From: a virus
DNA: 64,000 nt
Strand: one strand, 5' to 3'
Virus record (IMG/VR): IMGVR_UViG_3300042898_006156
Location: 32,001 to 96,000 of that record
Under the pieces are notes generated by a model. That model was not told the origin of the DNA. It did no database searches and saw only the letters and a list, made by a program, of their open reading frames with translations. Positions 1 through 64,000 of the stretch are shown piece after piece (positions within the stretch are counted from its first letter, which is position 1; the number at the start of each line of letters is the position of its first letter). Made by a program: the position numbers and the translations under genes.

Positions 1-1184
1 TAGATGATCTTGACACATCTGCTTCAACTGTCTTTTTGATGGGTTCTCACTTTATGGACACTATTTATGATGGTGGAACTTTAGGTCAGTCTTCTACACC
101 TTCTCACGTTAGTAATGGTGTAATGTTGATGAGCCCAAAGAAAACTGCAAATATAGCTGGAGACAAAGTTCTTCACTTAACATTTGAAGTTGACCCGCAC
201 TTTTCAGGAAGAAGATGGTGTGACATCCTTTTATTACCTGCGGGAGAAGTTGTATATTCCGGAAAAGCAGCAGACAAAATTGAACAGAATACAAAATCTG
301 GCAAATTATTTAGATGGGCAATTAATGCTGGTGGACACACTATGAATGTGGACACTGGATATAATCTTGATGGTTCTAGAAAATCTTATAATATTCCAGT
401 AAAGTATTCGGGCAGAGACCATATGCCTTGGAATTTACCGGCACCTTATAGAAAAGTAAATGATCTTACTGAATATAAAGTTGGAACATTCAAAGTTAAT
501 TCTATAACTGAAACATCTAGCGAAGTAGATATTAAGTGGACTGCTAATTTCAATGATAATGGTAAGTTTCCAGCCTTTACTATGAATACTGGAGCTAGAC
601 CAAAATCTGGATGGATTAGATTTTCTGACTTTGGTGGCGCAGATGAATATGTACTTACTTCTGAAACATTAAAAGTTTTAGATAATATTAATTTTGATCC
701 CGACTATTGGTGGATTAGTCAAGATTCAAAAAATAAATTAACAAAGCTAATGGATGCTTATTGTACTTCTCGTTCTGGTGCAATAATCTATAAGGCTACA
801 AAAAATCCAACTACAGGATTATTTGAGGGTGATATTTTCTTCAGACCTAGTGTTGAAAGACAAAAAGAGCCATTGAATAGAACTTGGCAAGGATTGGATA
901 GAAGAGCACAGTTTGATTTATATATATCTAAAAATAGAGTGGTGGCAATTGAAGATGGTTATTTAGTAGCTGATTCTCCGTTACCAGTTGATTTCCCATT
1001 TGAAGATATAAATGTCAATTTTACTCACTTGATTTATCATACTTGGAATGAAATTGGTGAAATCAGAACTTGGTTGCCAGACAATGCATACTGGATAAAC
1101 TTCAGACCTTTTGCTGATGAAAGGCATTGGGACAATATGGGATTTGAAGTACTTACAAGTTTTCCTAATGTAAAATTATTGTAG
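1..1184 (+). CDS. 5'-truncated hypothetical beta-rich protein (possible virion/carbohydrate-interacting protein)
   Basis: Frame is open from position 3, upstream of the ORF-track start at 36; Trp/aromatic-rich, ends ...RHWDNMGFEVL; followed by a terminator. Confidence 0.6.
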   Translation, partial: DDLDTSASTVFLMGSHFMDTIYDGGTLGQSSTPSHVSNGVMLMSPKKTANIAGDKVLHLTFEVDPHFSGRRWCDILLLPAGEVVYSGKAADKIEQNTKSGKLFRWAINAGGHTMNVDTGYNLDGSRKSYNIPVKYSGRDHMPWNLPAPYRKVNDLTEYKVGTFKVNSITETSSEVDIKWTANFNDNGKFPAFTMNTGARPKSGWIRFSDFGGADEYVLTSETLKVLDNINFDPDYWWISQDSKNKLTKLMDAYCTSRSGAIIYKATKNPTTGLFEGDIFFRPSVERQKEPLNRTWQGLDRRAQFDLYISKNRVVAIEDGYLVADSPLPVDFPFEDINVNFTHLIYHTWNEIGEIRTWLPDNAYWINFRPFADERHWDNMGFEVLTSFPNVKLL

Positions 1185-1199
1185 TTATCAATCTTTTTG

Positions 1200-1238
1200 A
1201 AAATGAACTTGTAAGGATTACTTACAAGTTCATTTTTT
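1200..1238. terminator. Bidirectional intrinsic terminator
   Basis: aaaatgaacttgtaag-gatta-cttacaagttcatttt inverted repeat between convergent genes. Confidence 0.85.
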
Positions 1239-1244
1239 GTTTAA

Positions 1245-3590
1245 TTAGACAGGTTTAATATATTCAATAAACTTAGCTAAATAAGCAGACAATTTTGCTA
1301 CAGTTGGTGCTTTGAGCATAATTCTATAGTCATTCAAAGCCTTATTATATAATTCAGCTCTAAACTTAGCTATTTCTTTGCCTGACAACGCTGACACTTC
1401 ACTCACATCTGTATATTTAGCATCAATTTCAGCAATATCAACAAGCTCTAAATTACCTACCGCAGATTCGAAAAATTGTTTCGTTTCTTGATCTTGAAGA
1501 GCGTCATAGCTATCCAAAGAAGTTTTAACATACAATTTAAAATCTTCATTTAAGGAGGTAAATCCTTCAACAAGCTTAACGCTCAGTAAATCATCAACTT
1601 CTAATTTTGTATAGGTGTCAACGAGTTTTGGAACAGGTTGTGGTGCAGGGGCTGGTTGAGGTTGAGGCGTTGGTTGTGGAGTTGGTTGAACGACATTACC
1701 ATCACCAATAAAATTACCACTGTCCCAAGTTTGTAAATCCTTTGCTTGCATTTGGCCTGTAGCGGTTAATTTAACATTTGCTAGATTACCATCTTCAACC
1801 ATTGGACAAGCATCTTCTCCCATTCTTGTCCAGGCCCAAGAGGCAAATGCTATAAGGTTTGGATATAATTTTGAAAGCTTTTGCATTTCTATGTTAATGG
1901 ATTTTTGCCATTCAACATCTCCACATCCATATTCTTCAACAATTACTGCTACGCCCTTATCCAAAAGAGGCTTAAGATTTGGAATTACATCAGCAGCATT
2001 GTTGTATGCATGATAAGCATATGCATCAACTAAAACAGGATCAATTAAGTCATTTGCTTCTGGTGTTGTATTTTCTTTTGACCACTTTGAAGTTGGACAG
2101 ATAATAAATGCATCTACATCAATAGATCTATAGATTGCTGAAGCTTTTTCAAGAATAGGCTTACACAAACTCCAGTCACCAATATCGTTAGGCTCATTTG
2201 TAATACTGACCCAGACTGGCATTCCCTTCCAATTGTTTGCCATAAGTTCAACAAGTTTATAGAAAGCTTCAGACTTTTCATACAAATCGTTGCCTGTTGG
2301 AATATGTTGAGGTCCTGCAATTACATGGCATCCAGCAGTAAGCATTTTACCAATAGTGTCTTGGATTCTATTTCTATAAATGTGATCAGAAATATATTTA
2401 TCTGGATTGAACAAAAGTCTTAAGAACTTATGTCCAAGATACTTCAATGAACCAAAATATCCAATTCTATTATAATCAGGTGATTCTGACCATAAATATT
2501 GGTTGCCATAATTGCCACCTCTAATAGCTGTAATTGCACTAGCTCCAGTTGTGCCTTCATAAATATTGTATGGCGTACCATCAAGCTTTACTAACTTTCC
2601 ATCAACAACTCTAAGTCTTGGTGGCAATTTAGATTCTGGGCATTTAGTGACCCAGGAGTCTCCGCCAACTTGAACGTTGATACCTGGCCAAATCCAGTTT
2701 TGCAGTTTCCAGTTATAATCAAATAATCCAAACTGTAGATTATGAATACCACCTTCTTTTGGATAATCAAAGACTATTTCGCCTTCTGAATACCAATATG
2801 GGTCAGGTCCATCAGCTACCTTTGTTGCACCATCTGGAAGAACATTTGCTCCATCTCTTCTAGCATATGCAATCCAAGGTTGTTGAAACATTGAAGCACC
2901 TTTAGCTAATAAGAACCAACCACCCCAAGTAGTAAATGTCTTAGCTGGCATCTTGATAATATATGGAATGTGTAATTTACCATCAGGAGCCGGATCTTGA
3001 ATTTTATTAGATAAAATTTCTACAAATGGAGTCTTGACTCTCTTTTGCTTAGTAGTAATCTCAAATGAAACATTTTCAGCCATTTGATCTGCAAGCACTG
3101 CCCAATGGTAAGTAAAGAAAATAAATCTAAAACTGTCATATTTTCCAACATCAAATGTGCTTATATCAAAGTTGAAAGTTTGAGTTTCTCCAGAGAATAA
3201 ACTAAATTTGAAATATTTTTTAGCTGCATCATCATTAGGAACCCAGTTAATCCATTGTTCAGTAGTTTGTCCAGTTGTTGGATTTGTGTAAGTTCTTCTC
3301 ATCCAAACTTGGCATAAATCTGCATCAATTGGAGCTGATGGATTTGTAGTTCTGATCTTTAAATTTACATCTCCAAGATCTACAGTTGGAATCAATTCAA
3401 GTTTTTCAAAAAATGATGCAAATGAAGATACTTGAAAATCTTCGAATTTGCTCTTATTTACTTTGTCAATTAGGTTGAAATCTTGTTGCAATTCTTGTGT
3501 TGGCTTGAAAAAAATTTCACCAATTTCTCTGCCTTTGTCTTTTACCTGGTCAAAATCAGTAGGTAGTTTCTTGTTAAAAAAATTAAACAT
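1245..3590 (-). CDS. Glycoside hydrolase family 5 (clan GH-A) domain protein with N-terminal beta domains and a Pro/Gln linker
   Basis: LRLLF strand, ITNEP acid/base, AYHAY, VIVEEYG nucleophile, ASWAW; PQPTPQPQP linker; AGGAG Shine-Dalgarno before ATG 3590. Confidence 0.75.
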   Translation of the reverse strand: MFNFFNKKLPTDFDQVKDKGREIGEIFFKPTQELQQDFNLIDKVNKSKFEDFQVSSFASFFEKLELIPTVDLGDVNLKIRTTNPSAPIDADLCQVWMRRTYTNPTTGQTTEQWINWVPNDDAAKKYFKFSLFSGETQTFNFDISTFDVGKYDSFRFIFFTYHWAVLADQMAENVSFEITTKQKRVKTPFVEILSNKIQDPAPDGKLHIPYIIKMPAKTFTTWGGWFLLAKGASMFQQPWIAYARRDGANVLPDGATKVADGPDPYWYSEGEIVFDYPKEGGIHNLQFGLFDYNWKLQNWIWPGINVQVGGDSWVTKCPESKLPPRLRVVDGKLVKLDGTPYNIYEGTTGASAITAIRGGNYGNQYLWSESPDYNRIGYFGSLKYLGHKFLRLLFNPDKYISDHIYRNRIQDTIGKMLTAGCHVIAGPQHIPTGNDLYEKSEAFYKLVELMANNWKGMPVWVSITNEPNDIGDWSLCKPILEKASAIYRSIDVDAFIICPTSKWSKENTTPEANDLIDPVLVDAYAYHAYNNAADVIPNLKPLLDKGVAVIVEEYGCGDVEWQKSINIEMQKLSKLYPNLIAFASWAWTRMGEDACPMVEDGNLANVKLTATGQMQAKDLQTWDSGNFIGDGNVVQPTPQPTPQPQPAPAPQPVPKLVDTYTKLEVDDLLSVKLVEGFTSLNEDFKLYVKTSLDSYDALQDQETKQFFESAVGNLELVDIAEIDAKYTDVSEVSALSGKEIAKFRAELYNKALNDYRIMLKAPTVAKLSAYLAKFIEYIKPV

Positions 3591-3675
3591 ATACACTCCT
3601 TTAAGCCGTAAAGCTATGTGTTATATTATTGTTGTAAATGTTTTTCAATTTAATTATTTATGGTATGATATTAAA

Positions 3676-3921
3676 ATGGAAACAACTATAATCAATTGTG
3701 ACTGTATGTGTCATTCTTTACATGTACGTCCGGATGTAGAATTAAAAACTGTAGATATTTCACTTTGGAATTATGGTTTTAATGATGGTAAGTTGAATTG
3801 GAAAAAAAGATTGAAAATTCTTTTTGATGGTTTTGCTTACTCTGATTTAGTTGTTTTAGATAAAGAAGAACTTGATAAATTAATTGCTGTATTGGAGGAA
3901 GCTCGTGGAAAACTTACCTAA
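3676..3921 (+). CDS. Hypothetical phage protein (CDCMCH motif)
   Basis: ATG 3676 lies 6 nt after TGgTATGAT; the longer ORF-track start overlaps the divergent gene. Confidence 0.65.
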   Translation: METTIINCDCMCHSLHVRPDVELKTVDISLWNYGFNDGKLNWKKRLKILFDGFAYSDLVVLDKEELDKLIAVLEEARGKLT

Positions 3922-4756
3922 AAATCAAAAAGAGTATTATCATAACAAAGTTCGTGAGTTTGAGAAGCGCACAGGAAAAAGTATGAACGTCAAAGGTGTA
4001 AGTAAAATTTACGATTACAATATTGAGAATTGTGAATATAATACTCCAGCCGCTATGGATATGATGCAAAAACATGGATGCTATATTTATCACGGTTTAT
4101 TAGCAGAAGAAGATCCTCGTTCTAATGGTACAAACTGGCAAATGTATGGTTTTGCTCATGTAAATGGTAAGACATACAAATATTATTATGAAACGAAACA
4201 GTGGGGTGCAGAAGTTAAAGATTTTACACATCACCAAAATAAAGACAAAACTTGGAAAGCAGCAAAGTTAGATAAGACTAATTTCCCATATACTTTAGAT
4301 CCAGGTGAAGATTATTTACCTTATGCAATTGAGAACAAGCATATTGGTTCTAATTTTGATGATTTCTTGAAGACAAATAATATTGAACTTAAGAGAGATA
4401 TAAACTGGGCTGTAAAAATGCTCAATGCTGGAAAGATGATGTCTAGAGAAGGTAATCCTAGTCTTACTCTATTTCCAAAAAAATATGACCACGCTGAATC
4501 TACAATAACAACCGCAGACCTTTTTGCTGAGGATTGGGTGGTTGTTCCTACTAAATTATTCAAAGATGTTTTGGATGATTTAAATTCTGGAAAAACAATC
4601 AGACGTAAAAGCTGGCATCCTGATTGGGGTGTTGGTAAATATTCTAGATATGGTAAAATTATTTATCTAGATTTAATTGCTGATGATTGGGAAGTTGTTG
4701 ATGTCGTAGCTGAAGTGGATAAAAATCAACAGGATATCAAAGATGGAAAATATTAA
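3905..4756 (+). CDS. Protein with two C-terminal Tad2/DUF2829-like repeats
   Basis: WAVKMLNAGKMMSR...ADLFAEDWVVV and FKDVLDDLNSGKTIRRKSW...DLIADDWEVV; GGAGG before GTG 3905. Confidence 0.65.
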   Translation: MENLPKNQKEYYHNKVREFEKRTGKSMNVKGVSKIYDYNIENCEYNTPAAMDMMQKHGCYIYHGLLAEEDPRSNGTNWQMYGFAHVNGKTYKYYYETKQWGAEVKDFTHHQNKDKTWKAAKLDKTNFPYTLDPGEDYLPYAIENKHIGSNFDDFLKTNNIELKRDINWAVKMLNAGKMMSREGNPSLTLFPKKYDHAESTITTADLFAEDWVVVPTKLFKDVLDDLNSGKTIRRKSWHPDWGVGKYSRYGKIIYLDLIADDWEVVDVVAEVDKNQQDIKDGKY

Positions 4757-4943
4757 GATTGTAATTCTTTCCATTGTTTTCTTATTTGCTCTTATGAGTT
4801 GGGTTTACTTTCTCGTAGGAGCTTACAAGACAGTGATTGTTAGAGATCGATCTTTTTTACAATTTACTTCCTCTCTTCTTATTATTAGTGGAATGTTAAG
4901 TACTTTGTTTTTCTTATTATTGCGAGTGTTAAATGGAAGCTGA
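4743..4943 (+). CDS. Small membrane protein (2 TM)
   Basis: Two hydrophobic stretches; overlaps both neighbours as in an operon. Confidence 0.65.
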   Translation: MENIKIVILSIVFLFALMSWVYFLVGAYKTVIVRDRSFLQFTSSLLIISGMLSTLFFLLLRVLNGS

Positions 4944-5202
4944 TCCAAAGATATTAAGTGAACAATATATAAGAGGGCGTATTTATAGTTTTGTTAAATT
5001 CAGGAAATATTTACAAGAAATTGCCTATATTTTTTGTGAAGAATTTCAATACGACAAAGATGATATTATCGAAGTAAGTCTTTCTGATGATGGTAAGACA
5101 GTTTGGATTCATTTTGATTCTGGTACTATTGGTTTTGCATCTGAGTTGTTGTGGGATCAACATATAAGAGAAACTTTCAAGAAAAACTTTGAGGTTGATT
5201 GA
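4933..5202 (+). CDS. Hypothetical protein
   Basis: Translationally coupled ORF. Confidence 0.65.
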   Translation: MEADPKILSEQYIRGRIYSFVKFRKYLQEIAYIFCEEFQYDKDDIIEVSLSDDGKTVWIHFDSGTIGFASELLWDQHIRETFKKNFEVD

Positions 5203-5417
5203 TGCTACCTGTACCAACACAAGTTATTGAAATTTTGAGTTCTGGTCATATTTTATGTATTAAAGATGAGAAGAATACCACATATTGGAGATTTCAGGAT
5301 AACAAGCTTCAGAATAAAGTTAAGCATAAATCTGGTGAGACTGACTGGATGGATATAAAATTTCTCATATTACCTATGGAAGCAAAATACACTTTCAAGA
5401 AAGTTGCTGAAGAATGA
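5202..5417 (+). CDS. Hypothetical protein, paralog of 6745..6975
   Basis: Shared L-x-x-G...YWR...L...DW...L(I/V)LP pattern. Confidence 0.6.
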   Translation: MLPVPTQVIEILSSGHILCIKDEKNTTYWRFQDNKLQNKVKHKSGETDWMDIKFLILPMEAKYTFKKVAEE

Positions 5418-5683
5418 CAGGCAAAGAAGCAATAAAATATCTACACGCTGGCTACACTCTTAGGCGAAAAGAATGGGAACCTCATAAAAAATGTAAGGCT
5501 TATTTTAGTGATGATATGTGGACTGTTAAGATTGATATCAATGATCCAATTTTAGGAGCTTTAGACACTCATTTAGTTCCACAATGGGTTCCTGAAAAGC
5601 CTGAGTTTTCCAATTATATATGCTACTATGATATTATTGATAGTGGCGATTTATTAGAAGATGACTGGGAAATAGTGGAATGA
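5414..5683 (+). CDS. Tad2/DUF2829-like protein
   Basis: MTGKEAIKYLHAGYTLRRKEW...DLLEDDWEIVE matches the family termini. Confidence 0.7.
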   Translation: MTGKEAIKYLHAGYTLRRKEWEPHKKCKAYFSDDMWTVKIDINDPILGALDTHLVPQWVPEKPEFSNYICYYDIIDSGDLLEDDWEIVE

Positions 5684-5961
5684 AATTATCTGAAGTATTA
5701 GATGCTTTAATGGAAGGCAAACCAATCACAAGAGCTGCCTGGGAACAAAAATATATGTATTACGACAAAGATGACAATTGTTTTGTGTATGTATATCGTG
5801 ACAATTATTTTGTGTCTGTATATAATCTAGATGAACCAGATGAAATTGGAAGTAAATATGAATTGGCATCAATGGGTCTTGATTTAGAACCTGGTGATGT
5901 TATTGCTGATGATTGGGACATTGATTATTGGGATACAGAAGATAGCAAGGAAGAAGTCTGA
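5680..5961 (+). CDS. Tad2/DUF2829-like protein
   Basis: MKLSEVLDALMEGKPITRAAW...DVIADDWDI. Confidence 0.7.
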   Translation: MKLSEVLDALMEGKPITRAAWEQKYMYYDKDDNCFVYVYRDNYFVSVYNLDEPDEIGSKYELASMGLDLEPGDVIADDWDIDYWDTEDSKEEV

Positions 5962-6173
5962 TGGCTAAATACAGATTGAATTTATCTTTTGATATTGATA
6001 TAACTGCTGATGAAGATTCAGAAGTGGCAGAAGAAGAAATGGTCAAGATGCTTCAAAAGCTTTATTACAATGACAGAAAAGAATTTTTGGATTCATTAAG
6101 ATATTGTTTTGAAGAAGAGAAAGTGGCTTATCATGTAACAATAGAGCCACAGAAAATATCTAGTGACGATTAA
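5961..6173 (+). CDS. Hypothetical protein
   Basis: TGATG coupling with the upstream gene. Confidence 0.6.
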   Translation: MAKYRLNLSFDIDITADEDSEVAEEEMVKMLQKLYYNDRKEFLDSLRYCFEEEKVAYHVTIEPQKISSDD

Positions 6174-6174
6174 T

Positions 6175-6327
6175 ATGGAAGATTTTCTTAACACAGCTGC
6201 TATGCTTTTGATTCCTTTCGGGCCTTTTATTTTAGTTATTTTAGTTGCAATACCCGGAGTAATTTTAGCCTTGCTAGTTAAGATTATAAGCAAGCTCATC
6301 AAAATGACCAAAAAGGAAAATAAATAA
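6175..6327 (+). CDS. Small membrane protein (50 aa, not in the ORF track)
   Basis: Translated by hand: MEDFLNTAAMLLIPFGPFILVILVAIPGVILALLVKIISKLIKMTKKENK*; fills the gap between two genes exactly. Confidence 0.65.
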   Translation: MEDFLNTAAMLLIPFGPFILVILVAIPGVILALLVKIISKLIKMTKKENK

Positions 6328-6329
6328 TT

Positions 6330-6737
6330 ATGGAAAAAATTATAATTCAAACTATAGATTGTGGTAGACACGATTATTGGAAAGTTGATCTCGAACTTAT
6401 TAGTGATTTAAATATCATTGACATTATCAGTGATTGTTCTTATCTTGGCACCAGTAGAGATCCTTTAAATGAAGAAGGCTATGCTTATCTTGAAATTGAT
6501 AGTGATTGTCGATATTTTGATAAAGCAATGAAATTCTACAAGAAAGAATATCAATTGGACTTTGACACTCTTCAAGATGCTTACAACGAAAAATATGAAG
6601 ATTATCGAGAATGGCTTGAAGAATTGGAACCTTGGAACACAGATACTCTTGAAGATAAGGGTTTTATGTGGGATACTATTCCAGGAGATTTGGCTGTAGC
6701 GTTAGATGATTCTGATGACGAAGAAGATGAGGATTAG
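6330..6737 (+). CDS. Conserved hypothetical phage protein
   Basis: D.G.H.W.V...IS..SY...YLE.D.D pattern; acidic tail. Confidence 0.65.
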   Translation: MEKIIIQTIDCGRHDYWKVDLELISDLNIIDIISDCSYLGTSRDPLNEEGYAYLEIDSDCRYFDKAMKFYKKEYQLDFDTLQDAYNEKYEDYREWLEELEPWNTDTLEDKGFMWDTIPGDLAVALDDSDDEEDED

Positions 6738-6744
6738 GACGATT

Positions 6745-6975
6745 ATGTTAAATATTAATTTTGATTTATTTTATGAGTTGAAACAAGGTTCTGTAGTTTC
6801 AAATACAAACGAGAATGTTGTGAAATATTGGCGAGTTGTTAATGGAAATTTGGAAGTAAAAACAATTGTTGCTAATGAATTAGAAAATGATTGGCAAGTT
6901 TCTGATTTGCTTGTTTTACCTGTCGATGGAAAGTTTGATATTGAAAATCGGTTCAAAAGATTCAATAATGGATGA
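6745..6975 (+). CDS. Hypothetical protein, paralog of 5202..5417
   Basis: LKQG...YWRVVNGNL...DWQVSDLLVLP. Confidence 0.6.
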   Translation: MLNINFDLFYELKQGSVVSNTNENVVKYWRVVNGNLEVKTIVANELENDWQVSDLLVLPVDGKFDIENRFKRFNNG

Positions 6976-7207
6976 AGATAAGAAAAATCGATTAGAAAAT
7001 GCTGGATTCAAGGTCGGATCAATAGAAGAATTTCTTAATCTTACACTAGAAGAAAAAGCAAAAATCGATAATATTATCATAAGAAACGGTAAACCAATTG
7101 GAATTTGTGAATGCCTGGGAAAAGGCAAAAACAAATGTAAAGGTAACGGATGGGTCAGAGATGGATCTGGCTTTCAAAAATGCCCTTATTTCCAAGAATT
7201 CCACTAG
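6968..7207 (+). CDS. Small protein: antitoxin-like N-terminus plus Cys-rich C-terminus
   Basis: MDEDKKNRLENAGFKVGSIEEFLNLT resembles the N-terminus of XRE-family antitoxins; CEC...C...C tail. Confidence 0.55.
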   Translation: MDEDKKNRLENAGFKVGSIEEFLNLTLEEKAKIDNIIIRNGKPIGICECLGKGKNKCKGNGWVRDGSGFQKCPYFQEFH

Positions 7208-7210
7208 ATA

Positions 7211-7240
7211 AAAAAGAAGGCCTTACAGCCTTCTTTTTTA
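7211..7240 (+). terminator. Intrinsic terminator
   Basis: aaaaagaaggc-cttaca-gccttcttttt. Confidence 0.8.
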
Positions 7241-7256
7241 TGATATAATAACTATT
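7241..7256 (+). promoter_or_regulatory. Extended -10 promoter, leaderless transcript
   Basis: TGaTATAAT 7 nt before ATG 7257; no SD. Confidence 0.65.
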
Positions 7257-7457
7257 ATGGAAGATAAAATTGACAACAATAAAGCTGCAGGTCTTGTTTG
7301 GTATGTTATTGGATTGATTGCTTTAACTCACGTTTGGCGAACTACTGGAACATTACCATCAGATTTTCTTTTAGGAGCTCTTTCTGTATGGTGCTTGCGA
7401 AATGGAATGGTCTATTATGATATAGTCAAAGAAGAAGAAAATGAGCGACGAAAATGA
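7257..7457 (+). CDS. Small membrane protein
   Basis: Two hydrophobic segments. Confidence 0.65.
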   Translation: MEDKIDNNKAAGLVWYVIGLIALTHVWRTTGTLPSDFLLGALSVWCLRNGMVYYDIVKEEENERRK

Positions 7458-7900
7458 GCCAAAAAGAATCAAAATCGACCCAGAAGAAATCAAAAGACTA
7501 CTTGCAATTATCTATAAAGCCAGAGGGATTAAATAATATTTCCTTTAGTGTAGCTGATGAAATTTATGAAAAAGATCTAGTGAAAAAAGAGCAGTATCGT
7601 CAGCAAAGATTCGAAAGAGGATTTGATGATACTGAAACTTGGCATATGGATCGCACTATGGCATTATTTGTAATTCCTAGATTGAAAAGATTTATTGAAG
7701 TAAATAATGGTATTCCTAATGGTGAAACAATTGAATCTTATGATGAGAAAATAAGATTTATCATTAGTGCTTTTGAAAATTATTATGTTTCAGACCAATA
7801 TTATAATTCAGTAGATATTGAAGAAAGAAAAAAACTCACTGATGATGTTAGGAAAGCAGTGGAAAATCTTTCTAAACTTTGGTTTGAATTGTGGTGGTAG
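7454..7900 (+). CDS. Conserved hypothetical phage protein
   Basis: QRFERGFDDTETWHMD...IPRLKRF...LWW pattern typical of phage hypothetical proteins. Confidence 0.7.
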   Translation: MSQKESKSTQKKSKDYLQLSIKPEGLNNISFSVADEIYEKDLVKKEQYRQQRFERGFDDTETWHMDRTMALFVIPRLKRFIEVNNGIPNGETIESYDEKIRFIISAFENYYVSDQYYNSVDIEERKKLTDDVRKAVENLSKLWFELWW

Positions 7901-7953
7901 GGCTTGTGTTTTGCTTATTATCGTGTTAGAATATTCGCAGGAGAAAGTTAGAT

Positions 7954-8286
7954 ATGAATCGTATTCGTCGTACTGAAACTCATAATGTTTTAGTCAAGAG
8001 AAAGTGGTTTGTCACCAAAAGTATGGCCTGTGCCTTTGTTCTTGAATTGGGATCAAACAAAATAATTAGAGTCAAATTTAATGACACCCATGATGCCGAA
8101 ACCTTAATGTATGACATACCATTGGATTCCAATGTTATTGTTCGTGGTTTTATGGGCGAATTTAATGGAGAGCCAGAATTTACAGTAAATTCTTATGAGA
8201 TTAGAAGCAAAGCTATGAAGACTTTTTATCCATCAGAAGATATTGAGTACGTAGTTGCAAAACCAAAGAAGAAGACATCCAACTAA
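7954..8286 (+). CDS. Stand-alone OB-fold nucleic-acid-binding protein
   Basis: MACAFVLE...IRVKF...NVIVRG...GEPEFTV strand pattern; TGtTAGAAT promoter and AGGAG SD upstream. Confidence 0.55.
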   Translation: MNRIRRTETHNVLVKRKWFVTKSMACAFVLELGSNKIIRVKFNDTHDAETLMYDIPLDSNVIVRGFMGEFNGEPEFTVNSYEIRSKAMKTFYPSEDIEYVVAKPKKKTSN

Positions 8287-8293
8287 ATTTTAT

Positions 8294-8320
8294 GAGCCTT
8301 CTTCGGAAGGCTCTTTTTCT
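8294..8320 (+). terminator. Intrinsic terminator with cUUCGg tetraloop
   Basis: gagccttc-ttcg-gaaggctc-ttttt. Confidence 0.85.
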
Positions 8321-8330
8321 AGGAAAGACT

Positions 8331-8552
8331 ATGACCTTATTTGATGGTTCTGCTGGTGAAACTTATAGGATTGAATCAATTTGCGGAACTGTCAGAACAA
8401 GACTTTCTGAATTAGGTTTCAACCCTGGTTGTGAAATAAAAGTTCTCAACAAACAGCATATGGATATGATGGTTGTAAACTGCAGAGAAAGCCAGATTGC
8501 ATTAAGAAAAGAAGAAGCCCAGTGTATTCATATTACTCCTGTAAAAGAGTAA
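8331..8552 (+). CDS. feoA: FeoA-family SH3-like protein
   Basis: RTRLSELGFNPGCEIKV...QIALRKEEAQCI; start at ATG 8331, after the terminator. Confidence 0.8.
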   Translation: MTLFDGSAGETYRIESICGTVRTRLSELGFNPGCEIKVLNKQHMDMMVVNCRESQIALRKEEAQCIHITPVKE

Positions 8553-8553
8553 T

Positions 8554-9123
8554 ATGACTTGGGAAGAAATTAGACAGCGTAAAGAAGATTCAATTCGAGA
8601 AAGCACAGGTAATCCTATGGTAAAAAAACCTAATCCATTTGTAATAAACGGTAAAACTTATAATTCATACACTGAATATTCAAATTCAGATGAACATAAA
8701 GAATTATTGAAAATTGAAGAAGAAGCTTTGGGGCAATATGAACAAAAGGCTAAAGAGTATTTTGATTCTTTGGAAACAGACGATCAATTATTGTTATTCT
8801 TTCATATTACTAACACAATTTTTAAAAACTATTTTAAAGATAATGGTTCTTATAGAGGCTTACTTTACGATAAATTTAAATTTGGGCCTGAAGCTTACAG
8901 TTTAGGAATGGATAGTGGAATGTTTACTCTTCACAATTCAATTTCTACACCTGATGAAAATGAAGAAAGATTTCAAAAGCTGATGAAGTTTTTAGATCTT
9001 GATTTGACAAAAGAGCAAATGATTTCAGCAAGGAATTATTTTAATCAAGGTTTTGACAATAGTGAACAAATAAATCACATATTTTCTAAACAGCAAGTTC
9101 TTAAATTCGAAGACCCTGAATAA
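8554..9123 (+). CDS. Hypothetical protein
   Basis: 189-aa ORF in operon. Confidence 0.7.
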   Translation: MTWEEIRQRKEDSIRESTGNPMVKKPNPFVINGKTYNSYTEYSNSDEHKELLKIEEEALGQYEQKAKEYFDSLETDDQLLLFFHITNTIFKNYFKDNGSYRGLLYDKFKFGPEAYSLGMDSGMFTLHNSISTPDENEERFQKLMKFLDLDLTKEQMISARNYFNQGFDNSEQINHIFSKQQVLKFEDPE

Positions 9124-9139
9124 TCAGGGTCTTTTTTCT
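9110..9139 (+). terminator. Intrinsic terminator spanning the stop codon
   Basis: aagaccctga-ataa-tcagggtctt followed by a T-run. Confidence 0.8.
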
Positions 9140-9160
9140 TGCATCCAGTATATATTTACT

Positions 9161-9631
9161 ATGACACAAGAAGAAGCATATTCTTATTTCTTTCCTGAAA
9201 TAAGAGACAATGGACAAGAGTATTTTAAAACTTGTTTAATTTATGCTTATCCTGCCCACTTAAATGAATACATAGAGACTTGGACTGCAGATGGATTAGA
9301 AACTACAAATTACGCAAAAGAAGGCGATTTTATAGTTCAAAATCTGCAAACTGAATGTCAAGAACAATATATAGTTCCTTGTGATATGCTTTTTAGTAGA
9401 TATATATTTTTCTATTACTATGACAAAGGGGCAGTTTACATTCCAAGCGGTAAAATTATCGCTTGTAGATATTATGGGTCAGACTTGGAATTTGTTGCTA
9501 AATGGGGCAGATTGATGTCCTTGAAAACTGGAGATTATATTGTTTCTCCATCTCCTTATTACAGTGAAGTATATAGAATCGCTTCTCAAGAATTTTTTGA
9601 AACTTACCAAAAACTAATTGATCCAGAATAA
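9161..9631 (+). CDS. PGDYG-like protein with two tandem repeats
   Basis: ETTNYAKEGDFIV...EQYIV...F..RY and WG.LM.LKTGDYIV...EVYRI...FFETY. Confidence 0.6.
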   Translation: MTQEEAYSYFFPEIRDNGQEYFKTCLIYAYPAHLNEYIETWTADGLETTNYAKEGDFIVQNLQTECQEQYIVPCDMLFSRYIFFYYYDKGAVYIPSGKIIACRYYGSDLEFVAKWGRLMSLKTGDYIVSPSPYYSEVYRIASQEFFETYQKLIDPE

Positions 9632-9651
9632 TCTTAATGTAAAATAAGATT
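9618..9651 (+). promoter_or_regulatory. Sigma70-type promoter, leaderless
   Basis: TTGATC-16-TAAAAT-6 nt-ATG. Confidence 0.6.
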
Positions 9652-10206
9652 ATGGGCTACACACTTCTAGTTTTTGAACCTGATATCAAACATCATCCTA
9701 GCACTGAAAATGTTTTGTGGAAAGGGCAAGTAATTCCACCATCAAACTACAGCTCAATTATGATCATTTTATTGCAAGATATTCTAGAATTGAATAACAG
9801 AAGAACAATGAGTGAATGGGAAAAAATTTTAATTAATAATAGTTTCAAATATGAGCTTAATTATGATCACGAATTTTGCCGTGAATATATCATTCAAGAT
9901 AAACCTCTTGTTGCTTATAATTTTCAATTATTTATGTGTGATCTCCAAGATGGCACTAATAGATTAGAAGTTGCTGATGAAAACATACTTCCAATTCTGT
10001 TTTCGTTAAATATTTCTAAAAATAAATCTTACAATCCAGTAGCTTTAAAGAAAAAAATAGAATCAGCTTTGGAATTAATATCAATTTCTGAACCTAAACC
10101 TCTAAATCTTATGATAAAAGGGCAGCTAAATTTATTAGATAAACTTGCAGATGTTTGCATAGATTATGAAGTTGATGTAAAATGTACAATTGAAGTAAGA
10201 GCGTAA
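9652..10206 (+). CDS. Hypothetical protein
   Basis: 184-aa ORF with its own promoter. Confidence 0.65.
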   Translation: MGYTLLVFEPDIKHHPSTENVLWKGQVIPPSNYSSIMIILLQDILELNNRRTMSEWEKILINNSFKYELNYDHEFCREYIIQDKPLVAYNFQLFMCDLQDGTNRLEVADENILPILFSLNISKNKSYNPVALKKKIESALELISISEPKPLNLMIKGQLNLLDKLADVCIDYEVDVKCTIEVRA

Positions 10207-10233
10207 TTTTGCTTCGGAGTGTACAATAGTTTT

Positions 10234-11151
10234 ATGAAAATTCTATATATTTCTGGAAACCAAAGATCAGAGCAATTTCCTTGGCTAACTGATTATCAAG
10301 ATGACTGTTTGCTTCTTGGACTTAAGGAGCTTTTTGGCAGTGATGTAGTTGATTGTAATAAGAGATTTCATCTTTATTCAGACTATTCTGATGAGCAATT
10401 AGCTACCGAATATGGACGTGGTTTTACTGTTTGTCGAAATATCACTTCTGATGATGCTGATCGTGAAGACATCACAAAGAAGATTCGAAATAAGTACTTT
10501 GATTATGTAATTTATGGAAGTATTTGGCGAAGTCAAGATCATCTTCAACTTGTTCTTGAAAATTATGACAAGAAGAAGATTGTATTTGTTGATGGCGAAG
10601 ATACCAATGCTTTTCATGAAGATCGTTTGAAGGATGGTGTAGTTTACTTTAAGCGTGAATTGTATCCTGATCAAAAGCAAGTTCATCTTCAAGAATACAT
10701 GCAACACGTACTTCCAATTAGCTTTGCTTTCCCAACAAATAAGGTAAATGCTGGTCAAAAGAAAGAGCGTCGTATTGCTCACAGTGATCCTCGTGATCGT
10801 AAGACTTATGTATTCAATACAGAAGCAGAATACTATCAGGATTATATGTTCTCAAAGTATGCTTTTACAATGCCAAAGGCTGGATGGGATTGTTTGAGAC
10901 ATTATGAAATCATGGGTAATGGTTGTATTCCTTTATTCCCTGATATTATGAATTGCCCTAGATATTCAATGATGCGTTTTCCGAAGGCATTGTTGACCAA
11001 GGTTGCATTCTTTGACAAGAATGATCCAAAGTGGCTTGATCAGAATTATGAATATTTCCAAGCTGAAGTGATGGATCATATGAAGAAATACAACACCACT
11101 AAAGCTCTTGCTGAACACGTAATGAAAGAATTATCATTACTCAATAAGTAA
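10234..11151 (+). CDS. Putative glycosyltransferase (GT-B/exostosin-like C-terminus)
   Basis: FVDGED, YFKREL, AGWDCLRHYEIMGNGCIPLF; TACAAT 6 nt before ATG 10234. Confidence 0.6.
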   Translation: MKILYISGNQRSEQFPWLTDYQDDCLLLGLKELFGSDVVDCNKRFHLYSDYSDEQLATEYGRGFTVCRNITSDDADREDITKKIRNKYFDYVIYGSIWRSQDHLQLVLENYDKKKIVFVDGEDTNAFHEDRLKDGVVYFKRELYPDQKQVHLQEYMQHVLPISFAFPTNKVNAGQKKERRIAHSDPRDRKTYVFNTEAEYYQDYMFSKYAFTMPKAGWDCLRHYEIMGNGCIPLFPDIMNCPRYSMMRFPKALLTKVAFFDKNDPKWLDQNYEYFQAEVMDHMKKYNTTKALAEHVMKELSLLNK

Positions 11152-11155
11152 AACT

Positions 11156-11190
11156 AAAATGGAGGCATCACATTCGATGCCTCCATTTTT
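11156..11190. terminator. Bidirectional terminator between the convergent glycosyltransferase genes
   Basis: aaaatggaggcatc-acattc-gatgcctccatttt. Confidence 0.8.
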
Positions 11191-11875
11191 CTATAAAATT
11201 CTTCTCAAGAGCAAATGTATTCTTCATATATTCTTCTTGATTTTTAAACGTTCCATGAGATCTTTGTCCATAATGATCCACTTTAGAAGCTGCAACCATT
11301 CCATGTTTGCAGCCTTTTTCTTGTAATCTCATAATGATATCGTTATCTTGGAAAAAGAAAGCAAATTGTTCATCTAATGGAAAAAGCCAATCTTTGACTT
11401 CTTTCTTCATAATCCAACACCAACCACAGAAATTAATGATTAATTCAAAGCCAACTCTTACCATTGTTTCTGGTGTATATCTGTGCTTAATTTCAGCTCT
11501 TGGAACAATTCCTACTTGCTCTGTTGGCGATCTTGGAGAAGCTGTATCAAGTTCGTGATTGATCATAGCTGCTTCCATTTTAACCCACCAATCTTTATGG
11601 AAATTGACATCATTATTTACAATCGCAATATATTCAGAATCACAGTTTTCAATTGCGATATTTAAATAAGTGTTGTAATTAAAATCAATTGGTGGTTTAA
11701 GATAAAAGTTTACGTGTTGAAAATTCCATTCTCTATCTTTGTTTGATTCCACTAACACTACGTTAAAATTTTCAGATCCAATTGAATTATGAAGAGAATC
11801 TAATGCATTTTGTGTCATTTTGTAAATATCATTGTTTACAGTGTTAGTAAGCATAATAAGCGAAAGTTTTGTCAT
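11168..11875 (-). CDS. Glycosyltransferase family 2
   Basis: LSLIMLT, VVLVES, FNYN..LN.A, IAIVNNDV, FFQDND, VDHYG; TATAAT 6 nt before ATG. Confidence 0.8.
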   Translation of the reverse strand: MTKLSLIMLTNTVNNDIYKMTQNALDSLHNSIGSENFNVVLVESNKDREWNFQHVNFYLKPPIDFNYNTYLNIAIENCDSEYIAIVNNDVNFHKDWWVKMEAAMINHELDTASPRSPTEQVGIVPRAEIKHRYTPETMVRVGFELIINFCGWCWIMKKEVKDWLFPLDEQFAFFFQDNDIIMRLQEKGCKHGMVAASKVDHYGQRSHGTFKNQEEYMKNTFALEKNFIEKWRHRM

Positions 11876-11890
11876 AAAACTATTATAAAT

Positions 11891-11920
11891 AAAAAACCAG
11901 ATCTATTGATCTGGTTTTTG
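11891..11920 (-). terminator. Intrinsic terminator
   Basis: aaaaaccagatc-tatt-gatctggttttt spanning the stop codon. Confidence 0.75.
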
Positions 11921-12094
11921 TGCTGTACGATATTCTTTCATATTAAAAGATTTCTTTTTTCTTTTCTTATTTTTATTGTAATTTGAATAAGCTATTGCCC
12001 ATGCTGTAGATTCTCTATCATCCTTGGATTTTTCAGGATAAAAATCAGAATCATCTAATAAAGTATCTACTAAATCATCTACTGGCTTTGGCAT
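11903..12094 (-). CDS. Small ChaB-like protein
   Basis: ESTAWAIAYSNYNK helix; basic tail; ends FNMKEYRTAQ. Confidence 0.5.
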   Translation of the reverse strand: MPKPVDDLVDTLLDDSDFYPEKSKDDRESTAWAIAYSNYNKNKKRKKKSFNMKEYRTAQKPDQ

Positions 12095-12095
12095 T

Positions 12096-12968
12096 TTAGG
12101 ATCGATTCGGGGCTTGTGTTGGTGGAGTAATTGGTGCTGCTGGTGCTGCTGGAGTTTTAGGTGTTCCAGTTATTGAGGTTAATGGCTTGGCTTCTACACC
12201 ATAAATTTGTGACGCTTGCTGCTTGCCTTCAGAATCTACATTTCCGAAATCACCAACTTGAAGACCTTTTTCTGTTTTTGTTTTACTCAATAACTCTTCT
12301 AGTTTTGTAGTATCTTGGTTGTATTTTTTCATTTCTTGAATTCTTGCTTCTAAACTATCTTTAAAACTATCAGTTTTCAAGTATGAGTTCCACTCTTTAA
12401 CTAAACCTGGTAAGTTTCTATCTTCTCTGTTTGGAAGAGCTTTTTCACCAGCAGCTGTCAAACCTTCAAGAGGAGAAGCTAATTCAATATTAACTCTATT
12501 GCCTTCACTCCCTACTCCAAGTCCCTGTATAGGTGTATCATTGACCATAGATGGGAAAGCTGTTGGATCATTTGGCTTAATTGGAATAGCATTTTGATTG
12601 AAATATGTGTTAAATTCTTTAATCAAGTCTGTGTAAGATTTGTAATCTATAAGATTATTTCTGTATTGTTTTTCAACTGCAGAAATCATATCTTCAAACT
12701 TCGGAGGGTTGGTTCTCTTCAATTGATCCTGAAAATATTTGATGATTGCATTTTGGCTGGTTGGCAGTACGTTGGTAACCGGAGCAGGGGTAGTAGAAGG
12801 TTTGACTGGTTGTTTAGTAGCAGGTTTGACTGGAGTTTTGACAGCTGGTTTGACTGGGGGTTTAGGAGCAGGTTTAGCTTGGGCAATTTTGAGCAAATCA
12901 TCAGCCTGTCTATGCATGCCATGTTGATCAAGTATTTGACTTATTTTAATAAATTCTTTTGTAAACAT
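12096..12968 (-). CDS. Leader-bearing Pro-rich hypothetical protein (putative head cargo)
   Basis: N-terminus MFTKEFIKISQILDQHGMHRQADDLLKIAQ, then PVKP repeats. Confidence 0.7.
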   Translation of the reverse strand: MFTKEFIKISQILDQHGMHRQADDLLKIAQAKPAPKPPVKPAVKTPVKPATKQPVKPSTTPAPVTNVLPTSQNAIIKYFQDQLKRTNPPKFEDMISAVEKQYRNNLIDYKSYTDLIKEFNTYFNQNAIPIKPNDPTAFPSMVNDTPIQGLGVGSEGNRVNIELASPLEGLTAAGEKALPNREDRNLPGLVKEWNSYLKTDSFKDSLEARIQEMKKYNQDTTKLEELLSKTKTEKGLQVGDFGNVDSEGKQQASQIYGVEAKPLTSITGTPKTPAAPAAPITPPTQAPNRS

Positions 12969-13002
12969 AATTTTTATTTTAACAACTTCTTAAAATTGCC
13001 CT

Positions 13003-14001
13003 TTATTTTAATCTTGTAAGCTTGTCACCAGTTGATTTTCCAATGTTAAATTGATCAATAACTTGATTGACTTTATTAGCAACTCCCGATATATCTGTAT
13101 TTTTAGGATTTTTATTTAGAAATTCAGTCTGAAATGTAGAAATTTTTGTTGGTGTGTTTTGTATTTTTAGCTTCTTTTCATCTTCTTTTAATTCTTTAAT
13201 CATTGAAGACTGGATTTCATTAATGATTTGGTCACCCAATGTATACCAATCAGTCACAAATACACTATTTCCAGCAGCAGTCCAGCCTGTTGGGTGCATA
13301 GCATTATTGTAAATAGGAGCTAATGTTTTGAATGTAGTATTGAATTTTTCTAATTTTTCGAAAAACTTTGAATCTGATTTCAATATATTCATAGCATATA
13401 TGACATCATTATATTCATTAGAATATCTTTGTGTGAAAGCTCCGGGTTTAGATTTATCTTCGGAAAGCGTTTTAAGCACAGGAATAATTTGTGTCAAGTA
13501 TGCATCAGCTTGTTCAGGGGTGACTTGTGCTTGTTGCGCCACTTGATTAGGGGATGAAACAGGTACTTGAGCAGAAGGAGTAACTGCAGTACCAGCACCA
13601 GGACTAGCCATAGGAGGTCCAGCTGGTTGTTGAGTACCACCTGCAGGAGCACTGGTTCCCTCATTTTGTTTTAATTTGTTCTTAATAAAGTCAACTGCTT
13701 TTGTGCTAACGTCTTTGTATTTATTTTTGACAGTTATTCTTGGATCTTTATCAATTGCATATATTTTATTTATCATACCCGCTGCTGAACGTGAATTGTA
13801 TACAGTTTTATCATAATTCATACCACTTTTTTTGATTGTTGCTAACTGATCATCGCCAAAATAAACTCTTACAATGTAGTAAACAAATTCTTGAGTTACG
13901 TCGCCAGGTTTTGCTAGCAATTTATTGATATAATCTGCATTAACATCATCTACCTTTTGCGCAAACTTTTTGTGGTTATAAATTGATATACTTTTTCTCA
14001 T
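13003..14001 (-). CDS. Leader-bearing hypothetical protein (putative head cargo)
   Basis: N-terminus MRKSISIYNHKKFAQ; Pro/Gln/Ala linker. Confidence 0.7.
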   Translation of the reverse strand: MRKSISIYNHKKFAQKVDDVNADYINKLLAKPGDVTQEFVYYIVRVYFGDDQLATIKKSGMNYDKTVYNSRSAAGMINKIYAIDKDPRITVKNKYKDVSTKAVDFIKNKLKQNEGTSAPAGGTQQPAGPPMASPGAGTAVTPSAQVPVSSPNQVAQQAQVTPEQADAYLTQIIPVLKTLSEDKSKPGAFTQRYSNEYNDVIYAMNILKSDSKFFEKLEKFNTTFKTLAPIYNNAMHPTGWTAAGNSVFVTDWYTLGDQIINEIQSSMIKELKEDEKKLKIQNTPTKISTFQTEFLNKNPKNTDISGVANKVNQVIDQFNIGKSTGDKLTRLK

Positions 14002-14010
14002 AGTTAAAAA

Positions 14011-14045
14011 ATCAGAACACTAAATTTCTTATTTAGTATTCTGAT
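14011..14045 (-). terminator. Hairpin/terminator just upstream of the 14001 start codon
   Basis: atcagaacactaaat / atttagtattctgat inverted repeat with a T-run on the minus strand. Confidence 0.6.
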
Positions 14046-14052
14046 ACAGTTT

Positions 14053-14742
14053 TTAATCTTCCTCGTATTCAAATCCAAATTGCTTCAGATAAACCCAACA
14101 AGGATCGTCATCAGTTGGAGGTGGTTCTTTTCCAGCGATAAGAGAAATCACTTCTTTTTTGATAAATTCTTCAAATCCATCCAAGTCAAGATCATATTGA
14201 ATATACTTTAACTTTCCACCAAGATTAGCAGATCCATCTTCAGAAATAGAAAATTTATTCGGTTCATATACAAATAAACCAATTTTGTCATTTATCTTTA
14301 CAGAATAATCTGATGCAGAATTTGGATTTGTCATAGCATAACTATAGCAAGATAATTGACGAACATATTTCTGTAAAGTTTTCTCTTGAATTTCACAAGT
14401 TTTGAAATCAATTACAGAATGAGATCCATCAGAAAATTTCAAAACACCATCGATTTTTCCACGTAAAATAACTTCAACATCAGGAAAATCAGGGTTTATG
14501 ATAGGTTTGCTCTTTACCCATTGATCTGCTCCAGTAATAACAGCATCAGGAAAAGATGGATCAAACTCTTTCATATTTTTATTTTCACAGCAAACTTTTG
14601 TTAACACATCAATAACTGTAAAAATACGAGGAATGATTACTGGTGGACGTTTGATACCTAGATTGTACTTCTGATAAAATCCCCAAGGACTATCATCTAG
14701 TAAGAAAGCTAGATCCGATGGGCTTAAAAAAATTGTTTTCAT
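14053..14742 (-). CDS. PD-(D/E)XK nuclease (Cas4/RecB-like exonuclease fold)
   Basis: LSPS...LRGKIDGV...VIDFKT...Y.RQL..Y. Confidence 0.8.
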   Translation of the reverse strand: MKTIFLSPSDLAFLLDDSPWGFYQKYNLGIKRPPVIIPRIFTVIDVLTKVCCENKNMKEFDPSFPDAVITGADQWVKSKPIINPDFPDVEVILRGKIDGVLKFSDGSHSVIDFKTCEIQEKTLQKYVRQLSCYSYAMTNPNSASDYSVKINDKIGLFVYEPNKFSISEDGSANLGGKLKYIQYDLDLDGFEEFIKKEVISLIAGKEPPPTDDDPCWVYLKQFGFEYEED

Positions 14743-14804
14743 TTCTTGCCTTTATTGTATAAAGATGTATGGATGATACCTTGTCAATTTTCAGATATCA
14801 AGGG

Positions 14805-14835
14805 TTGACAAAAGTAATTAATCAGGTATCATAAT
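14805..14835 (+). promoter_or_regulatory. Sigma70-type promoter in a divergent region
   Basis: TTGACA (14805) with TATCAT/CATAAT downstream. Confidence 0.6.
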
Positions 14836-14866
14836 ACAGATCAAGGGATCAAAAGGATATATATCA

Positions 14867-15196
14867 ATGGACGAGTCTACAGACGTTACAGCAGTTGTTA
14901 GTGAGGAGCAGCCAGCAATCTCTCACGATGAGTATCTTGAGTTAGTTTCTATGCGCCAGTCATTACTCGAGCTCAAGGCACAAAAGTCTGATGTTCTTGA
15001 ATTTGTGAACGTTGCTCAACAGTATGCAGCACAACTTCAGCAAGCACAGCAACAATTGACAGCTATTAATGAAGCACTCACCGAGAACACCTCGGCGCTT
15101 CAAGAGCGAATGAAGGAAATTGTTGAGCCTCTTGGTGTTTCTGGTGAGTTTACAATCACTGATACAGAGCCACACTACATCGTAGCTAATTCGTAA
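14867..15196 (+). CDS. Coiled-coil hypothetical protein
   Basis: Gln/Leu heptads; has its own promoter and terminator. Confidence 0.75.
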   Translation: MDESTDVTAVVSEEQPAISHDEYLELVSMRQSLLELKAQKSDVLEFVNVAQQYAAQLQQAQQQLTAINEALTENTSALQERMKEIVEPLGVSGEFTITDTEPHYIVANS

Positions 15197-15210
15197 TCTT
15201 TCAAAGCAAT

Positions 15211-15240
15211 AAAAAGCAGGCTGCAAAGCCTGCTTTTTTT
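15211..15240. terminator. Bidirectional terminator (GCAA tetraloop)
   Basis: aaaaagcaggct-gcaa-agcctgcttttt. Confidence 0.85.
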
Positions 15241-15520
15241 ATGTCTTTATAATTGGAAAGAATGATTGACTTGTAATCAATCCCACTCTACTAGAAGATA
15301 AATCTATAGGTATATCCCATAACCTAGTAATAAAAACTCTTTCTCTTTTAATTTGCAAATAATCTGAAACACATTCAACAAAGAAATCATTCAATTTCCA
15401 CAATTCGGCAGCTTCTTCAAGATAAGAAATCATATTTAAAGTTTGTTTTAAATATGATATATAAGGATGATTTTCAAAGTCTTCATTGTCTCTGAAATCC
15501 ACAATTATAATATTACTCAT
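15239..15520 (-). CDS. Hypothetical protein
   Basis: ORF directly downstream of the RusA-like gene. Confidence 0.6.
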   Translation of the reverse strand: MSNIIIVDFRDNEDFENHPYISYLKQTLNMISYLEEAAELWKLNDFFVECVSDYLQIKRERVFITRLWDIPIDLSSSRVGLITSQSFFPIIKT

Positions 15521-15523
15521 ACA

Positions 15524-16066
15524 CTATTCCTTGATTGTTTTATTCTTCTTCTTTGCTTCCTTTATTGCTTCCTTTGCTAATTGTTCATTTCTGAATTGTT
15601 CTTTTGGGTGTCTGTAGCGGAAAATTTCTACTTCAATTCTTGGATTTTCCTTATCATAGTGAATCATATGTGAATCTCTATCTAACCAATGAATCCACAT
15701 ATCGTTAGCAATGATTCCGTGTTTTTGAATAATATCTCCGTTAGCTTGCTGATATCCACATTCATCACCCACAATCCAAGAGTCTAGATAAACTTTGAGT
15801 TTGATACCTATTCCAAAATCGATTGGACTTAATTTAAATCTTTGCCAGAAATATTCACAATATTCTTTACAGTGTAATTCATATCTCTCGTAAAGAGCAG
15901 AAGGTAAAATTTTGGTGAATTTACCCCTTCTAACTACTCTTTGGGAAGTTTTCTTTGTCGATGGTCTACCTGGAATTGTAAATGATAAAATTAATGTATT
16001 ATCTGGTAGGTCTTCATAATTTTTTTCGTCTTCACAAACTAGATGAAATTTTAAAAAATCTTGCAT
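15524..16066 (-). CDS. rusA: RusA-like Holliday junction resolvase
   Basis: FTIPGRPSTKK...GDECG...GDII...GIIANDM...DKENPRIEVEI. Confidence 0.65.
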   Translation of the reverse strand: MQDFLKFHLVCEDEKNYEDLPDNTLILSFTIPGRPSTKKTSQRVVRRGKFTKILPSALYERYELHCKEYCEYFWQRFKLSPIDFGIGIKLKVYLDSWIVGDECGYQQANGDIIQKHGIIANDMWIHWLDRDSHMIHYDKENPRIEVEIFRYRHPKEQFRNEQLAKEAIKEAKKKNKTIKE

Positions 16067-16085
16067 ACCAAATTTGTACAGGTTG

Positions 16086-17024
16086 CTAGAAAGTTCTTCT
16101 TACAAATGTATTGAAACTAATTCTGGCCGTTATCATTTGACTTGATTTCATATCTAATTCAATTCTTGGCAAAATAAGATAATTTCCAAAATCAATAAAT
16201 CTATGCCCTCTATATGAATCAATCAATCCCATTCCTATAGAATTTTGAAACACATTGAAACTGCCTGGTGCTTGATACAATCTGAAATTCTCAAATTGAA
16301 ATGGAGGTATTGAAATGACAGCATCTCCAGAAATAGAATAACCAGTAATTACATAGTCTGGATTTGTATTTCCATTGTAATAATTATTTCCAACATAAGT
16401 TTTTCTATCACTTACAACACTTATATTGATATTGGCTTGAGTAAGAGCGTAAAAATCACCAAAAATTCTAAATCTGAAATCCCAAAATTTTACTGTTCTT
16501 CCTAAAATTCTTGCTTCTTGAAAACTTTTTCCAGCAGTAGATTTACTGAAACCTAAAGTTTGAGTTCTTTCAAAACCTTGTGGGTATATACTATTTAAAG
16601 TAACTGTAGACATAACTTCCGAAAAATTAAGCGAAAGAGATGCATTGTCTATGAAATAAGGTAAATCTGTTAGTTCATTGACTGGCCTAGATACAAGAGA
16701 TAAATTTTCTAAAATTAAATCAAAAATATCATAAATGCCATATGGAGGAAGATTCTTATTTGCATCTGTGACATTGATGTAAGCATTATCAACAACTTTT
16801 AATTCAGAATCAAGGTCTTTTAATAGTAATATGGGACCAGACATAGTTGCTTGATGTACTGGGTTGCTTACTTCAACAACTCTGTTAGCAATGTCACCTT
16901 GAATGAAAGATTTGCTGTTTACATCTTGTTGTAAATTTTCATTCCAAGAATCAAGTATATATGTTTTACCATTTAGTGATATAGCATAGAAGCTGGATAA
17001 TAATTCTGCAGATAAAATTGGCAT
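16086..17024 (-). CDS. Beta-rich hypothetical protein (possible tail tube/baseplate fold), paralog of the next gene
   Basis: Shares KS.IQGD, DIFDL, L.RT.K..D.RF and Y..SG motifs with 17024..17890. Confidence 0.65.
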   Translation of the reverse strand: MPILSAELLSSFYAISLNGKTYILDSWNENLQQDVNSKSFIQGDIANRVVEVSNPVHQATMSGPILLLKDLDSELKVVDNAYINVTDANKNLPPYGIYDIFDLILENLSLVSRPVNELTDLPYFIDNASLSLNFSEVMSTVTLNSIYPQGFERTQTLGFSKSTAGKSFQEARILGRTVKFWDFRFRIFGDFYALTQANINISVVSDRKTYVGNNYYNGNTNPDYVITGYSISGDAVISIPPFQFENFRLYQAPGSFNVFQNSIGMGLIDSYRGHRFIDFGNYLILPRIELDMKSSQMITARISFNTFVRRTF

Positions 17025-17890
17025 TATATTCTTGCATATCCTTTGAATGAAATTTCTGCAGTCATTAAGTTGTCGTTCATTGTAAGATTTAAACTATCTT
17101 CTATTACTGTTTGTCCCAATCTTAAGTATCTATTGCCAACTAATAAAGATATGTTGATATTAGAAACAATTTTAGAATCAAATAAATCTCTCATTTCATA
17201 CCAGTTTTTTGTTGGTACAGTGATAGTTCCTGATACTTCATAAGCTTGAGGAGAATATAATGGATAATCAGACTCTAAATTTAAAAGAAACACCTTGGCA
17301 TATGTTACATTTATATTTATGCTACCAGATAAAACTTTCAACATTTGATCGTTTCCTTCAGTTGCATAAAATCTACAATCATAGTTTTTGGCTGTTCTAG
17401 CTAAAAAATCAAAATTTTGTGGAAAATATTCTGCAAACTCAATTTGCTGAAATAATTGATCAAAATAACAATTGTAATTTAATGTACATCGTATCGAGTT
17501 GCCAATTTGTATAGATGCAGATGTTAGCAAATTTCTTGGTTGTATAAATGTTTGGTTAAATAAGTTTGATTTTACAATTCCAAAATCAGAAATTAATAAA
17601 TCAAAAATATCACGATAACCAGGATTAAATGGCGGAGTCACGACAGTTGGGACGCTACTATTAAGGCTAAATCTTGCTTGTGGAATTTGTAATAAAACAT
17701 CTGAAGACAAAGTACACGTTTGAGTTACTCCATTGTAAGACATCACATTAACACCAGCATCACCTTGAATCAAACTTTTAGCTTGAACGGCTCTAGCAGA
17801 ATTAGATGTAAATTCTTCAACTAAAACTATATTATTGTCATATTTTAGCCAGTGCCATTTACCTATGTGATTAGATGTGTAAATTGCCAT
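17024..17890 (-). CDS. Beta-rich hypothetical protein (possible tail tube/baseplate fold)
   Basis: Start at MAIYTS (17890), immediately after the upstream stop; paralog of 16086..17024. Confidence 0.65.
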   Translation of the reverse strand: MAIYTSNHIGKWHWLKYDNNIVLVEEFTSNSARAVQAKSLIQGDAGVNVMSYNGVTQTCTLSSDVLLQIPQARFSLNSSVPTVVTPPFNPGYRDIFDLLISDFGIVKSNLFNQTFIQPRNLLTSASIQIGNSIRCTLNYNCYFDQLFQQIEFAEYFPQNFDFLARTAKNYDCRFYATEGNDQMLKVLSGSININVTYAKVFLLNLESDYPLYSPQAYEVSGTITVPTKNWYEMRDLFDSKIVSNINISLLVGNRYLRLGQTVIEDSLNLTMNDNLMTAEISFKGYARI

Positions 17891-17891
17891 A

Positions 17892-20426
17892 TTATAATTT
17901 TTCTGGATCTGGAACAAATCCAAAAATACCCTCGTCAATTCCCATCAATAATTTTCTCAACTCTTTCAAATCAGCAGGCATATTTCCGCTTTCTATAGCA
18001 TTTTTGAGTCTTTCAAATTGTTGTATTTTTTCGAAATGTTCTTTTTCAGATAAAATTTCATCAACTCTTGATTTGAAAAGTTTCAATGGAGAATTTTCTA
18101 ATGTAGCCAAATCTCTTTGATTAGCTTCTATCATTTTTTGAGCAGAAATCTTTTGTTCTGTTGATGAGTTAGGACTTAAAATTATTCTTGAAGCATTGTC
18201 TATATTGTTTTTGATGCTTTCAACATAGTCATGGTGTTCTTTTATGGTTTTTCTGTCAAACCCAGCTTTGCCAACAAATTCTTTTTTTGCTTGCTTTACT
18301 GCATTTTGTAATTTGTAATGTAAAATTGCAGAATCAATTGCACGAATACATTTTCTTTTATCATCATTTACAATCATCTTGCGAAATTCTGGGTTATCAA
18401 GATTTGCTTGCAATTCAAAATCTACACTATTTTCAATCATCTTTTTAGCTTTACAAAAATTGTTTGTATTGCTACAGCCTGGATAAGAATAGATAATATT
18501 TTTTTCGTCTAATTTCTGGGCAATTGAATTGAATGGAATTTTTAAGTCTTCTTTTTCAAAACTCAAAGCTTCAGTACCCACAATATGAGCAAGTGTAGAG
18601 TAAGTTCTTTTTTTCCATAATGTTTTAAGTTTATATATGTTTCCTATTCTTGTTTTGACACCAGGTACAAGAGGCTCATATTCTTTCATCACTTCACCAG
18701 TTTGAGTACTAATTTTTGGTGGAGGAGTAAACACATTGCCATCAGGATCTAACCAAGGTTTACCCTGGTCTATAATTGTTTTAATATCATCACTATCATA
18801 GCCAAAATATTCTCCAACAAACATTACTTTTGACTTTATAACTGGCTGAAAATTAATTGGATCGATATATTCTAAAACATCTACATATATCATAAAATCT
18901 ATATCAAAATTATTGGCATTAGTTGGACAGTCAGTAGGAATAGGAACTAAAACTTGGTAAGGAATAGCATCAATACCAAATTGCTCTCTTAAAATTTGAA
19001 TAATTTTTGCTTCTTGTTTGGACCTAGTTGTAAGTCCTAAAGCATCATAATTTGGATCAGGAAAATGATTAGAAGATTCTAAAGAATCACTCAACTCTGT
19101 CAAACCTATATCTCTCAAATCACTCCTAAATTGAGTAAGATTACCCTTACAAATACTTACAAAATAAAATCTAATAGCTAAACCTGCTGGGTCTAATGGT
19201 AAAGAATCAGAATGGACTATTTTTGCTAATCCCGGACCATCATAACCTTCTTGAATAAATTCGTAAAGTCTATCTTTTGCGTAGTTGTCTCTTAATGTCA
19301 TTTGAGAGCGTTTAATGAAGTTAACTCTTTTGTCTACTTCAAATGGAATATTTCTGACATCTTGCCCAGGAAAATTTTCTTCAAGGTATTTCATTTCTGA
19401 TGGTGATAAAAAGGGTAAACCTGTACTTGGATCAAATTCTGGTCTGAAAATTCTATAATATGTATTTCTCAATTCTGTACTTCTAAAACCAGTTTGTTTT
19501 ATGACTTCTGGTTTTTCAACTTTTATCTCTTCTATTAATCCAGCGTTCTTAATCATTTCATATAAGTTAAAATTCACTGGATGGTCTATCAATTTCTTCC
19601 ATCTAGCAATTTCTTCTTCATTCATTTTTCCAGATAATGCAAGAATTTTTGTCCAACCACTTTCACCTTTGACATTGGTTTTTTTAACTAGCTTCTGCAC
19701 TTCTTCGTTTATTGCTTCTACGTTTTGAATAACTGTTGGATCAGTAAACTTTGATGGCAGTGGGCTTTTAGATGTCTTTCTTCTGTCTGGGAATAAAATC
19801 TTAAGTGCTTCAACAGGTGTGTTAGTAACCATCACTAATAAATCATTTTCATCAAAATTAGGTATCTGTAAGGCACGACTCTTGATTTCTTTAAATTCAT
19901 CAATAATTTCATTGATTTCTTTTTGAACTTCTTTTGAAATCCAGGTTTTTATAGAAGCGATTTGATCTGGATCTTGATAATCTGGTAGTCTTCCTAAAAT
20001 TTCAGTGGCTTCAGGAGTATTTCTTTTTGATGTTCTACTTAACTCAATCAATTCTGGAATAAATACTTGATTGACACGCTCTAATAATTTCTTGATGATA
20101 ATCTCTGAAACTTGATTTTGATCTAAACCTGTTTGCTCTAATTGTTCTTTGATAGTACAAGCTGATTGAATTAAAGTAGTGATGTTACTTCTGTATTTTT
20201 CAAGGAACTCAAATTGTTGTGGTACACCTGATACTTTTGTTTCTGCTAATAATTTGTATGCAGCCTCAATGCCAATTTCTCCAGCTGCTAATTTTTCACC
20301 AATTTCTCTATCAAGGTATTCAGAAATATAGGCAGCTTTTTCTTCAACTGTTCTTCCTGGAATGTCTTCAGGAGATACTTTAGTGGATAAATCTGCAGCT
20401 AATACGTGTTTGTTTAAATTGAACAT
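17892..20426 (-). CDS. Large protein with a central Vsr/PD-(D/E)XK-like endonuclease motif
   Basis: RSKQEAKIIQIL...FDIDF...VGEYFG...YKLK..WKK.TY; N-terminus MFNLNKHVLAA. Confidence 0.6.
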   Translation of the reverse strand: MFNLNKHVLAADLSTKVSPEDIPGRTVEEKAAYISEYLDREIGEKLAAGEIGIEAAYKLLAETKVSGVPQQFEFLEKYRSNITTLIQSACTIKEQLEQTGLDQNQVSEIIIKKLLERVNQVFIPELIELSRTSKRNTPEATEILGRLPDYQDPDQIASIKTWISKEVQKEINEIIDEFKEIKSRALQIPNFDENDLLVMVTNTPVEALKILFPDRRKTSKSPLPSKFTDPTVIQNVEAINEEVQKLVKKTNVKGESGWTKILALSGKMNEEEIARWKKLIDHPVNFNLYEMIKNAGLIEEIKVEKPEVIKQTGFRSTELRNTYYRIFRPEFDPSTGLPFLSPSEMKYLEENFPGQDVRNIPFEVDKRVNFIKRSQMTLRDNYAKDRLYEFIQEGYDGPGLAKIVHSDSLPLDPAGLAIRFYFVSICKGNLTQFRSDLRDIGLTELSDSLESSNHFPDPNYDALGLTTRSKQEAKIIQILREQFGIDAIPYQVLVPIPTDCPTNANNFDIDFMIYVDVLEYIDPINFQPVIKSKVMFVGEYFGYDSDDIKTIIDQGKPWLDPDGNVFTPPPKISTQTGEVMKEYEPLVPGVKTRIGNIYKLKTLWKKRTYSTLAHIVGTEALSFEKEDLKIPFNSIAQKLDEKNIIYSYPGCSNTNNFCKAKKMIENSVDFELQANLDNPEFRKMIVNDDKRKCIRAIDSAILHYKLQNAVKQAKKEFVGKAGFDRKTIKEHHDYVESIKNNIDNASRIILSPNSSTEQKISAQKMIEANQRDLATLENSPLKLFKSRVDEILSEKEHFEKIQQFERLKNAIESGNMPADLKELRKLLMGIDEGIFGFVPDPEKL

Positions 20427-20536
20427 AAATAAAATCCAAATTAGAGATATGATTACTTTTCTTTTTTAGGAGTTTTCAGCCCTTTATATCTAGAATATTA
20501 AAGCTAGTTTAACGTTAGTCCTTGGAGGGTTTAACA

Positions 20537-21382
20537 ATGGCGTTCTCTCTTAAGTTATTTGCTGTGATCAAATGTTTGATTGCGGCTTTATTTATTTTAA
20601 ATTCTCAACAAACATCTTATTTGTTATACTTGAACAACCCAGAAACAATTAATAAGTCAGGAGTACTGCACGATAAAAAATATACACAAAATACAAGAGT
20701 GAGATATTTTGTTCATTATAAGAATGGAACAGATAAGCCACAAAAGTTTTATATGAATTCTGATCTTAAAGTGAAGTCATTGAAAAAATCTTTTAATGCT
20801 CACTATTTGCCTGACAGAGCGGGAGCATATTCGATTAAAAATTTCTTTACAGCCAAACAAAATACTGCTCCTCTTAATGTCTACTGCAAATTAGATCCAG
20901 AAGAAACTATATCTGGCATCATTGAGGGCGAATTTCAACAAAATGACCGGGTCATATGTAGATTAGGTGTAGAGAACAACCCAATAAATTACCTTGATGT
21001 TTTGCAGTTAGATTATAAACTAGAAAAATCTCTTGATGTTTATATGAAAATTCCATCATCAGTTGTTATTGGAGAAAAGATTGAAGGCACAGTTTTAGGT
21101 CAGTATGGTTCTGATATAAAGCTCACTGTAATTCCTCACAAATCAGGAATTATGAAGATGTCTTTCTCTCCTCGTGGTGGTGACGGATTGCTTGTATTTT
21201 CACATAAGGGTAAAATTACAATGACTGAATTTGTATCTGTCAAAAAAGAATCAGATGTATTTCATCTTAAGGTAGAAAAGAATGTACCTGAAGTATTTAC
21301 ATTCATTCCTATTGGTGGATTGAATTACCCAATAAAGATAAATTTCAATCTTTATGATTTTACTGACAAAAATATAGCATAG
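20537..21382 (+). CDS. Putative secreted/membrane-anchored beta-rich protein
   Basis: N-terminal hydrophobic signal; LNNPE, G.YG and PRGG motifs; GGAGG SD. Confidence 0.6.
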   Translation: MAFSLKLFAVIKCLIAALFILNSQQTSYLLYLNNPETINKSGVLHDKKYTQNTRVRYFVHYKNGTDKPQKFYMNSDLKVKSLKKSFNAHYLPDRAGAYSIKNFFTAKQNTAPLNVYCKLDPEETISGIIEGEFQQNDRVICRLGVENNPINYLDVLQLDYKLEKSLDVYMKIPSSVVIGEKIEGTVLGQYGSDIKLTVIPHKSGIMKMSFSPRGGDGLLVFSHKGKITMTEFVSVKKESDVFHLKVEKNVPEVFTFIPIGGLNYPIKINFNLYDFTDKNIA

Positions 21383-21390
21383 GAAACAAG

Positions 21391-21861
21391 ATGGAAGAAC
21401 GAAAAGTTGCTGGCGTAATTGTTGATGAAATGACAGCTGAAGCACAAACAAGAGCTGCTATGGATGAACTTATGGGAGTGGATAGTGATTCCCATAATAT
21501 GAAGTTTGAGAAGATGTATGTTGTCAGAGATGGAGAAACAATCGAAATTGAAGTTCCAGTAGATGACATTGATCTTCTTGATGATATGGATGATGATGAT
21601 CTGACTGAAGAAGGTGAGAGGTCATTAGGAATTATTGATGCTGGTTTTGATACAACAACCAATGAATCTGCATCAAAGAAAAATCGTGATCGTATGGCTG
21701 TAGTTGATGTTGTAATGAATACCAAGGAAGACCAACCAAATATTGTCTGCCCGTATACCGGAAGCACAGATGTTTACCAAGTTAATTCTTCCACTTGGGC
21801 TAGCTACGAAACAGATCAACCATTTTTAGTCAGAGTGCAAATGAACGATGAGGAAGACTAA
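21391..21861 (+). CDS. Acidic hypothetical protein
   Basis: AGGA SD; C-terminal CPYTGS ribbon-like motif. Confidence 0.7.
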   Translation: MEERKVAGVIVDEMTAEAQTRAAMDELMGVDSDSHNMKFEKMYVVRDGETIEIEVPVDDIDLLDDMDDDDLTEEGERSLGIIDAGFDTTTNESASKKNRDRMAVVDVVMNTKEDQPNIVCPYTGSTDVYQVNSSTWASYETDQPFLVRVQMNDEED

Positions 21862-21872
21862 TCTTCCTCATC
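21847..21872. repeat. 11-bp inverted repeat formed by the ends of two convergent genes
   Basis: gatgaggaaga-ctaa-tcttcctcatc. Confidence 0.85.
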
Positions 21873-22088
21873 CTCTAAAATAATTCCAAATCCAAGTTTA
21901 GATTTATCTTCTAATACTTGGATTTCTTTTTTTAAATCACCAATCTCTTCACTAAGATTGTTCATTTGATTTTTGATATCTTTAAAATGTTTGCTGAATG
22001 AAAGAAACAAATCTCCGAGAATTTCACCTAATTCTTCATTAGAAACACTTTCTTTAGACAATATTTCTTCTAATCTTACTTGAGTCAT
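21858..22088 (-). CDS. Small coiled-coil protein
   Basis: 76-aa ORF ending EDEED. Confidence 0.6.
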   Translation of the reverse strand: MTQVRLEEILSKESVSNEELGEILGDLFLSFSKHFKDIKNQMNNLSEEIGDLKKEIQVLEDKSKLGFGIILEDEED

Positions 22089-22285
22089 TATCCTCTCCTT
22101 AATTTCGGCTTTGGATATGATGAATTATTATCTGATTGTGGCGAGTTCATAATCATAGTGAGAATTTCATCAAGTTTCAATTTGCCTTTTCTTGCTTCGT
22201 CTGATTCTAAAGCTGCTTCAGTCAATATTGCTCGTAAATCGTATAATTCAGTAAGTAGCATATCCCGATCAATACTTATTTTCAC
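22088..22285 (-). CDS. Hypothetical protein (start uncertain: GTG 22285 or ATG 22261)
   Basis: GGAGG upstream of the GTG; coupled to the downstream gene. Confidence 0.5.
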   Translation of the reverse strand: MKISIDRDMLLTELYDLRAILTEAALESDEARKGKLKLDEILTMIMNSPQSDNNSSYPKPKLRRG

Positions 22286-22296
22286 ATTCCCCTCCA

Positions 22297-22782
22297 ATGA
22301 AGAAGCCAGCACAATATAGATTTTCACAAATTAACAATGAGCTCCTATGCTGTTTGGCTAGTCCTGGCATTTTATCAGAAACAAAATTTGTTTTTACGAA
22401 TGATTATGAGATAAAAATACCCAGTACATTATTTGTAGACAACAAGGGAACGACATTTAGAAAAATATGTGATAACTATAAAGACTTCAATAATCAAACA
22501 TATTTAAAATTTAGAAAAATAGAACTTGACATTACAGTTGATTTTTTCATTCCATATTTTAAATCTACAGAATTTCTTTGTATGAGCTGCAATAAATTAC
22601 ATAATGGTAAGACAAACAAATGTTGTCCAATGACTAATAATCCTGTAAAGTTAATCAAAGCGGAATTGTATAAAATTGAGATTCCTAATGTGTTCGATAT
22701 TCCTCATTCTATTGTTAGATCCAGAGCTGAATTTATAGACTTGCATTTTCCAGATATATTGTCTACAATGCTAGTGAGATGA
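22297..22782 (+). CDS. Hypothetical protein with a CxxC...CC motif
   Basis: CMSC...KCCP; overlaps the start of the next gene. Confidence 0.55.
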   Translation: MKKPAQYRFSQINNELLCCLASPGILSETKFVFTNDYEIKIPSTLFVDNKGTTFRKICDNYKDFNNQTYLKFRKIELDITVDFFIPYFKSTEFLCMSCNKLHNGKTNKCCPMTNNPVKLIKAELYKIEIPNVFDIPHSIVRSRAEFIDLHFPDILSTMLVR

Positions 22783-23906
22783 ATAGACAAATAAAATCAA
22801 TTCGAATTCAAGACTTTCAAAATCACCAAGATACTTTCTTTGAATTAAAACCTGGTCTGAATATAATCACAGGCAGTTCTGATAATGGTAAGTCAGCAAT
22901 TTCAAGAAGTTTACACCTTGCTTTTTTAGACTCTTTCAGAAAATACGATGTTAGAGAAGGTCAGAAAAATGCAAAAGTGTCAATTACATACAATAATGGT
23001 GATTGGTATTCTCGTACAAAAGGCGATACGAATGAAATAGAATATCAAAGAGAAGGCCAAGAAAAAGTAAAGCACTCTAGATTTTCAAAAAATATTCCAA
23101 CTGATGTTACAGAATTTCTTGGTCATATCCCTAAGACTTTATCTGGCGCACTTCCTTTAGCTAACCAAGAAGAAAAGTTTTTTCTTGTAACCTTAACCGA
23201 CGAAGCATTACCTAAAGAAATATCACGTTTGCTTGGAATTGATGACTTAGAAGAAGCTGCTTCATTACTTGGATCTGATGTCAATAAGATTTCAGGAGAT
23301 ATCAAGAAAGTAGTTTGTGAAATTGAAAGCACTAAAGAAAAACTTGAACCGTATGAAAATCTTGATCAAAAGATTAAAAACTTAAATGAATTCAAGGAAA
23401 TGATTGCGGAATACGAAGCACTTGAAAAAGAAATTAAAGACATAAACGATCTTTGTGCTGAGTATCAAAAGATTGGCAAGCAATATGCTGATTGCAAGGC
23501 TGAAAAAGAAAAATCTGAAAAATTATTCCAATTTCTTTCTGATAATATTCCTGTATTAGAAAAGCAATTTAATGAAATTTCTGATGGTCTTATTTTAAAT
23601 GAGAACATCCTTAAAACACGGGAACAATTCAAAATCACAAAAGAAAAATACAACGTCTTTTATGAAATTGCTGAAGGTGTAATAGGCACTCTAATTTCAG
23701 GATGTGTAAATGAACATACAATCCTAGATGAAATAATCAATCTTGATGATGATTTTAATGAAATTTCTTTGGATATTGATACAAAAAACAATGCAATTCA
23801 AAGTCAAAATAATATCATTGAAGATTGCGATACAAATATCAAAGAACTTGAGCAATACTTGAAAGATAATTTTGAAGTTTGTGATGTTTGTGGAAACGTA
23901 AAATGA
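22779..23906 (+). CDS. sbcC: SbcC/Rad50-like ATPase, N-terminal half
   Basis: IRIQDFQNH, Walker A GSSDNGKS, Q-loop, coiled coil, terminal CDVC zinc hook; no Walker B. Confidence 0.8.
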   Translation: MNRQIKSIRIQDFQNHQDTFFELKPGLNIITGSSDNGKSAISRSLHLAFLDSFRKYDVREGQKNAKVSITYNNGDWYSRTKGDTNEIEYQREGQEKVKHSRFSKNIPTDVTEFLGHIPKTLSGALPLANQEEKFFLVTLTDEALPKEISRLLGIDDLEEAASLLGSDVNKISGDIKKVVCEIESTKEKLEPYENLDQKIKNLNEFKEMIAEYEALEKEIKDINDLCAEYQKIGKQYADCKAEKEKSEKLFQFLSDNIPVLEKQFNEISDGLILNENILKTREQFKITKEKYNVFYEIAEGVIGTLISGCVNEHTILDEIINLDDDFNEISLDIDTKNNAIQSQNNIIEDCDTNIKELEQYLKDNFEVCDVCGNVK

Positions 23907-24889
23907 ATAACCTTATCAAACAAAATAAAGTGATGTTTGTAGGTGATATCCACTTGATGGATAAGCAACCTAAAAACAGACTTGATGATTATAGTTTGGC
24001 AATTAGAACCAAACTCATTGAATGCTTTACAGTTGCTGAAGAAAAGAAAGTTGACGCTGTAGTCCTTCTTGGTGATTTATTCGAAGTTTATGAAGTTGGC
24101 CCACTTCTTCGTAATCAAACTTTAGATATTCTTAAAGGTGGTCCTAATGGCAACAAACCTTGGTCATTTCCTATCTATGTTTGTGTAGGAAACCACGATC
24201 TTGATAGTTCATCTAATCTTGAAAAAACAGCCCTTGGAACTCTTATTTCTGCTGGTTATTTGATCAAAACAGACTACGAACCAACATTAGGAATTTCATT
24301 CGCTCATTATCATCCTTCATTAGATAGAGATATTAAGGCTGGACACTTAACTACTTCACCAGCAATTATCTGGGTTTGTCACGCTTCTATTTCAAATAAA
24401 CTTGATCGCTTTGGAGAATATACTTTTCTTTTTGAAGACACTCCATTGCATCCTAATACTTCTTTGGTTATTTCAGGGCATATTCACCACGAAATGAAGC
24501 AAACTAGAAGTGATGGTAAGCGTTTTATCAACCCAGGTGCAATTAGTCGTTATTCTGCATCAAGAGACAATTTAGAGAAAGATATTGAAATTCTTATCCT
24601 AGATTACACTCTTGATGGTGAAATTCTCAATGAAGAATATCTCAAGCTTAAATCTGCAAAGCCAGCTAGTGAAGTTTTCAAGTTAGATGAAATAAAGGCT
24701 GCTAAAGATTTGAAAAAAGATACTTTAGAATTTAAGATAAAAGTTGCCCAAATGAGAACTCACACTTGGCAATTTACATCTTTGGATGATAAACTAGCTG
24801 CTTTAAAGGTAATGGCAGAACAATCAGAAATTGGTGAAGAAATTACTAACATTGTTGTAGATGCTGTTAAAAAGGTAAATGAAAAATGA
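23903..24889 (+). CDS. sbcD: SbcD/Mre11-like metallophosphoesterase nuclease
   Basis: GDIH, LLGDLF, VGNHD, SGHIH, NPGA motifs. Confidence 0.85.
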   Translation: MNNLIKQNKVMFVGDIHLMDKQPKNRLDDYSLAIRTKLIECFTVAEEKKVDAVVLLGDLFEVYEVGPLLRNQTLDILKGGPNGNKPWSFPIYVCVGNHDLDSSSNLEKTALGTLISAGYLIKTDYEPTLGISFAHYHPSLDRDIKAGHLTTSPAIIWVCHASISNKLDRFGEYTFLFEDTPLHPNTSLVISGHIHHEMKQTRSDGKRFINPGAISRYSASRDNLEKDIEILILDYTLDGEILNEEYLKLKSAKPASEVFKLDEIKAAKDLKKDTLEFKIKVAQMRTHTWQFTSLDDKLAALKVMAEQSEIGEEITNIVVDAVKKVNEK

Positions 24890-25140
24890 CCGCTCAAGAA
24901 ATTTTAGATCAAATCGAATCATACAAGAACAAGAAAGGTAAAGCAGAAGGCAGAGTTCAAACCTTGACTGAACAACTTGATGCTTTAGAAGTTGACTTTC
25001 AAACACTTGTAGATACCTGTGAAGAGAAGTTTGGTTGTAAGCCAAAAGATCTTAAAAAACTTATGGCTACGAAACAATCTGAATTAGAAGCTAAACTTCA
25101 AGAAATTGAAGAGAAACTCCAAGAGCTCACAGGAGAATAA
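24886..25140 (+). CDS. Small coiled-coil protein within the sbcCD cluster
   Basis: Heptad-rich 84 aa; coupled translation. Confidence 0.7.
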   Translation: MTAQEILDQIESYKNKKGKAEGRVQTLTEQLDALEVDFQTLVDTCEEKFGCKPKDLKKLMATKQSELEAKLQEIEEKLQELTGE

Positions 25141-25142
25141 TC

Positions 25143-25856
25143 TTGGACTTATTAGAAATCAAGAAAGAGTGCAACAAAATTGAAAGAAACTTGATTGCAC
25201 TCGAAATTGAAAGAAACGCCCTTGCAGCCCTTTTAGAAGAACAAGAACTTAAATTGCTAGAACTTGAAACTAAAAAAGATCATAATAAAAAGGGGCAGAT
25301 ATTTTTACGTATGAAAGCTGCTGACACTAGAGTTCAAGCCCTTGCATCTATTGAAGAAATCGTCACCGCAGCATTAAAAGAAATGTATGGTGAAGACTAT
25401 GTATTCTCTTTGGAATTGAAAGAAGTAAGTAGCAAAGAAGGCGAAAACACTGGTCTATTTACTATCTTACCTTGTGTTGAGAAATTGCATGATGGCAAAA
25501 GATCTAAGCGCCCAATCAAGGGTTCTAATGGTGGAGGCTTGATGGAGATTGTTAGTGTCCTCTTGCGTTTTGCATTTGGAACCTACAACAACTATGATAG
25601 TGTTTACGTACTTGATGAAGCATTCTCTGCTGTTTCTAAAGATGGAATAATGGGACAATTGCTCATATTTTTAGACAGATATATTGCCGAATTAGGATTG
25701 CAAGTGATATTAATTACCCATTCTGCTGAAAGTTTTTCTCAAATTTCTGCACAGAATTATCTTGTTTATAAAGAGGATGGTATTGCTAAGATCAAACTTG
25801 CATCTAGAGATGATATCCTTGAAATGCAAAGTTTGGCTATAAGCGCAAAAAAATGA
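25143..25856 (+). CDS. SbcC/Rad50-like ATPase, C-terminal half
   Basis: Coiled coil, signature-like SNGGG, Walker B YVLDEAFSAV, H-loop LITH. Confidence 0.8.
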   Translation: MDLLEIKKECNKIERNLIALEIERNALAALLEEQELKLLELETKKDHNKKGQIFLRMKAADTRVQALASIEEIVTAALKEMYGEDYVFSLELKEVSSKEGENTGLFTILPCVEKLHDGKRSKRPIKGSNGGGLMEIVSVLLRFAFGTYNNYDSVYVLDEAFSAVSKDGIMGQLLIFLDRYIAELGLQVILITHSAESFSQISAQNYLVYKEDGIAKIKLASRDDILEMQSLAISAKK

Positions 25857-26695
25857 AAACAGTAAAAGATCCCACTTATGATTTCGTAAAAGGTATTTAT
25901 ATGCAACACGTTCCTCTACAATCTGAATTGGTCAACCCATTTCAAGCTAATAAACGTCAGCGTAAAAAGCCTGTAGTTAAGACACTCAAAGAAGCACCTG
26001 AAGATCTTAAGGATTGGACTGCCAAGCACTTCACTGACTATTTTTTAAATGAATACAAGAAAGCATTTGATGGGGTCTATCGAGTCACTTACACATCTGA
26101 CAATAAAATCATCAACATAATTGCTGATTTTATGGAAGACAATAAGTTAGACAAGAATGAATGGACCAAGAAATTTATTGATTGGTGCTTCACAAACAAG
26201 ACTGTGATTATGCAAAGGTCAGGACATTTCTTACTTATGGAATTTCCTCACTATTTGAATCGTTATTATCAAGACATAATCAACACAAGTAGTACCACTC
26301 CTCTTATTGATATCTATGATGAAGTAAAGAATTTGGCAAAGCTTGGTAGGTCCAAAGAATTGTTTTCAAAGTTTGGAATTCCTATTGTTTGCTCTTACTA
26401 CGCTAATACACAAAATATTAGCAAAGAAGATTTTACCTCTGGCTTGAATCAACTTTTCTTGACACTCTCTAAAGGTAATGCTGAAGAAAAGAAACTGATT
26501 GCTGATACTTTCCAAAAATCTGTTTCTAGATCACCATATCTTCCTGAATTTGAAATGCTTGATTGGCGTGAAATTTTTATTAAATACACTGCTAAATACA
26601 AGGAAGAAACCTGGTGGAGAGATGAAGATTATCCAGGTAATCCAAGATTTCAATTCGATAAGTTTATAAATGGACAGCAATCAAACAATAGATGA
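25853..26695 (+). CDS. Hypothetical protein in the replication operon (possible initiator/loader partner)
   Basis: Position upstream of the AAA/DnaC/DnaB genes; function inferred from context only. Confidence 0.6.
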   Translation: MKTVKDPTYDFVKGIYMQHVPLQSELVNPFQANKRQRKKPVVKTLKEAPEDLKDWTAKHFTDYFLNEYKKAFDGVYRVTYTSDNKIINIIADFMEDNKLDKNEWTKKFIDWCFTNKTVIMQRSGHFLLMEFPHYLNRYYQDIINTSSTTPLIDIYDEVKNLAKLGRSKELFSKFGIPIVCSYYANTQNISKEDFTSGLNQLFLTLSKGNAEEKKLIADTFQKSVSRSPYLPEFEMLDWREIFIKYTAKYKEETWWRDEDYPGNPRFQFDKFINGQQSNNR

Positions 26696-28274
26696 AATTG
26701 AGCTGCTAATAAGATCTAAAAGAACTGTCTTATATTTAGTATCTCAAGAAGAAAATAGAGTAATATCAGCTTTGGAAAATTTATGTTCCAAAGCTGATAC
26801 TTCTTGGGATCTCGTAAAATGGGATATTGTTTCTGGACTTCATTCAACTTTCCCAGAATTTTTACCCGCAAAAGCTTCTGATTGTGTACTAGATCAAGAA
26901 GAAGTATTGGGCTGGTTCAAAAAACTTATAGTACCAAAGAATAAATTTTGTATACTGGTACTTAAAGATTACAACAAATTTTTTGGTTCTGGAAACTATC
27001 GTGGACAAGTTGAAATAAAAGTTGTCCGCCAATTGAAAAACTTAAGCTTTGATTTTTCCACAGAGAACAAAGCAATAATTATTCTTTCTTCAATACTAGA
27101 ATTACCAACAGATCTAGAAAAGTCTGTTCCTGTAATTGATTTCCCACTTCCTAGTAAAGATGAAATAACAGAAAAAATTACATATCTTTTAGAAAAAGCA
27201 TCTAAAAGACCTGACCTTGCTGCTAAATTTCAAACATCATACATCAAAGAAGAATTAGACAATGTAGTCAATTGTTTCAGAGGTTTGACCATATCTGAAT
27301 GTGAGCAAGTTTGTACATATTGTATGATCAAGCACACTTCTTTATTACCAGAATCAATTATCCAACAAAAGAAAGATATTATCCGTAAGTCAGGTTTATT
27401 AGATTGGATTGATGATCCCACTGATATGAATAGTATTGGTGGTTTGTCAGGTTTAAAATCTTGGCTTGAAAAACGTAAAGATGCTTTTTCATTAGAAGCA
27501 TTGGACTATGGATTGCCAGCAAATCCTAAAGGCATATTACTTGTAGGTATTCAAGGTGCTGGCAAATCATTATTCGCCAAAGCAATATCATCATTCTGGA
27601 ATTTCCCCTTATTAAGACTTGATATGGGCAAAGTATTTTCTGGTCTTGTTGGAAGTTCTGAACAAAATATGCGACAGGTTTTCAAAGTGGCTGAATCTGT
27701 TGCCCCCTGTATTCTTTGGTGTGATGAAATTGATAAGGGTATGTCTGGATCAAAAGCATCTAGCACAACTGATGGCGGTACAACTTCAAGAGTTTTGGGT
27801 TCTTGGCTCACATGGATGCAGGATAGAAAATCTCCAGTATTTGTTGTTGCTACTGCCAATGATGTTTCTTCCTTACCGCCAGAATTATTAAGAAAAGGTA
27901 GATTTGATGAGATTTTCTTTGTAGATCTTCCTAAATTACTGGAAAGAAAAACTATATTTAAAATCCACCTTGAAAAAAGAAACAGAAATCCTAAGAATTT
28001 TAATTTGGAATTATTAGCAGATTTATCTGAAAGTTTTACTGGAGCTGAAATCGAAGCAGCCATAGAAGCAGCATTATATGAAGCATTTAGTGATAACAAA
28101 AGAGAAATTATTACATCCGATATAGCAGACGCAATTAAAGATTCCGTTCCCATTTCTAAATTGATGAAAGAAGAGATACAATACTTGAGATCTTGGGCTA
28201 GTGAAAGAGCACGAAATGCATCCAGTAGCAATTCTGAAATTAAGAGATACAATGGGAACGAGGATGATTTGTAA
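26670..28274 (+). CDS. AAA+ ATPase, Ycf46-like
   Basis: EENRV N-terminus, IGGL..LK.WL, GIQGAGKS, ILWCDEIDKG, LPPELLRKGRFDEIFFVDLP. Confidence 0.85.
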   Translation: MDSNQTIDEIELLIRSKRTVLYLVSQEENRVISALENLCSKADTSWDLVKWDIVSGLHSTFPEFLPAKASDCVLDQEEVLGWFKKLIVPKNKFCILVLKDYNKFFGSGNYRGQVEIKVVRQLKNLSFDFSTENKAIIILSSILELPTDLEKSVPVIDFPLPSKDEITEKITYLLEKASKRPDLAAKFQTSYIKEELDNVVNCFRGLTISECEQVCTYCMIKHTSLLPESIIQQKKDIIRKSGLLDWIDDPTDMNSIGGLSGLKSWLEKRKDAFSLEALDYGLPANPKGILLVGIQGAGKSLFAKAISSFWNFPLLRLDMGKVFSGLVGSSEQNMRQVFKVAESVAPCILWCDEIDKGMSGSKASSTTDGGTTSRVLGSWLTWMQDRKSPVFVVATANDVSSLPPELLRKGRFDEIFFVDLPKLLERKTIFKIHLEKRNRNPKNFNLELLADLSESFTGAEIEAAIEAALYEAFSDNKREIITSDIADAIKDSVPISKLMKEEIQYLRSWASERARNASSSNSEIKRYNGNEDDL

Positions 28275-29071
28275 TGGCTGAACCTAATTTTGAAGATATA
28301 TTGGGTCTAAATGATTTAAAAGAAAACTTACAAAATAGCGCTAGAAACCTTAGAATGAATAAAGGTATTGGCTGTGCTCTTTGTGATTATTTTGGTTACA
28401 CTACAAATTACAAGGGTAAATCTGTAATGTGTTCTTGTGAGAAAGAAAAATTTCTCCGAGAATTATATGTCAAGGCCAATGTTCCAAGAGTTTATATTGG
28501 TAAAAGCTTGGATGATTGGAACATTCGTGCAGACGCTCATGGAAGAGATCTTGGCCAAGAATCTAAAACTAGTGAACGAGTATTACTTTTACTAAAGTAT
28601 TTTGAGAAGTTTTTGATTGATATTGTCAATAATGATCCTCCAAATATTCGTCATACCGGAAACATCAGGACACCACTTACTTCAATTATTTTTGATGGCA
28701 AGAATGGTAGTGGCAAAACATTCATAGGTGCTGTTTTAGTTCAATCTGCTATCAAAAAAGGCTTGTCTTCCAAGTATTATGATTGGACTGAAATTATAAG
28801 CATCTTAAGTGATTTTGATAAAAAAGATGAATTTGACAAGATGAACGAAGAATTCAAAAATCTTGATTTTATCGTTATTGATGGTATTGAACAATACAAG
28901 CAAACCCACCCTCAATTCCCACAAAATTTGGATAGACTATCAAAATCGAGAGTAAATTCTGGTAAACCTTTTATTTTATTGACGTATGGAACTTCAAACA
29001 TCTCAACAGGATCAGGATGGAATTCTTTACTTCGCAGTTGTATTACGATAAGGTTGCCTTACGCAAGATGA
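28274..29071 (+). CDS. DnaC/IstB-like helicase loader ATPase
   Basis: CALC..G...CSC zinc motif, GKNGSGKT, FIVIDG. Confidence 0.7.
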   Translation: MAEPNFEDILGLNDLKENLQNSARNLRMNKGIGCALCDYFGYTTNYKGKSVMCSCEKEKFLRELYVKANVPRVYIGKSLDDWNIRADAHGRDLGQESKTSERVLLLLKYFEKFLIDIVNNDPPNIRHTGNIRTPLTSIIFDGKNGSGKTFIGAVLVQSAIKKGLSSKYYDWTEIISILSDFDKKDEFDKMNEEFKNLDFIVIDGIEQYKQTHPQFPQNLDRLSKSRVNSGKPFILLTYGTSNISTGSGWNSLLRSCITIRLPYAR

Positions 29072-30666
29072 AATTAGATCAACGTTCATTAGAAATTATG
29101 TTTTTATCATCCATCACTAAAAGTACAAAGTGTATGGATAAGGCTCTTGCACGTCAAATTACAAAAGATCATTTCGTTCACATAGAGCCTAGCGACACTT
29201 CTTCTTACACCCAGAAAATGTACGATTTTATAATGAAGTACTGGGAAAGAAGTGGTGGAAGTTTGCTCACTGGCTTTGTTCTTGAATCTTCTTTAAATGA
29301 AAGCAATATTAAAGATTACACTCGTAGAAAATATATTTCTTTATGGGATGAGATTGAGAATTTTGATTTTGATGAGAATGATTTTCATGAGGTTACTAGT
29401 TTATTAAAGAAAAATAAGGGTCTGCGTACACTTACTAAAACTTTTGAATCTTCCAATTCTTTTCTTGCTAATGGCGATCTTTCTAAAACTGTAGAAGCTA
29501 TTCAAAAAGATCTTGATGATATACAAGATGAACTTTCTGAAAAATTTTCAGAGATTCAGAACTTTGATGTTTCTAATAGCGCTGATTTTTTCAAGAAAGA
29601 ATATGAAAAGCGTCTTACACAGCCTGAATTATTTAAAGGTATTGAGTGTGGGATAAGCAACATTGACTCTAAAACTTTTGGATGGATGCCTGGACAAATT
29701 ATTGTTTTTCTAGCTCCTTCTTCTGGTGGTAAGAGTGTAATGCTCTTAAACTCTGCTCTTCATGCTAATAAAGTTGGCAAGAAGAAAGTTTTGTATCTCT
29801 CTTTTGAAATGAACTCTTGGCTTTGTTTGCTTCGCCATGTTTCATTAAATTTCGAAATTCCTTATGATCAAATCAAAGGCACAGATCTTTCTCCTGATGA
29901 AATGAAGACAATTTATGATGGATTAAAAACACAAGAGAATGGTCCATATTTTGAATATGATGTCAATATGGAAGATCCTACGCCAGAGTATATTGATCAG
30001 AAAATTAGAGAGTTGATTAACACTAAAGGCAAGCCAGATCTTCTTGTTGTTGACTATATCGGAAATATGACTGTACGTAAGGCAGTTAATGGAGCAAAAG
30101 ATTGGGAAAATCAATCTCAAGCAGTTAAGGGATTATTCTTACTAGCTAAAAGATATAACATTCCAGTGCTTACTGCTCAACAGATTAATCGGGATACAAT
30201 TAGAGATTCTCGTAAGTCTAAAGATGAGAAGAAATTCATGTCTTATGATCAGGCTGCAGCATCTGGAGGTCAAAACCTTATGCACCTTTGTACCTATGCT
30301 ATTGCCATGGAACCTAATCGTGAGCACGGATATTGCATTCTTCATCCTGTAAAAATGCGTGATGCTTGGTTTAATCCATTTCCTATTCGTATGAACAGAG
30401 AATATAACAAAGTCACTGAATTAGATGAAGAAGAGCAACAACAGATATTAGCATTGCACGGTGTTGCAACTGGTAATACAGTTGTCAAGGAAGTTCCCAA
30501 AACAGATCGCCCAGATGGCAAAACTCCTATAAGACGACCTACTATTATTTCAAATGATGGCACTGTTGTTGATAATGTGCTTGAACTAGATGAAGAAGAA
30601 TTTGTACCTTTGAATCTTGATGATAATAGAGAACTTTCAGTGCCAGACTGGATGATTTATGAATAA
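29068..30666 (+). CDS. dnaB: DnaB-like replicative helicase
   Basis: GI..G...ID..T.G..PG, APSSGGKS, LSFEM, LVVDYI, TAQQINR. Confidence 0.85.
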   Translation: MKLDQRSLEIMFLSSITKSTKCMDKALARQITKDHFVHIEPSDTSSYTQKMYDFIMKYWERSGGSLLTGFVLESSLNESNIKDYTRRKYISLWDEIENFDFDENDFHEVTSLLKKNKGLRTLTKTFESSNSFLANGDLSKTVEAIQKDLDDIQDELSEKFSEIQNFDVSNSADFFKKEYEKRLTQPELFKGIECGISNIDSKTFGWMPGQIIVFLAPSSGGKSVMLLNSALHANKVGKKKVLYLSFEMNSWLCLLRHVSLNFEIPYDQIKGTDLSPDEMKTIYDGLKTQENGPYFEYDVNMEDPTPEYIDQKIRELINTKGKPDLLVVDYIGNMTVRKAVNGAKDWENQSQAVKGLFLLAKRYNIPVLTAQQINRDTIRDSRKSKDEKKFMSYDQAAASGGQNLMHLCTYAIAMEPNREHGYCILHPVKMRDAWFNPFPIRMNREYNKVTELDEEEQQQILALHGVATGNTVVKEVPKTDRPDGKTPIRRPTIISNDGTVVDNVLELDEEEFVPLNLDDNRELSVPDWMIYE

Positions 30667-31291
30667 AGCTACAATCACACGTAATTTTATTGATAATTTA
30701 GTAAAATCGATTGATATCATGGAGTTTATGGAGTCTGAGTATGATTCTGACTTCATAATATCAAAACATACTGATTGGGCTAATACAAGATGTCCCATGC
30801 CAAATCACGATGATGGTAACCCTTCTTTTGGTGTCAATACCAAAACTAACACCTACAATTGTTTTGGCTGTGGTGCTACTGGAGACTTAATTCAACTTGT
30901 TCAGGATGTTGAAGGATTGAATTTTGTAGAAGCAATACATAAACTCTCTGTATTTGCTAAAATTGATGTCGAAACTGTTGATTTTGATGTCAAATATCTT
31001 ATGAGAGAAGTAAGCAATACAATCAAGAAATATCTAGAGAAAGAAAATAATGCTAGTAATTATCCTGGCGGTTTATCAGAGGTAGATTTCTTAATTTCTT
31101 TTTCTGAAAAGATTAAAAAATACGAACGGCTTAATAATTATAATCCTGAATTCATCACTTGGACTGATAGTGTTTATAAGCAGATAGATGAAGACTTACA
31201 CAAAGAAAACTTTAAGAATTTAAATATCTTATGGAAAAATTTTATCAAGAGTGCAAAAATAAAGATGGGAGAACTAAATGAACAGCATTGA
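30659..31291 (+). CDS. Primase zinc-binding (CHC2) domain protein, no TOPRIM domain
   Basis: CPMPNHDDGNPSF...YNCFGCG..GD.IQLV...EGLNF.EA. Confidence 0.85.
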   Translation: MNKATITRNFIDNLVKSIDIMEFMESEYDSDFIISKHTDWANTRCPMPNHDDGNPSFGVNTKTNTYNCFGCGATGDLIQLVQDVEGLNFVEAIHKLSVFAKIDVETVDFDVKYLMREVSNTIKKYLEKENNASNYPGGLSEVDFLISFSEKIKKYERLNNYNPEFITWTDSVYKQIDEDLHKENFKNLNILWKNFIKSAKIKMGELNEQH

Positions 31292-31523
31292 AATTATTGA
31301 AAAACTAAAACAAACTTTTAATGATGCTCCTGATGAAATTCCAGTGAACATTCTTGTTAATGGGCATTTAGCTAATAAAATCTATTTTATTCATCAGCTA
31401 ATGTTGGCTGAAAATCCAGGATATACTGAAGAAGATGTTTACAAGTATATTTTCTGGTCTGGTTCAAATAAAATTTTAGAAGATCTAGCTAATAATGTCC
31501 AAAACGATTATCCTGAATCCTGA
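31278..31523 (+). CDS. Hypothetical protein
   Basis: Coupled ORF. Confidence 0.6.
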   Translation: MNSIEIIEKLKQTFNDAPDEIPVNILVNGHLANKIYFIHQLMLAENPGYTEEDVYKYIFWSGSNKILEDLANNVQNDYPES

Positions 31524-32292
31524 AGTTATAGCTCAAGTTTTAAAACACAACGAAGTGGATGTTTATATTCTTTGGGCTATCTCTAAATTGGTTGATGAGA
31601 ATAATTCAGGTATTGTTCCTATCGAAGAAATCATTAACATAGCTAAAATTGTATTTCAGTATTCCTCTACTTTTGTTTATGACAAAATCAAAAAAGGAAC
31701 AGATCTTTATTGGACAGCTCCTCACGGTAAATTTGGCAAAAAGAGTGTCTGTTTATTTTCTATCAACAAAATTATTAATCGCTTAAAGCCCGAAATCACA
31801 AGATCAAAACCTGTAGCTGTCCCATTATCGGCTCTTCAAAGTCAAAGCTCTAAATATGTCAAAGAACTTTTGATTTGTATTTTTGCTGCTAGATATGAAG
31901 ATGAAAGACCAGTAGCTATAGAAACTATTTCTATCTACACTGGGCAAAGTGAATCTACAGTGAGAAATGCCATAAAAAGCTGCAAATATATATCTTCAAG
32001 GCAAAATCACGAAGTAATAGATAAAACCCTTAAGAAGACAAAATTATCCCTTACAAATGAACAAGTGCAAGAGTACAAGAAACTCAAACTCATCCAGAAA
32101 AATTATTCTTACATTATCTGTAAACAAATTTCTAATTCTTATAGACTATTGGAGTTTGACAGATTGCCTTTGCGCACTCGTCCAAAAGCATTAAAGATGA
32201 TTGATAAAAATCTAATTCTTAATTTAGAACCAAGGCATTACCACGAAAAAAATGGTAAACTTTATTCGAGTCGCAATAAAGCAATTCTCTAA
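31495..32292 (+). CDS. Basic hypothetical protein with an HTH-like motif
   Basis: IETISIYTGQSESTVRNAI. Confidence 0.6.
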   Translation: MSKTIILNPEVIAQVLKHNEVDVYILWAISKLVDENNSGIVPIEEIINIAKIVFQYSSTFVYDKIKKGTDLYWTAPHGKFGKKSVCLFSINKIINRLKPEITRSKPVAVPLSALQSQSSKYVKELLICIFAARYEDERPVAIETISIYTGQSESTVRNAIKSCKYISSRQNHEVIDKTLKKTKLSLTNEQVQEYKKLKLIQKNYSYIICKQISNSYRLLEFDRLPLRTRPKALKMIDKNLILNLEPRHYHEKNGKLYSSRNKAIL

Positions 32293-32342
32293 ATCAGCAA
32301 GTGAATGACTATCTTTGATGGCGCTTGCAAAAGAGGCATTAT

Positions 32343-35300
32343 ATGTGTAGTTCTAATAAAGATTTCGTTCATTTACACGCCCATACGCATTTTTCTATTC
32401 AAGATGCATTACCCACACCAGCTAAATACGCATTAAAAGCTCGTGAGATGGGTTTCAGAGCCACAGCAATTACAGACCACGGAAAAATGGGTGGTGCTGT
32501 TGAATTTGTTGAAGCTTGTCGTATGCAAGGCAGTTTTGAACCTATTAAACCTATCATTGGTATTGAAGTGTATACCTGTGAAGATCGTTTTGATAAGAGT
32601 AAAACAGAAGATGGCAGACGTAAGAAATTAAATCACCTTACTCTTCTTGCTCAAAACGAAACAGGATATAAGAATCTTCTTTCTCTTTCAGCTCTTGGCA
32701 ATGACCCAGATGCTTTTCATTATTCCCCTCGTGTTGATTGGGGGTGTATTGAAAAACATAGTGAAGGTGTAATTGCTCTTTCTGGCTGTCTCGCTTCTGA
32801 ACTAAATCAATCCCTAATGAGAGAAGATGTTGATCTTGCAAATCGTGTTATAAATCGATTTAAGAATGTATTTCAAGATCGCTATTTTGTTGAATTGCAG
32901 CATCACGGAATTGATGAACAAGCTCATAATATGCCATTTCTTTTAGATCTTGCTAATAAATATGACATTCCTGTTGTTGCATCTAATGATGTACATTATC
33001 TTGACAAGTTAGACTGGAAAATTCACGATGTCTTAATTCAGATGCGTGACCAAAGAGACAGCAGAACAGATAAAAAGAATGGTAAGAAAGAAGCTTATGG
33101 CAGTCATCAGTTTTATCTAAAACCTTATGATGAAATGCACAAGGTTTTTGGATCAAGTGTGCCTGAAGCTTTAAAAAATTCTGTTCTTATTTCAGAGATG
33201 GTAGAAGATTTCTTCAAACTTGATGTTCCCCACTTACTTCCAGCTGCTCGTATTCCTAAAGACAATCAAGAGTTTAATAATTTCTGGAAATCCAAATTAC
33301 CTCATCACAAAGCAAATGAAGCGTATTTAGCCTTTCTTTGTATTTCTGGTTTACGTCAGGCTAACTTATTCTCAAACAATTATTTAGCCCGTCTTGATAG
33401 TGAATTGCGCCAAATTTGGTACATGGGTGTTACTGACTACTTCTTGATTCAAAGAGAATTAGTTGAATTTATGAAGCATAAGGATATCCATTTTGGTATT
33501 CGTGGTTCTGGTGTTGGATCATTAGTAAACTTCTGTCTTGAAGTTTGTAATGTGGATCCAGTACGTTGGAACTTGATGTTTGAACGCTTCTTGAATCCTG
33601 GTCGTGGAACTCAATACAAAGTAGATATATCTGAATTTCCAGCATCTCAATTTATTAATGAGTATGGTGATATGGATCAAATTCCTTACAGTAAGAAGTT
33701 AAGGAAGATTACTCAACAATGGCTAGAATTTTTTCCAGAAAATCGCAAATATGAGCCTGAAATTGAGAAAGAATTATGGGTATTAGAAAATCAAGGTTTA
33801 TCATCTTATATTTATAACCTTGCTAAAATGGGAATCAAAGCAAAGAAGAATGATTCTCAACTTTGGACTGCTCATATTCTTGAAATTACGAAAGAAATGC
33901 CTTCAGATGGTCTAGTAATTTCAAAAGTTGCTGCCCTTCCTGACGTTGATACAGATATTGATGATTCACGTCGCTCTGAAGTTATTGATTGGACTAAAGA
34001 AAGATTTGGAGATGATCATGTTGCTCAAATTGGAACTTGGGGTAAATATGCTGCAAAAAACTCTGTAGTAGGATGTTTGAAATCCTCTACAAGGTTTCAA
34101 GATACATATCCTAATGATTTTCACAATCAGGCTTTAAAGATTTCTGCTTGTATTTCTAAAAAGCCAGGAACAACAATTGAAGAAACTATTCAAGAAAATG
34201 AGGAGTTCAAACATTACTATAACCAGTGGCAAGAAGAATTAGATAGCGCTATTCAATTGGTTGGTACATATTCTAACTTTGGTGTTCACGCTTCTGGAGT
34301 TCTTGTATCTTCTGAACCAATTTATTTAAATGCCCCTATAGAAAACAGTAAGGGAAACTTGTGTTCTGCATACGATATGAAAAATGTAGAACGTGTTGGT
34401 TTGGTAAAGTACGATTTTCTTGGACTAGCTGCTTTTCATCAAGTTGCTCTTTGTCTTGAACATATAAAGAGACTTCATAATAAAGAAATTGATTTCAAAA
34501 AGATCAATCTTGACGATGCTAAAATTTTTAAGAACATTTATGCTAGGGGAAAAACTGCTAGTGTTTTCCAATTTGCTTCAAAAGGAATGCAACAATCTCT
34601 TCGGGATGTAAACGCCTCTAATGTTGAAGATTTGATTGCTGTGGCTGCTCTTTATCGTCCTGGTCCTATGGATTATATTCCTCAATATGCTGAAGGTAAA
34701 AGACATCCAGAATTAATCAAGTATGCTCACCCTATTATTGAGAAGCATCTTTCAGTGACATATGGAATTATGGTGTATCAGGAGCAAGCTATGTTCTTGG
34801 CTCGTGATATGGCTGGATTTACCTGGCAACAAGTGGACAAACTACGTAAAGCAATTTCAAAGAAGTCTGGTAAAGATTTTGATGATGTTTGTAATCTTTT
34901 TGCTACAAAGAGTAAAGAGCGTGGAATTCCTGAACCAGTTATTGATGAAGTACTTGCATTAATGGCTAAATTTGGAGGATATGCCTTCAATAGATCTCAC
35001 GCTTGTTCTTATGCTTTGCTTTCTTATTACACTGCTTATTTGCGTAATTATTATCCTTCTGAGTGGTTGGCTGCTTGTATTCAAATAGATAGGCTTGATG
35101 AAGATAAACTTGCTGTATTACTTAAAGAATGCAGTATGGATAGAATTACAGTAAAGCCAGCAAATGTAAATGAGTCTGGTGTTGAAACTACTGTAAATAA
35201 GAAGGGTGAGATTTTGCTTCCTCTTTCTGCAATTAAGGGTGTCGGAGCAAGAGCAATTGATATAGTTCAACATCAACCTTATGAAGATTGCAAAGACTTG

Positions 35301-35588
35301 GCATACAGAGCTAGACCTAATCGTGGAATGGTGGCTTTCCTGGCTGAACATGATGCACTAAGTTGCTTGCCAGATACTATGCAATTTGAAGTTGTAGAAG
35401 ATTTCTTGGAATACTGGGACAATATTGTTGCAGAAAGAAACAAAGAAGAAAAGAATTCTTTAAGGATGCAGAAACTTGCAGAGAAAAATTCTGTGTCATA
35501 TGATGATATAATTAACAACAAAGAAAGAAAAACAAAATCCACTTCATCATCTGTTAAAACATTACTGAGTGATGGATTGTTTGATTAG
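32343..35588 (+). CDS. dnaE: DNA polymerase III alpha subunit (family C)
   Basis: PHP domain HLHAH..FS..D, TDHG, SNDVHY; RGSGVGS, FERFLNP, PDVDTD, KYDFLGL, LYRPGP, YAFNRSH; C-terminal OB fold absent. Confidence 0.95.
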   Translation: MCSSNKDFVHLHAHTHFSIQDALPTPAKYALKAREMGFRATAITDHGKMGGAVEFVEACRMQGSFEPIKPIIGIEVYTCEDRFDKSKTEDGRRKKLNHLTLLAQNETGYKNLLSLSALGNDPDAFHYSPRVDWGCIEKHSEGVIALSGCLASELNQSLMREDVDLANRVINRFKNVFQDRYFVELQHHGIDEQAHNMPFLLDLANKYDIPVVASNDVHYLDKLDWKIHDVLIQMRDQRDSRTDKKNGKKEAYGSHQFYLKPYDEMHKVFGSSVPEALKNSVLISEMVEDFFKLDVPHLLPAARIPKDNQEFNNFWKSKLPHHKANEAYLAFLCISGLRQANLFSNNYLARLDSELRQIWYMGVTDYFLIQRELVEFMKHKDIHFGIRGSGVGSLVNFCLEVCNVDPVRWNLMFERFLNPGRGTQYKVDISEFPASQFINEYGDMDQIPYSKKLRKITQQWLEFFPENRKYEPEIEKELWVLENQGLSSYIYNLAKMGIKAKKNDSQLWTAHILEITKEMPSDGLVISKVAALPDVDTDIDDSRRSEVIDWTKERFGDDHVAQIGTWGKYAAKNSVVGCLKSSTRFQDTYPNDFHNQALKISACISKKPGTTIEETIQENEEFKHYYNQWQEELDSAIQLVGTYSNFGVHASGVLVSSEPIYLNAPIENSKGNLCSAYDMKNVERVGLVKYDFLGLAAFHQVALCLEHIKRLHNKEIDFKKINLDDAKIFKNIYARGKTASVFQFASKGMQQSLRDVNASNVEDLIAVAALYRPGPMDYIPQYAEGKRHPELIKYAHPIIEKHLSVTYGIMVYQEQAMFLARDMAGFTWQQVDKLRKAISKKSGKDFDDVCNLFATKSKERGIPEPVIDEVLALMAKFGGYAFNRSHACSYALLSYYTAYLRNYYPSEWLAACIQIDRLDEDKLAVLLKECSMDRITVKPANVNESGVETTVNKKGEILLPLSAIKGVGARAIDIVQHQPYEDCKDLAYRARPNRGMVAFLAEHDALSCLPDTMQFEVVEDFLEYWDNIVAERNKEEKNSLRMQKLAEKNSVSYDDIINNKERKTKSTSSSVKTLLSDGLFD

Positions 35589-35596
35589 GAATTATT

Positions 35597-36343
35597 ATGG
35601 GAATTTTTGACGAATACGAAGAATACGACGATCCAGAATTCAAAATCAGCTCTGAGGAAGATGAAGATTTTGATGAAGAAAAATCAGTTTTACTTGCAAC
35701 TTTAGAATGGTCGCCTATGCCAGAAACAGTTTCTTGGCAGGATCCTAATTTTTCAAAAGATTTAGTAAGTCGTCTTAAAGGTGTCACTGAAGATTCATTT
35801 GCAAAAGAAGTTCAGATTTGGCAAGATGCAATTAGTCTTCTTCCACACTATGATGAAATTGAAATTCGCACTGAAGTAAGGCAATGGGATATTTCTATTC
35901 CAAGCAAAGATGATTATGAATTTGAATCATTTTCAGCTGCCTATGCTTTGCAAGTTCAATACAGAAACAGATTGACTGAAATTATGTCTGTTGTTTTTGC
36001 ACACTATGAAATGATTTCTCAAGCGCACAAAAACCTTCGAGAAATGGCTATCAAATTATCTACAGGAACAGCAAAGGATAAAGAGGCTAATGCTGCTTTC
36101 ACTGTACACCCATTTGTCATTCCAATGACAAATTCCAAAAGGCTGCTAACATATTTGGAGCAATATTTAAAAAATATTGAATTTGCAGCATCTCAAATGG
36201 ATAGAATTTTGCGTGAGCATCAAGCTTTATCCAGAATCAACCAATCCTTTAATAACGAGGGAATGTCAAATCTTTTTGCGAAAGATAAGACTCCTATGAA
36301 TAAGGGAAATGCTACAGTAAGAACTAGAAATTCAAGAATGTGA
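35597..36343 (+). CDS. Helical hypothetical protein between the polymerase and SSB-like genes
   Basis: AGGA SD; acidic N-terminus. Confidence 0.7.
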   Translation: MGIFDEYEEYDDPEFKISSEEDEDFDEEKSVLLATLEWSPMPETVSWQDPNFSKDLVSRLKGVTEDSFAKEVQIWQDAISLLPHYDEIEIRTEVRQWDISIPSKDDYEFESFSAAYALQVQYRNRLTEIMSVVFAHYEMISQAHKNLREMAIKLSTGTAKDKEANAAFTVHPFVIPMTNSKRLLTYLEQYLKNIEFAASQMDRILREHQALSRINQSFNNEGMSNLFAKDKTPMNKGNATVRTRNSRM

Positions 36344-36362
36344 AAATATTTTTGAATTACTA

Positions 36363-36391
36363 TTGCTTCAGCTAAAAACATACAGTAAACT
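36363..36391 (+). promoter_or_regulatory. Sigma70-type promoter
   Basis: TTGCTT-17-TAAACT; GGAG SD downstream. Confidence 0.6.
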
Positions 36392-36433
36392 AATAAATGT
36401 GGGACGGAAGAGCCCAATTGGAGAAAATATAAA

Positions 36434-37441
36434 ATGACTCGACGTGTTTCTGCTACAAAGATGGTTGCTTCACAGCCAAATCCATCAACTCCTCGTAATT
36501 CATTTCCTCGCTTGCAGGATATTCTCGTAAATCTTTCAGTCAAGGACTCACCAAAGGTTGTCCGTCGTCTGAAGCTTATCGGTGACCCAATTTCATTTAT
36601 TGAATTCACTGACAAGGTTTATATTCCAAACCCTAACAATGATCCTTCCCTTCGTGGTAAGACTCAACGTGTACCATTTCCAGATGCTGATTTGAACAAG
36701 TCCTTTGTTCGAATTGGACATGATGATCCAAAGCAATGTCCTTGGAAGAAAATGGGTTATGTTGGTACCACACAGTATGCCCAGAATGTTCTTGAGAAGC
36801 AAGAAGATGGTTCCTGGGAAGCAAAGATCCTAAAGAAGGGTAAGAGCATTTTCAATCGTATTGCTGAACAAACCATTCAGAATTATGAAGATGCTGAGAA
36901 TGAAGATGGCGATGGTCGTCACTATGGTACTCGCAATTCTCCTTGCGTAAAGATTACTGCTACCGCTACAGGTCAACCAGCTCCTCTTTCAGTTGATTAC
37001 ACACTATATTTTGAAGGCAAGCCAACTTACATTACTGATGAAATGATTGAGCTTCTTCGTAAAGCTGGTGAGCCATCAACAGAAGATCTTGTGGCAGAGC
37101 GTGTAAATTACAACAACGATCGTGAAGATGATCCTAATATGCCAGAATGGGAAGATTTCTTTACCTATGGTTTTCCTCTGCTCAAGATTTTCAAATTCAC
37201 TGTTCCAAAGAATGCTGATTCTGAAGTATCTTCAAATTCTTACAAGGTCTCTGCTCCAGTAGAGGCTCCAAAGGTTGTTGCTAAACCAGCGCCTGTTGTT
37301 GAAGATGAAGATGATGATGAGGAAGAATTTATTCCAGCACCAAAACCAGCTCGTCCTGCTAAGAAGGCTGTTATCTTAGATGAGGATGACGAAGAAGGTG
37401 ATGATGATGCTCCTTCTCTTGGATGGATGGGCAAGAAGTAA
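36434..37441 (+). CDS. Putative single-stranded DNA-binding protein (phage type)
   Basis: Located between dnaE and recA; beta-rich core with a very acidic C-terminal tail; has its own promoter and terminator. Confidence 0.55.
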   Translation: MTRRVSATKMVASQPNPSTPRNSFPRLQDILVNLSVKDSPKVVRRLKLIGDPISFIEFTDKVYIPNPNNDPSLRGKTQRVPFPDADLNKSFVRIGHDDPKQCPWKKMGYVGTTQYAQNVLEKQEDGSWEAKILKKGKSIFNRIAEQTIQNYEDAENEDGDGRHYGTRNSPCVKITATATGQPAPLSVDYTLYFEGKPTYITDEMIELLRKAGEPSTEDLVAERVNYNNDREDDPNMPEWEDFFTYGFPLLKIFKFTVPKNADSEVSSNSYKVSAPVEAPKVVAKPAPVVEDEDDDEEEFIPAPKPARPAKKAVILDEDDEEGDDDAPSLGWMGKK

Positions 37442-37446
37442 TTGAT

Positions 37447-37477
37447 AAAAGGGATGGATTTATTCCATCCCTTTTTT
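37447..37477 (+). terminator. Intrinsic terminator
   Basis: aaaagggatgga / tccatccctttt followed by a T-run. Confidence 0.8.
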
Positions 37478-37488
37478 GAGGATAAATT

Positions 37489-38709
37489 ATGGCTAGAAAA
37501 GAACTAAACGAAGCAATTGATAAAGATCAAGAGCGTTTATTGAAACAAAAACTTAAAGCACTTGGAATTGATGAAAAGTGTGTTAAGTCTGGTGATGTAG
37601 AGAATATTGAATTTATTCCCACAGGTGTTTTTGAAGTTGATTCAATCCTTGGCGCAGGTATGGGAATTCCTGCTGGCACATTGATTGAATTTTGTGGTGA
37701 ATCACAATCTGGCAAAACTTGGCTTGGTTACAAGCTGATTGCTGAAGCTCAAAAATTGGGTAAGAAGTGTGCTTTCTTCAATGTTGAGAATTCATATTAT
37801 CCTTTACGTGCCTTATCTTGTGGTGTCAACACTGCTCAACTTTTGCTTGTTGAAAACGTTGGCTCCGCAGAAAAGTACGGTGAATTGCTCAAGTTTATGG
37901 TTGAAACTGGAGACTATTCTGTAATTATTGTTGACTCTATATCAGCAATGATACCAAATGATGAATTAGTTAAGTCTATGGAGCAAGTTCAAACAATTGG
38001 ACTTCATGCACGATTTGTAAAAAGATTAACCAAAGATTTAACTGCTAAAACTGCTGCATCTGGAACTATTGTTGTACTTATCAATCAGCTCTATATGGGT
38101 GCTGGAGTGATGCCTGGGACAATGGCAAAAACTGCTTCTGGTGGTAATGCTATGAACTACTTCACTCACATGCGCCTATGGATCAATAAGATCAATGGTG
38201 CTGCTGGACAAGTTACCAAGAAAGATGCTGAAGGTAAAGATGTCGTAATTGGTGGCAAGAGCAAAGTTCTTGTTATGAAGACTCGTTATGGTCAACCTGG
38301 TGTCACTGGTGAATTCAAAATTATGTTCACTGATGATGAAACTACAAATCCTGTTGATGAATTTCTCTATAAGGCTAAGGCCAAGGGGTTTGAATACGTC
38401 AAGGAAGTTCGTAAGAAGTTTATTTACACGAACATTGATACTGGAGAAGTTATAGAATCTAAAGATGCATATGAATTCTGCAAACTTTTAATGACTCAAC
38501 CAGCTCCTGAAAAGCGTACTCGTAATGATAATTCTACTACGGCATTTGAATTTATTTGTGGACGTTTGAAAGTAGTTGGAAAACCACTTGCTGATCTTGT
38601 TGAAGCGATCAGTAAAGGTCCATCTTCTGACGATATTGATGAAGACGATGATGATGGTGACGATGGTGGCATTGATTTTGATGTTGCTGCAAAACAAATG
38701 CTTGAATAA
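37489..38709 (+). CDS. recA: RecA/UvsX-like recombinase
   Basis: FIPTG...D..LG.G.P.G.L.E..GESQSGKT, IIVDSISA, LINQ, SGGNA. Confidence 0.9.
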   Translation: MARKELNEAIDKDQERLLKQKLKALGIDEKCVKSGDVENIEFIPTGVFEVDSILGAGMGIPAGTLIEFCGESQSGKTWLGYKLIAEAQKLGKKCAFFNVENSYYPLRALSCGVNTAQLLLVENVGSAEKYGELLKFMVETGDYSVIIVDSISAMIPNDELVKSMEQVQTIGLHARFVKRLTKDLTAKTAASGTIVVLINQLYMGAGVMPGTMAKTASGGNAMNYFTHMRLWINKINGAAGQVTKKDAEGKDVVIGGKSKVLVMKTRYGQPGVTGEFKIMFTDDETTNPVDEFLYKAKAKGFEYVKEVRKKFIYTNIDTGEVIESKDAYEFCKLLMTQPAPEKRTRNDNSTTAFEFICGRLKVVGKPLADLVEAISKGPSSDDIDEDDDDGDDGGIDFDVAAKQMLE

Positions 38710-38711
38710 TT

Positions 38712-38740
38712 AAAAAACCCCTCGAAAGAGGGGTTTTTTT
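38712..38740. terminator. Bidirectional terminator (GAAA tetraloop)
   Basis: aaaaaacccctc-gaaa-gaggggtttttt. Confidence 0.9.
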
Positions 38741-39389
38741 ACATCATTGGTAATGGACTTGCTTTTCTGAAATCTTTGTATATTCTGTTAACTTGTTTTA
38801 CAAAAGCTTCGTTTCTTGCAGAATTTTCAAAAAAATCTTGATAATCTAAAGCTAATTTGTCAGCTTTAAACTTCTTCTTATTTTTGAGCAATTCTTTGAT
38901 TTGACCAATAATTCTTCTGTATACATAACCTTGCTCTCTTTCATCAAGAATAGGCATTTTTGGACCAGAGGGTTTATTAATAGTAATATCAGTGTTAGAA
39001 TTACCAGAAGGTGTATCTTCCACATTTTCATTTTTTTCAGGTCTTAAAGTAGGATTATCTGGATCTATTACAGTTGTAAATTTACCCAATCTATTTCTTT
39101 GATCAGTGGCTTTTTCTATAGCTTTATCAATATACTCTCTTTCTTCTTCAGAATATCGGCCTGGATCATTTTGATACCACTTGACTAAATTTTCAAAATC
39201 TTCATTTGGATTTTGAGCCAAAAGAAACAACTCATCCATAAATTTTTCAGGAGTTTTTACTTCATTGGATACAATTTGGGATACTTTTAAAAATTGTTTA
39301 TGAAGCACTTCTGCAGCTTTGAAATCTCCATAAGTTTCTAATAATTCAATATCTTTGTTGATTTTTGATAACTTTATAAATTTATTCAT
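38739..39389 (-). CDS. Leader-bearing hypothetical protein (putative head cargo)
   Basis: MNKFIKLSKINKDIELLETYGDFKAAEVLHKQFLKVSQ. Confidence 0.75.
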   Translation of the reverse strand: MNKFIKLSKINKDIELLETYGDFKAAEVLHKQFLKVSQIVSNEVKTPEKFMDELFLLAQNPNEDFENLVKWYQNDPGRYSEEEREYIDKAIEKATDQRNRLGKFTTVIDPDNPTLRPEKNENVEDTPSGNSNTDITINKPSGPKMPILDEREQGYVYRRIIGQIKELLKNKKKFKADKLALDYQDFFENSARNEAFVKQVNRIYKDFRKASPLPMM

Positions 39390-39391
39390 AA

Positions 39392-40048
39392 TTAACTCTT
39401 TGCTACTGATCCACCTTTATTTTTATCAATCATTCCTCTCAATGTATTGCACTGTGCTGCAAATGGTCCACAATCCATACCATATTCTCGCTGTAATCTT
39501 TGCAATTCGTTTTCTAAATATTGCAGTTCTTGATCTTTTTTATTTTTATCACCATACTGAGTTGGAGGTGGAGTAGGAGGAGGTACATTTTGTCCACCTG
39601 GATTTGTATTACTTCCTTCGTAAGGAGGCTGTACTTGTCCACCAGGTGCAGGCGCAGGTGAAGGTAATGGTGCTATCTGCATATTTCCAGGGCTCGGTTT
39701 AGGAGCTGGAGCAGGGCTTGGAGCTGGGCTTACTCCTGGATTTGGTGGGCCTATTGTTTGAACAGGAGTTGTTCTTGGTTGAGCTACAGGCATTTGTGCA
39801 GGTGCAACAACTGGTTTGGCTAGAGTTGTTGGAGCGATCATTGGTCTTGCCATCATTTGAGGCATCATCATTGGCATCATTTGTGGCATCATCATTTGAG
39901 GCATCATTGTGGTCATCATTTGAGGCATTGCATACTGTGCCTCTTTAATAAACTTCTGATGTAATATTTCTGCTGCTTTGATTTTGCCAGCATTCTCTAA
40001 TAATTCGATATCTCTATTTAATTGAGCTAATTTTTGAAATTTGTTCAT
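39392..40048 (-). CDS. Leader-bearing Met/Pro-rich low-complexity protein (putative head cargo)
   Basis: MNKFQKLAQLNRDIELLENAGKIKAAEILHQKFIKEAQ, then MPQMM repeats. Confidence 0.75.
   Translation of the reverse strand: MNKFQKLAQLNRDIELLENAGKIKAAEILHQKFIKEAQYAMPQMMTTMMPQMMMPQMMPMMMPQMMARPMIAPTTLAKPVVAPAQMPVAQPRTTPVQTIGPPNPGVSPAPSPAPAPKPSPGNMQIAPLPSPAPAPGGQVQPPYEGSNTNPGGQNVPPPTPPPTQYGDKNKKDQELQYLENELQRLQREYGMDCGPFAAQCNTLRGMIDKNKGGSVAKS
39851..39933 (-). repeat. Imperfect tandem repeat encoding (M)MPQM
   Basis: catcatttgaggcat units repeated about 4 times. Confidence 0.75.
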
Positions 40049-40091
40049 TTTTACAACCTAGACTAAAATGATATTATAGTTTTCCCAAGAG

Positions 40092-40126
40092 TTGATTTTT
40101 CTACCTTTAATGATACAATTTAACTG
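40092..40126 (+). promoter_or_regulatory. Sigma70-type promoter, leaderless
   Basis: TTGATT-16-(TGa)TACAAT-7 nt-ATG. Confidence 0.65.
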
Positions 40127-40891
40127 ATGAACAGCATTGAATTGAACTATAATCAATTTCTCCGCAACTTTGGTGAGAATAAAACTGTTCAAGATTATTT
40201 CCAAACTAGAAATTTATCTAACAAAATTATCCAAAATAATCTTATTGCATTCTGCCCTTCTTATTCAAGGTATGAATTTCCATTATTAAAAGGCAGATTG
40301 ATCGTTCCAATTAGAGATGTTCACGGTAATTTTATTGCTCTTGCTGGCAGACAAATTCCAGATTTAAGAGAACAAACAGTGCAAGCATTTTGGGATCTTT
40401 ATGGGCACGAACCTGCTAAATGTGCTGACAAAATCAACAAATGGAATAAAGGCAAATGGATAAACGAGCCATATCAAAAGAATAAAAATCTATTCTTTCT
40501 TGATGTAGCAAAAACAATGGCACGTCAAAAGAACTATCTTATATTGACAGAAGGATACTTTGATGTTTATTCATTTTATGACAATGGTTTAGAAAATGTA
40601 GTTGCCCTTTGTGGAACTGCTATTTCTGATCATCAAATTGCTCTTGCCTCCAGATATTGTGATAATCTAGTTGTTCTTATGGATGCTGATGATGCTGGCA
40701 AAATTGCATCAGAAAAAGTAATCAGCAAAATAGAAGAATTGGGATTGAAAGCTATTAGAATATTTCTTCCTTCTGGTATGGATCCTGATGACTTTGCACA
40801 AAAATTTGATGTATCTCTTCTTGATGAAACTATTTTGAAGATGATTGACTCTGGTAAGAAAACTTTAAGTATAAGGGCTGAAAATGGATAG
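40127..40891 (+). CDS. dnaG: DnaG primase catalytic core (TOPRIM) lacking the zinc-binding domain
   Basis: GRLIVPIRD..G..IA..GR, LTEGYFDV, VALCGTA, MDADDAG, GMDPDD. Confidence 0.9.
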   Translation: MNSIELNYNQFLRNFGENKTVQDYFQTRNLSNKIIQNNLIAFCPSYSRYEFPLLKGRLIVPIRDVHGNFIALAGRQIPDLREQTVQAFWDLYGHEPAKCADKINKWNKGKWINEPYQKNKNLFFLDVAKTMARQKNYLILTEGYFDVYSFYDNGLENVVALCGTAISDHQIALASRYCDNLVVLMDADDAGKIASEKVISKIEELGLKAIRIFLPSGMDPDDFAQKFDVSLLDETILKMIDSGKKTLSIRAENG

Positions 40892-42677
40892 AATTGAAAC
40901 AGTTTGGAAAATGAGAGAATGTAGTATGCAAGAAGTTAAAGAACTTGCATATGAACTTGAGATACCTATTCCTGTAGCCCAAGTTATGCTTACTCGTGGA
41001 ATTGATTCAGTAGACAAAGCTGAACAATTTTTAGATCTTAAAATTAATAAACTTCATAATCCAATGACTCTTCCTGATGCTGAAATTGCTATCAAAAGAA
41101 TTAGCAAAGCCATCGATACAGGTGAGAAGATCTTTGTATGGGGCGACTATGATGTGGATGGCATTACTTCCACTGCAATTGTTGTCACTGCTCTTGAGAA
41201 AATGGGAGCAAATATAGAATACAAAGTTCCTCACAGAATGGAAGATGGATACGATATCAAGATGCATTCTGTTGATCAGGCTTTGGCTTCTGGTGCAACT
41301 CTTCTTATGAGCGTGGACTGTGGAATTGTTGCATTTGAAACTGGTGCATATGCAAAAGAGAAAAATCTTGATTTGATTATCACTGACCACCATCATCCTA
41401 GTGAAGATGGATCGTTGCCTGAAGCTATGGCAGTGGTAAATCCAAACAGAGATGATCCTTTCTATCCAGGAGAACATTTTCAGTCTTATAAGAAAGATAG
41501 TTTTGAACGCTATCCATTTGATTATCTGGCTGGTTGTGGAATTGCTTTTAAATTGATGCTTGGATTAGCTAGGTATCGTAAGCTAAATGTTTTTGATTTT
41601 GTAGATAATCTAATTGAATTTGCAGCTTTGGGCACTGTAGCTGACGTTGCTCCGATGATTGATGAAAACAGAGTTATAGTTAATTATGGATGTTCAATTC
41701 TTTCTAACAGTAATAAGCCAGGAATAAAAGAACTTCTTCGTATTGCTGGTGTCAAAGATGTAACTCCAACTACTATTGGTTTTCAAATTGGCCCAAGAAT
41801 CAATGCTATAGGTAGACTTGCTGATGCTGGTACTGCTTTATCATTGATGCTGTCCAAAGATGACATAACAGCAGCTAATCTTGCCAAGCAGATGAACAAT
41901 GCCAATACTAAAAGACAAGAACAGCAAGAGAAAGCAACTCAACAAGCTATAGATTTTGTTGAGAGAAATTTTGATTTAGAGAAAGAGCATATATTGATTT
42001 TGGGTGAAGAAGATTGGCATCCAGGATTGATTGGTTTAATTGCTGGCAAAATTGCAGAAATGTACAACAAGCCTACTTTGGTTTGTTCATTTAAGAAGGA
42101 TGGATATGCTAAAGGTTCTTGTCGTTCCACTCGTGATTTTAATATCTTGGATGCTCTCAAGTCAGAAGAGGCTTGGAAATTATTCAAGAAAAGAGCAGAT
42201 GGTTCTACTGTTTGTGGGGGTCATGCTTTTGCTGCTGGTTTTGAACTTGCTATAGATAATATTCCAGCAATGAGAGCAGCATTGAATAATTATGCTCAAG
42301 ATAGATTGGGAGAACCATCTTCTGAAAAGATTATTGATATTGATGCTCGTATGCCATTTGGTGATTTGAACATTAAGACATATGTTCATCTTTCAAAAAT
42401 CTCACCTTTTGGTAGTGGTAATCATAATCCAATCTTCATCACAAAGAATATGACTCTTGTTGAAGCTAAACCACTTACTCAAGGTAAACACGCAAAATTA
42501 AAATTATCAAATGGTGAGAAAACTTGGGTTCCTGCTAATGCTTGGAGGCGGGGATATATTTGTAATGAATTTAAACCTGGCGACAAAGTTGATGTTGTTT
42601 ACACTGTCGAGATAGATAATTGGTCAGGTGGAAATAATTTAGTTATGATTCTTGAGGATATAAAACTCTCTGGTTGA
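40884..42677 (+). CDS. recJ: RecJ ssDNA exonuclease
   Basis: GDYDVDG, VDCG, TDHH, LGTVADV, GPRINAIGR, GSCRS, GGHAFAAG. Confidence 0.95.
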   Translation: MDRIETVWKMRECSMQEVKELAYELEIPIPVAQVMLTRGIDSVDKAEQFLDLKINKLHNPMTLPDAEIAIKRISKAIDTGEKIFVWGDYDVDGITSTAIVVTALEKMGANIEYKVPHRMEDGYDIKMHSVDQALASGATLLMSVDCGIVAFETGAYAKEKNLDLIITDHHHPSEDGSLPEAMAVVNPNRDDPFYPGEHFQSYKKDSFERYPFDYLAGCGIAFKLMLGLARYRKLNVFDFVDNLIEFAALGTVADVAPMIDENRVIVNYGCSILSNSNKPGIKELLRIAGVKDVTPTTIGFQIGPRINAIGRLADAGTALSLMLSKDDITAANLAKQMNNANTKRQEQQEKATQQAIDFVERNFDLEKEHILILGEEDWHPGLIGLIAGKIAEMYNKPTLVCSFKKDGYAKGSCRSTRDFNILDALKSEEAWKLFKKRADGSTVCGGHAFAAGFELAIDNIPAMRAALNNYAQDRLGEPSSEKIIDIDARMPFGDLNIKTYVHLSKISPFGSGNHNPIFITKNMTLVEAKPLTQGKHAKLKLSNGEKTWVPANAWRRGYICNEFKPGDKVDVVYTVEIDNWSGGNNLVMILEDIKLSG

Positions 42678-42731
42678 TTTCTAATTTTAAAAACAGTAAC
42701 TATAATTGTAATATCAACGAGGGAATCTTAA

Positions 42732-43706
42732 GTGAACGAGGATATTACAAAACAAGCAAAGATAAGGACTCAAGAAAATTTAGAAATAGCCATTCTAAAA
42801 TATCAAGAGGCTTTACTATCAGGCAATAAATGGCGGATAGACAGGCAATACAAAGAAGTATGTAAGCTTTATCCGCCTTATCTACATATGCAAGAATGGT
42901 GGAATCAATATCATTACTTGTATGACTCACAAGAAGATTTTGCATCAGATTATATAAAAATTTTCTGCAATGTCTTGTCAAATTGGAAACCCCGCAATAC
43001 CAGAAAAGTATCTCGTTATGGAGGAAGTGGGGAATTCAAAAACTATTTTATCGGCGCATTACAACACAACTATATCAACTTAGTCAAAGCTGATAATGCT
43101 GGTAAAAGAAATCCCTCTCAAAAATGCCCAATTTGTGAAAAATGGGTAAATCCTCTTTCAACCCATATATTAGTTCATCATCATCATATTCTTTGGGATC
43201 ATTTAAAAAACACTGGAATTATTCTAGAAGACCTTGAAAGATGTTCATTTTGTAAATCTCATAAAATGCCAAGAAGCTATGAATGTCTTGAAAATTGTGA
43301 AAATAAAAAAGATGGATCGTGTGAGAAATGTATGATAATTCAAAGAACAGCAATTATTAGAAAGCATATTTTATCCAAGCATTCATCTATGCTTTTTCAA
43401 AAATTTAATGAACTTTATCCAGATTATCAAACTGTTTCTCCTAGAGCTTTAAGTGTTTATATGTCTGAAGAAGATGACAATGAAAATATCTGTTATTACG
43501 ACAGCATCAAAGATGAAAATAAAATTAATAATTTAATGAATTTAAGTTTAGATGAAGTTGAAAATAAAATTATTTCAACCATTCTAAATGGATCATCAAA
43601 GCTAAAATATGATTCAAAGCTATATGGCTGCAGTGCTTCAGAGTTCAATAAAGCTGTAGAAAATATAAAGACGAAAATGTCTCTTATTGGAATTGAGGAA
43701 AACTAA
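42732..43706 (+). CDS. Divergent sigma70-like factor with a zinc-finger insertion
   Basis: Region-2-like EDF....I.F......W.P...F.NYF...L.....N.......KR; CPIC..H..HH and CSFC/CEKC..H...H; region-4-like C-terminus. Confidence 0.5.
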   Translation: MNEDITKQAKIRTQENLEIAILKYQEALLSGNKWRIDRQYKEVCKLYPPYLHMQEWWNQYHYLYDSQEDFASDYIKIFCNVLSNWKPRNTRKVSRYGGSGEFKNYFIGALQHNYINLVKADNAGKRNPSQKCPICEKWVNPLSTHILVHHHHILWDHLKNTGIILEDLERCSFCKSHKMPRSYECLENCENKKDGSCEKCMIIQRTAIIRKHILSKHSSMLFQKFNELYPDYQTVSPRALSVYMSEEDDNENICYYDSIKDENKINNLMNLSLDEVENKIISTILNGSSKLKYDSKLYGCSASEFNKAVENIKTKMSLIGIEEN

Positions 43707-43708
43707 AA

Positions 43709-44095
43709 ATGGATAAGATTGAAGAACCTGTGAGCACTATTGCCACAAATGAAAAACCAAAGAATAATACAAATGACCCAAGGATATTAAAAGCACGAGG
43801 AGGAGATCCAAATGCTGAGGATCCTTTGAAGAGACCTACTGATCCTATTGGCTTAAGTCGTAGTATTTTGCATGTACTTAAAGAGCACGAGTATGTTAGA
43901 ATTTTATCTGTTGGACCTACTGCATTAAATTCAATTATGACAGCATTCAGACTAGCGTCCAGAGAAGTTGAAAGTTTGACTAATGGATCAGTTTTAGTTT
44001 GTCGTCAATCAGAATATAGTGCTGAAGTTGCTGGCAAGAAAACAAAGGGAATTTCCACTCGTATTTTTGCTATTGATATTAAGTTTGCATTGTAA
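43709..44095 (+). CDS. spoVS: SpoVS-family (Alba-like) protein
   Basis: TDPIGLSRSI..VL......ILSVGPTALN....AF.LA...LVC pattern aligns by eye with SpoVS. Confidence 0.7.
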   Translation: MDKIEEPVSTIATNEKPKNNTNDPRILKARGGDPNAEDPLKRPTDPIGLSRSILHVLKEHEYVRILSVGPTALNSIMTAFRLASREVESLTNGSVLVCRQSEYSAEVAGKKTKGISTRIFAIDIKFAL

Positions 44096-44098
44096 GAG

Positions 44099-44542
44099 AT
44101 GAGAAAAACTAGTTGGCTTGATCAAAAAAGACAATTTCTATCAGATTATTTTGCTAAGAAAAACAACGGAATTATTAACGTTTTTGTTGAGGAATATTCT
44201 AATCCCAAAGAGAATAGTATAGTCAGTAAATATCATTCTTGGACAAAACTTATTGACGAGTCTAAGGACTTAAATTCATCGTTTGTGTTGTCATCTTTAG
44301 ACATTCATCCATCTGGTTTTAGGACAGATGATTCTAAAGCTCAATCTATTTTGGACTCTGGTTTTAATAAAAAAGTGGATGAAATTTTAGAAACATTAGA
44401 TGAAAAAGATTTAGAAAAATCTACAGTTCAGGAAAAATTATTAGATTATATTATTGCAAACAGATTATATAAGAAGAGGCTGGAAGAACTAATCAAAAAG
44501 CTTAAAAATTTAGACCCGTTTGAGTTGCAGAATTACAATTAA
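44099..44542 (+). CDS. Hypothetical protein
   Basis: 147-aa ORF. Confidence 0.65.
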   Translation: MRKTSWLDQKRQFLSDYFAKKNNGIINVFVEEYSNPKENSIVSKYHSWTKLIDESKDLNSSFVLSSLDIHPSGFRTDDSKAQSILDSGFNKKVDEILETLDEKDLEKSTVQEKLLDYIIANRLYKKRLEELIKKLKNLDPFELQNYN

Positions 44543-44567
44543 TACCTCATACTAATTAAAGGAAGGG

Positions 44568-44607
44568 ATAAAAAATATCTGATAGTTTTCTTTCAGATAT
44601 TTTTTAT
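44568..44607. promoter_or_regulatory. 15-bp perfect inverted repeat upstream of nrdB
   Basis: ataaaaaatatctga-N10-tcagatattttttat, ending 10 nt before the ATG. Confidence 0.6.
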
Positions 44608-44617
44608 TGTCAAAACT

Positions 44618-45574
44618 ATGGAAAAAATACTTCAAGAGAATAAAAATCGTTTCGTTTTATTCCCAATTGAACATCATGACATTTGGGATTATTACAAGAA
44701 GGCACAGCAAGTTTTCTGGACTGCTGAAGAAATTGATTTAGCACAAGATTATACTGATTGGGAAAAGCTAAATGAAGGAGAACAGCATTTTGTAAAGCAC
44801 GTTCTAGCTTTCTTTGCTGCATCTGATGGAATCGTAAATGAAAATTTAGCAGAAAACTTTGTTTCAGAAGTTCAATACACAGAAGCAAAATTTTTCTACG
44901 GTTTTCAAATTATGATGGAGAATGTTCACTCCGAGACATACTCCCTTCTTATTGACACATATATTAAAGATAAAGAAGAACAGAACCATCTTTTCAATGC
45001 AATTGATACAGTTCCAGCTGTTCAAAAGAAAGCTGAATGGGCTCTCAAGTGGATTGGTTCTGAATCATTTGTTGAACGTCTTGTTGCTTTTGCCGCTGTT
45101 GAGGGAATTTTCTTTTCTGGATCTTTCTGTTCAATTTTCTGGCTTAAAAAGCGTGGTTTGATGCCAGGTCTTTCATTCTCAAACGAATTAATTTCTCGTG
45201 ATGAAGGTCTTCACACGGACTTCGCAGTTCATCTTTACAAGAATCACATTGAGAATAAACTTTCTCGTGAGCGTATTCTTGAGATTATTAATTCTGCTCT
45301 TATTATTGAAAAAGAATTTATCACTGAAGCTTTACCTGTCTCATTGATTGGTATGAATTCTGAATTGATGAAGCAGTATTTAGAGTATGTTTGTGATCGT
45401 CTTTTGATGGATTTGGGCGTTGGAAAAGTCTATAATACAGAGAACCCTTTTGACTTTATGGCTAATATTGCTTTACAGAATAAGACCAATTTCTTTGAGA
45501 AGAGAGTTGCTGACTATGTAAAAAGTGGTGTTGGTGAAGTTCAAGAGCAAATTTCATTCGACGAGGACTTTTAG
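44618..45574 (+). CDS. nrdB: Ribonucleotide reductase class Ia beta subunit
   Basis: [46 protein letters not shown]. Confidence 0.97.
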
Positions 45575-45576
45575 TT

Positions 45577-48021
45577 ATGGATATTATCAAGCGTAATGGT
45601 TCAAGAGAGCCATTGAAATTAGAAAAGATCTCCTCACGTATCAAGAAGCTTACATATGGCTTGAATGAACGTGTAGACCCAGACATTGTAAGTACCAAAG
45701 TTGTTTCTGGTCTTTATGATGGTGTTTCTAGTACCGAACTTGATCAGCTAAGTTCTGAAACAGCTGCATCTATGGTCACAGTTCATCCTGACTTTGGTAA
45801 ACTTGCTGCTCGTATTGCAATTACAGCACTATACAAGGATGTTGAAAAAGACTTCTCAGTTATAGCAAAGAAGCTTTATGACTACATCAATCCCAAGACT
45901 GGTGATAAGGCTGGGATGATTTCTGATGAGGTTTATGCTGTCATTCAGAAGTATTCTCAAGAATTAGATGCAATGATTGTTCACGATCGAGATTTCAATT
46001 TTGATTATTTCGGTTTTATGACATTGCGTAAATCTTATCTCTTGAAGATTGATTCACAAGCTGCAGAAACTCCACAGCATCTTTATATGCGTGTTGCTGT
46101 TGGTATTTGGCGTGAAAATTTGGAGATGGTTCAAAAGACTTACGATATGCTCTCTCAAGGTCTTTTTACTCACGCTACTCCAACTCTTTTTAATGCTTCA
46201 ACTAATCGCCCTCAACTTTCATCTTGTTTCTTGCTTGATATTGATGATGATAGCATTCCTGGAATTTATAAGACAATTTCAGACTGTGCGTTAATTTCTC
46301 AATCTGCTGGTGGAATTGGCATCAACATTCACAAGATTCGTGCTAAAGGTAGTTATATTAAGGGTACTAATGGATATTCTAATGGAATCATCCCTATGCT
46401 CAAGGTATTCAATGAGACTGCTAGATACGTTGATCAAGGTGGTGGAAAGCGTAAGGGTTCAATAGCTGTTTATCTTGAGCCTTGGCATGGTGATATCTTT
46501 GATTTTCTTGACTTGAGAAAGAATCAAGGTAAGGAAGAATTACGTGCTAGAGACTTGTTCTTAGCTATGTGGATTCCTGACTTATTTATGAAGCGTGTTG
46601 AAGCTGATGGTGATTGGTCATTATTCTCTCCTGATCAAGTTCCAGGATTGATTGATGCATACGATTCTCCAGACAAGAAATCTTTTACTGAGCTTTTTGA
46701 GAAGTATGAAGCTGAAGGTAAAGCACTCAAGACTATTAAGGCTCGTGAGTTGTGGGAAAAGATTTTAGATTCACAAGTTGAAACTGGTACTCCTTATATG
46801 CTTTACAAAGATGCGTGTAATTATAAGAGCAATCAGAAGAATCTTGGAACAATCAAATCTTCAAATTTGTGCACAGAAATTTTAGAATATACGGATAAGA
46901 ATGAGATTGCCGTATGTAATCTTGCTTCTGTTGCATTGCCTAAATATGTACTTATTCCATCTGGCAAAGTTCGTGAGAAGGATAAGAAATTACGTAAATA
47001 TGACTTTAAATTCTTATATGAAGTTGTTTACCAAGCAACAGTTAATTTGAATCAAGTTATTGATGTAAATTTCTACCCAACTCCTGAAACAAAGAATTCA
47101 AATAACAAGCATCGTCCAATTGGCTTGGGTGTTCAAGGTTTGGCTGACACCTTTGTTATGATGGGTTTACCTTTCGAATCAGATGAAGCAAAGAAATTGA
47201 ACAAAGATATCTTTGAAACAATTTATTTTGCTGCTCTTACTGCGTCTAAGGATTTGGCAAAGAAACATGGCTCTTATGCGTCTTTTGAAGGATCTCCAGC
47301 ATCTCAAGGTTTATTACAATATGACCTATGGGGACTTACTGAAAATGATCTTTCCGGTATGTGGAATTTTTCAGCGCTCAAAGAAGAAATCAAGCAATTT
47401 GGTTTGAGAAATTCACTTCTTGTTGCTCCAATGCCTACCGCTTCAACAGCACAGATTCTTGGAAATAATGAGTGTTTCGAGCCTTTTACTACCAATCTCT
47501 ATAAGCGTAATACGTTGAGTGGTGAATATGCTGTTATCAATAAGCATTTAGTAGAAGATCTTGTAAATCTTGGCATCTGGAGTGACAATGTTAGATTGAA
47601 GCTATTCAATGAGAATGGTTCAGTTCAAAACATTCCTGAAATTCCTACTGATATCAAAGAAGTTTATAAGACAGTTTGGGAGATGAAGGGCAAGTCTATT
47701 CTTGAAATGGCTCGTGATCGTTCATATTTTATTGATCAATCACAATCATTGAATATGTTTATGGCTGAACCTACTCCAAGTAAATTATCTTCTGCTCACA
47801 TGTATGGTTGGAAATTAGGATTGAAGACAGGTATGTACTACCTACGTGTCAAACCTAAAGCACAAGCATTAAAGGGACTTGGAATTGATCTTTCTAGTGC
47901 ATCTATCCAAGAGGTAGAAAAACCTAAAGAAGTAGAACAAATGAAGGATTTTAATGCTGAAGAATTTGCTGCTAAAGTATGTTCTTTATCTGATCCGGAT
48001 TGTGAAAGCTGCGGAGCATAA
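45577..48021 (+). CDS. nrdA: Ribonucleotide reductase class Ia alpha subunit with ATP cone
   Basis: IIKRNG ATP cone, SSCF, SNLCTEI, VCNLAS, APMPTAST, KTGMYYLR, C-terminal CESC. Confidence 0.97.
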   Translation: MDIIKRNGSREPLKLEKISSRIKKLTYGLNERVDPDIVSTKVVSGLYDGVSSTELDQLSSETAASMVTVHPDFGKLAARIAITALYKDVEKDFSVIAKKLYDYINPKTGDKAGMISDEVYAVIQKYSQELDAMIVHDRDFNFDYFGFMTLRKSYLLKIDSQAAETPQHLYMRVAVGIWRENLEMVQKTYDMLSQGLFTHATPTLFNASTNRPQLSSCFLLDIDDDSIPGIYKTISDCALISQSAGGIGINIHKIRAKGSYIKGTNGYSNGIIPMLKVFNETARYVDQGGGKRKGSIAVYLEPWHGDIFDFLDLRKNQGKEELRARDLFLAMWIPDLFMKRVEADGDWSLFSPDQVPGLIDAYDSPDKKSFTELFEKYEAEGKALKTIKARELWEKILDSQVETGTPYMLYKDACNYKSNQKNLGTIKSSNLCTEILEYTDKNEIAVCNLASVALPKYVLIPSGKVREKDKKLRKYDFKFLYEVVYQATVNLNQVIDVNFYPTPETKNSNNKHRPIGLGVQGLADTFVMMGLPFESDEAKKLNKDIFETIYFAALTASKDLAKKHGSYASFEGSPASQGLLQYDLWGLTENDLSGMWNFSALKEEIKQFGLRNSLLVAPMPTASTAQILGNNECFEPFTTNLYKRNTLSGEYAVINKHLVEDLVNLGIWSDNVRLKLFNENGSVQNIPEIPTDIKEVYKTVWEMKGKSILEMARDRSYFIDQSQSLNMFMAEPTPSKLSSAHMYGWKLGLKTGMYYLRVKPKAQALKGLGIDLSSASIQEVEKPKEVEQMKDFNAEEFAAKVCSLSDPDCESCGA

Positions 48022-48052
48022 AAAAAGAGGGGAGAAATCCCCTCTTTTTTTT
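48021..48052. terminator. Bidirectional terminator (GAAA tetraloop)
   Basis: aaaaaagagggga-gaaa-tcccctctttttt. Confidence 0.9.
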
Positions 48053-48413
48053 ATTTTGGTTTATAGTACATAGTTCTGGAAAATGTATCTGTCAAATCAT
48101 AATCTTTTCTTTTTCCAGCATTATCTACAAATTCATTTCGCTCATAAAATCTTTGAAGTGCACCCTTTTTGCCTTTCTCAGGTTCAGGGTTTAAAACAAT
48201 TGGCTTGCTTACTCTTTGGCTATAATCTTTAAGAGCAGTAATTATTTCTGTTCCTATACCCATACCTCTCATCTCTTTTGGTATGAATATTTTATCTAAT
48301 TTGATTTTGTTTTCAAATTCATTGATTCTTAAAACAATTTCTGGATATTTATTCATAAAAAAATTGATTAATTCTTGAATATCATTTTGATTTTGAGCAA
48401 GTCGATACCACAT
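48051..48413 (-). CDS. GNAT-family acetyltransferase with a MWYRLAQ leader
   Basis: IFIPKEMRGMGIGTEII acetyl-CoA motif, L.RFYERNEF; start at 48413. Confidence 0.75.
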   Translation of the reverse strand: MWYRLAQNQNDIQELINFFMNKYPEIVLRINEFENKIKLDKIFIPKEMRGMGIGTEIITALKDYSQRVSKPIVLNPEPEKGKKGALQRFYERNEFVDNAGKRKDYDLTDTFSRTMYYKPK

Positions 48414-48414
48414 A

Positions 48415-50349
48415 TTATTTCCTAACAACTTGCGCTTGTTTGGATTTGTAATAATTTAGTAATTCTTGTTTTTGGGCTTCCGACCATTCATTGAGATTAT
48501 AAATTCTCATAAAAATAGGTCCTTTAATTTTTATATTGCTGGCCATCAATTTATCTATTGCCTTTATAGCTGATTGAAAAGTAATTTTTAATTTTGTATT
48601 ATTTTGAATTAACTTTTCATATTTTTCTTTCAAGCTCATTATTTTAATATATAAATCATTTGCAATTTTCTGTTTGACATTTTCTAATGAGTTCTTAGTG
48701 AAATTATCTTGCTCTAAAGTTTGATTTATTTTTTGCTTGACAATATTTGGATCTAGCGTATAAGCAGTTGAGGCGATTTGATAAGGCGAATGCATACCTT
48801 GATATGTTGGTTTGCTTGTTTGTGAAATTTGGAAGTCATATAAGAAAAAATCTTCAGGATTATTAAAAGTCAACGGAGGAAAAATTGTCTTAATTAATTG
48901 CTGATATATTCTGTCAATATTTGCCTGATCATCAATATACTTAGAATTTTTTGTTGATATGGCATTAATAATTTTTTGCCCAATTTCATATTCATATTGA
49001 TTGGCTAGTACCATTTCATCCAATAAAGAAACTTGTGGTATTTTTTGCAAATCAGATTTATTTGGAAAACCTGCAGACATGAAATATCTTACAGCTTCGG
49101 GCATTAATTTATTTTTAAAATATCTAAATTCTTTATTGTCAGGAGTGAAATGAAATGGCATACCATCATATTTCATCCATTCCATAACTTTTTGACCAAT
49201 TGATGATTCGTAAATATCCAAATGTTGGTCAATAAAATCTTTAATATTTTTTGGTAAGTAAAAATTGTTTATAAGTTGATTAATTGGACTTATTTTTTCT
49301 CTATCTTTGAAAGTAAAATTTTTATAATTGAAAGAAGATGGATCTTTGGTTTTATCCAATGATAAAGATAACCTGTAAAGTGCTAACTCTAATTCATCTT
49401 GAGAAACAGGTTCTATACTAAAAAAATATTCATTTTTATTCAAGAATCCTACAATATCATTTATTTTTTGTTGATCATTGATTAAATTTTTTGCATATTC
49501 GTGTTTGTCACCAGAAAATTTATCTATTGCATTTTGAAATGCCCCAACTAAAGTACTCAATCTTCTTGATTTAAGGTTCGTAGTTGTATCAGATTTAGAT
49601 AATTGACCTTTTTGCTTCAAAGAATCAAATTTTATATCAGAACCAAAATCTTTAAAGCTGCTAGGATTTTTTTTGACTTCTTGTCTTACAATATCTAACA
49701 ACTGATTTTGTCTGATATTTTGCTCAGAAGTTTCTGGGAATCTATACTCAAACCCCATCAATGATAATATTTCGTAACCTTCAGCAAATGCCTCGAACTT
49801 ATTCGTTTTTGCGTAGCCAGTTGGAGCCATTCTTTGATATTTCTTCATGTCTTGATTACTACGATCTAGTCGTGTTGATTTATCAATAGCGTGTCCAATC
49901 TCATGATTTAATGAAGACATAATATAATCGAAATTAATAAATATTTTATCACTTGTGGGTTCATACAAACCTGTCCAAGGCAAGTTTTTATTAATACCTA
50001 TGTTAGTTAAAACTGTGCCTCCGCCTTCTTTGCCCACATTTATATCAAGACCCTTTGAAGCAATAGTGTTTAAGGCTCCTTTAGGGTATAATGCAAAAAC
50101 ATTCATTACAGTAGAAAAAATTTCATTGATTTGAGATTGAACTAAATTTTTAAATGTTTCCAAAGTTAACTTAGATTTTGATTCTGTTTGTAGTTTTGAA
50201 TCACCACCAGGTAAACTTTGATATATATTAACAGTTGGATACTCAGGCAATCCATTAGAAGTCAAAGTACTTTTCAAAGAAATTTTTAAAAAATTTCCTT
50301 CTTGGGTAATATTATAGTTAAATTTATTCTGAGCTGTTTTGTACCACAT
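48415..50349 (-). CDS. Zincin-like metallopeptidase domain protein with a MWYKTAQ leader
   Basis: GLY.P....I.I, LNHEIGHAID, YAKTNKFEAFAE. Confidence 0.7.
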   Translation of the reverse strand: MWYKTAQNKFNYNITQEGNFLKISLKSTLTSNGLPEYPTVNIYQSLPGGDSKLQTESKSKLTLETFKNLVQSQINEIFSTVMNVFALYPKGALNTIASKGLDINVGKEGGGTVLTNIGINKNLPWTGLYEPTSDKIFINFDYIMSSLNHEIGHAIDKSTRLDRSNQDMKKYQRMAPTGYAKTNKFEAFAEGYEILSLMGFEYRFPETSEQNIRQNQLLDIVRQEVKKNPSSFKDFGSDIKFDSLKQKGQLSKSDTTTNLKSRRLSTLVGAFQNAIDKFSGDKHEYAKNLINDQQKINDIVGFLNKNEYFFSIEPVSQDELELALYRLSLSLDKTKDPSSFNYKNFTFKDREKISPINQLINNFYLPKNIKDFIDQHLDIYESSIGQKVMEWMKYDGMPFHFTPDNKEFRYFKNKLMPEAVRYFMSAGFPNKSDLQKIPQVSLLDEMVLANQYEYEIGQKIINAISTKNSKYIDDQANIDRIYQQLIKTIFPPLTFNNPEDFFLYDFQISQTSKPTYQGMHSPYQIASTAYTLDPNIVKQKINQTLEQDNFTKNSLENVKQKIANDLYIKIMSLKEKYEKLIQNNTKLKITFQSAIKAIDKLMASNIKIKGPIFMRIYNLNEWSEAQKQELLNYYKSKQAQVVRK

Positions 50350-50387
50350 ACCTTTCTTTTTACTTCAAAAACGGGTAAAATCCTTGT
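50350..50387. promoter_or_regulatory. Overlapping divergent promoters in 38 bp
   Basis: Plus strand: TAAAAT-6-ATG 50388; minus strand: AAGG...GTAAAA before ATG 50349. Confidence 0.55.
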
Positions 50388-50705
50388 ATGGCAAAATCAG
50401 TAGTTAGAGAAGTAAAAATTTTAGATGCAGTATTGAAAGAAGATGAAGGCACTGAAGATGAGCCTACAATTGTTCAATTTATTTGGCTTCAACTTCAAGA
50501 TGTAAAGTCTGAAAGAGTATATACTGCTGTGTTATCACTGGAAGATATTAAAGATTTGACAAAGATGGATCGTTATTTAGAAGGTCGTGAACTGATAAAT
50601 TTCAGCATTGCTCTTAAGAATCGTGAGCATCCATTGTCTCTTATATTTAATCCAGAAGACCAAGAGATTACTGTAGATATGATTAAGAATGAGGAAGGTA
50701 TTTAA
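50388..50705 (+). CDS. Hypothetical protein
   Basis: First gene of the dut-dnaX-sigH operon. Confidence 0.7.
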   Translation: MAKSVVREVKILDAVLKEDEGTEDEPTIVQFIWLQLQDVKSERVYTAVLSLEDIKDLTKMDRYLEGRELINFSIALKNREHPLSLIFNPEDQEITVDMIKNEEGI

Positions 50706-50706
50706 C

Positions 50707-51228
50707 ATGGCAGCATCAGGAAGTGGACAGGTATCAGTATCAGGTCCTAGTGGTTACAAAGCAACAGTTGAAATTAAGGCTTTTCGTGAGGATGCAATTA
50801 TCCCTAAGAAGGCTACAGAAAGTGCAGCAGGATATGATCTTTGTGCTTGGCTGAAAGATTCTTATGATGAGCAAACTCTTGTTACTCCTCATTCAACTTT
50901 GATTGTTCCCACTGGTCTCAATGTAAATATTCCAAATGGTTACGAAATTCAAATTCGACCTCGTTCTGGTTTGGCTGCTAAATTTGGTGTTACTGTTCTT
51001 AATACTCCAGGTACTATTGACAGTGATTATTGTGGTGATGGCGAAGATTTTGAACTTAAGGTAATTCTTATCAATCATAACAAGATTCCATTTTCTATCA
51101 AGCACGGAGATCGAATTGCTCAAATGGTTGTAGCAAAGTTGGCTGATCACGAACTTGTTGAAGTTGAAGAATTTGGTAAGACTGATAAGACATCTCGTAA
51201 GGGTGGATTGGGTAGTACAGGCAAGTAA
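50707..51228 (+). CDS. dut: Trimeric dUTPase
   Basis: AAGYDL, RPRSGLA, NTPGTIDSDY, GDRIAQ, RKGGLGSTG. Confidence 0.95.
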   Translation: MAASGSGQVSVSGPSGYKATVEIKAFREDAIIPKKATESAAGYDLCAWLKDSYDEQTLVTPHSTLIVPTGLNVNIPNGYEIQIRPRSGLAAKFGVTVLNTPGTIDSDYCGDGEDFELKVILINHNKIPFSIKHGDRIAQMVVAKLADHELVEVEEFGKTDKTSRKGGLGSTGK

Positions 51229-51605
51229 TGGAACATAATATTGATCAAGCCACAAAAAATTACACTATTTTTTGTGATTTAGACGGAACACTTTGGGAGC
51301 AAGGCGATCCTACAGAAATTGCTAAACCTGGATATCAACCAAAAATTATTCACGGAACTGTAGAGAAGATTCGTGAATGGGATAGCAAGGGTTTCAAAAT
51401 TATTCTCACTACTGGCAGAAAAGAAAGTTTGCGTGATGTTACGGTCAAGCAGCTTTCTTACGCTGGTGTTGTTTATGATCAACTAGTTATGGGCATTGGT
51501 GGTGGGTCTAGGGTTCTTATTAACGATTTAAGAGCTAATGGAGACCAATCTGCTTTTGTTTATCAGCCAGCACGTAATGAAGGAATTGCAGGTATTAATT
51601 TATGA
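51228..51605 (+). CDS. HAD-family phosphatase
   Basis: FCDLDGTL, LTTGR, LIND. Confidence 0.8.
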   Translation: MEHNIDQATKNYTIFCDLDGTLWEQGDPTEIAKPGYQPKIIHGTVEKIREWDSKGFKIILTTGRKESLRDVTVKQLSYAGVVYDQLVMGIGGGSRVLINDLRANGDQSAFVYQPARNEGIAGINL

Positions 51606-51937
51606 TACATCCAGAATTTAAAAAGTTTGTGAACTTAATTGGTCACGATATTACAATTTCAGGACACGCTACATTGCCTAGATGTGAGAATCCTTGCCGA
51701 ATAGAAACCAAGCAAAGAATTGTTGCTTATTTGTCTGGAATTCCTATTGCTGAAACTCACTTTGAAAAAATTGTAAATCTTCCTGATTCTGAAGATGGTG
51801 TTTATTACATTGTAAGCAGAATTGTAATGGACTTTGTTCCATTTGATCGTGAAGATGTATTTAGTGTTGATACTGGTCCAACAGCAATTCGTGATCAAAG
51901 TGGACAAGTAGTAGCGGTTACACAGCTATCATTATGA
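51602..51937 (+). CDS. Conserved viral hypothetical protein
   Basis: NL..H.I...GIP...NLP...DGV.YIVS...R.D...IRD..G pattern. Confidence 0.7.
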   Translation: MIHPEFKKFVNLIGHDITISGHATLPRCENPCRIETKQRIVAYLSGIPIAETHFEKIVNLPDSEDGVYYIVSRIVMDFVPFDREDVFSVDTGPTAIRDQSGQVVAVTQLSL

Positions 51938-52416
51938 GTGATCCAGAATTTATTGAGTCCATTGAATGCAAAGAAATTGCAGAAAAGCTCGTTTCTAAAT
52001 ATTATCCCTTTTTAGGATATGTAAATTTAGATTTAGTTCATTTTGTAGAGATGGATGGATATAAAGGAAAGAATGCCCCGCCATATATTATGTCGGGGCT
52101 AACTCAATCTTGGGCTAGGGGAATTTTACAATCTCTTGGTAATGGAAAAGTTTACTGCCTTGGTGTGTGGTCTGACTTATGGGAAGAATTAGAACAATCT
52201 AAAAAGGAATGGATTATTTTCCGTTGCTTATATTCGATAAGTCCCTCATTGGATGGTAAAATTCGTACATTCGATGTTCAAGATTATGGCTTTATTACAG
52301 AATATTTTGTTAGATCTGGATTTGGCCCTTATTGGATGTCCAAGGAAGGTTTACCGTCTCTTTTAGAAGGTACTCACGCCTTATCTCTTATATTACCGAT
52401 GGAAGATGATGATTAG
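51934..52416 (+). CDS. Phage metallopeptidase-like protein, probably inactive
   Basis: IA..LV, W.EL...K..II motifs, but HExxH is replaced by RCLYS and HD by FD. Confidence 0.5.
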   Translation: MSDPEFIESIECKEIAEKLVSKYYPFLGYVNLDLVHFVEMDGYKGKNAPPYIMSGLTQSWARGILQSLGNGKVYCLGVWSDLWEELEQSKKEWIIFRCLYSISPSLDGKIRTFDVQDYGFITEYFVRSGFGPYWMSKEGLPSLLEGTHALSLILPMEDDD

Positions 52417-53467
52417 TCAAAGCTATTACAATAAATATCGCCCTAAAACATTCAAAGATATAAAGGGCAGTAAGTCAGCAGATATTCTTGAAATTCAAAT
52501 TAAGAATAACAGAACTACTCACGCCTATATTTTTGCTGGCCCTCCTGGTACTGGTAAGACAACTCTTGCTCGTGTTGCTTCAGCTCATCTTCTTTGCAAT
52601 GAAGGCCAAGATGATTTGAAAGATATGGTCTTAACTGATGAGCATCCAGATGTTTATGAAATTAATTGTGCTGTAAATAATGGTGTTGATCATATCCGAG
52701 AAAATGTTGTTCAATTATCTCGTCTTGCTCCAACACTAGGTAAATATAAGATTTTTATCCTTGATGAAGCTCAAATGCTAACCACTCAAGCTCAAACATC
52801 TCTTATCAAGCTTACTGAAGAACCGCCAGCATATGTAAAATTTTTCTTTTGCACTACAGATCCACATAAAATTCTTCGTGCTATCCATACTCGTTGCCAG
52901 ACATTTATGATGAAGAAGTTGACTAAACAAAATTTAGTTGAATTACTTACAGAAGTTTGTGAGAAAGAAAATCTTGTTTTTGAAGAAGAGGCATTAAATC
53001 TTATTGCTACTGATGCTGAAGGTAGTGCTAGAACAGCTTTATCTATTCTTGAGCAAGCTTCTTACAAAGATATATCTGAAGAAAACATCAGAGAATTGCT
53101 TGATAGATCTCCAAAACAGCTTGCAATAGACCTTTCTTACACAATAATTAATGAAGATTTTGCTAATGCGTTTAGAATAATTCAATCAGCTAACGCAGAA
53201 GGAAGAAATTTAGGTAATTTATTATCAGAAACATCACAAATCTTCATTACTGCTTTTAAGTATATTGTTATTAAAACAAAAAAGGTGGAAAGAGATGAGG
53301 ATATAGAAAATATAGCCAAGTCTGTTGATACTTTGTTGCTTATAGATATCGCAGAACAATTGTATAATATTTCAAAAGATATAAGGCAAACTGTCTCAGA
53401 GGATATCGTTGCAACTACTGGTGTCCTCAAAATTATAGAAAAGTACGCAAATAGGGAAAAGGCGTAA
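52406..53467 (+). CDS. dnaX: DNA polymerase III gamma/tau clamp-loader subunit
   Basis: KYRPKTF, HAYIFAGPPGTGKTT, KIFILDEAQML, EEPP, TRCQ, GSAR. Confidence 0.9.
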   Translation: MMISQSYYNKYRPKTFKDIKGSKSADILEIQIKNNRTTHAYIFAGPPGTGKTTLARVASAHLLCNEGQDDLKDMVLTDEHPDVYEINCAVNNGVDHIRENVVQLSRLAPTLGKYKIFILDEAQMLTTQAQTSLIKLTEEPPAYVKFFFCTTDPHKILRAIHTRCQTFMMKKLTKQNLVELLTEVCEKENLVFEEEALNLIATDAEGSARTALSILEQASYKDISEENIRELLDRSPKQLAIDLSYTIINEDFANAFRIIQSANAEGRNLGNLLSETSQIFITAFKYIVIKTKKVERDEDIENIAKSVDTLLLIDIAEQLYNISKDIRQTVSEDIVATTGVLKIIEKYANREKA

Positions 53468-53507
53468 AAAGAAGTTTTTTTAATGAATTGTGCCTTCGGG
53501 AGTTTTG

Positions 53508-54197
53508 ATGGCAACCGAAGATTTCAGAATAGTCAGAATAGTAAATAGAGCTAAAGCAGGAAACCAAGCAGCATTTAAAAAGTTGCTTAAGATGGTAGAA
53601 CCAGATCTCAAGAAGATTGCACCACACTTTTTCATAGTCGGCGGAGACAGAGAAGATGTAATGCAAGAATTGAGATTAGGTGTATTTAAAGCGGTAAATT
53701 CCTACGATTGCACTAAAGACACAACATTTAAGAACTTTTGCGTAAATTTAGTTTGTAAAAGACATCTTGCAACAGCTATAGCGTCAGCGAAAAGAATGAA
53801 GAATTCAGCTTTGAATGATTCTATTTCGCTAGACGCTCCTTTTATTTTAAATGATGATGGTAATTTCCATTCATTAGGAGACTATATTCCTGATAAGAAA
53901 AATCCTTATGATGAATCTCCAGAAGTAAATTTAGTTGAAGATATTATTGTTAGACAAGAATTAGAATTAAATTCAGAAATGTTGATGGATAAACTCACTT
54001 CATTAGAAGCAGACATTTTTGTTGAATATGGTCACAATTCATCATACAAAGAAATTTCTCACACCTTGAATGTTCCAGCTAAATGTGTTGACAATGCACT
54101 CACTAGAATTAGAAAAAAAGCATCTGAGGTTTATGTTCAATTCAAAGATGATGAGAACAATGATGCTACTCATAAGAAGCCAAAAGGTAGATCATGA
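53508..54197 (+). CDS. sigH: SigH-like RNA polymerase sigma factor
   Basis: FFIVGGDREDVMQE...G.FKAV..YD, F..F...KR...TAI..A.R.K...LN..ISLD, SYKEIS..L....K.VDNALTRIRKK. Confidence 0.85.
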   Translation: MATEDFRIVRIVNRAKAGNQAAFKKLLKMVEPDLKKIAPHFFIVGGDREDVMQELRLGVFKAVNSYDCTKDTTFKNFCVNLVCKRHLATAIASAKRMKNSALNDSISLDAPFILNDDGNFHSLGDYIPDKKNPYDESPEVNLVEDIIVRQELELNSEMLMDKLTSLEADIFVEYGHNSSYKEISHTLNVPAKCVDNALTRIRKKASEVYVQFKDDENNDATHKKPKGRS

Positions 54198-54826
54198 TAA
54201 ACTTTCTTCGCACAGCATCTGTTTTGGATATCTTAGGATGCTTCAAACTTGCAGATAAATTTACCAAAGTAGCAATTGATTCTTCTGATTTGGATTTTGA
54301 TCAGGTATATAAAAATCCTCAGACATTTTCTGATTTTGCCTTAACCAGAGCTAGAAAAGAAGGCAAAGATCCTATTGAAGTTTTAGGTGATGATAACTTC
54401 ACTTTTGATCGTTCAAAAGATCCTTTAGAACAAATTTCTGACAAACATAAAGGCACAAGAAAACATTTTGAGCTTTATCCTCAAATTTTATTATTTCCTG
54501 AAAGTGGTGTTTGGAAATTTTTCTTTATGGATCCTTTGTCATTTAAGGCATTATCAAGAGGGTCTGATAAAGAAGGTAAACTAATTACAGATCAATTGTC
54601 TATTCCTGGTTTAGAAGAATTATATAGTGATGAAGAAGATGCAGAAGAAATTCATCATGAGGTTGTTTTCACCACTAATTTACCATTAGAAGATTACAGC
54701 AAAGACGAAGCTATAAGTAGAATAAGACAAAAATTCCCTGATGCCCACATTGATTATCAAATGAATGGTGTGGATGACAGGGAATTTTTTGATGAAGAAA
54801 AAGATATAGATTTATCTTCTTCTTAA
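54194..54826 (+). CDS. Leader-bearing hypothetical protein
   Basis: MINFLRTASVLDILGCFKLADKFTKVA resembles the leaders of the minus-strand family. Confidence 0.65.
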   Translation: MINFLRTASVLDILGCFKLADKFTKVAIDSSDLDFDQVYKNPQTFSDFALTRARKEGKDPIEVLGDDNFTFDRSKDPLEQISDKHKGTRKHFELYPQILLFPESGVWKFFFMDPLSFKALSRGSDKEGKLITDQLSIPGLEELYSDEEDAEEIHHEVVFTTNLPLEDYSKDEAISRIRQKFPDAHIDYQMNGVDDREFFDEEKDIDLSSS

Positions 54827-56437
54827 TAATCCTGATAAAATGCCTTGAACTTGCTCATCATCTAAATTAACTTTAGGCAAACTAAATCTTGATTTTTTCT
54901 TAAAGAAGTCTGCAGAATGATTTTCTTTAGATTTTCTTCCAGTGTTTCCATTTAAATTAAATTCAACAATATAATTTTTCTTTTTATCTGGGAAAATAAA
55001 TTCAACAAACTGATTTACATCGTCATATTCATTTGAAGTAGGTTCGTGTATTCTCAATGACACATTTTCACCCAAATGTTTTCGCATAGTGTCAACAACC
55101 ATATCATCTAATTCAGGGTGTATTCCAGGTATTCTGCTTCTTTTAGAATTGAATTCTTCTGGCTTATCCAAAGCAGTATCTGGTTTATTTTCTAAATAAT
55201 ATTTATTGTCTTCTCTTTTTTCAGGAATATTTGGCTTGATACGAGAAGAACTTGGTTGAACTTCCACTGGCTCTGTTTCAACATTGATTTGTGGAGTATT
55301 AAATTGCCTATTATTAAATGTAGGTGTAGTTAAGGACATAGCCTGATCAGATACATTATTTTCTGTATTTTTTTGATCTATTTTTTCTTCAGCAGGACCA
55401 ATTTTACTCTTTGGTTTACTTACTGCCTGAGGTAATGGTACTTTAATATTTTCTTCAGATTTAATTTTTGTAGGCGATTGTTTTGATGGAGGCGTATCAG
55501 AATGTTGATTTACTCTTTCTTTTTTATCTTCTATCTGTTTGGAGGCTTGAGCTTTTGATTGTGAATCAACAAGCTTTCCATTATCAAAAACTTTTATTGA
55601 TTTGAATTTTTTTGGACTAGTAAATGGTTCTGAAATTTTTTCACCAGATTTTGCTTTAAGTTTGGTAGTGTTTCTATCATTATTTTCGTCTACTGTCTCA
55701 ATAATAATTTGATGGAATTTATCATCACTCGGAGTTTGATATTGAATAAAATATCTATACACATCATTGACTCTAGTGACATTGATAATTCTTCTATCTT
55801 CAACAATTTCAGAAACGGAAGGTATTTGCTGGATATTAAATAATGTAAAATTGACTGGAGGTAAAGAAGATAAAATTGAAGATATTACTCCAAAAATTAC
55901 AGTGATGTATTTTGCAATCTCTTCTCTGTTTTCAATGAGATATTTAAGTAAATAATATAATTTTGCAGATCCTGCTAAAACAAAAGCAACTGGCAAGCCT
56001 TTTCTTATAGCTACTTTTAATGTTTCATTTAACTTATTAATTCTTTTGTCTGATACTGATAAAGTTTCAAGCATTTCGACAATTTCTTCACCTTTTTCAG
56101 ATCTTTCTTGAACATCTATGAATTGATCATTTCCTGTAGATTGTAAAAATTGTTCTGCAAGTAAACTGTTGTTTGCTCCATATACATTAAAAATTTCTTC
56201 AAAATCATCAGATTCTTCAAATTGTGGTTGAGATCTAAAATATTCAATTGCAAAATTTTTATATTCTTCTTCTAAACCTTTTTCAGCAATAATATCTAAA
56301 GCTTCTTTATCACTTGGATTTTGTGTAGGTTGAGCAACTTTTATAAAATGCGAATGTAATATTGAAGCTTCTTTGAAATTATTATTTTCAAAAGTTGTGA
56401 TAATATCATGAAAAAGTACTAGATCAAATGTTTTCAT
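54812..56437 (-). CDS. Leader-bearing hypothetical protein with central hydrophobic segments
   Basis: MKTFD...NFKEASILHSHFIKVAQ. Confidence 0.7.
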   Translation of the reverse strand: MKTFDLVLFHDIITTFENNNFKEASILHSHFIKVAQPTQNPSDKEALDIIAEKGLEEEYKNFAIEYFRSQPQFEESDDFEEIFNVYGANNSLLAEQFLQSTGNDQFIDVQERSEKGEEIVEMLETLSVSDKRINKLNETLKVAIRKGLPVAFVLAGSAKLYYLLKYLIENREEIAKYITVIFGVISSILSSLPPVNFTLFNIQQIPSVSEIVEDRRIINVTRVNDVYRYFIQYQTPSDDKFHQIIIETVDENNDRNTTKLKAKSGEKISEPFTSPKKFKSIKVFDNGKLVDSQSKAQASKQIEDKKERVNQHSDTPPSKQSPTKIKSEENIKVPLPQAVSKPKSKIGPAEEKIDQKNTENNVSDQAMSLTTPTFNNRQFNTPQINVETEPVEVQPSSSRIKPNIPEKREDNKYYLENKPDTALDKPEEFNSKRSRIPGIHPELDDMVVDTMRKHLGENVSLRIHEPTSNEYDDVNQFVEFIFPDKKKNYIVEFNLNGNTGRKSKENHSADFFKKKSRFSLPKVNLDDEQVQGILSGLLRRR

Positions 56438-56469
56438 ATCATTGTTTACTTATTTATAAAACTTAATAC

Positions 56470-59187
56470 CTATCCTAAACTTTTTCTAAAATTATAAACT
56501 TTAGCAGTTTTATCTTCATCTCTCTCTATAGAAAGATCAACTTGTGTTTCATCTTGTTCAGCATCATCAAATCCTGGAAAATTGCCCGGTGGTCTTCCTG
56601 GTCCTTTAAATCTAGGAATAATGACATCAATTTTTCTACCACTAGGAATTGGTTCTGTCTGCTGTATTTGGAATCTTGAGTGTCCCTTGATATCTTGAGC
56701 TGTTGGAGGATCTTGTGTCTTTTTAGCTTGTTCTCTTAATTGCTCATTTTCTTTTCTTCTATCTTCGCCTTCTGGATTTACAATGTCTGTAGTAAGCAAT
56801 CCGTTAGCCACAGCTTCTGCAATCTTTGAATAATAATCAGACATATATCCTTCAACTACAGCTTCAGATACATCTTTAACATCAAAGATTAACATTTTTC
56901 CAGATTCTATTAATTGGGTTTCTACTTCTTTTAATTCTTTTTCAAGATCTGTTCTTTCACGAGAATAAATAGGAGTAGACTGTATTTGTTGTAATAATTG
57001 ATTTTTCCTACCAATCAAGCCTCTTCTGTAATCTCTTCTGCCTTGTATTTGAAATGTTTCGTGAAAAATCATCTCAAGTCTATTTCTTTGACGTTGTAAT
57101 TTTTTATTAATTGCTTCAAGTGGGTCTGTTAATTTTATGGTTTGACCAGAATCAGATGTGAAAGTACCAAATCTTCCAGCTTCCATGTCTGCAAGTAATC
57201 TTGTAGCATTGGTTCCACCTGACATTAAGTGAACCATCTCATCCTGAATATCTAAAATCCATTGTTCTTTTGCAGCATTATAGATTTTTCTATCAGACAT
57301 CAAGTTACCAATATGAGCATCAAATATTTTTGAAAGATAAGGAATGTCTCCGTGGATTCTTGCATAAAGCTCTGATGGATTAGAGATATATGCTTCTTCT
57401 GGTGTCAATTCTGGATTTAATGCAATAGAATCTTGCATCGTCAAATCACCAGACTGTAAATATTGCAATGCGTGAGCAACTTCGTGTCTTCTGGTAGCTT
57501 CAACATAATTTTCAGCATCCATACCAATGTTTTCTGCTAAAGCTTTATGATAAGAAAGTTGATTCCATATGTCAGTTTTAATTAAGATAGCTGGTACTGG
57601 GCCTCTATCTTTAGTTGGAAATCTTGGGACAAATAATCCACCCCATTTTTCATCAATCAAATCTACAGGACCAATTTTCATTTTTGGAGCATTATTTTCT
57701 TGCATAAAGTTTTGTAAGCTCCAAGTGCTAAATTCTATGATTACCATCTGATCAGCATATGTTTTGATGTCTTTTATGCTTGTTCCAGCAAAGGGTGCTT
57801 CTTGCATCATACGATCTTCATAGGATTGATATATTTTTCCAAAAATTTCGTCAGATTTATTTTTTTGTCTAATTCCGCTTTCTGACATACCTTCTGGAAC
57901 TACTTCATTTTTAGGTCCTTTTCCATATGCATAGTTGAAAGAACTATCTGATGCTTTAGTAATTTTAATTACACCCTGTTTTGCAGCTTTTTCCAATAAA
58001 GCTAAACCGTCAGATTGAATTTTTGCTTTGGCTGCAGTTCCACGAGCAATGATTTTATTTTTAATCTCATCACCCAAACTGCTCAAAAGATTTATATTAA
58101 ATTTATCAAAATCTTCTGGGTTTTTTTCCAAATACCTTATGATGACTTCAGGCTTTGCAATTCCCTTTATTATATACATAGGTGTGCAATCATCACCTAG
58201 CGAATCAATATAAGCAATAAATTTTTTACTTCTTTTAAGTTTTCCAATTAGCAAAGGATTGTTGTCTAGTTCATATGAATTAATTACGTTATATAATCTT
58301 TTGACTAAAGGTGTTACGAATTCATCATACTGGGTATATTGTTCTAAATTAGTAAGTGTGTCAACTAAAGACTCTGTAGGTAAGCCCATAACCATGCTAA
58401 CAACATCTTTTTGTTCTATATCAGATTGATTTAATATCTGAATAATCATATTTAAAATTTGAGGTGGATCAATTCCTGAAAAAAGAAAACTCTTTAATAG
58501 GGGCAGATAATTCTTTATTTCTCCACTCCAAATTGTAGTAATTGCAGCATCGTAACTCTCAAACTTTTCCAATTCAGGTTTCTGTTGTTTTAATTGTTCT
58601 ATCAATAAATTTCTTTGTTCAGAATCGGGTATTCCCAGTAATGCTTTGTCATCACCACGCATCATAAATAAAGAGAGAGAATCACTTATTTCAGTGCCTT
58701 TTCTAACTAATAAATTAAGTGTCGTAAATCCAATACCTAAAGTAGAATTGACATATGCTTTTGCTTTTTCAGCATCAGGAATTTCGTCTCCTAATTTATT
58801 TCCTTTATGTCCTTGAGATTTTGAAAAACTATTTAATTTTCCCAAAAAATCTAGAACTTTCATCATATCTGTATTGGCAGAACTACCTTGTTTTTTCATT
58901 TCATTATCAATAAATTTTGATAATCCGCTAGTAAAATTGATTATATCTGCCATAGCATTAACATCTGTTGTAGCTTTTTCAAAATATTTATCAATAATAG
59001 AATCATTATTTTTGCCTTTTTCTATGTCAAATAACAACTTAAGCATAGCAGTCATAGTAGGCATATTATTTGGGCTGTAAAATGAAAAATCTTTGAATGT
59101 TCTAGAAAAAGAGCCACTCCAAACAACTTCTTTAGTTGAAAGGACATCCCAGGCAGTTGCTGATTCGATAATTTTTGAGTACCACAT
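56470..59187 (-). CDS. Large protein with a zincin-like metallopeptidase motif (putative head cargo)
   Basis: WGGLF, RRHEVAHALQY, YISNPSELYAR; N-terminus MWYSKIIESA. Confidence 0.7.
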   Translation of the reverse strand: MWYSKIIESATAWDVLSTKEVVWSGSFSRTFKDFSFYSPNNMPTMTAMLKLLFDIEKGKNNDSIIDKYFEKATTDVNAMADIINFTSGLSKFIDNEMKKQGSSANTDMMKVLDFLGKLNSFSKSQGHKGNKLGDEIPDAEKAKAYVNSTLGIGFTTLNLLVRKGTEISDSLSLFMMRGDDKALLGIPDSEQRNLLIEQLKQQKPELEKFESYDAAITTIWSGEIKNYLPLLKSFLFSGIDPPQILNMIIQILNQSDIEQKDVVSMVMGLPTESLVDTLTNLEQYTQYDEFVTPLVKRLYNVINSYELDNNPLLIGKLKRSKKFIAYIDSLGDDCTPMYIIKGIAKPEVIIRYLEKNPEDFDKFNINLLSSLGDEIKNKIIARGTAAKAKIQSDGLALLEKAAKQGVIKITKASDSSFNYAYGKGPKNEVVPEGMSESGIRQKNKSDEIFGKIYQSYEDRMMQEAPFAGTSIKDIKTYADQMVIIEFSTWSLQNFMQENNAPKMKIGPVDLIDEKWGGLFVPRFPTKDRGPVPAILIKTDIWNQLSYHKALAENIGMDAENYVEATRRHEVAHALQYLQSGDLTMQDSIALNPELTPEEAYISNPSELYARIHGDIPYLSKIFDAHIGNLMSDRKIYNAAKEQWILDIQDEMVHLMSGGTNATRLLADMEAGRFGTFTSDSGQTIKLTDPLEAINKKLQRQRNRLEMIFHETFQIQGRRDYRRGLIGRKNQLLQQIQSTPIYSRERTDLEKELKEVETQLIESGKMLIFDVKDVSEAVVEGYMSDYYSKIAEAVANGLLTTDIVNPEGEDRRKENEQLREQAKKTQDPPTAQDIKGHSRFQIQQTEPIPSGRKIDVIIPRFKGPGRPPGNFPGFDDAEQDETQVDLSIERDEDKTAKVYNFRKSLG

Positions 59188-59221
59188 ATTTAGTTTATTT
59201 TACATTTATCCCCAGAAACCC

Positions 59222-59256
59222 TTGATTTTAAAAGATAGGCTTGGTAATATTCTTTT
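59222..59256 (+). promoter_or_regulatory. Sigma70-type promoter, leaderless
   Basis: TTGATT-17-(TGg)TAATAT-6 nt-ATG. Confidence 0.6.
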
Positions 59257-60252
59257 ATGGAAACTTCAACTGTTGATGTAGTTATTGGTATGCAGTATGG
59301 TGATGAGGGCAAAGGTAAAATTGCTAATCAACTGGTAAGTACTGGTAATTATGATTATGTCGTCCGCTTTAATGGTGGAGGCAATGCTGGTCATACAATT
59401 TACCTCAATGGAGAGAAAATTGTTACACACCTTGTTCCTTGCGGCATTCTGCATGGTATTCCTAGTATCATCGGTAATGGTTGTGTTATCAATACGCAAA
59501 AATTATTTGACGAACTTAAATATCTTGAAGGATTTGGGTTTGACACATCAATCCTTAAAATAGCAGAAAACGCACATATAATAACCCAAGATCACATTGA
59601 CGAAGATTCCAAAGATACAAAAATTGGAACAACTCGCACTGGAAATGGACCTTGTTATCGAGACAAGTTTGCCCGTATAGGTCTTCGTGCCAAAGATGTT
59701 CCAGAATTAGCTCCATATCTTGTTGATATGCATAGTCTTATTCATTCTTCCCCTAAGAGCTTTTTAGCCGAAGGAGCTCAAGGTTATTGGCTTGATGTTG
59801 ACTTTGGCGATTACCCTTATGTCACATCATCAAATACAGGTGTAGGAGCAGTATTAAATAATGGTTTCAATTATAAGCAAGTACGGAATGTTATCGGGGT
59901 TATCAAGTGTTATTCTACCTATGTTGGAGCTAAAGGATACCAAAAAGATGACGAGCGATTTGAGCAGCTCAGAGAAATTGGTCAAGAGTATGGAGCCACG
60001 ACAGGACGACCAAGACAAATTGACTGGCTCAACATCCAAGAAGTTATAACTGCTTGTCAAATGAATGGTGTTACTAAACTCATCATTAATAAAATGGATG
60101 TTCTTCGACAAGTTGACAGTGCTTGGAATTATTACGAAAACAATATGTTGATTTCTTGTGCAAATGAAGATACATTTGTTTCTAATATTTCGAAAGAAGT
60201 TGGAATGGTACTTCCTGGTATATTTATCCAATTCCAAGGGCAACTACATTGA
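59257..60252 (+). CDS. purA: Adenylosuccinate synthetase (short form)
   Basis: QYGDEGKGK, GGGNAGHT, IGTT..G.GP.Y.DK, EGAQG..LD.DFG.YPYVTSS, GATTGRPR. Confidence 0.9.
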   Translation: METSTVDVVIGMQYGDEGKGKIANQLVSTGNYDYVVRFNGGGNAGHTIYLNGEKIVTHLVPCGILHGIPSIIGNGCVINTQKLFDELKYLEGFGFDTSILKIAENAHIITQDHIDEDSKDTKIGTTRTGNGPCYRDKFARIGLRAKDVPELAPYLVDMHSLIHSSPKSFLAEGAQGYWLDVDFGDYPYVTSSNTGVGAVLNNGFNYKQVRNVIGVIKCYSTYVGAKGYQKDDERFEQLREIGQEYGATTGRPRQIDWLNIQEVITACQMNGVTKLIINKMDVLRQVDSAWNYYENNMLISCANEDTFVSNISKEVGMVLPGIFIQFQGQLH

Positions 60253-61346
60253 AATTTAAGTTGAATAAGGCAGAGCATCTTGTATGCTTTGCCTTACTTA
60301 ATAAAATTGAGAAATCTAAGCTATCGATGCGAGAAAACAAAGCATCATCTAGTAGTCTTATATTTCATTCTTCTGATGGAAAATTATATGTGCAGTCAGA
60401 AAACAATTTTTGTTGTTCTAAATTTCTACTAAAAAATGTTGAACCTACTGAAGATGGCACTTTTGGCTTAGATATATCCTCTTTCTATAATGCTGTAAAT
60501 AATTTTCCAACAGAAGAAATTCAATTTATCTATAATGCTGAAGAAAATATGCTTATCTTTGGTAATAAGAAAACAAGAGTGTCTTTGGCTTCTGCACCTG
60601 TTGATAACTTTACAGTAGATTTTTCTAGTAATTTAGAGCCTTTGGATATTACTGTTGACGATTTTGTTCACAGTATCAAGATGACTTCATTTTCTTGTGC
60701 CCCTGATTTTGATGAGCACCCTTATACTTCTATTCTTTGGTTTATTGAAGATGGGAAAATCAATACTCAATCTTCAGACAAACATAGAATTAGTGTGTTT
60801 GGCAAGAAGTATGAATTACAGCCATCTTACTTAATTTCAAAAACTATCTCTGATATCGTTTTGTATTATGTAGAAAAAGTATCAGCTGTTGTCTTTTCAT
60901 TACACAATAGCAAGCTTTACCTTTCTTGGGATGGCGGAGAATTGTTTTGTAATCTTGAGAAGAATACTTTTGAAAAGATATTTTCAAATTTCAATCAATT
61001 CTTTAGTGATAGCTTCTTCTTGTCTCTTGCACTTGAAAAAGATGCATTAGTTAAGAGTGTGAAGTTTGTTTCAAGCATCGCAAATTCTCATATGATAAGC
61101 TTGAATTTAGATGCTGATAAGCTTGTCATATCTGGAAACAGCAATGAAAAAAATGCAGTGGTAGATACAATTGAAATAGAGAATAATGAATTATTTTCAG
61201 TCTCGTATGTGTCTTCTCATCTAATCAGAGCTTTAGATTTACTTGACAATAAGAAAATTAAACTAAATTTTATCAAGCATAATGACTTTATTTTATTAAT
61301 GTTAGAAGCAGAAAACTTCAAGCACATATTGTTTCCAATGGATTAA
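60249..61346 (+). CDS. dnaN: DNA polymerase III beta sliding clamp
   Basis: About 365 aa three-domain size, SSDKHRIS (cf. ATDGHRL), C-terminal HILFPM. Confidence 0.75.
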   Translation: MKFKLNKAEHLVCFALLNKIEKSKLSMRENKASSSSLIFHSSDGKLYVQSENNFCCSKFLLKNVEPTEDGTFGLDISSFYNAVNNFPTEEIQFIYNAEENMLIFGNKKTRVSLASAPVDNFTVDFSSNLEPLDITVDDFVHSIKMTSFSCAPDFDEHPYTSILWFIEDGKINTQSSDKHRISVFGKKYELQPSYLISKTISDIVLYYVEKVSAVVFSLHNSKLYLSWDGGELFCNLEKNTFEKIFSNFNQFFSDSFFLSLALEKDALVKSVKFVSSIANSHMISLNLDADKLVISGNSNEKNAVVDTIEIENNELFSVSYVSSHLIRALDLLDNKKIKLNFIKHNDFILLMLEAENFKHILFPMD

Positions 61347-61347
61347 A

Positions 61348-62349
61348 ATGTTCCCAAGAATTTACTATGGATCAACCACTTTAGCATTGAATAAGATCAA
61401 GGAAGAATTCCCTGGTCTTATTCTTTGTATCGATAACAATGTTGAAAAGATTGTCAATGGTTATTCTAAATTCTTTGATATGAATAATATTTATATCCAC
61501 ACAAATATTTCCAATGAAGATATTAAACTCATTCAAGATAAGAGTGAAAAACTAGGAATCAAACACATCATTTTATATGAGGATGATAGCTTTGATGGTA
61601 GATTATCTCTCATTGCAAAAGCCAAGAAGAATAGCTTGATTTTTGATTGTAGTTATCCGCTTGCTGGAGATTCTAATTCATTAAAACGCCATATCAATAA
61701 TTTTGTTATGAAAAACAATGCGAATATAAATGGTGAGACTTTAAACCATTTAGTTCAAATTTGTCCTATTTTACGTATCAAATCAAAACAGTCTGGCAGT
61801 AAGAAAGAAATCTTGTGCTACGATATTGATATTTTATTTAAAGAACTAGAAAAGATCATTTCTTACACAGATAAAATATTTTTGCGTGATCTTTCAAATG
61901 CTTCTTTCAATGAAGAATGCGACATATTCGAATTTATCGATAAACTGATGAATAAAGATCTAGACTATTGCTTGTTAAAGATAGATCTACTAATTGATTC
62001 TATGGGTGAGCAAGGGTTTTTATTGGTTCTTTTAAGCCAATTGAACTTTATGCTTGTAATATCAGAAACTGATAAGAAATTTCATCCACTTACAGAAGTT
62101 CAAGAAATTGTTGAATTACGGGATATTTTAGGCAAGTATTTAGATGATGAATACAAAGAGCCTACATTCACTGTTAAAGCTCAAAATCCAATTAGGATTC
62201 GCATACAATCAAGCAAAGAAAATTTATATAGTCCAGCTCAGTTTTCTAAAATGATTACATTAGTGGTAGATAGCATTGTGGATTTACGTACTAATGGCTC
62301 TGTCAATCATTCAGTTCCAATATTGATTTCAAAACTGGCATCTGTATAA
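61348..62349 (+). CDS. holA: DNA polymerase III delta-like subunit
   Basis: ELEKIISY, DIFEFIDKL pattern; follows dnaN. Confidence 0.6.
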   Translation: MFPRIYYGSTTLALNKIKEEFPGLILCIDNNVEKIVNGYSKFFDMNNIYIHTNISNEDIKLIQDKSEKLGIKHIILYEDDSFDGRLSLIAKAKKNSLIFDCSYPLAGDSNSLKRHINNFVMKNNANINGETLNHLVQICPILRIKSKQSGSKKEILCYDIDILFKELEKIISYTDKIFLRDLSNASFNEECDIFEFIDKLMNKDLDYCLLKIDLLIDSMGEQGFLLVLLSQLNFMLVISETDKKFHPLTEVQEIVELRDILGKYLDDEYKEPTFTVKAQNPIRIRIQSSKENLYSPAQFSKMITLVVDSIVDLRTNGSVNHSVPILISKLASV

Positions 62350-62356
62350 TTTTTTT
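62323..62356 (+). promoter_or_regulatory. Sigma70-type promoter, leaderless
   Basis: TTGATT-16-TATAAT-6 nt-ATG. Confidence 0.65.
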
Positions 62357-62923
62357 ATGGCTGATCATAACTACGACGAAATTAATAAATTACTATATAA
62401 GTACAAAGCTGGTAATGATTCGGCTTTATATGAATTGTATGAATTTTATAAACCCTTATTTATTTCATCCGTAAAAAGAATTATCTATAAAGAACCTAGA
62501 CTTTCTCCTTACAGAGAAGATATTTTAGGCGATACATTATTTGTTTTTATTAAGTTGATAGACCAATATGATCCTAAATTATCTTATTTCTCATACTTCT
62601 TATCTACTAGAATTGATATAAATTTATTTCGTTATATTTCTGACAAATATTTTCCAAAAGAAGAGTCAGTAGAAGAAGTAGAATTTCAAGAGCAATATGA
62701 TGATCCATTTAATAAAATTGACAATGTAATTTGCATTCATCAAGCTTATGAAAAATTAAATGAGAAAAGCAAAGAAGTGATACAAGTTTATTTCTTTGAG
62801 CAATTAGATCAAAAAGAAGCTTCTGAAAAGTTAGGAATTACTCAAGGTGCCTTTTCTAAAAGACTATCTAAAGCGCTTGAACAAATGAAAAATATATTGG
62901 GAAAAGATTTCCTTTTTGATTAA
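62357..62923 (+). CDS. Sigma70-family (region 2 + 4) sigma factor
   Basis: G..SAL.EL...YKPL, YDP....FSYF, L....KEVI..YFF..L.QKEA.E.LGITQ...S. Confidence 0.85.
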   Translation: MADHNYDEINKLLYKYKAGNDSALYELYEFYKPLFISSVKRIIYKEPRLSPYREDILGDTLFVFIKLIDQYDPKLSYFSYFLSTRIDINLFRYISDKYFPKEESVEEVEFQEQYDDPFNKIDNVICIHQAYEKLNEKSKEVIQVYFFEQLDQKEASEKLGITQGAFSKRLSKALEQMKNILGKDFLFD

Positions 62924-62970
62924 TGGAATATATTTTTTGATTTCTCGTATTATATAGATATGTTCCACAA

Positions 62971-63006
62971 AAACCTCTAAGACATTATAATTGCGTCTAG
63001 AGGTTT
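62971..63006. terminator. Imperfect hairpin (terminator or operator)
   Basis: aaacctcta...gac-N11-gtc-tagaggttt. Confidence 0.45.
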
Positions 63007-63065
63007 TATTATTTAAATAAGTTCCTTTATTGGTGGGGATAAAAAATCAAAGGGAGATAAGAGAA

Positions 63066-63779
63066 GTGTCTGAAAACAACTCAAATGACATGATTTACAA
63101 CTGGCGCAATGAATTACGTTCACATAATGATGGTGTTCTTATTGTTGCAAATAGTCAAGCTCAAAAATACAAAAATCAAGGTTTCGATAAGTCCGAAGTT
63201 GTAGAATTGCTCGCAGCTGATAATTTTGATTTAGACGTTGCTAATAGAATCGCTTCAAAGTTATTTGATTCTGCTGAAAAAGTAGAACAAAACACTGCTG
63301 TTGAAGTTGCTGTAGTTCCAACTAGATATTCTGACTGTGCTCCTGTTATTGAAAGATCATTAACTAAATTGTCTGCAAAGGAATTCGTCAAGAGACTTTG
63401 TGGTGGTCCTCATTCAATTGTAAAAACTGATGAAAAGGGATTAGGATTCTGGTTAAGAATTACTCAAGCTGCTAAAGATAGTACTTCTGGGAAGAATCAT
63501 TTACACGCATCATTAAGACCTTACATCGAAGAAACACTTCTCAACAATGTTCTTTTAGCACAATCCCAAGAAGCACAAATCAAGACTGCTTCAAAAACCA
63601 AATTTGTTGTATCTATGAAGAAGGGAACTGCTGAAGTTGATTTATCAAATGCAACTTCATCAAGCGACAAATTTATTGCTGGAAATTATGTTGATTTTGG
63701 GCTTGCTGATGAATTTATGGTGAAGGCCGCTGATACAGTTTCGCCATATCAGAGATTGAAAAGAGCTCTCAAAGACTAA
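63066..63779 (+). CDS. Hypothetical protein
   Basis: GGGAG upstream of GTG 63066; followed by a terminator. Confidence 0.7.
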   Translation: MSENNSNDMIYNWRNELRSHNDGVLIVANSQAQKYKNQGFDKSEVVELLAADNFDLDVANRIASKLFDSAEKVEQNTAVEVAVVPTRYSDCAPVIERSLTKLSAKEFVKRLCGGPHSIVKTDEKGLGFWLRITQAAKDSTSGKNHLHASLRPYIEETLLNNVLLAQSQEAQIKTASKTKFVVSMKKGTAEVDLSNATSSSDKFIAGNYVDFGLADEFMVKAADTVSPYQRLKRALKD

Positions 63780-63798
63780 CTCACACTCTAAACTATTG

Positions 63799-63830
63799 AA
63801 CAAGCCGCTTTTAAGCGGCTTGTTTGTTTT
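63799..63830 (+). terminator. Intrinsic terminator
   Basis: aacaagccgctt-tt-aagcggcttgtt followed by a T-rich run. Confidence 0.8.
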
Positions 63831-63844
63831 GTATAACTAAAGAA

Positions 63845-64000
63845 ATGGAATCAAAAAAAGAAACTGTAGATGCACTCATTGTTCCTGATGAAGGACCAAA
63901 GAAAGCATCTAAAATGTTCAGGGATTTGAAAGAAGGGGACAAACCATTAGCGCCTCTTCCCCCTGATAATATGAGTGATATATCTTATCCTCAATTTATG
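63845..64000 (+). CDS. 3'-truncated hypothetical protein
   Basis: MESKKETVDALIVPDEGPKK..., open to the window end; TATAAC 7 nt before the ATG. Confidence 0.6.
   Translation, partial: MESKKETVDALIVPDEGPKKASKMFRDLKEGDKPLAPLPPDNMSDISYPQFM

What the first reader, a model, noticed from the sequence alone, without database searches (positions are those of the whole stretch)
11903..59187. Dispersed family of unrelated proteins sharing an N-terminal K/R-x-A-Q leader: candidate capsid-targeting/protease-processed cargo system
Seen: about ten genes, nearly all on the minus strand and wedged between plus-strand genes, begin with related leaders while the rest of each protein is unrelated. Long helical type: 12968 MFTKEFIKISQILDQHGMHRQADDLLKIAQ; 39389 MNKFIKLSKINKDIELLETYGDFKAAEVLHKQFLKVSQ; 40048 MNKFQKLAQLNRDIELLENAGKIKAAEILHQKFIKEAQ; 56437 ...FENNNFKEASILHSHFIKVAQ; 54194(+) MINFLRTASVLDILGCFKLADKFTKVA. 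Short type: 50349 MWYKTAQ; 48413 MWYRLAQ; 14001 MRKSISIYNHKKFAQ; looser matches 59187 MWYSKIIESA and 20426 MFNLNKHVLAA. Similarity stops right after A-Q. Established: T4 internal proteins carry an N-terminal capsid-targeting sequence removed by the prohead protease, and phiKZ-like phages process many head proteins at a short motif. Inference: the leader is a portable packaging tag plus cleavage site (probably after K-x-A) that loads diverse effectors into the head for injection.
Basis: partly seen in the sequence, partly recalled or inferred. Interest (0 to 1): 0.88.

Follow-up and report, generated by a model that had tools for sequence, protein, structure and literature searches.

The report
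Shared address tags on jumbo-phage proteins
About one in ten proteins of this uncultured freshwater jumbo phage starts with one of two interchangeable tags, a 7-residue peptide or a 38-residue two-helix hairpin, which end in the motif that also marks the phage's head proteins. They are most likely labels that load variable cargo into the virus head, though no experiment shows this.

Summary
The window is part of a 113.6-kb fragment of an uncultured jumbo phage whose relatives reach about 350 kb.

- **Long leader:** 12 proteins in the fragment start with a ~38-aa helix-turn-helix module. Two ~1000-aa paralogues carry it at the extreme C-terminus.
- **Short leader:** 7 proteins start with M-W-Y (0.08 expected). 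The bodies are unrelated to each other.
- **Spread:** a profile of the module finds 757 protein clusters in metagenomes. It finds none in Pfam, in GenBank phages or in the papers I searched.
- **Interchangeable leaders:** homologues of the zincin-like protein at 48415-50349 keep the M-W-Y-R-x-A-Q start, but one homologue carries the long module instead.
- **Junction motif:** [KR]-x-A-[QS] is about 3-fold enriched in head-module proteins (protease polyprotein, portal, scaffold-like protein). It is absent from terminase and capsid protein and not enriched in the rest of the proteome or in cargo bodies.
- **Regulation:** leader genes share a promoter-like motif with head genes.

Neither packaging nor cleavage is shown.

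Two of the ten listed genes (14001, 20426) are weak members. The scan has noted the same tags before on other DNA, in related huge phages; those notes are unchecked AI notes.

The parts
12096..12968 (-). 290-aa protein: long two-helix leader (first ~30 aa, 12879-12968), then a Pro/Lys-rich linker and an unknown body
   Evidence: Module HMM iE 4.8e-12. No Pfam or PHROG family. AAAGG 36 nt before the ATG. No ortholog of the body in the 358-kb relative.
38739..39389 (-). 216-aa protein with the long leader (first 38 aa, 39276-39389) and an unknown body
   Evidence: HMM iE 2.2e-17. Only the 38-aa leader matches the relative (63% identity), the body does not.
39392..40048 (-). 218-aa protein with the long leader (39935-40048) and a Met/Pro/Gln-rich low-complexity body
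   Evidence: HMM iE 2.4e-16. AlphaFold2 of this leader gives helix 3-19, a turn and helix 23-40, pLDDT 88. The leader is 82% identical to the relative, the body about 38%.
54812..56437 (-). 541-aa protein with the long leader (first 36 aa) and an unknown body
   Evidence: HMM iE 4.7e-15. No family hit. No ortholog in the relative.
54194..54826 (+). 210-aa protein with a short form of the module (first ~27 aa); its start overlaps the end of the sigma-factor gene upstream
   Evidence: HMM iE 1.4e-9. Ortholog in the relative at 75% identity with the leader kept.
48415..50349 (-). 644-aa protein starting M-W-Y-K-T-A-Q, with a probable zincin-like metallopeptidase body (HExxH at residue 149)
   Evidence: HExxH. 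Atlas neighbours are zincin families, 0.92, a lead only. The best Foldseek rows are zincin peptidases and ArdC, but E > 0.05. Homologues at 31-72% identity keep M-W-Y-R-x-A-Q, and one homologue (P0327, BLASTP 1e-42) carries the long module instead.
48051..48413 (-). 120-aa GNAT-type acetyltransferase starting M-W-Y-R-L-A-Q
   Evidence: Pfam Acetyltransf_1 20.8 bits (cut-off 20.7) and Acetyltransf_7 E 1.8e-5. phrog_10691 E 1.6e-12, matching positions 2686-2794 of a 3925-position profile.
56470..59187 (-). 905-aa protein starting M-W-Y-S-K-I-I-E-S-A, with HExxH at residue 568
   Evidence: Ortholog at 66% identity in the relative. M-W-Y-S-[KR]-I-I-E-S-A is kept in 23 related viral contigs. No PDB or Pfam match.
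13003..14001 (-). 332-aa protein with K-K-F-A-Q at residues 11-15; weak candidate member
   Evidence: The motif is present but there is no match to the module profile, no ortholog in the relative and no family hit.
17892..20426 (-). 844-aa protein with a loose N-terminal match; weak candidate member
   Evidence: No profile match at the N-terminus. It is preceded by the strict AAAGG-N18-AGAA site at window 20459-20485(-). Ortholog at 56% identity.

Best explanation
The two leader types are interchangeable address tags that recruit a large, fast-changing set of accessory proteins into the assembling phage head. One type is the 7-residue M-W-Y-[KR]-x-A-[QS] peptide. The other is the ~38-residue helix-turn-helix module ending in [KR]-hydrophobic-[AS]-x. 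The tag probably binds the scaffold/protease core or the portal of the procapsid. The junction [KR]-x-A | [QS] is then cut by the phage's own prohead protease, which also trims the protease polyprotein, the portal and the scaffold-like protein at the same motif. The freed cargo would stay in the head and enter the host with the DNA. Identifiable cargo includes zincin-like peptidases, a GNAT acetyltransferase, a PcfJ-like protein and small acidic proteins.

Shown here: the tags exist, are under protein-level selection, are portable and mutually replaceable, and end in a motif enriched in head proteins. The tagged genes also share an upstream motif with head genes.

Inferred: binding to the procapsid, cleavage, packaging and injection.
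For: - Non-chance tags.
- Portability: 757 clusters carry the module, mostly as one N-terminal copy on diverse bodies. In the 358-kb relative only the leader is conserved for several genes, and many bodies are replaced.
- Interchangeability: homologous zincin-like bodies carry either tag.
- Protein-level selection: 151 synonymous against 217 non-synonymous codon differences among six paralogous leaders.
- Structure: the module is predicted as a two-helix hairpin with pLDDT 88. The short tag is predicted disordered, pLDDT 32 for residues 1-9.
- Flexible sequence follows the junction: Pro/Gln/acidic linkers.
- Internal [KR]-x-A-[QS] in head-module proteins: 22 observed against 6.4 +/- 2.5 in the relative, and 17 against 5.0 +/- 2.2 in this genome. 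It ranks first of 24 order-permutations in both. The rest of the proteome is at background, and a phage G control is not significant.
- Sites are mostly conserved between the two phages. In the 1378-aa protease protein six sites lie 175-275 aa apart and are followed by Gly/Pro/Ala-rich stretches.
- Terminase and capsid protein have no site.
- Cargo bodies are not enriched: 0.9 sites per 1000 aa against 3.7 in head proteins.
- Promoter-like AAAGG-N17-19-[ATG][AG]AA lies upstream of 6/17 leader genes, 4/14 structural genes and 7/145 others.
- Zincin-like and GNAT domains are typical of proteins packaged in capsids and delivered with DNA (PMC5512222).
- T4 is the precedent for diverse internal proteins sharing only a capsid-targeting sequence (PMC3012670).
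Against: - There are no virion proteomics; the phage is uncultured, and no cultured phage carries the module.
- The motif enrichment is statistical and rests on a 4-residue pattern in helical proteins.
- The major capsid protein has no site and no propeptide, so proteolytic maturation of the shell itself is not indicated.
- The module also occurs at C-termini and internally. In one database protein the C-terminal copy has its motif at the far end, where a cut would not detach the module.
- One N-terminal module (genome 7665-8123) has the motif only in helix 1.
- The residue after Ala varies (Q 36%, M 24%, E 15%), whereas head sites use Q or S.
- Only about a third of leader genes have the promoter-like motif.
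- Body identities are mostly unknown, and the zincin assignment is weak.
Confidence: 0.5

Rival explanations
1. The tags are docking elements that attach proteins to the virion or its assembly intermediates but are not removed. They might plug into the outside of the capsid, the neck or the tail, or serve as retained anchors of an internal protein body. The hairpins could pair with each other into four-helix bundles and so co-assemble many different proteins.
For: - Terminal position at either end and multi-copy proteins fit a docking domain better than a strictly N-terminal propeptide.
- The whole 38 residues are highly conserved, not only the junction.
- The nearest folds are generic dimerising hairpins.
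- The link to head genes by promoter-like motif and by position holds equally for this reading.
Against: - The junction motif matches a motif specifically enriched in protease, portal and scaffold-like proteins.
- A 7-residue disordered peptide can replace the hairpin, which is hard to reconcile with a structural plug.
- The enzyme-like bodies do not look like fibres or decoration proteins.
Confidence: 0.22
2. The tags have nothing to do with the virion. They recruit late-expressed accessory proteins to some other common partner in the infected cell, such as a chaperone, a host protease, the transcription apparatus or a membrane site. The resemblance to the head-protein motif would be coincidental or reflect a shared chaperone or protease.
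For: - The module resembles a single TPR-type repeat in pattern. TPR_10/TPR_12 proteins top the profile search and kinesin light chain tops the PDB search. TPR units are general protein-binding elements.
- Most tagged genes lie among replication genes, not in the head module.
- About two thirds lack the promoter-like motif.
Against: - Two tagged genes lie inside the head module, one directly before the portal gene.
- In the relative the tagged genes are concentrated next to the head module.
- The motif is enriched in head proteins only.
- Per-repeat similarity to TPR is not significant, and no Pfam TPR model matches the module proteins.
- The phage encodes sigma factors and no sign of a phage nucleus was seen.
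Confidence: 0.2
3. The shared N-termini are a by-product: chance, compositional bias, conserved translation-initiation or RNA signals, or recombination scars of gene cassettes without a function for the peptide.
For: Genes are AT-rich with similar 5' contexts (...AATT ATG). Cassette-like turnover of bodies behind a constant leader would be helped by a conserved 5' end.
Against: - Probabilities of 1e-12 to 1e-20 for the M-W-Y starts.
- Abundant synonymous change within conserved leaders.
- Conservation across 757 clusters.
- C-terminal copies cannot be initiation signals.
Confidence: 0.03

Closest known systems
Capsid targeting sequence (CTS) of phage T4 internal proteins IPI, IPII, IPIII and Alt, removed by the gp21 prohead protease
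   Same: - A short N-terminal peptide is the only thing shared by an otherwise diverse, fast-evolving set of proteins (PMC3012670).
- It ends in the same motif that the head protease uses on other head proteins.
- The cargo includes anti-host proteins.
- A tag of about 7-10 residues seems to suffice.
   Different: - No sequence similarity: the T4 motif ends in Glu, here it is [KR]-x-A-[QS].
- The scale is about 40 tagged genes per ~350-kb genome instead of a handful.
- There are two tag classes, one a folded 38-aa hairpin.
- Copies also occur at C-termini.
- Packaging and cleavage are proven in T4 and only inferred here.
Propeptides and ejection proteins of phiKZ-like giant phages (SPN3US gp245 protease)
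   Same: Many head proteins, a dedicated prohead protease with a short three-position motif, multiple cuts in portal and internal proteins, and short (20-24 aa) N-terminal propeptides on some (PMC10052503).
   Different: - A different phage lineage: the capsid protein is closest to Bacillus phage G at 47.5% identity.
- A different motif.
- In SPN3US most head proteins are not cleaved and share no common leader.
C-terminal helix-turn-helix coat-binding domain of the phage P22 scaffolding protein
   Same: A terminal helix-turn-helix of about 35 residues that is enough to bring a fused protein into a procapsid (own knowledge). The predicted architecture of the module is the same.
   Different: No sequence relation (hhalign probability 0.3%). 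The P22 element sits on one scaffolding protein, not on dozens of cargo proteins, and is not cleaved.
Polyvalent proteins of phages and conjugative elements (Iyer, Burroughs, Anand, de Souza, Aravind 2017)
   Same: Zincin-like metallopeptidase and RimI-like GNAT domains are hallmark parts, and such proteins are thought to be packaged in the capsid and delivered with the DNA (PMC5512222). The window's GNAT matches a 3925-position PHROG profile.
   Different: Here the domains are solo proteins, each with its own tag, rather than fused into one giant polypeptide.
Tetratricopeptide repeat (Pfam TPR_10 / TPR_12, kinesin-light-chain type)
   Same: The same helix-turn-helix length and residue pattern (...L-x-x-x-G-x-Y-x-E-A...). 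Such repeat proteins are the top multi-copy hits of the module profile.
   Different: The module is a solo unit, not an array. The per-repeat score is insignificant, and no Pfam TPR model matches the module proteins.

Membership tests
T4-type capsid targeting sequence system | Short N-terminal peptide shared by otherwise unrelated proteins of one phage | tested here: met
   12 module starts and 7 M-W-Y starts; the bodies are unrelated by BLASTP.
T4-type capsid targeting sequence system | The tag ends in the prohead-protease cleavage motif, which also occurs in other processed head proteins | tested here: inconclusive
   [KR]-x-A-[QS] is about 3-fold enriched in protease polyprotein, portal and scaffold-like protein, and ranks first of 24 permutations. 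That it is a cleavage site has not been shown.
T4-type capsid targeting sequence system | Sequence homology to the T4 CTS and a T4-type (gp21, Glu-specific) protease | tested here: not met
   The tags have a different sequence and motif. The capsid protein is phage-G-like. The protease matches phrog_18299 only.
T4-type capsid targeting sequence system | Tagged proteins are present in virions with the tag removed; the tag is sufficient to package a foreign protein | not testable with these tools
   The phage is uncultured, and no cultured carrier of the module was found.
TPR repeat proteins (Pfam TPR_10/TPR_12) | Significant match to a Pfam TPR model and a tandem array of repeats | tested here: not met
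   No Pfam hit for module proteins at E < 0.01. Mostly a single copy per protein. Per-repeat scores against kinesin light chain are 2-5 bits.
TPR repeat proteins (Pfam TPR_10/TPR_12) | Helix-turn-helix unit of about 34 residues | tested here: met
   AlphaFold2 gives helices 3-19 and 23-40, pLDDT 88.
P22-type scaffolding coat-binding domain | Sequence or profile similarity to the P22 gp8 C-terminal domain | tested here: not met
   hhalign probability 0.3%.
Zincin-like metallopeptidase (body of 48415-50349) | HExxH helix plus a downstream Glu ligand and the zincin fold | tested here: inconclusive
   H149, E150 and H153 are at least 90% conserved, as is the Glu of E-A-F-A-E. The Atlas lead scores 0.92. 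The AlphaFold2 model is poor (pLDDT 60) and Foldseek rows to zincins have E > 0.05. There is no Pfam or PDB sequence hit.
GNAT acetyltransferase (body of 48051-48413) | Match to a Pfam GNAT model above its gathering score | tested here: met
   Acetyltransf_1 scores 20.8 bits against a cut-off of 20.7, which is marginal. Three further GNAT models fall below their cut-offs. There are PHROG acetyltransferase hits.
Polyvalent proteins (Iyer et al. 2017) | Two to fifteen effector domains fused in one large polypeptide | tested here: not met
   The tagged proteins are single-domain or of unknown content. Only the domain types overlap.

The most novel reading that the evidence does not exclude
A clade of ~350-kb freshwater jumbo phages related to Bacillus phage G uses a two-tier, interchangeable address code: a 7-residue M-W-Y-[KR]-x-A-[QS] peptide or a solo TPR-like hairpin. 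This code sends roughly 10% of the phage's proteins into the capsid, and the prohead protease cuts it off at [KR]-x-A | [QS]. If so, the injected effector repertoire of uncultured huge phages could be read directly from sequence, and the tag could be used to load foreign proteins into such capsids.
Probability: 0.42. Interest if true: 0.8.

Novelty: new variant of a known kind. Interest (0 to 1): 0.7.

Why it matters
Huge phages carry hundreds of genes of unknown function. A sequence tag that marks which proteins travel inside the particle would sort a large share of them into 'injected first-strike proteins', including candidate anti-defence factors, without culturing the phage. The tag family is large (at least 757 clusters) and is not in Pfam or in the papers searched. 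It would also be a second, independent example of the T4 capsid-targeting principle, with a different protease motif and a much larger cargo set. That example would include a folded hairpin version, which offers a defined binding partner to look for in the procapsid.

Tried and rejected
- Pfam and PHROG scans of the leader proteins gave almost nothing.
- tblastn of a canonical module protein against 50,697 GenBank phages gave no match.
- The module profile and the W-Y-[KR]-x-A-Q pattern are both absent from Bacillus phage G.
- A scan of prokaryote genomes for a module protein found no relative, so there is no host hint. The alignment itself was too variable for that tool.
- Foldseek of the hairpin model returned only generic hairpins, nothing specific.
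- Foldseek of the 644-aa model gave no row with E < 0.05. PDB sequence searches were empty or noise.
- A relation to the P22 scaffolding domain was rejected.
- A literature search for the motif strings found nothing relevant.
- I considered a phage-nucleus import signal. I set it aside because the phage encodes sigma factors and is phage-G-like.
- I considered an RNA or DNA-level signal and rejected it because of synonymous variation.
- I considered that the position of the motif always allows the module to be detached (at the inner boundary of both N- and C-terminal copies). This holds for the genome's two C-terminal copies but fails for database protein P0197 and for genome gene 7665-8123.

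Full report
**What the DNA is.** The window is bases 32001-96000 of a single 113,559-bp viral contig with 33% GC and open ends.
- Its plus strand carries a replication and recombination module: DnaB-like helicase, DnaE-type polymerase, RecA, RecJ, ribonucleotide reductase, AAA ATPases and two sigma-70-family proteins.
- Downstream of the window lie a large terminase, a portal and a 1378-aa protein whose N-terminal part matches head maturation proteases.
- Close relatives in IMG/VR reach 358 kb and 316 kb, with terminase identity of 85% and 77%. The contig is therefore a fragment of a jumbo phage.
- In the 358-kb relative (G001) the major capsid protein is a 284-aa protein of phrog_2522 without an N-terminal extension. 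Its nearest cultured relative is Bacillus phage G at 47.5% identity.

All quoted N-termini are present.
- A profile built from the genome's own copies finds the ~38-aa module at the N-terminus of 12 proteins, five of them in the window.
- It also finds the module at the very C-terminus of two paralogous ~1000-aa proteins outside the window.
- Seven of 135 genes start M-W-Y against 0.08 expected. G001 has 14 of 401 against 0.25 expected.
- [KR]-x-[AS]-Q falls within the first 45 residues 32 times in G001 against 9.3 +/- 2.9 in shuffled proteins.
- With leaders removed, the bodies show no BLASTP similarity apart from the two C-terminal-module paralogues.
- In the window, 7 of 18 minus-strand genes but only 1 of 57 plus-strand genes carry a leader.
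- Two listed genes (13003-14001 and 17892-20426) do not match the profile and are weak members.

**What the module is.**
- AlphaFold2 predicts a helix (residues 3-19), a turn and a second helix (23-40) with pLDDT 88.
- A search of 1.84 billion representative proteins finds 757 clusters at E <= 0.001. Most are metagenomic proteins of 40-500 aa with one N-terminal copy and diverse bodies. Some have two or three copies, or a copy at each end.
- The highest summed scores go to eukaryotic TPR_10/TPR_12 repeat proteins, and the best PDB hit is kinesin light chain. Per-repeat scores are insignificant, and no Pfam TPR model matches the module proteins. I therefore call it a solo TPR-like hairpin by pattern, not a TPR family member.
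- In 194 distinct N-termini nearly every position is conserved up to [KR]-[LIV]-[AS]. The next residue is Q, M, E or A, and similarity then ends.
- Six paralogous leaders differ by 151 synonymous and 217 non-synonymous codon changes, so the peptide itself is under selection, not the DNA.

**The two leader types do the same job.**
- Homologues of the 644-aa protein at 48415-50349, at 31-72% identity, all start M-W-Y-R-x-A-Q while the following residues diverge.
- One further homologue (P0327) has a clearly homologous HExxH body (BLASTP E 1e-42) but starts with the long module instead.
- The short tag resembles the last residues of the module: two hydrophobic or aromatic residues, then K/R, x, A, Q.

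**Variable cargo.** Against G001, several leader genes match only over the 38-aa leader, at 63-82% identity. Many bodies have no ortholog there, while G001 has about 24 module proteins and 14 M-W-Y proteins of its own. Identifiable bodies are:
- a marginal GNAT that also matches a 3925-position PHROG profile;
- a PcfJ-like protein;
- a probable zincin-like peptidase;
- a second HExxH protein;
- in G001, a NUDIX hydrolase.

Zincin-like and GNAT domains are typical of proteins thought to be packaged in capsids and delivered with the DNA (PMC5512222).

**Link to the head.**
- Two tagged genes lie inside the head module, one of them directly before the portal gene.
- Internal [KR]-x-A-[QS] sites (position 45 onward) occur 22 times in G001 head-module proteins against 6.4 +/- 2.5 in shuffles. 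This order is the commonest of the 24 orderings of the same four elements; the next has 15 and most have 5-8. The rest of the proteome is at background, 64 against 55.
- This genome gives 17 against 5.0 +/- 2.2, again the top ordering. A phage G control is not significant.
- Counting sites at any position, they sit in the protease protein (6-7), the portal (5) and the scaffold-like protein (4). Terminase and capsid protein have none. [KR]-T-A-S recurs eight times.
- Most sites are conserved between the two phages even where the flanks differ.
- In the protease protein, six sites lie 175-275 aa apart. The first follows a 32-aa N-terminal piece, the second closes the protease domain, and several are followed by Gly/Pro/Ala-rich stretches, as in a self-processing polyprotein.
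- Cargo bodies are not enriched: 0.9 sites per 1000 aa against 3.7 in head proteins.
- A promoter-like AAAGG-N17-19-[ATG][AG]AA motif precedes 6 of 17 leader genes, 4 of 14 structural genes and 7 of 145 other genes in G001. In this genome AAAGG lies 25-75 nt upstream of 10 of 21 leader genes against 8 of 114 others.

**Reading.** The best-supported mechanism is a capsid-loading tag whose junction is cut by the prohead protease. It works like the T4 capsid targeting sequence (PMC3012670) and the short propeptides of SPN3US head proteins (PMC10052503). It differs from those in three ways: a different motif, a far larger and faster-changing cargo set, and a folded hairpin version.
- It is not a member of the T4 system by sequence.
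- The hairpin resembles the P22 scaffolding coat-binding domain only in architecture.
- Nothing shows packaging or cleavage, and the phage is uncultured.
- C-terminal and internal copies, the variable residue after Ala, and the lack of any site in the capsid protein leave two alternatives open: an uncleaved docking role, or a partner outside the virion.

**Earlier notes of this scan.** Other first readers flagged the same tags, the head-protein motif and the AGG-N18-AGAA motif in the neighbouring windows of this genome. Follow-up agents reported the same M-W-Y-[KR]-x-A tag and the two-helix tag in other huge phages related to phage G. Those are unchecked AI notes. I used them as leads and tested the claims that concern this genome myself.

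Noticed in passing
L003:12806-16942 (genome 108806-112942, just beyond the window): The 1378-aa head-protease protein looks like a polyprotein. Six [KR]-x-A-[QS] sites at residues 32, 306, 553, 775, 970 and 1147 divide it into a 32-aa leader, the protease domain and five further pieces with no detectable similarity to each other. It starts M-Y-K-V-A-K, which resembles the short tag.
   Followed up: partly
L003:10317-12680 (portal gene): The portal protein carries a C-terminal DUF559 / MTES_1575 restriction-endonuclease-like domain (residues ~705-773), an unusual fusion.
   Followed up: no
window 1245-3596 (-): A 783-aa minus-strand protein contains a glycosyl hydrolase family 5 (cellulase) domain, E 1.7e-14. 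It may be a host-envelope or polysaccharide-degrading enzyme.
   Followed up: no
window 53490-54197 (+) and 62357-62923 (+): There are two phage-encoded sigma-70-family proteins. The first overlaps the start of the only plus-strand leader gene (54194-54826). Either could read the AAAGG-N18-AGAA promoter-like motif.
   Followed up: no
L001:9180-10145 (genome, outside the window): A 321-aa protein has a type IV pilin-like N-terminus of the kind abundant in Planctomycetota and Verrucomicrobiota (recognised from memory). This is a possible hint to the host group.
   Followed up: no
G001 88921-90456 (L088:8921-10456); also database proteins P0001, P0005, P0009: In relatives, two adjacent leader genes (orthologous to window 39392-40048 and 38739-39389) form one open frame with an internal second module that still begins with Met. 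These are natural fusions or lost stop codons.
   Followed up: partly
window 11903-12094 (-): A 63-aa ORF directly after the leader gene 12096-12968 ends in ...E-Y-R-T-A-Q-K-P-D-Q. The junction motif is thus near a C-terminus. Its significance is unknown.
   Followed up: no
window 39392-40048 (-): The body after the leader is an unusual Met/Pro/Gln-rich low-complexity stretch (repeated M-M-P-Q-M-M). It is conserved in kind in relatives such as P0089 and P0009.
   Followed up: no
G001 225735-229228 (L095:5735-9228): Five consecutive minus-strand genes all start M-W-Y-[KR]-x-[AS], with no Pfam family in the four scanned. This is a tandem array of tagged cargo genes.
   Followed up: partly
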